NCBI GenBank assembly: GCA_963924565.1
Contig: OZ004608.1
Location: 29,512,001 to 29,576,000, forward strand
Direction: 5' to 3'
From: Ascidiella aspersa
Lineage: Eukaryota
Length of the DNA stretch: 64,000 nucleotides
The first letter of the stretch is position 1. Each line of letters opens with the position of its first letter. The notes under the pieces are model-generated. The model searched no databases, had not been told where the DNA came from, and worked only from the letters and a program-made list of their open reading frames with translations. This document shows, one piece after another, positions 1 through 64,000 of this stretch. The position numbers and the translations under genes are program-made.

Positions 1-3000
1 AAAGAAATAAAATATCGGTAAAAATAATTATTGTTGTAAAAGGATATGAGGCCCTAGTCTGTGTCAGGTAGTCACACATTGTAATGAATCCTTTATATTG
101 GTTGAATTTGGGTATAAAACTTTTATAATAAAGCCTATACATTTTACACAGACGCCATACCAAGGAACATAATGCCGTTCGGTATTTTTCCACCGAAAAG
201 CAACTCGACACCGAATGTTGCACACTGTTCGACGCGCCGATTGTAACAGAACACTCGCCGTGACGTAGCGTGACGTCAAATGCCAAAAGTGGTTCGGATA
301 AAAGAAGCAACTTTAACACATACCAATGGTACGCGGCAATAGTAGGTGGACAATGGAAAAATGTGTAACGTCACAATATGTGTCGTGCGGAATGGGGCCG
401 GGAGAGACCTGGGGTGGAAATTATCGCTACCATAAATATTCGCCTGCTGCCGAGGCGACATTCCAACGAGCTTTCGGGGCACGACTCAACCCAAGAAAAA
501 AAAAGATAATAATTTAGCACATGTTTTTTTAGAATACGACCTTTAGCCTTTTAAACTAATAAATTAAACAATTACGTTCGCGCAAAAAAAATGAAAAAAC
601 ATTACGCGACTAATAAACTGTACAAAATTAGGTCGTTTGCAAAAAACGCCAACGTAAAATTACAGCGGAAGCCCAGTTACTCAGCTCCCTTAAAATGCAC
701 AACTAAAGTATCTCCACCTTATGTTTTCCCAAAATTATTGACGATTTTTCTAAACTGACAAAAAAGATCAGGCTATAGCCTTTAAACACTCGCTACAAAG
801 TAACTCATAAAAAAAGTTCAGTCGCCTTCAAGAACTCCACAAACACATTACATGGTCGAAACCACAAAAACTTTCCTTGGTACCTTAGAGCCATTAAAGT
901 CATCGAGAAAATGATCGATAGGCAGAGTATGTTCTCCACGGTTGGCAGGTTATAAGGGTGCAAAGAAAATAGAATTCTCTCAAAATCGAAAACACGCCAG
1001 TTGACTTTTTATCATTGTTAAAGTCTGCAGACACACGCGTGTCAGAATAAGCGGGTTGGTCATAAAAAAAATGTGGCTAATCACCAAGTTTTGGCAGAGG
1101 GTGAAACGTTTATTCAGTCCGGTCTCACTGCGTTGAAATATGTTTTAATTATGAAAACGCAACATGCCGTGAATCCACACAAACTTGTTTTTTGTTGTGT
1201 TATTCAGCTCGTGGACATTACTGTATTTTGTTATTTCTGTTAATGAACTATTTTTAATAAATTGGATGTTCTTTCAGCAGTACAAAAGTCGGATCCGAAC
1301 TGCGGTCTGCCAATAGCGTTAGGTGGCCCGGAATGAGTAGTGGCAAATTTCAAAGGAACCATGATAAAAAAGAGGGCCAGCAACTATTGGACTGGCCTTC
1401 AAAACTGGCCAGGTATAAAGGTTGGCGGCGGCGGCGACAGCGGGAGAAACCAGTCTAAATTACACCGTAATAAGCGGTTTACCCCAGCGAACGCAGCGGC
1501 TTTGCGTGACATTCGCCAACGATGCTCCCTAGCCTTGACACGAACAGGTGACATCTTATATTGGACGCATTTATATATATATATAGCTAGATGGATAAAT
1601 AAGTGTACCAATTGGCGGAATAAAGGCCGCGACACAATGTCCCTTATGACGTCACGTCATGTCGTGCGGGCGCGATTCGCCGCTTCTCGTGTTCAACGTC
1701 ATCAAAGGACCTTCGCGCGCGCTTGGAATTGATACCTGCTGGACACTGCCGGGTCAGGTGTCTGTTGTGGGGCCGACCGGGGTGAATTCGGGGGCTCTTG
1801 GCGCGAAAGCAAACCGGCCCCGCACGCGACCCCGTGGGAAAGGTGCACCAGTTTTACACGGGCGTAACGAGTGTTGTGTTTTAACGGAAATTGTAGCAAT
1901 TTTCTGGTTAACGACGTCTTTATGGAGAAGCAATTGAACGCAAATGTATTTGATAATTTCTCCTATATGTATGTGCAATATGTATGTCCAATATATATGT
2001 CCAATCAGCAAATTTCCTACGTTTAATTAGGCTAAGAACAATCGCTAAGTTAAAATAATAAGTTGCAGTTGCACATTTTATGCTTGCGGTACCAAAGCAA
2101 TTAGATTCACATCATAAATGTAAAATCGTGTTTAAAATGAACTTGACATTGATTTACTAAATATGCTTCCAGTCGAATCCTATCAGTATCCCACAAAAGG
2201 ACCGTATAATATATTTCAAAAAATCTATAGTTCAAAACGGCAACAAAAAACTGAAAACTGATAACAGATTTACATGTAAAGATTTAACAGTAAAACCTGA
2301 ATTTAACTAAAAATCTCATAAGCCAAACGTTGTATTAATGGCACCGACTCGTTTCGTGATAATTTATCTCCGGGTAAAACAACAAACAACGTTCCAACTA
2401 CAAAACGGAGTTGACACTCGGTTTAATTAAAGTTTTATCTGATTTATGACTACACTCATTTTTTGGCACCCAGACGTCAAGCGTAATTTGCAGACCCCAT
2501 AAAGGAGAAAATAACATTGTTTAAAAGTGCCCACTAAATGGCTTTAAAGTTATTTTTTATCTTATTAGATCTTCTATAATTTTATGTCCTCATAATTATC
2601 CCTGTATTTAGAGTTAAGTGTAATATTACGATCACAGGATCTGTTATAACGACTTAATGTTTTACTATTTCCAAAATAACACCAAGTGTTAAAGGTTGCG
2701 AGCAGGATACATGCAAACATCAGATGTGATGATTTACTATTATCGTGGTGTCGTCAGCGAAAATTGTAATAACTACAAAACATCTATGGTGAGTCAAGTT
2801 TCGAGTTGCCTCAAAATGCAAATTATTATGGAACAACGTTTGACCCCTTGATATGTTGTGCGCGCAAAACTCCGAATCGTCAAAAACAAAAACACGCCAA
2901 CATGTTTGCAAGCCGGAAGAGACAATTTTGCACTCGGCCAATTTCTCCTGAAAAAGTTACATTTGATGGCGTGAGTCAACAGCAGGTAAATATGCGACTA

Positions 3001-6000
3001 AACGTACCATAAGGACGTATGCGTGCGTCAGGGCAAACTAGCGACAAACACGAATAGGAATAAGCGACATAATAACAGGCTCTATATCGCGTGTCGCGGG
3101 CGAAATTGCGTCGCGCGACAAGCGACAAACTAACGCGCAGACAAGAATAATTTGCGAGACTTCTTTTGAAGCATTCAGACAATTTAAATTGGCTAGCGAT
3201 TTCGAGAATTTTCTTTGAAATGGCGTGAATCACTAAATTGCCGCTTACAGCTAAAGGACAATAAAACAGGACGAGTATCGTCTGGGCAGAACTGAATATG
3301 TCAAAACAACATGCCTCAGAAATTGGCGTCCCTAAATTCACCCGCCGTGTGATTGTAGTACACGTATTGGGCGATGCTTAATTGCATTTGCAAGGGGAGA
3401 AAGGGTATTGGCAAGATAGAAGATTCGTAAACATTTAATCACGTTTTCGTGATTTAGGAATCTGGAATAACCAATGCTAACCATTAATCGCATCTATGCC
3501 AAACTGGTGTCATTTTTATTGCAGGAATGAAACGTGTTAAATTCTAACTATACACATCAAATTACATTTAGGTAAACAAAGTATATTTCGCCCAAAATTG
3601 AATTTTCAATATCTTATTTTGTAATTGTTTACCCGGCGAATTTTATGTGCTTATTTTGTAGACCACTTGTTTTAAGGGAATATATACATGGAATAGTGAG
3701 AAATGCTGTTTGTTGCAGTATAGGTTTTCAGTATTTGTAAAGTGAGCTCTATATTTACATTCCAAAAATGCCACGAGTCTGTGTTATCTGATTTAGGATG
3801 TAGCAACAGTTAATAAGTTTTCTCTTTTTTTGCTTGATTATAATATTTAATCTATATTTTCGGTATTTTTTTTCTCTTTTCGATTTACGGTAAAACGTCG
3901 ACGAAAACAAATTTAGGATTGAATTCTGGGCACAGAAGCGCCCCGCACATTACGACAGTCGGGAGAACGGCGCGATTTATTGCGACACACTCGTCAATCG
4001 CGCACCGGGGCCCCACAGGGACGCCTAACACTTTGCGCAAACAATTGACGAGAAAAGGCGGCGGAAGCGACACTGAATTTTCAAAGTCGCGCGAATTCCT
4101 GGAAATAACTGGAAAAAGCCTAGAACCCAGCAAAATCGACTTACTGTGCGTTTACCCCCCAACTTTGGCCACCCCTGGGCCTGGGGCGGCGCCGGGGCCT
4201 TTGATATTACCCGGACGAGTGTGAGTGCACCTGGCGGGTGGATTAGCCCGTGAATAACTCGTAAGCTTTTACAAACGAAGAGCGTGCCTTTGTCGCCGCT
4301 CGTCCTTGCAAAGGCCAACGTAACGAATAGTTCCGGCAAGGGTTTATTGAAATCCGACTTGAAATGTGTGAAATGTAGCTCACACACAGCTTTGTAATAT
4401 TTGAAAGGACTGGACAGATCAAATAATGTTCAATTTACAAAGGCAATTGTTTAAAAATTAACCTAAGCAAATACAATCCCCAAAAGTCGTTTGGATAACA
4501 CTTGGCACCATTTTTGTGGCTGTCTGACTTTCTTTACATTGCTCGGGTGAAAAAAATTGGGTAAAGTCCTTTTTCGAAACTAAGGCCAGGAAAATGCATT
4601 GACCTGAAACAATCTGCATTGAGCAATCACCGATTTTTAAAAGGAGTAAATGTTACAACCATGTACGGTTTTATTTGAATGTGTCATCACGTAACGTCTG
4701 CACACCGTCAAGCAATCTTAATTGCGTCTTTGTCGGCGCTGATACTGAGACTAAGGGAGTATTGTAGCTACCAATCTCCGAGTCCAGAGCTAAAAAAACC
4801 CTTTACCGTTTTTTTTACCTTGGATGTTGGGGAGGGCAGGTAACGCAATACAACAAAACCTATTCAGTGTAATTTCTACAGTCTGTTTCACATCTTTACA
4901 GTTTGTGTTTTACAGGTCGAAAATACCAGGCTTCGCTATGTAAACAAGAGGGCGGGCATCAAAGAGTTTGGCTTAAGGCCCCTTTTTCACAAAATATTGA
5001 TTCAGGCACACAATGCACCAACACACTTAGAAGCCTGCAGCATTCCAACTTCGAATTCCGTTGTTTTGGTGAAAAAAATCCAGACAAACTGCGTCAAAAG
5101 GCAAACACGCCGCGAACCCATAGTGACTCGTCCACAATGAGATACCCGCGAAAGTTCCATGTGAGCACAAGATCGCGTTTGCGACAGGCGCGCAGCAATA
5201 AGGCGAACAATTGCGGTGCCCCGGGTACACACGCGGGTTCCGCCAGTGTATACAGTCGCAAGAACAAAGGCACCGATCGCAGCAGATGTCGGCGGCGATA
5301 AGAAACATCCAGCAGCGGCGAAGGGTCGAGAAGTTGACTGACTTCGCCGATTCGCTTGTGTGACGCGACCCAGCCTGGCCCGTCGTTGCTGCGAAGTCGT
5401 ATTTGAACTACTGCGGTGTCGTGCATCTCCTTTTGAAATTTGCCCGGCGCGGAGGACATGTCGATTTAGGCCGCTGGTCACGTACGGTATGCGAACGAGA
5501 GAGGACATTGAACCTCTTTCGCGTCCTCAAACAACTTTTGACATGATGAGATAAATTAAAAACACCTTTCCCACATGAATATCAGCCTGCAGCAATTTGT
5601 ATGCATTTCAGAGAAAAAAAAGGCACATCAGACTTCATTAAGAAGCAAACGTGTAAACCAGTCATGGGCTTACCAAATATGGGACAAGAAAATTTCCCTA
5701 TTTGTAATCTAAACTGGCCCATTTTTAACCCGACGTGTTATATAAAATTAGGTGTTGTTTTTATCGTCTTTTTACTCTGACGCCGCCCCTGGCACTAACT
5801 GCCATTTACCCGACGACTAACATCGAGGTTTATCGCGGTGTAAACGCACTTTTGACAGATAGGATCAGTCCTATTGCGCAAGTCGCATCAATTTGTCTCG
5901 AAAATAACGACATTCCTGGAGGACAAATTGCTCCTGGCAAGGTCACTTACGGTTGGAGTAAATCGTGCGCTATATTTTGAATCACTTAAATCCAAGAAGG

Positions 6001-8267
6001 ATCAAAATGACACGTTGCTGAGAAAAATGACAAAAACGTCAGGTAGTAGAAATGCAATTTTACAAACACGAAAAACAAACCTGTTATCGTTCGTTGGGTT
6101 GCAACGGGTCTTTCCGTAAATGACATGTAGGTTTAACCTGACCTCGGAGAATATTTAATCCGGTTACTCTACAAACGTGACTATAAAAGTGTGCAGGCCT
6201 AAGGCCATAGAGCAGTGGATATTAACCTCTTTGGCTTTGTCGGACTCCGGCTGTTGCCCTTAGAGCGGTCACGTACCCCCCACCCCCTAATTTATTTTTT
6301 TTTTTGAAAAATTAGTTTAATATGTCTCATAACAGAACCTATACAGTAGAATAAATCAATAAAAAGCTCAAATCACGTGAAAATAGTCACATCGCAATAG
6401 GTAATTAAGCAAATGTTAGCATCTACTACCAAAATAAGCTAAAAACGTTGTTTTATACCATGGTTCATCAATCATGTTGGAAATTTCAAACTTTTGACGG
6501 ACTTCATAAAAACGCTTCAAAAGGGGTCGGCGGGCCCCAGGTGAGAACCTCTTCCATAGATCAAAAATCAACTCAATTATGGCAGTTATGCTGTAACCGC
6601 TTTCGTTACTTAGTACTTCGAATAGGGCCACATTCCTACTTTGATCTAGGACCCCTGTCCCGTTGTCCAGCAAAATGCCTACATGTCGGTCCAATCGCAA
6701 ATCCCTCATCGGGATTGCGACTTTTTGAATAGTCACTTTCAGTTGTTGACATTGGTGAGTAACAGGACAAGGGCACACACAATGGAAAGCGTTTTCGCGG
6801 AAAGTGCTGAACGCTAAAAGGGCAAAATGGAAAGTGACAGCTTATATCGTCGCGGTGCAAAAAAGCTCGTCTCGAAAATATTGTTAGATCTGGAATGCGA
6901 TAAACCAGCACTGGGGATTCTTCATGGCGCTCGTTTAATGCGACAGCCATTTATTTCAGGGTTCCCTCAAAAGAAAACCTGGGCAAGATATATGGCCAGC
7001 GGGGCCAGGCCCGACCAGCCAAGCAACTAAATCCTCCATTTCCGTTTTTTCGAAAAGTTACTCTTTTCAATGCTTTTTTATTATGCTATTGGACAAAAAG
7101 ACTTGTAAAGCAACCACAATTTCCCCATTTTTATCTGCTTGTTAACACAATGTTATATTTACACTCTTCCAAGCACACAATTAACACAATGTATTTTATA
7201 CCTTTTTAAAAAAGATTAACACTTTATCCTGTATTTGACCCGGAACGAGATTTTCTTATTCTCATGCGGCCCCTGTCAAAAACATTTCAAACCGTTACTC
7301 TAAAGGTCTCTATATTGTGATCCTTTTAGAGTTGGGCAACTGCGAACATTTGCTTAGTAAAACAGTTCTCGTGTACTTGTGGTGTCAGTAATATGTTAAA
7401 GTTCAGCAATAAACCTGAAGAAAGCGTACAACGCTTTAGAAAAGCATGAAAGGAGAGAGCTATGTGAATTAAATCTGTGTAGTTTGTTCGTATTTTAGTG
7501 AAATGTTGTATCCATTCTACTTATTCTCAATGTTTGCAACCTATATTCAGAACTCTCCTAACTGAAAAAAAAAATATCCATGCTCACTACAAATAATCAT
7601 TTGCTCATTATAAACATTTCTGGAGCAGGAGTCAAGACTTCCCAAACTTTTTTTGGCTGTAACACTTCTAATTATTTAATACTTCTCGTTAACCTTATAG
7701 GATTAACGGCCATTTATTTTGGCTTGCAATTTGCAACTCAGTTAGAATTGTGTTCTTATGAGTTTTAAAACTTCTATACAAAAAGTCAGAAAATTCATAC
7801 TACTTGTGTAACACAATGTGTGAATTTAGTGTAACCCTATAACTCCCCTGGAGGGTCCTAGTTTACGAACCCTGTTTTAGAGGGAACACTGTTCGATTTC
7901 TTAAAATTCATTGCGTTGTGCTTACATGAGGCTTCATGTCCGTGTTGTGATTGAAAGATTGAGTATAGGCAAACTCTCGAAAACGTCGTCGCGTTTTCTT
8001 ATCAAGCGACTTGGCGCTAAGCTGTTTGTCGGGTCGGTAAGGGAACGTGAGTGGGGATGAAAGCCGTGCCACTTGGAATCGGGAAGCGGTCAAAAGTGCG
8101 CAATGGCCGGATTACCGCTACACAATGGTAGGAATCACACGAGGCGAAACCGCAGCATTGCTCTATCGGACCCAACGCGTAAGATATCATTTTATATTTT
8201 CTGTTTTAACGGGTCAAGCTCAACGTTTGGTTTCAAATCGACCCGCAGTTTAGCAAAGTCCATTTGA

Positions 8268-8445
8268 CTGTATTGTAAACGAGTAATTTTGAAATGACTC
8301 AAGTCCCAGTCAAGTCATTTGTGAAATACCTCAAGTTCAAGTCAAGTCTTTTAAAAAAATAACAAGTCAAGTCCCAGTCCAAGTCATCAGTTGTCAAAGT
8401 CAAGTCATTATTGTTACGACAAGTTCTCTCAAAGTCAAATCACTG
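8268..8445 (+). mobile_element. Fragment of AAGTC-rich MITE family (TIR consensus ~CAGTGTTGTAA)
   Basis: TGAAATGACTCAAGTCCCAGTCAAGTCATT and arrays of (C)AAGTC shared with copies at 14.7, 15.9, 20.4, 25.9 and 27.5 kb. Confidence 0.7.
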
Positions 8446-10109
8446 ATATAATAATAAAACAATAAACCAATAAAATTGATAAATTCGCCCAATCATGAGC
8501 AATAGTTCTACTAAAAAATCTTAAAAAAACACAAATTAAAAAAAATATGTTACACCGTATTCCAGCAGAAATATATTCCCGTGATATACTCAACCCTATC
8601 AAATATAAAACTCTAATTTCATTACCCGGATTACCGTCAGTCGACGAAAGAACTTAAAATAAGCCCAACCCCCTACAAATCGAAAGAAACCCTATCTGGC
8701 AATTGCGCACCGTCGGGAGGATACAGCCCCTTGGGGCACTTCCACAATTCCACCACATACCCCTCACCCCAGGCCCCAGGAAACGGGGTCGACCCGAATG
8801 CACGGCGGACAGCGACGGCCGCGAAACGATAACGAACAACGCCATTGTGGTATCCGAGCGGTTGTGACGCACTTCCGTGTTGCAAACGTCCACACGCCGT
8901 CGTGCGCGTCACAAAGGCACCGTTTGTCGCGTCACAGTGGCCCCTCATCATCGGTTTCGCTGCCCCGGCACATTTTGGCACCCAGTGTAGAAGATAGGGG
9001 TGGTGGGGTGTATGGGGGCGGCTAAAGGCACTTAACGAGATGAAATGTCACTGTTGTCACCGTCTACCAAAATAAACACCGAGCGAAGGGCGCAACCGCA
9101 CGAGATGGTCGAGACAAAAAACAACGCGCGGTCGTGAAGTGATATAAGTTAAAATAGTCGCAAAAACACTTGGCAATAAAACGGGACAAGGGAGTCTTTG
9201 GAATGAGCCCCTTTTTTAAAAAAATGGCGTTTGTTTAACAGTTCGCTGCGAGCATAGAGTAAGTAACATACCTCTTTAAGTTCTTGGTCGTTTGAACGGT
9301 TAATTGGTCGTATGAATGATGTGATGTTATCATGAGATGTCTTGTTTCAAAAGTAGAAAAGCATATAGTCCTCAACGACACGCACCCCGCTTTTAACCTA
9401 ATTTTTATGTGTTATTCATCGACCTTAAAACAAATAAAAAATAGTTAACTGAATTGTTATTTAAAACGCATTGAAAATAAGCATTTAAAAAGAACAAACT
9501 CGCCAGAAGCGTCGTGCGATTTAATTATAAAAATATGTTTTTTTTTGTGCAATTCAATTATAATAAGATGGATCGCAATTGACAAAGGGATGTGTGTGTG
9601 ATAAAGTATCACAAAATGTAAAATGAGCCAAGGGGCGAGCAATTGAAAGACCGACTCCCCAAACAAAAGGAGTTTTTCACGTAACATATCCAATCACAAC
9701 AGCACTCGAACGAATAGACACTGTCTCTTGCAAGTGCCGAGCCAATTTCGCACCCCGATCCCGTGTAGCAACCCAAGACGCGGGGACAAAACACTCGAGC
9801 GACGAAAGACGCCCCTCATAAGCACGCCGGGGGGGGGGGCAATAACAGGCGGCCTCGGTGCCATCTGGCCACGTTCGCGGGCCAAGCGGGGTCTGGTCCG
9901 TGTGAATCGGCACCCCCCGAAAGCGGGGGCCACGCGAGCCTTCTGATGTGGTGGCGCCCCGGTATGCACAGGCATTGTCCGCATATTTTTAACCACAACA
10001 GGAGCGAGTACCGAACGTGGCCCATCTAACTTGCAGCTCACATGTCGAGCGTTGATCGACAAGCGCCCAGCGGACTCACGCGCCACAGTGTTGGGTTGCC
10101 CGTTTAAAG

Positions 10110-10424
10110 CAGGGGTTCTTAAACTGGGATCCATAGACCCCTTGGGGGTACGTAGACTAGTTTCAAGGGGTCCATAACAGCCAAATAGAAATATTGATGT
10201 ATATTTTTAAAAATGGAAAGATAAAGGAGTTTAATTGAAAAAAAAACGCTTTGGTGCCTCCTCCTTAAATGTATGTATAGACTTAATTTTAGTTTCTCAT
10301 TTCTTGAACCAAAAACAACAGGTTTCTTAAGTCTACAGATTTCGGACGTCACTCTAAAAATCCCTGGTCCAGGCGACCCCCCAAAATTTTAGGGGTATAC
10401 GATAAAAAAGTTTAACAATCCCTG
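10110..10424 (+). mobile_element. hAT (Charlie-like) MITE, CAGGGGTTCTTAAACTGGG family, complete
   Basis: TIRs CAGGGG.../...CCCTG; perfect 8-bp TSD GTTTAAAG (10102-10109, 10425-10432). Confidence 0.88.
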
Positions 10425-12073
10425 GTTTAAAGGGAGATGGATAAAAAGTCTAAAAGTTGACTTTATACCGCCGGGAATGACCGATAGTTCGTGTTTTATG
10501 CCGATTCCGAAACTCGGTATTTTAGGCAATAAGTTCAGCCGCCCCATTCGAAACCAAATCGCGTCCTTACAGTTCAATAATCAAAATTTGTTTAAGTTAA
10601 ACGTGCAAATGTAATCCTTTATTGGTCGAAGCCAAAATCGGCGTTCGGAAACTTGCTTTATTCTTAGATTTTTTTTAAAGTTACATTTCAAATAAACGCT
10701 TCCATTTTTTTTTAAATAAGGGGCACAACCATGACTGAAATGCTGAATTTAATTTAGTATCAGAGGGCACCGAAACCCCCCTAGTATCGGACGAATCCTG
10801 TGAAATTTTACTCGTGCAAGCATCGCAATTTTACGGCAAAATAAAGGCTGTTGAGTGTTGATGGTTCCTTCTTTAGAATTACAAAATATTGGCCTCCAAA
10901 AGGTTATTAGGGTGCACTTTTTCTTATCTGGCATTCCGCGATCGTGCCAACGCTTGTTTGATCCACAAACACGGAGCGCTTACCATCAAGGAAACACCAA
11001 ATAATGATTAGGCGCCTAAATTTGTAAAGATGAAGGTATAGCAGCAGATTGGCAGCGCTCCAAACTGCCAATCCCACCATATCTTTTCCGAAAAAATCAG
11101 CGCATTACAAACTCTTTGCAACACCCTCTTTTCCTTCGGGGGTATATCGGTTATGTTTTAGTCGGACAAAGGGGGATTTAGCAAAGAAAACACGCGCAAC
11201 GACTGAGCAAGCAGGAATCGGGCGGTTGGGCCTGTAACGTTATACTGAAAATCAAATCACGGCTACCGTAAGCGCAACACAGCAACATCTATCATGCTTT
11301 CGGGTTGCAAGTTACAAAAGGCGATTGGCCACCGGGTTACTTAACGTCTAGCTACCGGTTCAGCTTTATCTTTGCCAGCGATTTCGCGGTCTAACGGACA
11401 AAAGCGCCCCGCAACTAACAGGGACTGATGGCATCGCCGCCGCTAACCAACCTAAGTGCGTTTAAGCTGGAAAATCGGGTTAGAAAAAGCGGGGGCTATC
11501 TGGAGGCAAATCTGCGCGAAAACGGTGTGATTACACCAGGCGCTGTGCGGTTCCTGGCCAACGACCGCCCAAACAATGGCGTGCATTCAGCGAAGCAAAT
11601 TAGCCCGTTTTGGTAATTGAATGAAGGTTTTTATTCGGCTTGTTGCATCTCTCAGACAGGGTTGACTGAGCTTACGCTATTAATCTAGCCCAAAATCGAC
11701 AGGGCGAACGTCATATCCCTAAAACCAATCGCGCGCGCTGAAACTAAAATGTCGTCCGCTATGCCAAGAGCCAGGTGTCAGGGTCTTAACCTGAACTTAA
11801 AGGCGGGCCATTAAAGTATAAAATATCATTCGTTTGATCATATTCGCTCTGTTGAGATAGGGAAGGCTCTGCTCGAACAAAGAAAGCCGCGGGCGCAGTT
11901 GGAAGGACGTGATCTTATGTGTTCGATGGATGTGTATCGAGTCACAGATACTGTTCATCAGATAGAGTGCGAAAATGCGGGAAAGCCCACGAAGAAGCAT
12001 ATATGCTCACGTCATTGTGGGAACGCTGTTGATTCAACGGTGTATACCATTAGGCATATAGCAACTTCTTAAG

Positions 12074-12408
12074 CAGGGGTTCTTAATCTGGGATCCGTGG
12101 ACCCCTTTGGGGTTACGTGGCCAAGTATAAAAGAGTCGGTGAATGTCTTAATGAAATTTTGGGGTATAATAAATGAAATCTTAGCGTAAAAAGTTAAAAA
12201 AAAAAAGTTTTATTTAAAGATTTTAATTAAAAAAGGGTTTGGCGCCTTCTTAAGTATATTTAAGACTACATTTTGGTTTTTGTTGGACTGAAAACAGCAG
12301 TTTACTTGATTTATAACGTCAATTTATGAGGCGTCTCTAAAAATGTCATGCCGACATTGGTTGACGCAAACCAAAAAAATATTTTAGGGATCCGCGTTAG
12401 AATCTCTG
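12074..12408 (+). mobile_element. hAT MITE, same family as 10110-10424
   Basis: CAGGGGTTCTTAATCTGGGATCC start, AGAATCTCTG end, degenerate TSD TTCTTAAG/TCCTAAAG, internal similarity to the 10.1 kb copy. Confidence 0.8.
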
Positions 12409-13729
12409 TCCTAAAGCCTATATCCAACTGTACTATGCACCAGAGATGTCTATCTGGTAATAAAAAAAAAAAGATTTTAACTTAACAACATCCCTATTTT
12501 CTGGCCACGAGAATTACAGCAAAGGTGTGAACGATTCACGGTTCGGTGAGCGACGATTTAACTACCACATCAGCGAACACGATACCATTTCAAAATCGGC
12601 CCAACCCGACGAAAATGCTCCGCTTTTAAGCACCCAACTATAAAATAATAGCGGCGGGCGAGGCGTGAACCGATATCGTATCCAATAACCATTTCCGACC
12701 GTATACACGCACCACCCTTGCCGCAGGCATTAACCCCCTTACCCTGTCACGACACTATAGCGGGAGAGGCGCCATCAGGCCAGTTGGGGCCAAATTAATA
12801 AAAATGCGACGGCAATCTCGCCACACAAGGCGACCGTATAGTAAATAAAGGGGGTTTTGTTATTGTTATACGAAGCGCGAATATAAGGTTTCTGCTTGTG
12901 TGCTTGGGTGAACGACAAACCACACCCCGCAAGTTCGGTTTGGCCGCTCTGCACGATGTGGGCTGTTTGGCGATCTAAAAAATGCAATATCGAGGCGACA
13001 CTTTTTTTTACATAAAGTATGATGACGTGCGAACCCGGATGCCAAATATTGTTTTGAGGCGACCTAAAATTTGTCACGGAAAAAATTATGTTTTTTGGAA
13101 TAATCAAATCAAGGCGTTTACCTCATTGTAACTAAAGGTGGGCATTCGATATTTATATTAATTTGAAATACCATTTATACTATTATATATCGTTGTATAA
13201 GCACACATAATATTGTTGCACCGATTGTTTATCGTTTGTATGTGCGTTATTGTTTCTCAGTTTTATCGTTTGTACCCGTGTTCTCGTTTTCCTCTTTCTT
13301 TCTCACTCACGTAAAACATATCGGTTTTCCACTTTTGCACCTCACCTTTCACGCTTTATTTCTTATCTTATCACTTTTTTCTCTCGTTGTTGTAGTTGGC
13401 GTAAACGAAAACCTATATCGGCAGTCGTGTTTTGGGGCTAGCTTGAGAATCATTGTAGAAACCCTGGGAATTGACGTTTCTGTCACCTTTTAGGCGCACA
13501 TTTTTACCCTTTTCGTTGTTTTAGTGTTTTATTATTTTACTTGTCGCTTAATTTAATACAATTAAAGACACGCATTGTAGCGCTTGGCAGTCGACAGGCC
13601 GTGAAGTAGAGTTCTGGAATAGTTTAACGTAACAATATGATCTCGGTAAAACACAACGATCGTGTAAAATCACGGGCGGAAGTTCCAGTTTTTATATTTG
13701 TTTTATATTATAAATCAAGGAAACTTTCC

Positions 13730-13968
13730 AATGACTTAAGTCCATGGCCCGACTTAAGTGCATTTAAGACACTGTTTTAAATGACTTAACGTAAGTTTAT
13801 TTTACATAGCATGACTTGATTTGAAGTCATGTTAATGTCTTTTGGGTAAACGACTAGGACTGATGCTTAACTTGTGATTAAAAAAAACTGCTTTCGAGGA
13901 GAAGTATTTGCTAATGACTTCACTTCAAACACTTAAAGTGTTTTTGAAACGGCCAGTTGACAACACAG
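13730..13968 (-). mobile_element. AAGTC-rich MITE family, degenerate copy
   Basis: Repeated GACTT motifs, ends in TGACAACACAG; boundaries approximate. Confidence 0.55.
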
Positions 13969-14671
13969 AAAAACTCTCAAAAATCATTTACCTGATGCAA
14001 AATATGTACAAATCATGAACACAAGTACCAAGCAAAAGCATATTTGCAGATGTTCGACATCCGCGACGTACTGCTACCCTTCGACATTTAGAATTATATA
14101 CCCTTTCCACAGAGGGCCTATTTTTACCACAGCAAACATTTGCGTGACTTGCGGTAATTGGCCGGAATCGTGGCAACCACTTGTCAAACGAGCTCGGCGG
14201 AAACGAAATGAGCAAATCACTACACCGACAACAAACTACATTACGAGGGCTAACGACGTCCTTGGAGATCCAAGTTTCAACCAAACGAGGCTCTATAGGC
14301 TTTGAAACCAGGCTGTCGTAGCTGGTCGGGCGCAGAAAACGCGCAAAACGTTTGCCAAGGTCGAGGCCCCCGACCTTCGTCAAGTCACTGGATCGCCTGG
14401 AGTTTGGCCAATTAACCTATCGCGTGCTGCGACTGCGGAGGCGAAAAATAAATCGCCCCGAAAACTTTACGCCTGTCAGGAGTGCCAGATGCTCAGTGAT
14501 TTGCGCGTGCGGCATTTTCGGGCAATTTAAGGAATATCTGTTACGCCAAGGTGCTTATTCAAACAGCGCCTGACGGAACGAGTGCGGCCTGTCAGAAATT
14601 TTATGATGCTAGCTGTCGAAAAGCGAACGGTGCAAATGTTTACGGTGACGTGAAAAGGGAATCGCGGTTTC

Positions 14672-14961
14672 CAGTGTTATAAACAAGTCATCTCAAAATG
14701 ACTTGTTTAACAAATAGCAATTACAAGTCGCATTGGCCTTAAAATAAATAGGCCTATTAAACTTATAAAATTGGTGAACGCGTTACATCCTGAGGGCTCA
14801 AATAACCCAATTCTAATAAAATGTATTCATTTGAAGCCGTTTAATTTAAGTCAAGTCGTTTGCTAAAATGACTTTCAAAGTCATATTCAGGTCATTTTGA
14901 CCGATAGACTTGGGTTAAGTAATTTTATTTGAAAAAATTGACTTAAGTCATTTTACCACCG
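14672..14961 (+). mobile_element. AAGTC-rich MITE family copy
   Basis: Starts CAGTGTTATAAACAAGTCAT, ends GACTTAAGTCATTTTACCACCG. Confidence 0.65.
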
Positions 14962-15897
14962 GATATTTCACTCATCCCCCGAGCATCGACGACTTCTTAC
15001 GTTAACTACTTAAGCGTGCCGTGCGGGCAATTTTCCACTTCAATACGACAAACCAAAACGGAAAACATTTTTGACAACTGAGAAGCGTATACGAAGAAGG
15101 GAGAAAACAGGGCGAAAGCTGGGCCTTAGTGGAATATATAGCATAATTATTAACCCAGTGGCTCCCACCCTTTTAGTCGATATTCCAATCAAGTTTCCCC
15201 CTACAAATGTAGTTTTTTTACAAGTGCACAGCTGTCTTTTTTTTCTTTTTTCGAAATTTCTTCGTACATCCACTTTCTGCTTTGCTGCCTTAAATCGATT
15301 AAACGCGAACCTTATAAGATAAAAAAAATATAAGATAGGTTTCTTTAAAATCCCCAAAAGATACAGGACAAAAAAGGTTTACAAGCCACTTCGATACATG
15401 CTAGCGAGCTATATCTGTCAATTGCGAGCAACACAATTAAAAAAAAGCATATTACTCCAGATGCGGTTCGATAAGAAAAGCAATTTGCGCAATAGGCGCA
15501 CGACGATTTGCCGATAATTGTCAAATAACGAGAAAATCAGGCGTTTTTCGTTTTTCCTACAGCGATCGATATCTATATACCTGTTCCGCAGAGCGAGGGT
15601 TACGGCCGATCGTTTAAAGTTTAAGCCACCACATTTACAGCAACAGCATCAGCAGGCTGAATGAGCCGCGTGGTGCCTATTAGGGCGCATTGTCCCCGCG
15701 ATTTTTATCGCGCCGACTTACGACGTTGGCACAACAGACCTGCGGAGGCGTTTGATCAACGGTATATCGCTGCCTTACCGTTGGCAGCGCGGTTCACGCT
15801 ATGTTTTCGTGTTTTAGGACAACAAGTGGCCAAGTATCGCCCGTGGCTGTTGATCCTCCGGAAACGGCAAGCACGTCAGCTCGAGGAATACTCTTAT

Positions 15898-16302
15898 CAG
15901 TGTTGTAATGACTAAACTCAATGACTGTGACTTGACTTGACTTAAGAGCTTAATGACTTGACTTGTGTGCACCTAAGTTACTGCTTTCAAATGACTTGAG
16001 TTGAATGATGTTTTTTAGGCTATACTACTTGACTAGACTTAAGTCTCTTTTTTGAACAAATGACTTGGGCTAAAACGAAGTATTTTTATTAGAATGTTTT
16101 TTTTTGTTATAAATTTATCTATTTATCTTAATGTAGCACATAAAACAATTTGCCTGCCATATGTTGCTTTCTTTAATAGTTTATTGTTAAATTTTATCAC
16201 AAGGACTTGACTTGAAATTAACCTGCTTTAATAATGACTTGACTGGGACTTGACTTGTTATTTATTTGAAAAGAGTTGAGCCCAAGTCGTATTTAACAAC
16301 TG
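15898..16302 (-). mobile_element. AAGTC-rich MITE family copy, reverse orientation
   Basis: CAGTGTTGTAATGACT start, GACTTGACTT arrays, TTTAACAACTG end. Confidence 0.72.
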
Positions 16303-19300
16303 ACAAGTCAAGTCATTAGAATTAAAAACAAATCGTCCAACGTATTAAGATTAATAAAATCATTTTATTCCGAGCATTTTTATTACACATAACAGCCAAC
16401 AAAAAAGCAACCCGTTTTACGCGTAAAAATTAAAGAAATTTCTCAAATTGGTAAAAAATGTATTTAACTAAAATAAATTTCACCCAAGTTATTTCACCAA
16501 ATAACTAAGTTAATACAATTCATATTACCCAAAATACTTCCCAGGTAAAAACGCTAATTGAAGTGTACTTAATTCAAGCAATTTTTCTCAAGTCATAACA
16601 ATACTTTCACAAAGCGTAAAACGACCATAAACAAGTCAACACTTTGATTTCGGAAGCAAATCCATAGAGAGGCGGAGCCCGAAAAAAAATCAATTACGTA
16701 ATTATGACCGGAGCTGAGTAGTGAGTCAGCGATCGGCGTTAAGATTCAGTACTGTGCTGACGCAGACGCGGGTACGCGATTGGGCTGCGGACTGCTGGTG
16801 ACGGACAGGCCCGGTCCCTTATCTGCCCTCCCATGTCCTGTGACACGGGCCTTTTATCACATCCGAAGTGAAATTACTCTAATTCGCTGTGAAATCGCGC
16901 GCGTCATCTCAGACCAACTTCTCGCTTTCCGCATCATATATACACGGAAATGGCATATGCTGGATAATTGGCAAAAATCGGCGAGGACTTGGTGAAGGTG
17001 TAGGTTCACCTGCTTTTAAAGATCATCTATACGTTGTATAATGAGGTTATTTTACAAAATTGTCGTATTTCAAATCTATTTTTTTAATCTAAGCATTAAT
17101 AAAAATCGTGGTTCCCAAAACGAAGAGACATAAACGCTATTTTTTGAAAAAGCTGTATACAATACTTTATAAGTGAAATTAAAGGTTATAACTTGAAAAT
17201 ATGATCTTTGGGTATTTTCTGTATACCCTTAAACTCCAAGTTTGAAAACGTATTTGTTAAAATACGGAACATAAAAACGCATTTAAGATGATTTATTGGT
17301 GTTTGCAGTTTGATTTACTACATCCGTTTTTTGCAGTTTAAATATTTCTCTATTTAATCGAGACAAATTATACAATAAAACAGTTTGCGGCACATCCGCA
17401 ACAGTTACCTAACATTGGCTTTAAATTCTATAGAAGGTCAAGAGAATCCTTGTTAAAAAACTTTACCACTACAACAACAAGTTCTTAGTATCTCTCTAAA
17501 CAAAATAGTAATTACCACGGAGTTTCCAAATTTAACTTACCGACAAATAACCTTTTTAGAAAGTAATCTTCATGTAACTGGCCAAATTGTAACGTATTGT
17601 TTTTAAACACTGACAAACATGAATCAATGAACACGCAGGTCACGCCTAATTAAAATTATAATCCATCAACATATAATGACTATCTCCATGTAAACATTGC
17701 CTGAATTAAGTGTTTCTTGTGAAAGTCGTAAATGCTAGTAGTAAAAATTTAACCAAAACACGATAAGTTCGGAGCTTAAACAAATACGCCTTGCAACAAA
17801 AATATTGTTTACTGAGGCTTAAACACTTTATTCCTCAACTAAGCTTAGCTTTGCCAAACTAAATTTTACAAGCCATGGGCAACATGGTTGGTGGTTTTAG
17901 CTTAAGCACTGCAATTTTACAAGCATTAGCAACAATTTCATTAACTCTTATGGACAATCGTACGAGTGCCAGCAATGAACTTGACCGCGTATTCCCCCAA
18001 ATGTATGGGGTACGCTAACCCCAGTTTGAGAATCCCTGTCCTAAGTGTACAAAACAAGTAAGACGATTACATTATAATTAGGTCCAAATATAACTAACGT
18101 AAACGTTTAGTTCTACAATTGTATTTTTTAGCCGTTTAGCTACGGACAAATCTCAAAGAAATCTATACACGTGAATGACCAGTTGACCACACAACCCTGC
18201 AAATCAAAGTAGAACAGCGACACACTTTGGTGTAGCTTACTGTAAGTTTAGAAGCACTGCGTTGAAGAGTAACTTTGCACCAAACTGTAGCAATTCTAAT
18301 AACATTTACCTAGCAGCAGAACTTAATTTGCTGCAAACATAGCGTTATGTCTAAAATGGTTCAACTTTGGACACTTTAATAAAATGTACTACAAAATATA
18401 GTAGGCACTTATTATTAGTTTATGATATACCACTAATATACCACAATAAAATTGAATATACCACAAATATTAGGAACAATAGACTATATTCTCCAATTGG
18501 TTGTGATGTCACAATAACAACATTAAATTAATTGAAATGGATTTACGTTTGAGTGTACAAATCCGGGTCACCTGAGCACACAACGCTTTATGGATTATCT
18601 AGCACGAAACTCCATAACTAGGCAAAGGAATTATTCATGCTCGAAATCGATATAATCCCACTATACATGGAACGCAGAAATACCGGCTGCTGTCTCCATA
18701 ATCCGATATGTGTGTGGCGGAGCCTGTCATAAGCCAAACAAGGCAAATAGTGGCCCACTAAGTTGTCGAGCTATCCCGAGACAATTTATGTATCGTGTGG
18801 GATTTGAAGGCTAATTTTAGCGTCGCCTTTCATCTCAAGTTTAGGTGGCCGGCACTTAATCCGCTCGACCGATTTAAACCGCTAAGCCGGAGACCACTAA
18901 AACCTGCTTTGTTTACTGACGTTTTCTCGGATTTGCGAACGCGCGTGTCTTTGACGTTGTCGGCAATAATTACACGACTTACGCATTGGAGAAATCAAGG
19001 AATCCGAATTGACAATAATCGTTATTTACAAACTATATTTGTAACAACAAGTGCGACTTGTTACGCAGGAAATTTTTACATGTAGGCCTACAATATTACC
19101 AAGGTGGTTTACGAGGAGTTGTGGTTATCTAAAACGAGAGCTTCCAAAACGGGGCCCCGATGAGTTTTAGGGGGACCGAGTAAACTATAACAATTAATAT
19201 ACAAATTGCTGAAGTCGAATCACTTGTATGTTCTAAATTTCAAAACGAAAATGTCCAAACTCATAAAAGAGACGCAATCCCCCTCAGTTACAGCTTACCT

Positions 19301-20430
19301 TTAACAAATGCGCGCACAAGACAACGAACATTTCGCTATTTATTATTGCCGAAACTAAGGGTAGTGAAAAGTTTTTATTAGGGACTTAAAAAGTTCGGTA
19401 AATGCAGGTTTCATTTCCGATTATTTTGAAAACCATAGTTTTTATTATTCAACGGCGTTATTTTTTGAACAACTTTCAAGCCAAGCAGGCAATTCGTACA
19501 GTCTGAAAATGACTCTGGGAATAAGAATCTTTCGAATCCACATTCTTACAAGTGAAAAAAGGTGATTTTATCTTAATTGGATTATAAATTATTAATATAG
19601 TTTAATTTCTCTTTTTGAGATTTAGTTGCTTTTGGGGTATCTCGAAATCGGATAATTCGAATTCCTATCTAATTTGGTTCAATTTAAAATCTCTTGACGT
19701 CTATTCTATCTGTTCTTCAAAAAGCTGATAAAATTCTAGCCGCCCATAGCGGACCATATTTTTTTAAATATTAATATATTTCAAATATTTCGCGGCACAC
19801 TTTAGTTTAGCAGAACACCAATAGAGTAATTTTACAATCGCCCTTAACACACGACAAACTATATGTATATGTCTCAATATGATTAATTTGTGATGGGTAG
19901 TGTGTATTTAGGTCTAAAATGCCTGCGTGTATGCCTGTTGGTAATACAAATAACTTATTTCAAAAATCTTCTAAAGTTTCGCGGCACACTTGACAATCTC
20001 TCGAGGCACACTAGTGTTTGGGAATCACTGGTTTAGATAGATCCACAGTCAGAAGTGACAAGCCACGAGAAAAACCGTCAAGACCCACGCCGTGTTTGCC
20101 CCTCCCGTGACCGACCGCTTGGCCGACGCGAAGTAACGAGTCCAAACTAAGGTGCGACGACGGGCCTTTGTTTCGTCACACGGCGAAACAAGCGAGCGTA
20201 TATTGTTTCGAGTGACGCGGCCTGTTGGCCGGATCCGGCGCGTCTTGATGTGACCGTGTGTAAACCTGACGAGAGTGACGGCCGGACACAGGCTTTGTAG
20301 CCGCACAAATATTGTTACTTTCCGATTTTGTCATCGTCTAAAAGTTTTAAGCTGAATTTGAGGCCACACGTAGATATCTGACTGCTTCGTCTATATAGGG
20401 TCACCATGTAAATAACGTGGGTGTTTACCC

Positions 20431-21108
20431 GAGTGTTGTAAAGAAGTCACTTTGAAATGACTCAAGTCCCAGCAAAGTCATTCGCGAAACAACCTTATTC
20501 CAAGTAAGGTCATTTTCAACAAATAGCAAGTCCCATGTAGTCTGTGTCAATGTTATAACAAATCCAAGACATGTCATTGTAATCCAAAATATCTGTTACA
20601 AAATAGGGCACGCTCCATTTTAAGCAATACTATGCATAGGAAACATCGAAAACGAAAAAATGCAAGTTTAGGATGTTTACATTGATTTGGCGGGAATAAC
20701 TCACTTTTACTGAAATGAATTTAATTAAAGTACTGAAGTCATTCGCAAAACAACCAAATTTCCAAGTAAGGTCATTTTCAACAAATAGCAAGTCAAGTCC
20801 CAGCCTGTGTCATTGCAACAACAAGTTAAATCCAAGACATGTCATTGTAATCCAAAATAAATGTTACAAAGTAGGAGCACGCTCCATTTTTTAAGCAATA
20901 TTTCGCATAGAAAACATCAAAAACGAAACAAGTAGCAAGCTAGAATTTTATATTGAATTGGCGAAAATAACTCACATATACTAAAACGTATTCAATTAAA
21001 GTACCTTAGCAGAAAGTTTTGAATAAAGTTAGTGTAAGAATCCAAATATAAATGAAATGAAAGTCACTCAGAATGCCTATGTAAGTAATTATAGTCACTA
21101 TACCACAC
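20431..21108 (+). mobile_element. AAGTC-rich MITE copy with an internal ~260-bp tandem duplication
   Basis: GAGTGTTGTAAAGAAGTCAC start; 20476-20734 and 20737-21004 are direct copies (e.g. CCAAGTAAGGTCATTTTCAACAAATAGCAAGTC and AAATCCAAGACATGTCATTGTAATCCAAAATA twice). Confidence 0.72.
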
Positions 21109-22004
21109 AAGATCATTAAAAAAAAACAGTGTCTTAATTGCACTTAAAGCAATTGGTTGACCCAAGCCATTATATACAGCGACCTGAAAGGGTCACCTGG
21201 GCGTACGTCGACCCCGCAAAAGCGCGCGCGACTTCTTTAATTAACGCTCGCCAAACACAAGCGGGGACCGCCCGGCAATATTATGTACACGGCAAACATA
21301 TACACAGCGAGCGGACGATTTGCTCACATACACACGCCGGTGTGTATCGTCCCTGGCCAAGAACAAAGGAACTCGGAAGTTTGCCCTGGCTCTTCATCTC
21401 TGACGCGTGGAAAACACACAGTCGGGTTTCGGCGAGATCAAAATGTCCGCGCAAAGGCCTAAAGTTGACATCCCCGAAGCCCGCGTTACCTCTAAGCCAG
21501 TGGTTATTTTATCTTTTCAGTGCCGTTAAGCCGGAGAAAAATTTGGTTGCATTTATGAGTGCGTTTTAACAAATTATAAAGTTATTACCTACAATAAAAT
21601 AATAAACAAACAAAACTAGATTTCGACTTCCTTTGCATTCAAATGCACCATAAAAACTTGAAAAGTTGAACGTTTTAATTTGCCCATAAGCGAGAAAATC
21701 GAAACATTATCCTATACCGTTGTTAAAATAACCCCCATAAAAACAAAAAATAACCCCTTGAGGGGTAACTATATAGACAAAATATATCCTATGCACATAG
21801 ACATTGTAAAAGCACAAAACAAGGAGAACGTATATGTGAATCAAATACGTATACGTCATGATTGGATAAAAACAGTTTACACTTATTCTGCAAATTCATA
21901 AAATTTTCTTTCCGCAATTTGCTAACCTATAGCTCTAAAATATTCATGCTTACCAAATCAGACATTTACTCAGTCTAAAAATTTGCTAGAGGGAACATTA
22001 ATGA

Positions 22005-22246
22005 GAAGGGCTCCAGATTTGTAACTTAAAACAGGAGACAAAATAGAACATATTTAAGTAAATACCTTATTTCAAAAGCAGAAACAAAGCCAACTACAAA
22101 TAGCTAAAAAATAAACATTGCTGAGTTTAAAAAAAAATGGAAGCAAACACTGATCGGAAGGGATCCAGACTTAAAACAGGTAACAAAGTAGAACACATTT
22201 AAGTAAATAAGGTATTTGAAAAGCTGAAACGAAGCCAACTACAAAT
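22005..22246. repeat. ~90-95-bp direct duplication
   Basis: GAAGGG.TCCAGA...ACTTAAAACAGG...ATTTAAGTAAATA...AAGCCAACTACAAAT at 22005-22100 and 22157-22246. Confidence 0.8.
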
Positions 22247-25200
22247 GCAAGTCAAAAATTGCCCGGTATGAAAGTTTCCTAAAGTTTGGGAACCAGGGGA
22301 CGCCGACCCCGTCGATTCATAGAAACCTAAGGGGGGCCCTTTGAATTTACGCAAGACCTTGTCTTGGCATCAAACAGCTGTTTTCTGTCGATTTACAACC
22401 GATTCGTTTCCTCGGTCAATCGACGACGGCTCGCTTAAGTGTGGACTAGGATTAGCGGAGTTTGCGGACCTAAGACTCCGTACGTGCGTCTGGCCTAGTT
22501 CGCTTATAATCGCGGCTGAGCATACAGCAGAAGTATCAATGCGCGATTGTGTATCGCGCAGGTCGCGCGGGCCCCTTGGCTCTCAAGACCCTCTGGACGT
22601 TCCTTAAGAGTCCTACGGTAAAAAGCCCCCGAAATATTTGTGCATACGCGCTGGGTTGAACATGTGGTAATTACATAACCGATCGTGATTTTAATATGCT
22701 GTTTGCCAGCCACTCTTTGATGTGGGCGAAGTTCAAAATCTTACTGCTTTTATTTGCTTTCTCCTCGTATTTAAACTTTTAAACTTGTGTTGGGGTAAAA
22801 GTGTGGACAATGAGTGAATTTTAACGACATTTCTTGTACAACTTGAAACTATATGGTTAAGTATTCGCGCCAAAACAGCTTACATGAAAGGTAATATTCG
22901 ATTTGCTAGTGAAATGTTAAGCTCTTCAGATAAAACCGTAGGCATTAAACTCGCTTTGGATCTTGTGCAAAAAGAAAACGAAATTCGGGATAATCTAACG
23001 TAGCAAACGTGTACTGAGAATCTATCGTGCCTATATAAAAATATTTTGGTACTACGTTTCATCCGCTTATTGCTTTTTTGGCGTCTACCAACAAAATTTG
23101 GAGTACAACACGATCCATTTTACAACAATTTTAATATAATAAAAAACATTATTTGCTTATATACTAATACTCACAACCTCGGTCATATCGGAACATTTCG
23201 CACCCGAGTTTAATTGTTCGTTTTAATTGCCTGCTTAAGGTGTTGTTCTGAAATACACGCAAAAACCGTGCACCCCCAGAAAAATAATACAAAATTTCGT
23301 ACAGAATAAAACGTCAAAAAAATCAAACAGAAACGAAAAAGTGCTGCCTATAGCCATTATCTGGTTAGACATGATTAATATATTTCTTATTTTCGGGAAA
23401 AATGAAGCTCCGCGCGCGGGTGGATTCGAACCCACGACCGCTTGTTCTGCTAAGATCGATCATTACCGAAATCAGCCGGGCAAAGTCTTGTCGCGACGCA
23501 TTGCAAACCTCTCAAAGCTTAACTTAGAAAAATCTCCATCATTCAAACAGTCGATCTGGCAACGCCCGTCTTCAACGAGCTGTGTATCTATTCGTGCGCT
23601 TTGTTTCTTTAGGCGACGTCGCTGACTAAGGCTTAAACTCACACCGCGGCGGGGGCGGGGGTCTCTCGATCAAAATAGTTTCTTTCCCCGGCATTCTACC
23701 TTGACTTGCGACTGCGTACATGTGAGTTCGAAGCTTTTGCGAACAAATCCCTGCTGGGGTTAAACGTAAAAAAACAACTGCCTTAAGGCGTCGCTGCCTT
23801 TCAATGCGCGTTTTATATAAACTTCCACTTGGGCTCTGAGCACGCGAAAAGGAGACCGATTTGGACTAACCTAAGCGCCTGTCCTCATTTATACCGTTAA
23901 AATAACTTGATAAGCGACTGTCCTCTCTTAATTATAGCTTTAAAATAAATTGTGAAGATCTATTATCTATAGAGTAGACCGGCAACCGAGTTACTAGAAA
24001 GCGTATGCTGTAGGTTAGCAAATAAACCTGGCTCAAACTTGGATCTTCAGTCGTCAAAAAGGTGGGGCCGATTTGTTGTTTTAACCCCACTATATTTAAT
24101 GTCACTTGCACAGCCGTCTGCCTGTCGCTCAATAACCTGTGCCTTTCGCAGAGACATTCTGACCTTTTGAAATCAAAACAACCAACGCAGATAAAGCAAG
24201 ACAATCTTTGCAAGCAGGGTGATGCACTGAATTTCGCAAAAGTTACACTCAACTGACTGATGTGGTTTCGTTCGTCGAAGGCCCTCACCTGAAAGCGGGA
24301 GATTAACTGTTTAATCGTTTTCCAGTTTAATGCTACATCGCTTGTCGCCGTCGTTACGGACGGTGTCTTGTACATGGAGTTTAATCCTCTTAACGTGATT
24401 CGCTGCAAAAGCGTCGCAGGAATGGCAATCTCTTTGTTGTTGTCTAAAGTCTGTTGATCGACGCTTGGTCGAAACACTTTACAACAACAAACTACTGCCA
24501 ACAAACCTGTTACTAAAAACAACCAGCACCCTTGTTATTAAATCAACAATGACACCATTAATTTAGAGACATTAGTAAAGATGTAACCTCTCTGAACTGT
24601 TTTTTACTGACAAAACCAAGAGAAAATGAATTAATAACAAACAGAGTTACCAAAGTTGGTTTCTATATTAAGTTTAGTGTTTCTTTAGAGGTTGGTCGCA
24701 AAAAGTATTGCACAGTTTGATCAGATGGATAGCATTGCAGTCAAACTACTTTTAACTCGGTATGTTTTTCCTTGTTTTGTATATATCTTTTCGTACGGTT
24801 TTATTTTGCACAAATGCCTATTTTTATTTCACGATTTTATCAATGTTAGGCTGTCATTCAAGATTTTTCACAGAATGGTATTCATTCGAATTAATATATA
24901 CTGAAGATGCCTTTGATGACGAAATAGAAATATTTATCTGTTAAGATCTTTTAGTAGTGTCTGGTCTGAATTGTAAGCTTTGATAGGATATTCTGCTGTT
25001 ATACTAATCAGGAATTAAGGTGGATATTCACCTTGCAAGGGTCAAGTTGATTTCATTATCACATGTTCAGTGCAGCATTCAAGGAGGCTACTATGAAAAA
25101 TTGTAGATTTATTCAAACAAGGCCACCATACCATTAAAACAGTTCCAATTTGAGTTTTAGATCCTGGGGCTGCGGATAATCACCTTAGAGCCACCGACGT

Positions 25201-25899
25201 CCCTGAGTGACCCCAGCTAGGGGCGTCAAAGGAATTCCCGGAAGGTCAGACCACCAGACAAGATGAGTGAGGGTGCCATTGAGGATCGTACAGCCGCGAA
25301 AATCCGTTTCGCGCCGCGGCTTTCAAAGGACCAACGAGTTGCCGCCCGGACCGCGGCCCAATGTAATTTCCCGCATCATAAACGAGCGCGCCATGATTTC
25401 CGACACTTTCTATTCTGCCCCCGACTTCCAGCGCAATAAATCTTTAGGATGACGGATTATTACCAACGAGTGTGGCTGCTGGTGTGGCGTGGTGCTAGTA
25501 TAGTGGGCCCGTATAGTTATACGAGGACCGGGTGGGCAATTAGGCTAGCTGCGCCGACAAGCCAAATCAGATCGAGTGTGCTGGGTGGTATTTTGTGGGA
25601 CCAGCCAAAATGGAGTTCGTTTAAATGCATGACGTCATGGCACAGCCCGAAACAAACTTTTTAATTATGGGACAAGTGTATGAGCGTAAAAGTATATAAA
25701 TTACACAATATTTGTTTTACCCCACACTTGATTATTCGAGACCTGGGTCGTCATGCACTACTATTTATAAAAAAGGTCAGCTTTAAATATTCCGAGGCCA
25801 GCTTTAAATATTCCGGACACTTGTAACGCCCGATAAGGACATCCAGAAAGATCCATATTACAAAAACGTACAGCCTGTAAAGAAAATAAAGCCATACTG

Positions 25900-26232
25900 C
25901 ACTGTAGTAAACAAGTTATTTGGAAAGGACTTGAGCCCAGTTAAGTCATTTGTAAAATAACTTAAGTCCAAGTCAAGACATTAAGATAAGTATAACAAAA
26001 ACTCAACATATGACAAGCAAATTGTTTTACGTGCAAGAATGGGAATAAATAACCAAATTTGACAAATTGTAAATGAAAACACTTAATTTTAACCCGAGTC
26101 GTTTGACTCAATGACTTAAATCCAAGTCAAGTCATTTGTTTAAAAGTCAATTCAAGGCAAGTAAGCAATTTTAAAAGACTGACTTAAGTGCACTTATAGG
26201 TCAAGTCAAAGACCTAAGTGATTACAACAATG
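25900..26232 (+). mobile_element. AAGTC-rich MITE family copy
   Basis: CACTGTAGTAAACAAGT...ATTACAACAATG ends; flanks CCATACTG/CTAGACTG (6/8, possible 8-bp TSD). Confidence 0.72.
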
Positions 26233-27529
26233 CTAGACTGACTACATCTCAATTCTTTCGCTAAAATATGGGACAAATGAACAACAAGTGCAATATAGAG
26301 TATAAGTGCTCAATAAATTGGTGTAATTGGTAGTAAGTGAAAATTCCCCCAGCCTATTCCATGACGTTTATCTCGTTTTTGCGTCGTTATACAGCAGCTG
26401 TTTACATAAATTAAGGTTAAGGTGTATATTATTAACACAACGTCTTACATGACTTAAAATTAATAGGATTATTCGGACAAATTTGATACAATGATTAGTT
26501 TTTATTTGACCCCTTCCGAAAGATCTTATCGTTGTTTTAGGTTTACATCCGTGCATATACAAAACGATTTCCCTGTGAAGGTCATTAGGCTTAATCCAAA
26601 CGGTCGCAGGTTATAACGACCAACGGAATTCGCCCTTTTGATAGATATTGCAAACTTAATGCGATCAACCAAGCCCATGCAAAACATACATATATGGTGG
26701 CGCCAGCTTGGACTCGTTTGAACAAATCACCGCAAAACCGAAAAGAAGCGCTTTCCTTGAAACCTTGTACGGCGCAAGACGCCTGCTTGACTGGATTGTG
26801 GCTAAATGACTGATTTCTCTTTATCACCAAGTTTTTTTTTATCTGGATATGTGTAAACCGATCGTGACTGTTAGAATCAAATAGAAAACTACCCAAGCAA
26901 CTCGTTATGGTTACCTAGAGTACTTTCCTGAAAAGAAATACCTAATAGACCCAACATTTCTTTCCACGGTTGATTTACTGAGCAATATTGTTGTCTCTCG
27001 CTGTATCGATGAATGCCAGAATTTGTCCAAAATTAATCAAACAAATTTATCCCCCTCCATAATTTTGCACTGATATACGGTTATACACCACTGGGTGGAA
27101 TGTGTCTGATTGCCTGTGCAGGCCAAAAGAAGTGTTTAATATAAAATTATGGTGGGCTATTATAACCTTTTGGGTACTAGATATCTAAAAACAAAAGAAC
27201 TAAAACAATGTAAAATGTTTTAAAGCCACTTCATTAAAATAAAAAATACTGCAGTTACGCTAAAAACGGCATCATCTAGCTTCTTGAAAACTGCCAATAC
27301 ATAAAGGTAAAATATATAGAAAAAATGTGTCATTTTAAAGTATTGATTGTTATGTAATAATAATACTACACCTCAAAAAACGGATACGTGAAAAGTGGAA
27401 TTACACCCAGTCTCCAAACTCGCGACCAGCATTGTCGCCTCTTTACTACAGCAAGCGGAAAACTGATTTAAACGCAAACGTAGTGGCCCTAATGTATGAT
27501 AGGGTTATAGTCAAACGGCAAATTGAGTG

Positions 27530-27973
27530 CCGAAATCAAAGTCTTTTTGAAATGACTGATGTCTTAGTCTAGTCATTTGACATAATTTAAGTTTAAGTCA
27601 AGTATTTTTGAATAAACAAGTCAAGTCCAAGTCCAAGTTATCAGTTGTCCGACAAGTCATAATTAGAGCACTCCAACTCCAAGTCAGGTTTTTACTATTA
27701 AAATAAAACATTCAACCACTTAAATTGTTAAAGTTGTCCGATAGAAATAACAAAAGCGCAACGTACAGCAAGCAATTTGTTTTACGTGCAAGCATCGAGT
27801 TAAATAACTAATGAATAAACCGATTTTATAAAAAAAATGCTTAACAAGAAGTCTTCATTTCAATTTAAAAGACATAAGTCAAGTTCACTCATTTGTCCAA
27901 AACGACTTAAGGCAAGTCAAGTCATTTGACAACAGTGATTTAAGTGCACTTAAGTCAGGCCATTGACAGACAC
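27530..27973 (+). mobile_element. AAGTC-rich MITE family copy
   Basis: AAGTCAAGTC arrays; CAAGCAA.TTGTTTTACGTGCAAG and TTAAGTGCACTTA shared with the 25.9 kb copy. Confidence 0.7.
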
Positions 27974-28679
27974 CAAATACGTTCGTCATCGTTTAATTTT
28001 GGCATAAACAAGGAAAAATCAAGTTTTCCAGTCAAAAATTGACTCTCGAAAATCATTTGCGTCACCTTGGTGCTAAGGGATTAGAAAAGGCCTTGAGTTT
28101 AGGCCGTCAATCGGCAGTCAACATTGAAGTAGACGCCACGTATATACGCTCTTCTGAGGGGACGTGTTTTCCCGCGGTATACCCGGGGTTCACATGTCAG
28201 TCGTCGGAAAACGGCACTCAAAACTGTAACATCAGCGCTGCGCTTATAAGGCTCGAATACAGCGACCGAACCCGTTTCTCGCTGCCTTTCGAGAACCTAT
28301 ATGTGCCGCTCAATGTTGCCATCGCAAAGTAGAGCTGTATATATTGGTTTCGACAAACTTTACGCAGCTGGGCGGCTTAACGTTTATGTGGGAACGGACT
28401 CGGTTGCATTACACACGACCACAAGGTCAAAATCACTGCTCAAGTGCCATCTGGAAAACGGAAAACCCTGTCAGGCCTGCTGTCGAAACGTTGAAATGAT
28501 AATTGCACGGAAGCAATATAGGGCTGCCAATCAATATATATATATATATAGAGAGAGAGAAGGTGTTGTTTCCAAAAATTGCAATCCAGGCTTATGCCGT
28601 AAGTCAGTCCTGCACAACATGCGACCCAGGGCAGAAGGCTATATTACTAAGATGTAATAAAACTTCCTATTTTTGTAGG

Positions 28680-28796
28680 TAGCCGTATTTGTCTATAGTT
28701 CTAAATTTGAAGATCTGGTTGCACTGTTTAACGACAAGTATATAAATTTTGACAATCTTCCGCACAAGTGTGCTTCATCCAGTCAAGATAGAAATA
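28680..28796 (+). repeat. Dispersed repeat, second copy at ~62523-62630
   Basis: AGCCGTATTTGTCTA...TTTAACGACAA...TTTTGACA...CGCACAA.TGTGCTTCA present at both loci. Confidence 0.7.
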
Positions 28797-30221
28797 AAAG
28801 TAATTAAAATACACGTAGGCCTACAAGCACAAGCGAAAGGTAAAAGGCGATAACATTTTACCAATTCTAACACTTTCTGGGTTGTAACTTTCAATATGTT
28901 GGACTTGTTTATATAATGGGTGAAGTTCTGGTTAAAGCTTAACTTGAATGAATCCAATAAATTGGAGTATGCTCGTTCCAAGGTTAAAGGCGTTATCTCA
29001 TATTCCAATATATCGCATTGTAGACACGTTACAATAAAAACATCAAAGTTGGTAAATGGTGAGCAAAAAAATAGTTTGCTTGTTGGGGCCTTAATACCAT
29101 TTTGAGCTGTTCAGACCTGCTGTATACGTTGTACGCACATACGGTCGCTGCTAGTTGTTTTTTTACGCAAGCTTATCGATTACTATATCAACAGAAATCG
29201 AAACCAGGTGTGACTACTGGAATATTACGTTTCCCAGCTTACACGTGCGCACAATCCGTCCATGAAGGTTCATAAAAAGGCGGAAAAGAAAAATCTAGAA
29301 AGGGTGTGATTGCTAAAGCTCACGGGATCGCCATTTCTCGCGACAATTTGCGGATTCTGTTACAGGATGCCGCTATTTGCCCGCCTTTGATAGGCCTCGT
29401 TATTTAGGCCGAAACTTTTGACGAAATTGACGGGCAATTTCGGCGCTGGGCGAAAGTGTGGGATCGGTACACTTTCGTTAGACAGAATTTCCCGTGTCTG
29501 ATCAAATAAAACGGGACGCAAATTATTATTTGAAGGCCTAAGCAGATATATGACACCGCCAATGGTTTTCGCAAATGTCGTACTGGCGTGGCGTACACCT
29601 GTGTTTTCCTTCTCAATATTCTGCCACTATCAAATGTTGATAAAACTAAAAAAACTTTGATTAGGTTTTCTAAGTGTAACCAACTAAGTAACACGTTGCA
29701 GAATCACAAGTTTCTTAGTCTTACTGATATTGTTAATTTACGAGCTTAATTTTTTTTACATTTCTTACACCTTAGGCAGAAACCCGCTTTTGAAGTTAGG
29801 AATTTCGTGCAGGAATTGCAAATTTTGACAAGCACAAACATTTCAAACGTCAACGCGCTGAAATTGAAAGAAAATTGCTCGCCACCCAGGGTTTGTAAAA
29901 CACTGCAATCGGCCTTTTTTTAAATTTCCTGCCATGGTCTGTAAAACCTAAGCAATTCAGACACCCAAAAAAGCGGTCTAGTATTTCAAAAATGGCGATG
30001 CGCAAATAAAACGCTAAAAATCCTAAATTTTTCTTTGTGAGCCTCTTTGTCACACCTTTGCGATTCTGCAACCCGAAACCGTTTGGCAAATAGGCGAAAA
30101 AGTTTTGAAAATTTCGCCGAACTGTTGTCCGGCCGCCGAGCGCTGTCATAAGTAAGATAATTTTTCATCCTCGTCGTTAGCGTCTTATTTATGAGCCTGG
30201 ATGTCACGGCACCTTGCCGTG

Positions 30222-30289
30222 AGGTCACCCGAGGTCAGATTCGAGTGCCCGGGGTCGGCTCAGGCGGGGGCAAAGGTCACTAGGGTTCA
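30222..30289 (+). promoter_or_regulatory. Pair of DR4 nuclear-receptor response elements
   Basis: AGGTCA-cccg-AGGTCA (30222-30237) and AGGTCA-ctag-GGTTCA (30274-30289) in a GC-rich block; motif match only. Confidence 0.45.
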
Positions 30290-33200
30290 ATCGCGCGGCT
30301 CTTGGTCGCTAAGTGGACTGGCCAGTCGCCCGTTCATTACTTGATAGCGGCTTAACGGGGCTATGTAAACGCGCCAAGGGGCAAGAAACGTGACCCCCCT
30401 ATGCAAGGACCCTGGGGGTAAATGACACCCCAAGTGACGCAGTCGCCCCCGGAACGCATGTTATCTTCGTTGGGACTATGCAGAAACCTTGCTCTTTCGT
30501 CCATAGGCAATGTACTCTTGTTGTTCTTTGCTAATCCGTGCAGTGACAGCTGAAGGTGTGTGGTAGGCGCGACTTTCCCATATCCGAAGCCGACACCCGG
30601 GCGCAGCTGTCCCTAAGGGGCCTGGCCTGGAGATGCACCCCTGTTCTTGACCCCCTGAAAACGCATAATGCCGTCCAAGAGTCAAGACCTTACCTGACAA
30701 GCCAAAGATGGATAGGCTACTAGTCCTACAAGCCTAGATTTAATAAACCCCATGGCGTTTTAAAGCCAATATCGACTGTGCAGGGGGTTTAGGGCTGAGA
30801 AGCCAGGCGGGGGCGTTTTGTGGGGCTTAGGGTGAGATAACAAAGCAGTGACCTGGAAAATATGAGAAGCGATTCAATAATAAACACATACGCCGCTTAA
30901 GTTTTATTTGTTTAAAAGGATTGCACCGGCTATATTTGAGGTTGTTGCGTTATTTTAAACCGCTGTTGACTTACGGCTGTATGCGTTAATTTCGTGTTCA
31001 ACGCGGTATGCATTTACACTTCACTTTATCAAGTCAGAAATTATCAAGTTTTATGAATAATGTTGCGATTAACTAAGATATATTTACAAATAAATCAATT
31101 AAGTTAGTCTTTTTTCAATGAATATTAATTAATCTAATTATACTTGAGCGGTATAAATATGGCAATAAAAAGGTTATTTACCGTTTAGAGATTTAATAAG
31201 ATTTTTTTTACTTTTCTATAGTATATCTGAAGTATCACGTTTTGTCGTTTACTTACATAACCAACATTTGGGAAATATTCAGAGTTTATCAAAGAGTACA
31301 TTTTATTAAATAGCTTTTGAAAGGTTTCTCGGCTATACGGTATTTAGCTTCTTTTCGGGGAGCAATGTATCCAGTGATAAGAGATATCGATAACAGGTCA
31401 TGCTGAACTTGCTACTTGTATTACGGTGCAAGAAAACCGAAAAGATTTAACACGTTTTTTTTAAGCAGTCTGAACGTAAAGACTAAACCCTGCTTTAAGG
31501 GTCTGTCCGTAGTTCAGTTTTTTTTTATTGTTAACCCAGAAGAAAAATCCACGTTCACAGTTAAAATCAAACCGTGGGAACGAAACTGTAATTGAATATT
31601 TTTTGTCTCAAACTTAAAAAGAACAAGGCCAGTAGGGCAATGACATAAAACGATCCAGCTTCAACAAAAGTATCCGCATTACTGAAAAGGTCCAAGATGG
31701 CAGCTGTAGACGTTTCAATGTCAACTGCACAGCCTCTAGAAGAGGATCACAGAATCTGTGTAAGCCAATATGCCGCCTTGCCATCTGTGACAGTCCCACG
31801 GCACTCTGATACAAAAATCACTGCACTTTTGGTTGCACGAACGCAATACAGGAATGGAATAAAGGCAGAAACCGCTGGCCGGCGGTTTTCGATTGCGACA
31901 ACAGAGCTCTAAGCACTCCTAATCTGGACAAAAACTCGCTCGGGCCACTCATTGCAGTAGACTTTGGTTTAAAACGCAAGAAACTAGGCGAAGGTTGGTT
32001 AAGAAAGAATGTTACCGACTTAAGACGACTTACCAGCTTGAGACGGGCACTTAGCAAAGTCGACCCCAAAAATGCGACCCGCGTCATCAGCTGGCCATTG
32101 TGACGCCATACGTGCGGGCAGGCGCGTGCTTACGTCACATTGTGGCCGACATTGCAGAGGTTTACGCTGTTTACGGCATGTTTTTCGTAGGGGCCGTGTA
32201 ACAGTGTTGCAAGAAGCACAAATCGGTGGGCATTTTCAAGTAAAATGTTTACAAATTCTGTGGGACTTTGTCAGTTTACCAACAGCAGAGCACAATGGAT
32301 TTTTTAAACTTTAAAACAAATGAATTGAGATTCTAATCTAATCCAATCTTTCCACACGGGCGCGCGGTTTAATACCCAGCTCAGTTTTAATGCTTTAATT
32401 GAGATGAAATTTGCTGTTTATATTGAAAAGTGGAAACAAAAACAGTGAAAAAAACGTTTTAATTGTCATTTAAAAGGGTTGGGAAACTGCCATAATTCGT
32501 GAAGAGACATTTTCCTAAATTGAACATGCAAAAAATAAACTTTTTACACTGAAAAATTACTGCTTGCCGAATTACTGAAAGACTTTTGTGGTTGAAATGT
32601 TCACCTGATGTAACACTTTACCATGGTTATTCAAATCGTGTGAGAGAGCGTTGTTTTAGTAATTCGTTTGCTTACAACTCGCGTATTATTCCATTAGTAG
32701 GAGAACAAATTAGGCGTATTTTCTGCGAAATGAAGCTATTTTAAGGAAGCGGATAAAACTCACCGAAAAACATATTTCTTTCGTGTCGCAACCACGCGAT
32801 TCTCTTTACCCAGAAAAAAAACACTTCAAAAGTCAAAATGGGACCTATATGGGTAAACGAAGGAGCTGCTACTACACACTAGAAAATACGCCAAACATCA
32901 CGTTCCATTACAGCCCACGGTGAAAAGAACCTGATGTAAAAAAGCATTTAAACGGAAAATTTAAAAGCCTTGAGAAACGACTGGGCAATACGTTCAGGAC
33001 CACCTCTGCGCTTGGTGGCCAAATGTAAGCCACACGTTGGATTATGACGGGATTATGACTCAATCGAGATTGTATAAACAACGAGTAAGCAAAGCAATAA
33101 CCCCCAGCATGACGTACGCGCCGGATTCAATGAACTAACTGGCCGTGAATTTTGTTTACCGTCAATCAGTTGCGCATTGTTGTTGAGATGTGTTCTGTGA

Positions 33201-36200
33201 CTGTTACGTCACAACACGTAGAACGCCTATTGTGAAATCGCAACTTTGAAACCGTATCTGTTGTAACAGCAGCTGGTTAGTTAGTGGGTATGTGTTTGTG
33301 CTTTACAGCAAATAGCCTTCATGAGTTTCAATGGATTAAGTGCTTGATTTATAAAACTACGCTATATCAACAATCAACAAGTCACTGGTTCGATAAATAT
33401 GCAAAAATTCTTGGTTCGATATATATAAAAAAAGTTTCTGAGTAATGAATCGATGATACAAGCTCGTATCGAAACGTTTAATCAAGATGATGTCGATCCA
33501 CTCGAGCTATTCATTATTAAGCTATTACAGATTCGTACATATTCGTGTGACCAAATTACACAAGTTCAACCTTACAAGTTACAACACACGTTCGTTTTTT
33601 ATCACTATCAGATAACTTGCTATTAATTTTCCAACATTTTCCATAAAATGATTCTCCTCATAAACAAGGTAAAATAGAAATCAAAATTAGTTTTCTTTAT
33701 TTGCTTTCGAGCATGTTGTGTCAGTTAAGTCTGGTGTTTTAAAATAATTTTTTTATCTTTTTAAGGCAAACACTGCTTGACATCATCAAAATTGCAAAGA
33801 ATGGGACATAAAAGGCTTACAATTCTGTTAAAATCGGATTTAGCAGGAATTTTCACTCATTTTTTCGCTCAAAGAATTTCGGCTCTTTTGCAAATTTCTA
33901 GGAAACGGAATATCAGAGTCGGATCAGTCATTTTTTCACGTGTACGACACAAACAAGTTTTGTGACGAAAAATGAAAATGAAATAGGATTTAACAAGAAT
34001 TTTTACTCACTTTTTTCTCATCTGGTCAAATCGGGGCAATTCCGCTGCGTATTCAGTAAGAATGTAAATCGGCTCTTGGGCCTATCGCGTGCCGACGGGA
34101 AAAGACGATTATGTGCGCCGCGTAGCGGACCAAAAGCAGAGCTGGTCTTTTCCGAGAAAGCAAAGTAAAACTCCCGCACTACGGGCTTTCACTTGCGACA
34201 CGGTTAAAAATACCTGGCTGACAAAAACACGTAGGCTGCTGGTAACTGTTCAGCAACCTGAAATTAAGCCACGGTTTTCGCACCGCCCCGTGCCAAGTGT
34301 TAAGGCCAAGAAACAAAGCGCTAATTGGCACGTTTTGCTCTCAACGCGAAGTTTGGCAAAGTGCCCGCTTTGTAAGCGCGCTGACTGTCGACATTATGCG
34401 CCCAGGTGGTTGGTACACTTTGTCATCCAAGGAAAGATTTCACCTCTCAACCTTTTATATTAAACTCTTTTCTTTTACTTTATTAACTAATTTGCTTGAC
34501 TTTTTAAAAAAACGAACCTGAGTATGTATACACCGTGTTGCATGCAACACACTAAGAAATCCATTTTGGCGTGTTGTGCAGAATCGGAAGCGTCAACACA
34601 TTATAAAGCTTTCAGGTGACTATTTTATATGCTGGGAAGTTGGACATTACATGATAAACTTTTTTGAAAGGTATTGCATTATAAGAGAATATAAGGCATA
34701 TTGATATAAGAGAATATAAGGCATATGTGTATGTCTTCTATTCTCAAATGTAGTGTGTACGGCTTTATAATGAAAGAGGCGTTTAACATAAAAAATGGGG
34801 TGAAACGATTGGAAAATCAACTTATTCTTTGATACCCTTATATTAGTTTAACCATAAATAAATAAATAAATCACAATCAACGCTGTATAGTGTATATTAC
34901 CGTAAGTTTGATGAGAATCAAACTTTCGAAACACAGTATTAGATTAAAAATTAAAAAGGCCTTAGAAATGGCAAAGAATCGCAAAATCAATGACGCAACC
35001 ACACACGACCTGTTTTTACGACTGACAACTGCCATCGTATAGAAACCTGAAAAAGCAACTAAATTCTCACGTAACCGTGGATCGGCGCACCTGTCCAGCA
35101 CTTCAAGCCGCGACAACTCGCAACATGCAAAAGTGTCAATTCGACGCAGTTCAACGAGCCAGGAGCGAAAAACACCATCGCACTCAAAAGTGGATGTGCT
35201 GTTTGCAAACACAATTAGAGCCCGTGAGTTCAACAACTGTACCGCGGCCAAAGGGGTTTGAATGCGTTTTGCGACGCCCCAAGACGAAATTGATGCGAAT
35301 TGCGATCAAAACAGGTGCACTCACTTGCCACGGACCGCCGCTGTGCCTCGATAGGTTCGATTTGCGGGAGCTTGCAAGTTTTCCAAACTGCCGTTCCGGT
35401 TGGCAAAGAAAGGCGCCGACTGTAAAGCAACCAAACACATTAAACCTTTCGCTTTGAGATTCGATCATCACCGCTTATTGTTAGTGTGAGTTAGTGGGCA
35501 AGCCAATCTCGTATGACATTTTTATTTTCATTGATCATTGAATGATTTTCACATAGCTATATTCCAATTTTAAGTTTGAAAAAACATTTTTTTTCCTTTT
35601 TATTTAAAAAAAATTAGTGTTTTTTTAAGTTCGTGTGCAATAGCGGCATCGGCAGTTATCCAACTGGTAAAAATTTTGTAGTTGTAATGACAATAAAAAA
35701 GGTATTACGTTATAATTAGTGAACCGCGTAAGATATTAAATTACGGAGAATGCAAAACAACGCTTTCGAAAGGCCTTTCTTTTGAACAACTCTACAACCT
35801 ACGTCAGTATTAGAAGTAAAACGTTTATCTAAATATGGTCATCATGACGTATGCAGTTTTAATGACGTTGTTTTTTTCCCACGTCGCTGAATTTTCTGTG
35901 CACACAGCTTCAAATCGGACGGGGAATTTCAACAAGCTGTTTACGGCCGAGCGCAACCGTTTGATCTTTCCAGCCCGAGAACTCGCTAAAGCACCAGGTC
36001 GACTAAATTGATTGATATCCCTTCCGTTACATTCGCGACATTTGACAGCCTCGTTTAATCCGGATGGAGTCCTTTCGCGCGCCGAGATGCAGCGACTGGC
36101 ACAGCTCTCCCTGGAAATAATCTCAACGTGGCACAGACCACAGAATCAACGTGTAGCGCCCGTTTTCGCAGGAAGGTTACAGATCTTCGTTGGCGGTTGG

Positions 36201-39200
36201 CGAAAGGCGCCCGTCAAAGGCAATTCTGTAAGCTGATTAGCGCTTTCCGGAAGCCTTAGCGAGGCTTTCGTCTCAATGAGTTGTTGCTCGCTTGACGGCC
36301 TTTTGCAAAAAATCAGATAGTTCTGACGCACTCTGCCATCTCGCGTTTGCAGCGTCCAATGTTGGATTTGTCCTAATTCGCAAAACTAAAAATTTGGCTG
36401 CCCCATGTCGATTTGGAATAAAGTTGATTTTGAACCTTTTATTTTGCATATGTGTTGTGTTATGTTGTGTATTCGTAAGCTTTTAGCTGTTAATGAAAAA
36501 AAAAAAAAAAAAAATATGGCAGACATGTCCGATGGTATTGAATGAAGCCAATATCAGTTGCAAAGTGTTAGTTTTTGGAAGATACTTGGGGTGCATCAAG
36601 GGTCATCTGATACCAATCTGACATTGGCCTTTTTGTAGCAATTGGAAATAAAATACTGCTTTTCTCATTTGAAGTTACTTTTAAAAATATGTACATGAAC
36701 AATCAAATTTATTCCTAACTCTAATTAGCATGTATTCCCGCCGAGCGTCTTTCATTCCATCTTTGGCAGTACAAGGTTTTGTCATCAATATTTCTGTACC
36801 ACACTTTTCGGCCAGGTGTCTGTTACCGCGATAAAGGTTTTTTGTTCTACTTTTTAATATAGTGAACGCTACCTCAGGACATTCGCCCCAATAAAGTACC
36901 TCGAGTGACGCAGATTGTAACTAAAATTATTCTTTCCCTCTGGAAGTCATTTGGTTCCCAAACTTTTATGTCTCGAAGCACCCCCAGAATAGCTTGCGGC
37001 ATCCATACAAGAATTTGTGTGAGGTAATTCACTAAAATGTTACAATAAACCGAACTGAAACAACACGCATCAAACTCTATACACAATCTAGGGAAATGTT
37101 ATTTAACTTAATTGCTCACCAATCGTACACCAACCATTGTATTAAGGCTCAAGAGATATTAGATCAGCTAAAATCAGATTCTTAAATATTGGTAAAATCT
37201 CTCGTCACCCTTAAGCATTAGAAATGGCACTTAGGTTGGAAATCATTGGTGTAGGCTGATGTCTCCTCACTCTTTTAGAGATGTCGTCTTTGCTTCTGAA
37301 GTGGCTTGCTGTTCGTCGGAACCACTAACCGCTTTACGTCAAATATTCAGCGCTTTCAGTCAGGAGCGAAAGATAACATAGAAACTTTAAAGCCGCCCGC
37401 CAACGCTGACTGGCAACTTCGAATGTTTTATAGCTGATCGTAATCCTATCGAGCCAATTTAGCGATTGGCGGAAAATCTTGTAATCCCTGTCAGAAAAAC
37501 AAATCGCCATACTAATGAAGCGGTTTTCCAGTCGGAGTTGTTTTGATACAAGTGCAGTTTCGCAGGATTCGCCGTTTTCACTGCTTCGTAGGCGGTCCTT
37601 TCAAACCACTTGATTTAAACATCTTTAAATCAAAAATACGATTCGTGTGATGTTTTATATAATGTAACTATATTCTATTCTTTATGCAAAATCGGCAAGA
37701 CTTTGGGCGAATAAACACGTTTTAACAATGGATTTCGAAAATATGTGAAAAACTACATTTTAAATTTAAAATAAAGGTATTTATGAGCCATTCAAAGGGT
37801 CACAATTAATTAAAAGTTTGAATGTGACTTTTGAAATTGAGGGTGATCAAGATTATTTTGAATTTAATCTATCAAAAAACCTACCCTTATCCTAACGTCC
37901 CTAGCAATGATGCTTTAAAAAGGAAACGGAGCAAATCTGTCGAACATAGAATTAAGCACGTTTCCGCTTATTTCTGCTTTCAAACGCGACACACAGAAGC
38001 ATGAGTAATCGTGTGGTTTAAATAGGGGGAAATGAGACAACTTGTAATCGCCCAATCCGTGCTAAGCCTCCTATTACATAACGCCCCGTCAACTGCCTTG
38101 GGCTTGAAGTACTTTACGTGACATGTTTCCTCAGGAGATTTGCCAGACTTAACCGCGGCGTCACTCGAGGTGTGAAAAATGTTTGCGAGTCAATGGGTGG
38201 AAAAATATCTCAGAAATCCCAGAAGTTCAACCGGGTTAGCGTTAAAGAGTGGCGGCCGGCGCAAATTTCTTAAATCTCAGCGTCGCGAGCCGCCAGCACA
38301 CCTGCGCCAGTTGCAAGCAAACCCGACTACTGGCTACAACCCGAGATCCCCGGCACGAAAAAAGCGACCGCGCGACGCCCCCTGGCGGCGAACCGTGAAA
38401 ACATCCGGCAAGGAATTCGAGAGATCGCGTCTGACGAAGCATAGACGGCCTTTTTTGGATAATCTGCGCGACTGAGTCAAGGAAAAAGCTCGGAAGTCGC
38501 CTATCGGAAGCGCACCGGGTTCGAGATCACTTCAAATTCAAGACGCCGTGCCGCGCGCGTCACAGACAGCGGAGAGCCGATCGAACCAAATTTAACTCCA
38601 GGCTGGGAGCGGCTAATGGCGGCGTCTGGCCGAAGGCGCCGACGGACAGTTGGGCACGTTCCTGCGGCGGCCTAAGTCGCGTTTGCTTTGGCGCGCCTAC
38701 CGTTGCTTTTCGTCACCTCGTTGACGCGAGGGCGAGTTTGTTTTGGGGGCCTTGCCCCACGCTTTTACTATTCTTATGATTATGTTATAGGTGTTGTACT
38801 GCTGATCATACGGGGGGCTAGGTCTATAGCTGCCTGTGCCGCCAGGTTAGTCTTGTAATATTGAGTACCTTGGGGGAAAGGCATCCGCAAAAGACGCCCG
38901 GTATGATTTAAGTAAAGTACCTTAGTTGGTCGTCATTTTCATATTCTATTTCGCAAATACAATACCCCAAAACAAATATTGAGAGTTTAGGAGAATTAGT
39001 TGACCTCTATTATAAGCTAAGTGTGTTTTCGACAGTCCACACCAAATTAAAAACAATTTATATGCATCGGTTGTTTCGGAGACAACAGAATTGCTGTAAA
39101 ATTTCTGTAAGTATATGATAATTAAATGATAGCTTTTTAACAGGACCTCCAAATATTTTTCTAGTTTTTGGAATTAAAAAAATGCATTTTTGAGATTGTA

Positions 39201-42200
39201 ATAACCTCACATAATTTACCAGTCAGTTTTCAACTACTGACAAAAAGTGCTTATAGTTACTATACCTGGACACACGCTCTTTTAAATCTTTTCGAGGATT
39301 TCTTTTTTTAGTTAAACATTTTCTGTGTATTTTTAGACATTTCAAAGATGCTGGGTATCGTGTACGGAGGTCCCATTTTAGGAGATGATTCTGTACACCG
39401 TTAAACAGGTTATTTTTGAACTTGTTCAACCTACATTTACCCAACCCGGGTTGAATGAGTTTACACAAACTCTCCTTGTGAAAAGTAGTTGACCCAGCTC
39501 ACGGGCCACAGCCCCCAGAGTAATTCCATTACTACAGGCCATACAGTTGTGGGAGAATTAGCAAAGGGGGGAAGTTGCGGGCTATTCGGGTATTTATGTC
39601 CTTGTAAGTTTGCGTAACCCTTGCACAAAAGCTTTTCTTCGACACAGTTGAGTAAAACACCGCACCCGACTTGCGTGCCATTCTTACCGGCCGTTCTCAA
39701 AGTCATTATATTTTACTGCTTTTACGCGGAACGTCTTTCCGTCGTTTTCTTGGCATGACGAAGTTCGTTATCAACCGATCTGCGACAAAACTGGGTTCGG
39801 TACCACAGACGACAAAAACAACCTGTCGTGAAGCCTAATACGGCGCTGTAGGGGTGTTTTTTTCCTATTTGCCCCGGGGTTACTTTGGGACATTCGTCCT
39901 TTTAAAGTGCTCCGAATGACGAGGTCCCACCTCATCCTTTTTGTGCAGAGTTATGAGGTAAGCCTGCATAAAATAAATTTGGCCAACTTTGTTATTCATT
40001 TCCTCTGTGTATGTTTCATGCTGGTTTTCGCTGGAAAGCGGTTGTAGGAGTTCTGTGGCGGGAAGTTTTTCAAGTTGCAATCTTTAATTCATCATGTAAA
40101 TTTTATACCAGGGCGTATAGCCGCGTCTTTTGTAAAAAAACGACGTGGTAAAAGTGAACGTAAACGCAAAAATACTGCAAAAAATTGTAAATCATTAGCG
40201 ACCAACGATGCAAAGATTGTGTACAATCAGGTGAACCTATATTGTTTCCTGACCCAATCAAGTCAGTTATCTCGTTAACTGTATGTCGCAAATAAAATTG
40301 GATTAAATATGCTATGGTTTGTTAATAAACTATTATATGGGAGAGCCGCTGTGGACTGTATCCGACTCAGTAATCATTTCGGTCCTTGGTATGCTACATT
40401 ACCTGATGCGAAAAGCACGTGAACTCCTAATGCAAGACGCGCCCTTTCGCGGAAAGTTCTATTTTTATCAGTAATTGTGAAACCAAACCCGAGCCGCGTT
40501 GGACATCGAGGGAAATAACGACAACTTGCGTTTGTGCTTATCAATCACGTAAGTGGACCGACAGCTCGGCCATGGTAACATTCCCGCGAAAGTGACCGAC
40601 AATTTCGTTCCGAGCGTGCCCGAAATTCCATGTATTTAAACGGGGAGACTCTCTGCATGGAACGGAACATTCTGACCTTCAGGTGCCCAGAAATCTAACA
40701 TTATTCAAAAATTAAACTCGTATTTTTAAGTTTTGATTTACGTCGTGGTCTAAGTTTGACTAAGCCACTAAGAACAATCCAAGCTGTGGTTTCGTGACAA
40801 ACTGTAAAGGTGCCGGTGGGGTGGGTATATATTGGAGTACTGCACCCTACCAATAACAAAATATAAAGTTGTGATTTTTTCTCAAAAGAGTAGAGGTCCT
40901 ACAGCCCATAAATATTGGACATAGTGCCGTTTTTTTTGACAAAAAACAGACCAAGATATCATTTTTAGTCGATAAACTAAACAGAAATGATGGTGTAAAC
41001 GCCGGTCTAAAACAGCAAATTTGTTAGCTTCAAAATTGACAAAATTGTAAGCAGCGTTAAAAATAAGAGACCATTTGCTATTAAACATATTTTTGGCGAA
41101 CTTAGCCTACTACTTAAGCTTCCGTTCCATGATAAGTTTAGTGTTCCAAAGCGCTTTACTCAACTTAAAAATCAATTTACCAGGAGCGTCCGTCGACCGA
41201 AAGTATATCTTCATCTCCAGCGCAATGGGCCTTTCGAGGAATTACCGATCGTGTAGTAGAAAAAAAACAACGAAACGCTAAATCTAACGGCCCGGTCGTC
41301 GGTCGAAATGAATCGCAATTTCGAGTATTGCATTACACCGAAGATCGCGTGTTCTCGCCTCGTTTGGTGTGGGGGGTGATTACTGGGGGGAGTTTAGCGT
41401 GCCGCGCGAGCAAAAGCCATTACCAGGCGTTGAAATTGGAGCTAGAACGCAGTGAAACTGATATACGTAGATTCGTACGGTTGTTTTGCTGAGCTGTTAA
41501 ACGTGCGAATGAGAGAATTCCGGGCATGCTGATTTGCGTTGCGTGACGCTGGTATTGGATGAAGGTAAACGCCCACTCTCGTTAAGGTTGTTTTTGCTAG
41601 TGACTTTTTAAACATGGGGACATTGGACAATGTTGGATGATCTTTGTGGAAAAAGCATGTTTCAGTTTGATTTATAAGTCAGTTCAGCAGATTAATGGCC
41701 TTAAGTCATGACTCTATACAGGAACTTTATACAGGAACAAGGCTATGGCGAGTTTAACCAAAGTAATCACACATAAGACGAGTTGTCGGCAAATTCGTTA
41801 TGCGGAAAACGAAAGAAGAATTATTATGTTTCTGATAAATTTTTGTTATTAAAATTGTACATTTGCCATTACATAAATCGGTTAATAACAAAAAAAAAAT
41901 CATGGCAATGTCGATATTTTAAACATAATTCTCATTCTGGTACGAAAAATAATCCGCCTAAACGTTTACCTTAACCAACATATTATACACAAGTTTAACG
42001 AGTATTGAAAGAACTATAGTCTTTCGGTTAAAAAAGATACACCATCGCTTGATTTATGAAAACACTTAGTAAACAAAAGCGTTACGTCATAAACTACATA
42101 TGTCATTTTCATAGAAATTTATTTGGAGACGCACAAACAAAGGCGTCTTCGTTACGACATAAACACATGCACGGCGTTTGGGGGAGGGGGACAATCGCAA

Positions 42201-43617
42201 TTACGACACGGACAAAAATATAAAAGAAACAACAACAAAAAACAACCGTAGAAACGCGGAGAAGTGATTGCATGATTTTGCGGCGCACGACGTCACAAAA
42301 GCGTTGATTATTACGTCACAAGGCGGGCGCGGTGATTTCATCACTTTATTAATCGAACGTAAAATAAAAAGTGTGGTCTGGAAGTTAAGGCAAGATTTTA
42401 AACGACGTGAAAAAACACGACAGAAAACTCGTCGCCAAATTAAGCGACACACTCTTTTGTACAAAGTCGTTTAAATCAAGTGTAACGGCGTTTTTAGTTA
42501 CGATATGTTTCATATCACAAAGTATAGTGCACGATTACCAAAACAATCTCGTCAAAGTACAGAAAAATTTCATTAGATAACTCGCAAATCGGTAATACTG
42601 TGGGCGAAATTTGAACTGCACAAATATTAGAAAAAAATACGCGTTTTAGTTTAATTTCGTGGAGTAAGAAAACGCAAAAGAATAAACCACACGAGTATTT
42701 TTACTTCTCCAGAAGATTCAAGCCGATTGAGGCGTGGTTAATATATAAAAAAAATGTATTGTGTTAATAGTTTAAATTGGGTTAAAACTCCGAGGTAGGC
42801 GTTCTTAGCTATTTTGGAAAGCTTTGCTGAAAATGTTCTCTGTATGATAAAAAAGGCAGTAAAAGACTTACAGGTCTAAGTATTTCTATTTGAATCGAGG
42901 TCTCATAAAAAGAGGTCCAAAAGGGAATAGAAAGCCAGCAAAAAGCACAAATGGAAAGATAAACTTTTTAGTTCAGTTTTTTTTTTTAATTCTTGACAAA
43001 AAAAAATGGTGTTTGCGGTGCGCGAAAATGCAAAAGCCTCGACAGAAGGGGACTGGACGACATTTGAGCGTCGAAAAACACAGAACGGAAAGTAAAAAGG
43101 ACAAAAGAGCGCGGCGCGTGCAGATTCGGCATTTCGTTAGGAAGTCGGGCTGTAAGATTTCGTGTATTTTGTATTGCGAAAGATCGGCAGATAGATAGAC
43201 ACGTAAAAAAGAGTAATGGCACGATTTCGGACTGGTTTTCCCGAAGAGGAATATGGAAGTTTCACAACAGGTGTTAGTTCAACTACTTACAGATATGAAA
43301 AAGTACCATACACAAGTTTGCTACATAACAAGATACAGAATTAAATTGTACGAATTGAAGCACAAGTAACGCGAATATGACGCGGTAAGTTTCCTGCACC
43401 AAGACAGCTGTAGTCTAGAATGAAAGTTGAACTGTCAGTCGGGCTAATACTGGGTCACCAAAAACGTAATTGGCAGTCGGCGTAAAAAAAGACGATGTCG
43501 TACTCGCTTTGAATTTTCTTGCACCGCAGAAAAAATATTTGTTTAAAACTGTTTTATGATGAAAGGTATAGTTGAAAGATAGTGTTTTTTTTTACTTTGA
43601 AATTTTGAAAGATTTTT

Positions 43618-43623
43618 TTTATT
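43618..43623 (-). terminator. Candidate polyadenylation signal (AATAAA) for ERC
   Basis: First AATAAA on the minus strand, ~120 nt after the stop. It sits in A-rich sequence, and further AATAAA at 42345-42350 and 42118-42123 could be the real ones. Confidence 0.25.
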
Positions 43624-43744
43624 TTGAAAGTTTGAAAGATCATTGTTTGTGGGGCATTGAATCTCCTCGCGTTGCTCATGGAGAAGCTGCGATATAATGT
43701 TGTTGGTCAACACTTTTTTTGACGGCAGCTGAACGTACTTTAGT

Positions 43745-43771
43745 TTATGCCCAGATTCCCTCGCCATCGTC
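43745..43771 (-). CDS. ERC1: ERC terminal coding exon DDGEGIWA* (PDZ-binding IWA motif)
   Basis: ttttttaattgacgtgtctag|GAC GAT GGC GAG GGA ATC TGG GCA TAA; phase 0 matches previous donor; matches the vertebrate neuronal ERC C-terminus (D/E)EEGIWA. Confidence 0.93.
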   Translation of the reverse strand, partial: DDGEGIWA

Positions 43772-46700
43772 CTAGACACGTCAATTAAAAAAAGACTTTG
43801 CGTTAGATTCTGCAATTCGTTATATTTACAAAAAAATCAGTAAAAATAGCAACACAGCCTTTTAACCAAGGCTGCCAAGTCGATTGAATTTCTAGAGCCG
43901 GGACTCTGGACTCGAGTAAGACCACCCGAGTCCCGAGTGCATCGTGCACCGTACGACATTTTAAAACTGATATAGCCGCAAACTGAAACTGATATAGCCG
44001 CCAACTGCAAATTGTAAAGGTTGAATAGCATATGGTGGAATATTTTACCACTTAGAGTGGGTGGATAAAATTACATAACACCTCATGAGTGGTTTCCTCA
44101 ATATCCACCTTATCTAAGTTACGTAAATGGCTGAAATACAGACTGTAAAGTCGCAGTTGTAGTCAAACTAGGGATTTGTTAGTTGGACTCGGGCTCAGTT
44201 TTTGTCCGGAGTCAGACTCGGGAGTCGAACTCGCATTATTTTCATCCGACCCGCAGCGCTGCTTTTAACAATGATGGAAATTTGATTCCAGGTGGATGAA
44301 AAGCAATTTTTAGCCGCTTTTAATAAAAATAAAATGGGAAAAATGATAGTGAATTGATTTATTGTAAACTTTTAAATAAAAACTTATTTCACGAATGGAT
44401 CTTTTGGGGGAAAGAATGGGAAGGAAGAATAAAACACAAATTTAAAAAGTTTTATTTTTAAAGTGATAAACAAACAACCACAATATTTGACACCAAAACA
44501 ACATTTCCAGCCATTTCGTCGTCCGCTTTCGACTGAACAAAATACCAGTAAAGACCGCAGCGGTCCAGTCCTTAAAATAACTCCACAGAACAAAAATAAC
44601 AAGAATCAAAGTCGGTCGAACGAAAACAAGGGCTTGACTTCGGCGAAGTCGCGTTCTAATTAGCAGGATCAAAGCCACGGGCGCGGGTTCAAATACAGAT
44701 CGTACCACCAGTGGCAAGGCAAAGTGGCAAAGGCCAGCGGCTGGAAATTTTGCCCAGCTGACAAGGCCACCGTGGAATGGCTGTGGTGTTGGTAACCTAG
44801 TTGGGCTCGGTTAATTGGCAGTTTCAAGAGCGTTATCGTACAAGACCCTGGATTCGTGCCACGTATTTAGTCGGTAGTAAAAGGGTTTCTGCCTACAAGG
44901 CAACGTAATTGTCTTGTGGAATCGCTCTCTTTGCGTGAAGCTATTCGGGGACTGATCGCGCGATGAAAATAGTCGTTTCGGATGAGGTAATTGACTCGAT
45001 AATTCGCGATAATGGCGCGTTGCCGAAATACAGAGTGATTAATTGTATGAGAAAGGAAATCTGTGGAATGCGCCGAACATAGGACAATTTGCAAGCATTC
45101 GCTATGTTTGTCGCATTTTGCTATTGTTTTGAAAAAAAATATACTAAAAACGTGCGACATTGGTAGAAAAATCTCACTATATTTGTCGCATTTTGCTATT
45201 GTTTTGAAAAAAAAATATTAAAAACGTGCGACATTGGTAGAAAAATATCATTATATTTGTCGCAGTTTGCTATTGTTTTGAAAAAAAAAAGTAAAAACGT
45301 GCGACATTGGTAGAAAACGTCACAAAATTAGATATTTTAACTCGAATTTTTGTTATATTGCATTCCGATCAAGAACCACACGCTCTAAAAACATTTCAAG
45401 CAATCTGAGCCCATTCAAACCAAAGGAAGAAATAACTGACCAAGGAACTTATTACAGTAAGAGCACCTAACTATATACGTGCTGAAATTATATTTTCAAT
45501 TAACTCATTTTACGTGCAAAGTTGATCACTTTTCAACTAATTAATTCTATTTTAATTAGGCTTTTATGGACCCCTAAAAGGTAGTTCACGTGCCCCAAGG
45601 GGTTTATGGACCCCAGTTTAAGAACCCCTGTTCTAACTGATAGCAGCCCTGATGAGGGTTCTCCTTGCACAAAACATGCAAATTTCTCACCTCTCCATTG
45701 GCCGGTCTATACCGAGGCTTGCCGTTGCCTTGTCGTGCCTGGGCTTGTTGTTGTTGTTGAGTCTGCTGCCTTCCACCAACCGAGTTACTTTGTTGCTGCT
45801 GCAGTTGTTGGTCGTCGTTTATCGTGTCTTGCATCAGCTTCAAGCGGTTCTGCGTCTGAAACAACAGTAATAACGAAGTCTATTCGTTGAATTGAATTCC
45901 CTATTTTTGTCTGAGCCAGCTTGTGTCGAAAGCTTCACGCGACTTTCGTTCAAATAGTCAATAGAGAACAAACAATTGTAATTAAAAATCTTGGCTTTGT
46001 TAATCGGTGTAGTTCTGTGCTAAGCTAAAATATGCCTGCATAGAATCGACCATTTTCCCCTAATCGACCAAGTTTTGGTCAGTTAGGTAACTGCTTAAAT
46101 TTCTAAGCATCAATTCAATCCATTTTTATGTTTTGTTTTACGAAAAACAATTCTATTTTTTTAAAGCATGAAGATTATAATAGAAATAAACAACTGTGAC
46201 TGGTTTTGCAAAGGAATAACACTTTTTTGTCAAAAAGGACGGAAAAATTTGTAGCCCCAATAGAAAACACACAACAAAGCAAAACGTATGGCAATGACAC
46301 ACACAAAAACTTTTCCAGACAAACACTGCCACCCCGTGGCGAGACAAATACCTCTCACCATTGAAATTCGATCGTGTATTTTTAGACGCCAAACCAAAAC
46401 AAGTTTTCGAAAAAGAATTCAAACGGCAACAAAAAATTCGAAAGCCGTTATTTCGTCGCACGGCGAAACAATGGACCATTGTTCGCCTAAGCAAACGCGT
46501 GGTTTGAAAACGATCGGCGTTTTAGTGGATTCAAGTGCAGTGACCAGGTCTTAACCTGGGCAGAGCGCATTGGGACAGACGCGCCGTTTCGAAGGTGGTC
46601 TTTAGGCGGGCGCGAAAGGCGGCCATTAGTTTGTTTGCGCTGCAATCCACAAAACCGTAATTGCCAGGAATTTCGAGGGCGGCGAGTTCGAAAGGTGAAA

Positions 46701-49700
46701 ATGCAGCCGGGCACTTGAGAGGCGTTGCAGCTTACAAGAGCCTTTAAGAAGAAACAGCAGGTTGCACAAAAGTTCATTGCGCTGTTATATATACAATTTT
46801 TTCTCCATACATTAAACAATTCAGGGTTGCCATAGAATTGTATGAAAAAATTACCCGACATTCAACTATACTTTTCAAAGAAAATTTGTCGGTTTATAAG
46901 ACCTAAAATGTGATCGCTTTACACTTTTATTTGAATATAATTCGGAACAGACACAACTCGAAAAATAACAGAACAGACACAACTTGAAAAATGGCTTTTC
47001 GTGTGTTTTTTACACTTTGGTTGCCGACTCGAACTTACATGCTGTATAAAGCGTACAGTCTGTTTTCTTCTTGACCTAACATCACAGTTTTCAGTACAAA
47101 TAAAATTTTGCCAAAAGTGAAAACAACAAAATGTTGCCAAATTTACCAAAACGGTTGAAATTACAACCAACAAAAAATACGAAAGGTAAGCCCAACAAAC
47201 ACTGAAGTGCCCCCAAATCGTTTTTTCGGCCGTTTTAAAAACCAAGCCACAGCAGACGCGAGATTTCGCACACGCTCTTCGAGAATGTCCATATTTCGAC
47301 ATGGCGTCGCAGATTAATTACGGTAGCTATTCTTTCTGCTGGCAAATCCCGAAATTGCACGGCTGGCCACCACCGGCGCGTAGGCTAATCCCCACGCACC
47401 GCCAAGCACAGAATTCGGCCAAATGCGCACCTCAATTGTCCGACATGAACGCTAATTGCCGCTTGCCTTAGCGTGCCAAAAAGCAGACGACAGTGCATAT
47501 CCGAAAACCGCCGCCGCCGACCGAAGATCGAGAAAAGGAATTTCCTCTTGGCCGCTAACAAAGGACCCGGCTACGTAAATATGGAATTATCGACACCTGC
47601 CACAATGGCCGAGCACTTGGACCTGTGAGACGCTTTGGCGGATTTCAAGGCTCGGCGTGTCGCTATAGAGGCCGGTACCTGTTGACACTGGACAGCCGCA
47701 ATTATTTGTGTTTGCGACGTCGTTTTGATTTTGTCGACGCGACAGGCGTCTGTGATTCATGGAGGTTACGCGAGTTTTTTTATACGCCAAAGAATTTACG
47801 CGATTGCAGAAAGCGCGCTAAGATTTTGGCGTTTTTTTGCTGTACGGCGGATAACTTTTGTAAATCATAGAGGCCTTGGTGCCAAGAAGAGACTTGAATA
47901 CACCAGGAGAGGAGCCACGATCGGTCAACAAGAACACCCCTGAATAAATATATGGACCCTTTTCAGACACAAATTGAAGACCCTGTTTAACTCACGGTAA
48001 CTTTGATAAAAAAGGTTCTATTAACGACCAGGTATAGAACCGTGGTTCTCAAAATTGGTTTGTAAGAAAGTTAAGGTGCCCACCCAACTTCTTTCAAGTT
48101 AATTGCATATAATTTTTTTGGAGAAAGCACACCCGTATTATCGATTCGCAGTAGTTAATGTTCAGGTAGTTTTTGATTTCCCTTTTAATAAAATGTATTC
48201 CTTGGTTATTTTAATAAGGCAAAAGGAGACCGCTAGGTTAAAAAAGTTTGAAAAGAATAATAAAACGTCACCTAAAATACAAACTTTGTTAAAAAAAATC
48301 GTAAAACATAGCAGAACGAGACAGAAAAAAAAAAATCATTGAGCTATAGGAAGAATGTAGTCACCCGAACTCCCTGTAAGTTATTTCCTTGATTTACAAA
48401 AATATTTTATTTAGCAACGTAGACCGAACGTCGGCAATTTTTACCAACCTAGACCAACCGTCAGCGATTTTGGGGGGCTGCTAATAGACCCAGGTGCGAA
48501 AAGAGGCCGCGTTTCGACGCCGCCATCTTGCCAAGCAAAATGGCCTGGCAACAACGCCAAGTCTTGTGTGGTTTTCGCAGCTGTGAAAGGCAAGTGAGTT
48601 CAGGTTGTGGTACTCCAAAAACACTTAAACCCTTCGCGGAATAGCGTGTTTCTATATACGACCAGACACACTCGATGCAAAAATGCAGGAAAATAGTTCA
48701 GAAAAATGGAAAACAAAGGACCCCAATGCATCGGCTGGCGCTAAAAGCGCTCAGGTCGCAAAGTTTGCCGGGGCCTTGCGTTGTTGCGCGGCTGTTAGAG
48801 GCACGGGAACGGATTTTTGCGGCTGCCGGATAATTGCGGGTCGCTGCCGGCGCGACAAGTTGAAGAGGTCGGGCTCGCCGTCGCAGGAAGCGAGCACTTA
48901 ATGCGCTTTAACGCCATCGCGGCCGCGGAATGCGGAAAGGGGATTTTTTTCCGATGAGTAATTGTTTGTGGTAAGCGCCGTTAGCGTTTTTTTTATAAAG
49001 GTTTCAAGTGTGGGGCTCTGTAGACTTGCACCATGAAAATCCTGGAAACAAATGCCCTGTAAGGGATACTGCGGTATTTTAAAATATAGCCTACTTCTTA
49101 AACTACACAGCAGATAATTAGCAGTTGATACCTAAATAAAAAAGTACCGAAAATTTTATATTTCTGTAAAGAAACCTAATTAATCGTGTCAAAATGATTT
49201 TTGTTGCGACTGTTTAGAAGTATGTTTTTGTATTAGGTGGTAGGTTTAGAAATATTATGACGTCCTTGCCCTTTTTTTCTATAGAGTAACCTATAAGACT
49301 TAGTCAAGGTAAACGGGAAAATAAACAGTAAGATCCACAAAGAAACGATGCCCAAAGGTGACAAAAAAAGTCAAGGGCCACACATATTCATAACATCACG
49401 CAAAAGCAATTGTGGCCAATCAAACCACCGCAGAAATCCGATGTCAAAGACCCAGTTAACTTTACCCAAAGTCGCGCCAATTGGAAACGTGACAAAACGC
49501 CATTCGGTTTCGGAAAGAACCGCGCAAAATGGCTGACCGCGAGGCGGCACTTTTCACAACTACAGCCTTACAAACAAGTGCTGCATTTTCGGCCTTACAC
49601 AAAAGTTTATGCGGCAAAGTTCAGCAAACGGCTCGGTGCCAGTCGCCGTCAGAAACCGCATCTGCTAACCTCGAAGCGACCTCGTCGAATTGCCGCTTGC

Positions 49701-52700
49701 CGCGCCGCAATTTTTTAGGCGTTTTGCCGCGCGCGTAATGGCACGTTTTTTTCGAAGGGCAATTAGCGCCGATGAAAGCCGCCGCTTGCTTTTGCGGCGT
49801 GGCGTGGTTTTCTTTGCACTTTTGCGCAACGCCGAATTGCAGCGGCGAACGAACGCTTAGTGCAGGGATTCGTAAACTGGGGTCCTTGGATCCCCTTTAG
49901 GTAGGTGGACTAGTTTATGAGGTAGACACATCTAAAATGTTAGTTTATTATTTAAAAACGTTATATATTCTGTAAATAAAAATATGTGATTTAAAAACAA
50001 AACGCTTTGTCGCCTTCTAAGGTTTCCTTGTCTACATGTTTTATGGGGTAATTTTTTATAATAAAAAAGCATGCTGACCGTCGTACACTTAAACAAAATG
50101 TTTATGGGTCCGCGCTTAAATAGTCCAGTCCCTGGCTTCTGTGGTTTTGCTTGAAACAAGTATAGCAGTGGTTGGATCGCAACCTTTCCTAAAACTTTTA
50201 CATGTGGTCCACTGACAAGTTTTTTAAGGTCCAATATAAAATGAAGGACAATCGACAGAACAAAAAAGGTATTTTGAAAGTAACAATTTACTTCCCAAGT
50301 CAGTGCAGGATTGACGATTTTTGTATTTCCAAGTGAATGGGAGTTAATATGATTTTAAACCAAGTAGTTAAGAAAAAACAAAGAAATAGTATTTATCTAA
50401 TAAAATGTGTGACATTTTGTCTTCAAGACGGCCCTGAAAAATTCAGTTTAACAAAATAGATTAAAGCTAGAAATTCCGTGAAAAGCGGTGTCGTGCTGTC
50501 GAAATTTTTGAAAAGAAGGCGGAAAAATGCATAACATTGAGCCAAAACAATTAATTTATATGCGAATTACGCAACGGGTTTCGAAATTGCAAAAAAAATC
50601 GCCAAACCAATTTATTTCCATGCGGTTTACGCATCACAATTCACAAGAGATAATCTAGATTCGAGAGTGGCATTTACCAGCAAAATACACGTTTGAAACA
50701 GAAGCATTCTGGTAATAAGCTGTTTGGAGAGAGAATGACAAGAAACGTCCGAGGATAAACGGCCGGACGCTGTCAAAACAACTGGCCTATTGGTTACACA
50801 ATAAAGCCAGCTCGTAAAGCAATTTGCGCTCGAAATTGCCGGTCAGCCGATGTTTGACCTTGAGTCGCGAGTGTCAAGGTCGCGCGTCCATTGTGCTCGC
50901 GCGGAAACGAAAGCGGCGTTCACACGCGCTGGAGTTTGTGACGTAACAATAGCCCGGCTCGCGTATCCGGGAACGCGGAAAGTAATAACCAGCGTGTCCA
51001 GCGACGCTATGGTTTTCGCGCCTTTTACGGCGACGTTTGACGAAATACAGCGAATTAAAGCGTTTTGGGAGAACCGGCGACAACGTGCTGGTCATTATGC
51101 GCGTCTAGAATATTTTGCCAAAGCCAGAATCTTCTTTGAAAAGTACACCGAAAGCCATCGCAGACTCACCGAATCTGTTGATCTATGATGCAAGCAGAGC
51201 AGACTAGAAAAACAACTAGCCTGCAGCGAGGTTCGAACTCACGACCTCCGGTCAAGCCGGAACCGTCGCTCTACCAACTGAGCTAGGCTCAGAAGGGAAC
51301 GAGTCGAGAAACAACCATACGCCAATGCTTGCTCAATCTGTTAGTACAAGCAACCTCATTGAAGGGGATCCACAGTACCATATCATTTATTCAATGAAAC
51401 ATTCACACATATGTGTGTTAATAGCTCTTAGCTAGTCTGCTCTGCTTGCCTCATAGATCAACAGATTCGGTGAGTCTGCGATGGCTTTCGGTGTACTAAT
51501 TATACGTAAGCCGAAGTCGTTGGTCAAAAAGCAGCCCCGAAGGGCCAGATCTCAGCTATTAACACACATATGGGTGAATGTTTCTTCTTGGAAAAAGGCG
51601 ATATTTGTTGTGCGCTTTTTATGTATCTTTAATTGGATTCGAATTTTTAGATAGAACCGTCTCCTGAATTAATTTTATTGTAACATGTTGTTTTATTAAA
51701 CCTTCAGCTATATTCTACAAAAAAAAATCGTAAAATTCGTATAGCCGGTTGAACGTCACAAAAAAGCGAAACTTTTCCATAGGTCTTGCGTGACAAAAAT
51801 ATTTGAGAACCAGTGTGCTATAGTACCTGAACGTTTACCCTTTCACGATATGAAAGCTTATCATTGTAGACCAGGGGTTCTAAAACTGGGATTCATGGAC
51901 CCCTTGGGGGTACATCATTTAGTTTTAGGGGGTACATGAAAGCTTATTTGAAATACTAATAAATATTTTAAAGTAATCAAATTGCAAAGAAAATAGTGTA
52001 ATAAAAGTAAAACTTGATGAAATGTATGTTTAGAGTTCATTGCGCTTTGACATTTTTTTGGATCGAAAGAAGCAGATTTTTGTCTATTTTCTTTGTGACA
52101 ACAATTTATGAAGTTATCTATAAAAATCCTTGCCTGTACTGGTCCACGCGAAGCAAAAATATTTTTTAGGGGTATTCCGTGAAATAAATATAAGAATCCC
52201 TGTTGTAGCCGATTACCTGTTGCTTGAGCTGCTGCACCAGCTTGTCCTTCTCCCTCCTGAGAAGACAAACCTCCTCTGCGTTCTTGCTCTTGCGCGACTG
52301 CGAGAGCTCCAGGAGGGCGATGTTGGCGTCTTTCTCGCTAATGGCAGCCAGAAGAGCCTCCTGCCTGGAAAAGCGGGAAAGGGAATGGATTTCGGAAGGA
52401 GGAACATACAATAGCGATTCATTTTGTTTTTTAATTTTAATCATCCAAATTTTATTTAGTTAATAACAGCCAAAAAATTTTACCTTTAGATTATTATCAA
52501 TAATGTTTAATCGGTAGCTTTTTGCCGCGCTTGATAAAATCTGACTCAACATTGCCTGCAAACTCATATTATTTATCCCAGTCAAGTACCGGTGTGGGAT
52601 GATGCCTGATTCTTAATTTCGTTTGTAGGCCGCGTGTTCTATTATATATGACTCGGTGAAATGTAGATTGTAAAATTGTACATATACACCCACATTAGTT

Positions 52701-55700
52701 ATGACCGATAATACGGGATCGCAGCCGATACCCGATGCTAAGTGGCTACCCGATAAAACATACACCCATAATGTGGGTTAGGGATGCCCGATACTTCCCA
52801 CTTTATTCCGATGCAGATGCCCGATATTTTGACGTAAAGTATCGAGTTCCAATCCGATACCAAATGACGTCACAATTATGCAAGCATAAAAATAATAATT
52901 ATTGAAACGTTCAAAGGTATTTTTTCAGGTTGTTTGACCAACCTTTGCTTTGGTTTCCCCAGTTGTTAATCTACTACTTTAAAACAAATTTACCTTCTAA
53001 GTTAGAAATGAGTGCGTTGGATTGCAAATTATAGCTGAAATACCTATATTAATTTGGTACCGGTACCGATTCGATACCCTAGTATCGGACGAGTACCGAT
53101 TCTACCACTTGGCATCGGATTTCGACTCCCATTCGATGCTGTCATACATCCCTAATGTGGGTATATGTACATTTTACCGAGTCATATACTGTGCGGCTGC
53201 GGCAGACGAACGAAATTAAGAACAGTTAGGCATCATACCACAGCTGTTCTTGGATGGGTAAACAATAAGAATTTGCAGATAAGATAAGGCAGATTTTTTT
53301 TAAAAACTACCGATTAAATATTGCTGATAGTAATCCAAAGGTTAAATTTTGGGGCTGTAATCAACTAAGTCAATTTTGGATGATTAAATTGGAAAAACAA
53401 ATGAATCGCTAAGGTCTCAACTGTAATGTTTGAAGTAAATCACAACTTTTAGAATACATTTTATTAAATTTAATTTTTTGAAAATAAATTGGTGCGCTCA
53501 CGCGTTAACGTGAAATTTTACGACATTTTGATTGGACAATTTCTCTATCTTATGCAGCGGTTAAGGTGATGTCAAATATGAAAGATTCAGTTCAGCACTT
53601 TCTCGGACAAATATTTTGAGGTAGAAATTATTGACATCATTCATTTTTCAAGATAAATTTAGATTTAATTGAAATTTAGCCAAATCAATTTATATGAAGA
53701 ATTGGCAATCGAGCTTCTCTCTTTCAACAATGTACGGCAAAAAATCTGATCTAGCTAAATAGGTAAAACTTGCGAGCATTCCTACTTGACATCCAGCGCA
53801 TCTTCCATCTGCTTTCTCCTTTCAATCCTCATCTGCTGGATGTGGCGATCCTTCTCGTGGAGTGCTGCCTCGGAGCGCGTGAGGCTGCTCCCGGTCTGCG
53901 CGAGGATCGACCTCGTCTTCTCGAATTCCGCAACCAGCTCCTCGAGCTGGAGGAAGAGGTGGAAAAAACATGAATGAAACACCAGATGGCGCAATGGTGT
54001 TTGGGAAACGAACGCCATTTTGTATCATGGTTAAAACCACATGACGTAATTGGGATATGACGTGCAACTAAAAAAAAATACAAGAAAAGAAGACGAAAAA
54101 AGAACAGGAGACTATTAACCTTTTTCACACACATAATATATTGCACTAAAATTTTATATAATGAATAAAATGATCTAAATTCAACTGAACATTGTGTTGT
54201 TATGACAACTTTTTTTTGTATAGGCACACAAATCACCGATGTATAAAAATACATATCATTTTTCTCTTAACGTGATATCTCATTAATTTTTATTCATGAT
54301 AAAAGCTGTACAGAGAGGCTTTATTACATTTATTCTTCAGGTGTTAAAATGCGCAAATGGAAGTTAACGTAGACTTTTTACGAAGTGGAAGCGAAGCAGG
54401 ACACGGAGTCGGTTTATAAGCCTTAATCGTTTAATGATACGTAAGCCTTAATCGTTTAATGATACGTAAGCCTTAATCGTTTAATGATACGTAAGCCTTA
54501 ATCGTTGGTCAAAAAGCAGCTTCAGAGGGGCTAGATAACAGTTGTTAACACACATATGTGTGTGCATGTTTCATTGAATAGATTTTGCAACAATTTTAGA
54601 CAAGAAAACATGGCAAGCAGCCAACCTGTTTTTCGAGCACGTGTCTCGAGCTCTCTTCTTCCTTGAGGAGCCGATCCTTATCTTCGGTCATCCGGACACT
54701 TTCCCGGAGCGCCTCCGAGAGCTGCATCATCCCTGTCTCCTTTTCTTTAAGCTGGGTCTGAAGAGGAGTGGAAAAAGTTGAGGAGCGGGTTGGTTAAAAG
54801 CTTTATTTCAGAAACGTAATTTTGTTGACAGTGGTTAAAATTACTATACTAAAACACTATAATGTGTTTCGAGCTGAAATTTTGCTGTATCATTTCGTTT
54901 CTGACCTCACATTACGGCAGAAACGATTGCTTTAGCATTTGTCGAAAAGCAATTTTTGACTTTTATATTTGCCCTTTGTAAGTATTGACTATTTAACGGA
55001 TTTCGTGTTTATTGTTCCTTACTTGACATTTAGTACAGGCGATAGATACGTGTTGCTAATATATTTTCGAATCGCATAATTTAATTGTAAGAATATTGTG
55101 TTAGTTAACAACCATCGTTACGAATTAACACATACATTCTGTACTCACAGTTTCCAAACAGGCAAGGTGGCGCAAAAAAAGAATATGAGTAAGCGAGGAA
55201 ATTATTTAAATATTTTCGATCACACTAAACTAACAGGAGAAGCAAGATAGACGTCTACTGTAATGTCCATACTAAGCATTTTTTTAAAGAAAAAAATAGC
55301 TCCTTGGTAGTTAAACATTAATTACGCACCAAAGCAGCTTGCCAGGTGGAAATCGTTATAGCGTAAAATACAAAACTTTCTGGAAATCGGAGCGGTACCG
55401 ATGCTAACCAAGCAAGCAATGAGTTCTGAAACTATATTGTTAAATCGGTTTATACCCGATATTGGAAATCCCTAATTAAAGTACAGGTAGCTGATTTCAA
55501 GAAGCGACCATACGCCGTTAAGTAAGAACTATGGACATTTCGCTCTAAACTGTAGAATTATACAACTGAAAAAATCCCTTTATCCCAGAATGTTGGCATC
55601 GTCTCACCAGGAGATTTGCGAGGTCCTTATCTTGAGCGGCTCCCTTCTTTCTCACTTCTTCCAACATCTGCGTGTTGAGCGACTTGATCTGTCCGCTCTG

Positions 55701-58700
55701 TTCGCGGTTTTGCCTGCAAAGTCGACAAACAAGCAGAGGTTACACGTCGTTTTACTGTCGTTAACAGTTTTCAGGTTGATTCAGCAGGAACCTTTAGTCT
55801 GCGACACCTTTTTATTTATAATAACATTTTCGCGACCCTTAGACAATACTAAACAGAACCTTTTTGGTTGTTGACTAATTGTTAAGGTAATGTGCAACCA
55901 AGTTGGAAATAACGTTCTGCACTAGTTTTTAAAGCTGCTCGGCTTAAGTCGGAAAATGGACATTCACGTAGATGTAACATTTGTGTAAAATGTTTCATCA
56001 CGTCTGTCGTACAAAAATTTCGTATGTGAACTAATGGTGCAAAGTCAAATTTTTTGAGAATGAAATTACGTCATATTTGTACGATGCCTAAACGCAACGT
56101 ATGTTGAGATGTATGACGGTGATACTAATCAACTAAATATACGAAAAACGTAAGAGTAAAGTTATATGATCGACCTAACTTTTTCTGCAATTCCACTACA
56201 GGACAATCTTTCTAAACGCAAAAATATAAAATTGCCAATTCAGTATAAATCCAGACAAAACTTCAATCTCCCTCTTCACAAAAACAAGGGTTTCCAACCG
56301 TATGATACGTCACTTACTTTTCGAGGGTGTTGATACGCACATCTTTTCCGTGCTTTTCGTTTTCCGTCTCCTTGAGGATTTCCAGCAGTCGATCGAGTTC
56401 GCCCTGACCCCGAGTAACCTTAAAATCACATAAAAGCGTTTCAGGTCAGTAGGCTTTGTGACGCATATAGACTAGAGGTTATACGAGGTCAAAAAGAAAT
56501 TCTTACAGCGTTACGAAACGATAGTGATTCATGTTTCACAATTAGGCCACTCGGTCTATTTTTAAACCAAGGTTATTGAGTGTTTTTAATTATAAGGTTA
56601 TTAGGTGATTTTAAACTTTTTAATGGAAAAAAATGAAGATTGTTTTTTTTTGGAAAGTGAAGCAAGATTGCCCGACAATAATTATCTTACTAAATTTTAA
56701 AGCAACTTAATCTATAGCTTTATACCAACAAATATCTAATAGAACCTTATTAAAATGCCACTATCAAATTTTCGAGCCCAAAACAATAATGCGCCAAATT
56801 ACAGCAATACATAATTTTACAGTTAGTCGGTGATATATTATTTTATATCAATTTCCACGAACCTCAGTCGACTTTTCTTCGAGCATTTTCTCGAGCACCT
56901 CAATTTTCTCTTTGCTCTCTTCCTTGACTTTCGCCAGCGCGTTCGACTGTTGCGTCTGCATGACGTCACAGTGTTAGAAATATGCAAATCTGTATGACGT
57001 CACGAGTATGCAAATATGCAACGTGTTTTCAGTAGAGGACATTTTATAAAGTGTTAAAAGCTACTAGCATAACTAAGCGGTTACTTTGCATGGGCGTCTA
57101 ATTTACGGCAAATTGCGAAAAAAGACTGGGATGACGTATGCATGACGTAAGCATACGTGAAACCTGATACTTTAAAATGGAAAGCATCATTAGTATTTGG
57201 CAAGCGTTTTACAAAGTTAGCAAGTTATGCATTGCCTAAAGTGGATACCGTTCTTCACAGGTCAATATTTTGGGGAAAAACTTTATTTTTTCCTGAAACC
57301 AGCAAGGCGCTTTTTAAAACATTCATAATATACACCCGTGCGTATTTCTTTGCAAACACGTAGGGATTTCGGCTCAGTAAATAAACAGGTTAACGAACAA
57401 TTAACTCAAATAGCATTTGCACCCCAAACAATTACCTTAAATAGAATTTGGCACCAAGATATTGCTTTTTAAACGCTGCATTCTTCAGGCATTTTGCAGA
57501 ATTAATTATCATCACCAAACCAACGATTTGTCACCGCATGATCAAACAAAATCAAATCAGCTTTGTGATTTTGTTTCAGCAAACATATTTACCGATTATT
57601 TTGTAAAATAAAGTAAAAAAAAACAAAAAACGACTGAAATGCCTTTGTTTTATTATCGAAAAAAAGTATTAAATCAATCAAAGAAAAAAAGCTTTCTATT
57701 TGCGCTAAATAATTAATTAAAGAGAATAAAATAATAAGCATAAAACAGAGCTTTTTAGTAAATGCATAATTTATAAGTAAGATTTTAGCTGAAAATAAAA
57801 ATCAATTTTAGTTGCAAAAGCAAGCATGCAAAAGTAAGTCTAAAATTAATCTTTTTTCGTGCGAATCGTGATCTTACTTGTTCCAAATCGTGGTCTTCGA
57901 CACTCTGTTCATAAAGAACTACAAGTTACGTTACACTATCCGTTTAGTTTTCCGGCAAGGATACTTTTACGCCGATTGAAAAACCGGTAATAGCAATAGC
58001 AGCAACTTTATTTATTGAAAATGTCCGTTACAATTCACATGGAATGAAATAAGTACAGTAGCTATAATCTTGGACAGCTCCAACTGAAAAAGCAGTATAG
58101 CTATAAAAAATGAAAAAAGTATTGGGTTGAGATGAGTCAATTTGGATTTGAAATAGAAACGATTTAATCTTAGTAAAAACGGATAACACTAATTAATTTA
58201 AACAAAGATAAAATATCAGTAAATTTTAGGTATAATTAAAGTAATTCATAGAAAAATAATATCTGAGTTTTTTTTAATTATAAACATGTAAGGGGAGACT
58301 GTGGGAAAAATTGTCCTACTTTAACCTGTATTTGCAAATGATAGCTGATTTCTCGATATATAAGAAAATGCCAGCATAGAAAACTGAGCGAAGAAAAAAA
58401 GTCGGTTCCAGCTTGGACTTCTAAGCTTAAATATAAAACTTGTCAACTGTTTACAGGCAGGGTAATTAGTGGCACTATATAAAGACAAGTTGTACTAAAT
58501 TCTCGACAAACTTTCACACAATCGTTCTTCTTCAGGTCAAAGTTGAAATGACAACAAAGTGAAATGACTACTTAGAAATGACTGCAAAGTAGAAATGACT
58601 ACAAAGTAGAAATGGCTACTTATAAATGAGTACAAAGCAGAAATTACTACTTTGACCTGATGATGCTCGGTTGTGAGAAAGCTTGTAATGATTTCAATAC

Positions 58701-61556
58701 AATTTGCCTTTAAATAGTGCCACCTGATTACCCTATTTAGAATTAAACAAATACAGCCATTTACTAATTGTTTACAGACACCGACTATATAGTAACATGC
58801 GAAGTGAATCAGCGACCTTTTTAAGTTGTGCCTCGAAGCGCGCAATCTCCTCGCTCTTCTGCTGGAGCGAGATCTCCATCTGTTTGATCCTCGAGTCCTT
58901 CTTCAGGATGGAGGATGCCAGGGAGGAGGCGTGCTCCTGGACATCGCTCATCGCGCTCTGGGAGGAGGAAGAGGATGGTTATGAAGAGATGGAAAAAGAA
59001 CGCGGCTTGAGTTTGGGAGGAAAATGCCGGCTGTTGTGGCTTCATGATTTAATTTGGGAGTTTTGAAAATGGTAATTTTTTGTCTTATATTTGTCCGTGA
59101 AAATACCGCAAATAATACAAATTAAAAATATTGTTTTTCTGATATTCTTTTTTATCAGAAAATGGTTTTAAAAAAGTTAAAACTAACTTGTTTTAAAAAA
59201 AATTTACTCTGTAGATGACGACTGGAAACAACTTTTACCAATCGTTATCAGTGCTGTGGCTAACAATAAACATGCGTATAGCCTTTCAAAAAGGTTTAAG
59301 AATTATAAAAATAGAGTTTACAAAAAAATTTGGTTTTATAAAAAGGTAAAGCTTCGCAGTGGTTTCAAAAGTAACGAAAAAAACAGGCTGTAGGAACAAA
59401 ATGTTAGCGCTTTGCTCATAAAACGCAGCTCAGCAAAGCGGTCCTGAAAACGGCGTAAAAATTTGAAACAGAGGGCATAAATCGATGTAAAAGACGTCAG
59501 CGAACGAGAAACGACCATAAAAATAGTATAAACAAGGCACGAAAAGCGGGGTAAATAGGCGACGCGGTCGCTTTTATAGCTTCTACCGCGTGACTGACGC
59601 AGCTATATAGAACAGGACGTTTTTAAGAACAACATCAACACCGGGCACCTCTTTATCCGTAAGGTCGCGCTGAAGGGTCTCGAGTCGTTTCTCCAGCGTT
59701 CGCTTTGCCTTCTTCAGTTCTTCGATCTCGACCGAGTTTTTCTCTGTGCTGGATTCCTGCGACGACTGCAGCCGCTCGATTATCTTGTCCTGTTAATATG
59801 GGGATACAGGAAGGGTTATTAGAGCGTTGAAGCGAGAGGGAGAATTGATCGTTAAAGGTTTAACTAATCAATTTGCGTTAAGCAGAGATGAAGTGTGACA
59901 ATTCGAGCTAATTCTTTAGCAGGGATTTGGTTGTAAGGTTTGGAATCGGGAAACTCATTCTGCCAGCTTATAGTTAGCAGAGTGACTTGAAATTCACTTC
60001 AGCTTTAAGTCATTTCCATATAAAAAAACAGGATGACAAATCGTTTAACTGAGTTTAAAATTCTGGGTAAACCCGAGTGAAACCCAGGATCAGACATTCA
60101 CGGACTGTATATTTCACCTACACTGACATCGTCATTTTCTTTAAGTAAAGTAAAATAATATACATCGCAGCAAAGTAATAATAAGCTTGATACTGAAAGC
60201 TGGCCAGATTAGGTAAAAGGTTTTAATTTAAGTAACGTTTTGTTGATGGACGGGGTGTGCTGTATAGCGTCACTAGGTTTATTGCTCGTTAAATTTGCAT
60301 TTTTTTTATATTGCATTTTGCGTATACTTGTTCATGTTTATTCGGCATGGCTTGTGCAGAATATAAAGCATAACAAATTAAACGGCAAATTTAAGACTTA
60401 AAAAACATTGAGCATGTTAAGACCTACTTTTTCGGTTAGAGCTTCCTCCATGGTTGAAAGCGCCGAGTCGCTGGTGGAGGAATCCCGCTGGAGGGCGCTC
60501 ATGCGCTCGTTGCTTGCCTCGATCTGACGTTCCTTCTGACGCACGACCTCAGCAAGGCTCTCGATCTAAACACAGTTTATAAAGTCGACATAAAGTACGC
60601 CGAAATGAGAAAGCACAAAAAATATTATATTAAAAGCAAACAGCAGTCCATAAAGACTGGCCAATTGTTGTGACCAGCCAATAGAAATTGTACTCCAAAC
60701 AGGCGTTTTGTATTGTTTTGTTTTCCGAAGAGCAGCCGAAAATTGTTGACCATTCGAAAGCAAATTTAGCAGTTAAAATATTTTAATGTTCTCGTTTTGC
60801 AAACACCCAAGAAAATCCTGGAAAGTAGAGGGAATTTATAGGCATACACAGATTTAGAATAAACCCAAAATTTTAAGGTTTATCTAATCAACAAAAAATT
60901 GCCAATGTTTAGAAAATTTGATACTGTAAGGTAGACATGTGAACTACTCATAGAGAGAGGTCCATGCAAAAGTTTGTTCAAGCGGGTCTGCGTTATTAAA
61001 TGCTCCATCTTGTGTCCAACTACGTTATTTTCTGTCATGCAAACGAGCTGTAGATGCCAGTTGCAAAAACGCATAGTAATTAAAATAAGTTCATAGTAGT
61101 TCATATGTCCCCTTTTGTTGTACTGATGTTAAGTCAACCATAATTCCTTTTTTCCGAGACCTAAAATTTTTCCTTAACACTATCTGACATCGTATGTATA
61201 GTTGTTTAACTTTAACACAAAATAAATTTGATAGGTTAACGTAATACTTTTTATTTATTTTTTTTTAACTTTAACACAAAATAAATTTAAGTCGTTTACC
61301 TAATATTTTTTTTATTTTTTTAAACTTTAACACAATGGTTTACCTAATATTTATTTTTTTATTTTTGTAAAACTTTTCAAGTGTTCACCTTCTTGTGCAA
61401 GACCGCCACTTTTCGGTCCTTGACGTCGAGCGTGTCGCGGAGGTGTGAGAGCTCCGATCCGCTGCTGCTCCGTTCCTCCTGCATCCTGGAGAGGTGCTCC
61501 TGCTTCTGGTCGATCACCTGCTGCTTCTCGTCGAGTCGGGATCGCAGGGAGTCCAC
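43745..61556 (-). CDS. ERC1: ERC/ELKS/CAST active-zone coiled-coil protein (ERC1/ERC2 co-orthologue), 3' portion, 12 coding exons; 5' end outside window
   Basis: Manual splicing of 61389-61556, 60428-60565, 59649-59789, 58817-58957, 56863-56955, 56318-56418, 55608-55713, 54626-54757, 53786-53946, 52217-52364, 45691-45855 and 43745-43771. All introns are GT-AG with matching phases, giving 1521 nt of open frame. Contains ERC hallmarks EHASSLASS..KKDSR, ELDRLLEILKETENEK, KQEALLAAISEKDANIALLELS, LVQQLKQQTQNRLKLM and C-terminal EGIWA*. Confidence 0.96.
43893..44261. mobile_element. Degenerate MITE-like element with GACTC/GAGTC subterminal repeats in the last ERC intron
   Basis: Clusters of GGACTC/CGAGTC at both ends, terminus CCGACCCGCAGCGCTG; boundaries approximate. 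Confidence 0.45.
45107..45325. repeat. ~75-bp tandem repeat, 3 copies
   Basis: TTTGTCGCATTTTGCTATTGTTTTGAAAAAAAA...AAAAACGTGCGACATTGGTAGAAAA repeated at ~45107, 45182 and 45257. Confidence 0.9.
45560..45630 (-). mobile_element. Terminal part of the same hAT MITE family, reverse orientation
   Basis: GGACCCCAGTTTAAGAACCCCTG is the reverse complement of the family 5' end; similar ends at ~7874, ~18038 and ~62045. Confidence 0.7.
45691..45855 (-). CDS. ERC1: ERC penultimate exon: TQNRLKLMQDTINDD + Gln-rich linker ...PRYRPANGE
   Basis: tttcag acceptor, GAG|gtgaga donor, 165 nt; TQNR-x-KLM continues the conserved motif. Confidence 0.93.
49863..50134 (+). mobile_element. hAT MITE, same family, diverged
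   Basis: CAGGGATTCGTAAACTGGGGTCC start, AAAACGCTTTG.CGCCT internal motif shared with the 10.1 and 12.1 kb copies; end approximate. Confidence 0.65.
51143..51582. mobile_element. tRNA-containing non-autonomous retro-insertion with internal inversion, flanked by a 13-bp TSD-like repeat
   Basis: TCTTCTTTGAAAA (51130-51142) and TCTTCTTGGAAAA (51583-51595); 66-bp inverted repeat 51142-51207/51432-51497; 31-bp inverted repeat 51396-51426/51554-51584; tRNA-like core; partial second copy near 54487-54580. Confidence 0.75.
51218..51290 (-). pseudogene. tRNA-derived (SINE-like) Pol III unit, not a canonical tRNA
   Basis: A box TAGCTCAGTTGG, D stem GCTC/GAGC, B box GTTCGAACC in a T-arm, T5 tract just downstream. 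The acceptor stem does not pair canonically and the anticodon loop is 9 nt. Confidence 0.7.
51872..52202 (+). mobile_element. hAT MITE, same family, 14 nt into the intron after ERC exon 52217-52364
   Basis: CAGGGGTTCTAAAACTGGG...AAGAATCCCTG; TSD TTGTAGAC/TTGTAGCC (7/8). Confidence 0.85.
52217..52364 (-). CDS. ERC1: ERC exon: QEALLAAISEKDANIALLELSQSRKSKNAEEVCLLRREKDKLVQQLKQQ
   Basis: tttccag acceptor, CAG|gtaatc donor, 148 nt; near-identical to the most conserved ERC motif. Confidence 0.97.
52412..53411. repeat. Long imperfect inverted repeat (fold-back), arms ~52412-52746 and ~53105-53411
   Basis: Colinear reverse-complement anchors: TAGCGATTCATTT/AAATGAATCGCTA, AATCATCCAAA/TTTGGATGATT, TTTAATCGGTAG/CTACCGATTAAA, TTCTTAATTTCGTT/AACGAAATTAAGAA, ATATGACTCGGT/ACCGAGTCATAT, CCCACATTAG/CTAATGTGGG. 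Confidence 0.85.
52779..53154. mobile_element. hAT-type MITE with TAGGGATG/CATCCCTA TIRs and CCGATAC subterminal repeats
   Basis: Perfect 8-bp TSD ATGTGGGT (52771-52778, 53155-53162); multiple CCGAT(A/G)C and ATCGG motifs in opposite orientation at the two ends. Confidence 0.85.
53786..53946 (-). CDS. ERC1: ERC exon: LEELVAEFEKTRSILAQTGSSLTRSEAALHEKDRHIQQMRIERRKQMEDALDV(K)
   Basis: cctccag acceptor, AA|gtagga donor, 161 nt; conserved ERRKQ/H-x-EE motif region. Confidence 0.95.
54417..54580 (+). repeat. 25-bp tandem repeat (TAAGCCTTAATCGTTTAATGATACG, ~3.5 copies) leading into a partial copy of the 51.1-51.6 kb element
   Basis: Units start at 54417, 54442, 54467 and 54492; ATACGTAAGCC...GTTGGTCAAAAAGCAGC...TTAACACACATATG matches 51503-51584. 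Confidence 0.85.
54626..54757 (-). CDS. ERC1: ERC exon: TQLKEKETGMMQLSEALRESVRMTEDKDRLLKEEESSRHVLEKQ
   Basis: cttcag acceptor, CAG|gttggc donor, 132 nt; resembles the vertebrate EALRESVQITAERE...EES...EKQ segment. Confidence 0.93.
55608..55713 (-). CDS. ERC1: ERC exon: QNREQSGQIKSLNTQMLEEVRKKGAAQDKDLANLL
   Basis: tttgcag acceptor (phase 2, matches previous exon), CTG|gtgaga donor, 106 nt. Confidence 0.9.
56318..56418 (-). CDS. ERC1: ERC exon: VTRGQGELDRLLEILKETENEKHGKDVRINTLE(K)
   Basis: ttttaag acceptor, AA|gtaagt donor, 101 nt; conserved DRLLEILKE-x-ENEK motif. Confidence 0.95.
56863..56955 (-). CDS. ERC1: ERC exon: TQQSNALAKVKEESKEKIEVLEKMLEEKSTE
   Basis: atgcag acceptor with CTAAC branch-like motif upstream, GAG|gttcgt donor, 93 nt, phase 0/0. 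Confidence 0.88.
58545..58650. repeat. Degenerate 14-17-bp minisatellite (AGAAATGACTACAAAGT)
   Basis: About 7 consecutive GAAATGACTAC-like units. Confidence 0.75.
58817..58957 (-). CDS. ERC1: ERC exon: SAMSDVQEHASSLASSILKKDSRIKQMEISLQQKSEEIARFEAQLKK
   Basis: ctcccag acceptor, AAG|gtcgct donor, 141 nt; conserved EHASSLASS-x-LKKDSR motif. Confidence 0.95.
59649..59789 (-). CDS. ERC1: ERC exon: DKIIERLQSSQESSTEKNSVEIEELKKAKRTLEKRLETLQRDLTDKE
   Basis: taacag acceptor, GAG|gtgccc donor, 141 nt, in frame with neighbours, coiled-coil composition. Confidence 0.92.
60428..60565 (-). CDS. ERC1: ERC exon: IESLAEVVRQKERQIEASNERMSALQRDSSTSDSALSTMEEALTEK
   Basis: tttag acceptor, AAA|gtaggt donor, 138 nt; resembles vertebrate IENLQEQLRDKEKQ...TLEEALAEK. 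Confidence 0.95.
61207..61365. repeat. AT-rich ~55-60-bp tandem repeat, 3 copies
   Basis: AACTTTAACACAA...TAATA(C/T)TTTT units at ~61208, 61268 and 61323. Confidence 0.7.
61389..61556 (-). CDS. ERC1: ERC exon: VDSLRSRLDEKQQVIDQKQEHLSRMQEERSSSGSELSHLRDTLDVKDRKVAVLHKK
   Basis: ctccag acceptor, AAG|gtgaac donor, 168 nt, phase 0/0; resembles vertebrate VDALRLRLEEK...DMLDVKERKVNVLQKK. Confidence 0.95.
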
Positions 61557-61652
61557 CTGGAGCAGGAGGGATGATGAAGAGTTAAGAAAAGGAGGTTCAG
61601 GAAGAATAAGATCAGTGTTTCTTCACCTTTTTAGCGCTCGTACCCTTTAAGC

Positions 61653-62045
61653 CAGTGTTTCTTAATCAGGTGAATGGTTCACCCCAGGGTGAATACAATT
61701 TTTGCAGGGGTGAACAAACCAAAAGGGGTGAATAAGGGTAAGTCATTTGTGCTGTTATATACAGACGAGATAGTTTTTTATTATCATGAGACAAGGGTGA
61801 ATGAAATCTGGAGTGTTGAATCTATGCATTAAATACAGTCTTTTTCAAGTTCAACAATATTTACAACACACCAAAAATCAGTCAATTTACCAATGGCTTA
61901 ATGGCTTTTTGTTGCTGTTTTTCGTAAATTACGCATTCTGCACAAATATGCCTAATAAGCGCATAATTTTACACTGCATGGCGTAACCCCTACTTTGGTG
62001 CTTCGTACCACCAAGGGTACACGTACCACTGGTTAAGAACCCCTG
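61653..62045. mobile_element. hAT-type MITE(s), possibly composite
   Basis: CAGTGTTTCTTAA start with GGGGTGAA repeats; GGTTAAGAACCCCTG end; no matching TSD. Confidence 0.55.
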
Positions 62046-64000
62046 GATAAAAACTATAGTTTTTTAACCAGAAATCAGATCTTTTCGACAATTTTATTCA
62101 ATCTTCATTGCCCGCACTGGTAATCGAAACGTTGGCACTTTAATAAAATTTTGCCGGAAGAGCAGTTTTACGATTGAAACAATGCCTGGCAGCAACAGCA
62201 TATTCATGGAAATCAGATGTCACTGTTTATTTTTTATTTTTGTAAAATGTAGGATAATTAAGAAATTATTAGGTTTAAAAAGTGTGCCGCAAGTTATTTT
62301 TTATGTTATCTTAGTATGCAGCAAGCTAAAAAGGCTCAAGAACCACTGGTGTACTCTGGTTGTATTATTGGTGATACTCAAACAACATAGGTTTAAATAA
62401 TTTCATCCACCGTCCAATGCCATTTTGTTTATATTCCTTCACACAGATAGAGTCTTTCCTAGAATTTTTAGGGAGCAAACATAGCTATTAAGCAGCACTA
62501 AAACCTTTTAATCTTTGGTAAAAGCCGTATTTGTCTAATTTCAAATCTGGAAATCAGGTGTCACTATTTAACGACAACTTGTTTAACAATTTTGACAGAC
62601 TTTCGCACAATTGTGCTTCAGCAGGTCAAACTAGCTTACTTTTCTTAGATTGTCTTTATCTTGGGGATCTTTATCGGTGTGAAGGAATTTAAATTAATAG
62701 AAACAAAGTGGCAAAGTAAGTTGAATGAAACTATCAGTATCAATACATTAAACCTTTTTGTTAAAATATCACCAATAATACAACGAGTGTAGATCAGTAG
62801 TTCCCGAGAGATTTAAACTTGCGACATACTAATATACAATAAAAATAACTCCCGGCACACATTTTAACCCATAAAAAAGATTATCCTACACTAAAAAAAT
62901 TATCCTGGTTTTCCAACATTTTGAGGTAACAATAATAATATTATTATTAATAATAAGTGAGGTAATATTAATAACCAAACAAAAAGGACAGGAACAAATT
63001 GATAACGATTTTAACAACACAACAAAAAACATATCATTCGTTATCAGACGCTGATGGTGGCACTTTTTAATACACAAAATTACGGTTTTCATGACTGTAG
63101 CTTTTTGCCGAAAAAGAATATATCCTTATACGGGATAACAGTAATACACCCGAGCTTAACGCTTAATGGTCCTTTGTTAGATTACTTTTAAGACACCCAC
63201 AAAATCTAAGGGTTGGTCTCAGAAAACAAGACTGTCTTGACGTGCCACGCCCACGCGCACACACCCCCATTGTGCAAAAGTGCTGAAACATGATGACGTG
63301 CTATGTTACACTGTTCGACCACAATCGTGCATTGGGTCACCCAAACTGAAAGAACAAGCGCATGTCGGTCCGTTTCGATTAAACACGTTTTGTCGTATTG
63401 TAGACGAAGTTTGTGCATTGTGACGAAAAAGAATGAAAAGAAAAACTTAGTGACGTCACGCGTGGTTGGAAGGCGCACGCGCGGAATTTACCTAAAGTGC
63501 CGCTGGCGGGGGGTTGGTTGGCTCGGTGTCAATTAATTACTCGGTTGAAATCAATTAATTGAAGAACGTAGCAAGCGAAGTGCCGCTCATGATTTTCTGG
63601 TCGAACGTCAAATCCGCTTGGGGAATTTTGGTGTTTTAAATTTAAGAGAGCGATATTAATTACATTTTGTTTTAGTAAGTTTCAAGATCATTACATGGGG
63701 TGAGCTCTACAATATACTACGCCGTTTTAGGCATTTACGGCTTTCTACGAGTTTTTGGCGTCACAATTAATGAAAGGGGAGTTTCAAGCAAATCAATCCC
63801 TATCGCTGAGAGTAAGTTTCCACGATTTCTTGTTTTTATTAGTAACGAATTATTACTAAAGAATGCCGAACAGCGTAAATCATAGTTATTTTAAGGGAAA
63901 AAATGACAATAATAGGTTGATGGATTTTTAAAGCGGGGGGGAACATACGATTACAAATCTGCCTTTGGTTTTGCCTCGGGAACAGTCTAAACGCCTAGCC

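Follow-up and report, generated by a model that had tools for sequence, protein, structure and literature searches.

A CpG-rich block domain running from Wnt5 to the penultimate ERC intron of Ascidiella aspersa: a likely Wnt5 cis-regulatory domain

The window analysed here is a stretch of 64,000 nucleotides from the Ascidiella aspersa genome (contig OZ004608.1), whose minus strand carries the 3' part of an ERC gene. Twelve exons fall within it and join into one open frame of 498 residues, closing with IWA-stop at 43771–43745; the gene extends at least 22 kb rightward past the window. The exons match the Cast domain (PF10174, best E 2e-26 in a profile search), which places the gene in the ERC/ELKS/CAST family, as does the C-terminal IWA, presumably the PDZ-binding end, with which the distant orthologue L114 also terminates. 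Reading from the 3' end on the minus strand, the last coding exon (43745–43771) is followed by the last intron (43772–45690), a Q-rich penultimate coding exon (45691–45855), the penultimate intron (45856–52216), and ten further coding exons with nine short introns (52217–61556). The introns in the window measure 823, 638, 691, 1870, 459, 604, 850, 679, 1421, 6361 and 1919 bp. The original prediction had set the last two (6.4 and 1.9 kb) apart from the others, mostly of 0.4–1.9 kb with few blocks; outside the window, however, introns at the ERC 5' end reach 2.1–6.4 kb, and five of the 17 mapped are of 3.3–6.4 kb, the longest being 6.4 kb and none exceeding 10 kb. An alternative ERC C-terminus bearing the RBD-FIP domain (PF09457) was considered and rejected, as its only matches lie elsewhere in the genome, at C9 and at 14 Mb on C2.

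Left of position 1, the next gene detected is Wnt5, on the minus strand and in tandem behind ERC, just as had been predicted. It has five coding exons encoding 357 residues (G000:C2:29465017-29476348) and lies 35.7 kb from the window and 79.4 kb beyond the ERC stop. Ascidian Wnt5 proteins are its top named matches, placing it closest to the Wnt5 subfamily, and it shares 59% identity over its full length with the Ciona match. Against the PDB entry for Wnt-5a the locus scores 158 bits, compared with at most 135 for Wnt3, 3a, 7a and 8. All eight Wnt5-group queries rank it first among 10 Wnt loci (350–450 summed bits against at most 282), as did two control queries, and in a one-exon Wnt tree of 24 rows it sits on a short branch in an open fork.

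The original prediction also described some 43.7 kb past the ERC stop as a desert free of exons. No coding sequence was detected there, but the nearest ~2 kb are the ERC 3' UTR (41840–43744, minus strand, ~1.4–1.9 kb), identified by one-strand RNA coverage at a depth of 2.7–7.3 in bins 41839–43839 that falls to zero in 40505–41838; candidate poly(A) signals are found near 42345 and 42118. Beyond the UTR, no gene was detected across the 79 kb separating ERC from Wnt5 by ORF, exon-candidate, Pfam and Rfam searches, together with RNA for 32501–41838. The RNA, about 6% of one run chosen by its species label, covers position 32501 onward, or 9 of 77 kb once the UTR is set aside. None of 98 ORFs of at least 80 residues starting before 51120 (100 such ORFs minus two overlapping an ERC exon) matched Pfam, the ERC exon positive control having worked. 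Exon scoring gave no chain of strong exons in the interval, on a scale that gives 4 of 14 true exons scores no better than those of the top spurious candidates, and the Rfam search returned a single tRNA-like match, inside a repeat. Weak one-strand RNA (0.3–0.4x) is seen at 39171–40504, overlapping an exon-like stretch at 40030–39931 that has good splice sites and a poor codon score.

FBXL14, a member of the Wnt5-7 block in other animals, was sought with domain profiles, and among the best candidates scored no F-box or LRR_6 match is listed in the 364 kb around the locus. The interval contains no long ORF. Elsewhere in the genome 26 F-box-like matches are listed, and among the short stretches read by eye, which leave aside some short exons, none was recognised as FBXL14; PF25372 has no match anywhere in the genome. 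A 411-residue LRR_6 frame on C8 was rejected, as no F-box could be seen in it by eye. Nor do the listed matches include a second Wnt in the 150 kb past Wnt5 or in the 100 kb to the right of the window. That the interval instead hides a gene that escaped recognition, a long non-coding RNA or alternative ERC 3' exons is, in our estimation, most improbable: the weak one-strand RNA over the exon-like stretch and the RNA coverage of 9 of 77 kb speak for it, while against it stand the Pfam, Rfam and exon-chain results, the RBD-FIP matches found only elsewhere, and the F-box and LRR_6 searches, which list none in the interval.

What fills the interval is CpG-rich blocks, defined as at least 24 CpG per 300 bp. 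The prediction that such blocks crowd the desert is borne out. They cover 31% of positions 1–41800, where 27 blocks of ~500 bp were counted, and 47% of the ERC penultimate intron, whereas the median for 48 tiles of 10 kb spaced evenly over the genome is 3%. A further 23 blocks lie in the part of the interval left of position 1, and ~30% of the interval as a whole is in blocks. Together they form a continuous, block-rich and repeat-poor domain of ~98 kb with sharp ends, from the 3' end of Wnt5 to the ERC penultimate intron, with ~55 blocks of unique sequence, some 500 bp in size, from the Wnt5 start to that intron. Block fraction is 0.26–0.74 in every one of the ten 10-kb tiles spanning −50 kb to +50 kb, and only 2 of the 48 background tiles reach the lowest of them (3 with a looser and 6 with a stricter threshold). 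The fraction peaks at 0.86 over Wnt5 itself and drops to 0.00 past the Wnt5 3' end, where the genes are compact and of housekeeping type, and to 0.05 overall in the nine short ERC introns. The blocks had been said to continue into the last two ERC introns; they do so in the penultimate, with five at 46301–46750, 47151–47950, 48601–49100, 49401–50000 and 50651–51300 that form the right edge of the domain, but the last intron is unremarkable, with one block (fraction 0.16) and one-third repeats.

Such blocks might also arise neutrally, if unmethylated, untranscribed DNA retains its CpGs and GC-biased processes gather them into patches, leaving few functional elements among them. CpG observed/expected is indeed near 1 over most of this genome (mean 0.98, 48 tiles), and PMC3827831 describes Ciona methylation as targeting the bodies of broadly expressed genes; in favour of this explanation are also the motifs, which do not favour the blocks, and the want of a clear constraint signal within the species (see below). 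Background tiles, however, are seldom blocky, repeats are depleted (8% against a genome mean of 20%; 2% within blocks and 15% outside them), and the pattern is strongest on Wnt5 and reappears at most of the other Wnt loci, 7 of 9 having a tile of at least 0.17 compared with 4 of 48 background tiles, a figure to which Wnt exons contribute. We regard a neutral origin as very unlikely.

The five named motifs were counted in repeat-masked sequence of positions 1–41800 and compared with a local-shuffle expectation. GGATTA alone is clearly enriched (27 against 16.6 expected, p 0.016). It occurs at ~2-fold its genome rate and, with genome correction, ranks 4 among 2079 hexamers. The other four are without locus-specific signal: the TCF motif (12 against 7.0, p 0.10), the AP-1 motif (5 against 2.9, p 0.15), AGGTCA (17 against 11.9, p 0.13) and TGACGTCA (3 against 0.4, p 0.016, but 7.6-fold enriched genome-wide). 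None favours the blocks. With 31% of sites expected inside them, we find 4 of 15 for TCF, 6 of 29 for GGATTA, 3 of 8 for AP-1, 6 of 21 for AGGTCA and 2 of 3 for TGACGTCA, and in the penultimate intron the motifs are nearly absent (one TCF, one GGATTA, two AGGTCA and no AP-1 or TGACGTCA). The description of the blocks as motif-dense is thus not upheld. Post-hoc k-mer leads (e.g. GTGGGA, 17 against 7.7) are not taken as evidence. The locus also suggests that, in this genome, developmental regulatory domains are better marked by how densely CpG blocks lie than by counts of short motifs.

In L114 the homologous intron has a block fraction of 0.50 against 0–0.11 upstream and is the CpG-richest stretch there. 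No alignable non-coding sequence is shared with this single distant orthologue (intron scores peak at 36, against 31–43 for shuffles), and 8 metagenome ERC loci gave matches in exons only. Runs X5 and X4, labelled as another organism or a metagenome, were discarded as a cross-species comparison, being near-identical pieces of the same species. Within the species, divergence shows no significant relation to block content (rho −0.08, 8 contig pieces; rho −0.6, p 0.21 for the 6 non-UTR pieces).

The blocks in the last ERC introns could be enhancers or splicing elements of ERC itself while the interval serves Wnt5; the linkage would then be due to inertia or to intergenic elements only, and ERC would be a neighbour rather than a true bystander. 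Introns at the ERC 5' end are long and have block fractions of 0–0.26 (0.02–0.26 in those of 3.3–6.4 kb), so the gene has sequence of regulatory appearance in its own right; in addition, the named motifs are nearly missing from the penultimate intron, and it shows no alignment with L114 above shuffles. On the other hand, block density runs on without a break from the interval, ends within the penultimate intron and is followed by nine introns with almost none, and the mammalian precedent sits in the 3' end of ERC2 (PMC8768504). We consider this explanation unlikely.

The reading we prefer is that the interval and the ERC penultimate intron are together a Wnt5 cis-regulatory domain, with ERC as bystander in a genomic regulatory block of long standing; this is likely overall. 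That the interval serves Wnt5 is very probable, whereas for the penultimate intron the chances are even, although it is the best candidate host of bystander-borne Wnt5 enhancers. A domain spanning Wnt5, the interval and this intron is what the regulatory-block model expects, and with Wnt5 found where it was predicted, that reading of the desert is supported, its putative enhancers being known from their composition. The ~55 blocks would be regulatory modules unmethylated in the germ line, which may reach the Wnt5 promoter across as much as 87 kb, and selection against disrupting or filling in this field would hold ERC beside Wnt5. As the ERC–Wnt5 linkage is already known, the value of the locus is practical: it offers mapped edges and ~55 discrete candidate Wnt5 modules in a group with quick reporter assays, and singles out one intron in which to ask what has kept ERC next to Wnt5 from early animals on.

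Published reports of the linkage extend from corals through Ciona to vertebrates (PMC2922100, PMC8851819, PMC9750109), as part of a Wnt5-7 microsyntenic block comprising wnt5, wnt7, fbxl14, atxn10, erc1/2, cacna2d and others; Ciona and vertebrates are reported to have the ERC–Wnt5 pair, and for coral and amphioxus the listed members of the block include ERC (same sources). Our locus resembles this block in that ERC adjoins Wnt5 in a gene-poor stretch, and differs in that neither FBXL14 nor another Wnt is among the matches listed around it and that compact, housekeeping-type genes follow Wnt5 on its 3' side. In human, the element RE1, which lies in the last ERC2 intron, makes contact with the WNT5A promoter and directs expression in the outflow tract, with reporter, contact and TBX20-binding data, although deletion of mammalian RE1 left Wnt5a expression unchanged (PMC8768504). 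At both loci the 3' part of ERC contains DNA that looks regulatory, 70–90 kb from Wnt5; RE1 is functionally characterised, whereas the ascidian intron is described by composition, precedes the stop codon, and is likened to RE1 by position, not by sequence or intron homology. More tentatively, and with considerable doubt, ascidians may have kept, despite their scrambled genomes and the rapid turnover of their non-coding DNA, a vertebrate-sized long-range circuit in which penultimate-intron enhancers control Wnt5 from 82–87 kb, descended by position rather than sequence from the ancestral element field of the cardiac RE1. If true, this would supply a mechanism for the ERC–Wnt5 linkage across tunicates and vertebrates, along with five 500-bp blocks to try in ascidian embryos. 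In the genomic regulatory blocks Isl–Scaper and Otx–Ehbp1 (PMC3514665), conserved non-coding elements have been demonstrated, as has the action of enhancers on the target, and the neighbour has long introns, where here we have composition and introns of at most 6.4 kb. What the present locus shares with them is the arrangement itself: a developmental target, Wnt5, beside an unrelated neighbour of ancient linkage, ERC.

The search of the genome (309 Mb, 75 contigs, with the window on contig C2) for the wnt family gave 35 matches, which we grouped into 10 loci. Four of the matches lie on the minus strand at C2:29465020-29471697, and the Wnt5 gene, with five exons encoding a 357-aa protein, starts with its ATG at C2:29476348, 35.7 kb to the left of the window on the same strand. 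The first protein matches of its last exon are ascidian Wnt5 (Ciona, Phallusia, Styela and Halocynthia, among the best 120 of 680), which suggests that the genome is that of an ascidian. Among solved structures Wnt-5a comes top at 158 bits versus at most 135 for the others. All eight Wnt5-group queries scored this locus highest of the 10; two control queries, both drawn from this gene's own match list, also did so with smaller margins. In a Wnt tree built from one exon (24 rows), the gene sits on a short branch within an open fork. The two genes are in tandem, with 79.4 kb between the stop of ERC and the start of Wnt5, so that the original prediction of a minus-strand Wnt5 left of the window was a correct forecast of the gene neighbourhood, which was itself already known. 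Just past Wnt5, at C2:29451405-29456741 (loci L014:2749-4741 and L015:9405 onward), are compact genes with long uninterrupted frames: the start of an RsmB/F-type methyltransferase, a protein with LRRs, and a frame of 775 aa resembling MCM5.

At the other end, 10 of the 18 rows of the domain search for Cast lie on the minus strand at C2:29564214-29598230, and about seven of the remaining eight represent one repeated spot on contig C9. Twelve exons in the window form a 498-aa ERC frame with GT-AG edges throughout, ending in IWA-stop at 43745, and this mapping bore out the ERC intron sizes first given. Right of 61556 there are six more ERC introns of 2.1-6.4 kb; the 6.4-kb intron is therefore not unique within ERC.

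The part of the interval between the two genes that lies in the window, ~43.7 kb from the ERC stop, had been described as a desert without a credible exon. This holds in that Pfam gave no match in 98 window ORFs (at least 80 aa) and 12 left-side ORFs (at least 130 aa), the ERC exon used as positive control being matched, and an exon scan gave no chain of strong candidates; it does not hold for the ERC end, where one-strand depth in the RNA run X7 (~6% read) is 2.7-7.3 at 41839-43839 and zero at 40505-41838, indicating an ERC 3' UTR of ~1.4-1.9 kb. The exon scan scored the real exon within its range at 27.0, with the top other candidates at 17.8, 17.2 and 17.2. The median for 14 true exons was 31.0, and since four of these scored 18.5 or below, the interval could hold a lone weak exon. 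Over 32501-41838 the X7 RNA has both-strand depth at repeats, and no splice joint was found there among the 15 joint rows listed (171 further rows). A weak one-strand signal (0.3-0.4x) at 39171-40504, on the strand of ERC and overlapping an exon-like stretch at 40030-39931, may reflect read-through, extension of the UTR or a non-coding exon. Rfam gave nothing but one tRNA-like piece within a repeat. FBXL14, the usual Wnt5 neighbour, was not recognised in the interval or among the F-box or LRR_6 matches of the genome and may have been lost, diverged or missed. Many F-box genes (loci L029-L031, L049-L053, L057) each consist of one long open frame, 350-620 aa in length, perhaps a sign that housekeeping genes have widely lost their introns.

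The CpG-rich domain of ~98 kb is real and well bounded. In the window, the desert has a GC content of 0.403 and a CpG o/e of 1.19, compared with background values of 0.365 and 0.98 from 48 tiles of 10 kb spaced evenly over the genome. With blocks defined by at least 24 CpG per 300 bp, each of the ten tiles between −50 kb and +50 kb (negative positions being left of the window) has a block fraction of 0.26-0.74, whereas the background median is 0.03 and two of the 48 tiles reach 0.26; at thresholds of 20 and 28, three and six background tiles reach the domain minimum. The left limit is the 3' end of Wnt5, beyond which CpG o/e falls to 0.5-0.8, and the right limit is near 51300 within the penultimate ERC intron (45856-52216). 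Blocks had been described in the desert and the last two ERC introns, and are indeed abundant in the desert and the penultimate intron (0.47), but the last intron (43772-45690) reaches only 0.16; the nine short introns plus exons have 0.05. Block counts are 23 for the part to the left of the window, 27 for 1-41800 and 5 for the penultimate intron, with a median length of 500 bp. Among the nine other Wnt loci, seven have a tile of at least 0.17, versus 4 of the 48 background tiles, Wnt exons contributing to this figure. Repeat content, measured against a sample library of ~770 kb, is 8% in the desert (background mean 20%) and 2% of block bases. At the right edge of the domain (51129-51586) lies a repeat of high copy number whose head resembles a tRNA (Rfam tRNA at 51218-51288, 30 bits), likely a tRNA-derived SINE, and pairs of similar arms of ~100-250 bp at 21994-22246, 52412-53411 and 61835-62435 are likely MITE-type elements.

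The description of these blocks as motif-dense was not supported: none of the named motifs prefers blocks, and only four of their sites lie in the penultimate intron. GGATTA alone is clearly enriched (27 observed versus 16.6 expected from local shuffles, or 12.6 with genome correction applied; fourth of 2079 hexamers), and its excess is limited to the window, with 9 versus 14.2 expected to the left. GGATTA/TAATCC is densest at 17659-33333, which holds 19 of the 29 sites in 1-41800, mostly outside CpG blocks, and clusters locally at 18592-18857 and 33039-33333. The TCF motif is mildly raised (12 versus 7.0, p 0.10), and neither AP-1 nor AGGTCA is significantly enriched over local shuffles; the factor names TCF and AP-1 are assumed, in part following the original prediction. 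TGACGTCA is in excess genome-wide, 7.6-fold over dinucleotide expectation in the background tiles (L061-L108, repeats masked).

A metagenome contig from an apparently ascidian-like source carries a distant ERC whose exons match and which shares the IWA end. Its intron homologous to the penultimate one is ~3.9 kb long with a block fraction of 0.50, compared with 0-0.11 upstream, and the two introns gave no alignment above shuffled controls. Another individual differs from the assembly by 1.0-3.75% in the eight pieces shown, across which divergence had no significant link to block content. At 39166-47113, the sequencing runs X2, X5 and X7 share non-assembly alleles at many of the listed sites.

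With gene order and composition observed directly, the most likely reading of the domain is a Wnt5 enhancer field that would fill it and extend into the 3' end of ERC, ERC being held beside Wnt5 as a bystander. We infer enhancer activity, low methylation and looping, as well as the cause of the ERC-Wnt5 linkage. Ascidian Wnt5 is reported in caudal muscle, tail-tip epidermis and notochord (PMC6457572, PMC6060547), and several expression sites fit a modular field. The five blocks in the penultimate intron are candidate drivers of Wnt5. Among titles and abstract openings, most subscription journals being outside coverage, we found no ascidian Wnt5 enhancer inside ERC. In human, an element in the last ERC2 intron, ~70 kb from WNT5A, is reported to contact the WNT5A promoter and to drive outflow-tract expression, and its deletion in mouse to have no effect (PMC8768504). 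Criteria for regulatory blocks (PMC3514665), tunicate Wnt5 copy numbers (PMC5882950) and gene-body methylation in Ciona (PMC3827831) have been described. The Wnt5-7 block is reported to be of low gene density (PMC8851819; no Ciona row among 30 of the 153 curated rows of its supplement). Proximity of Erc1/2 to Wnt5 is reported for both Ciona and vertebrates (PMC2922100), and the linkage of WNT5/7, ERC1/2 and FBXL14 is described as strong and old (PMC9750109); the locus described here adds to this known neighbourhood.
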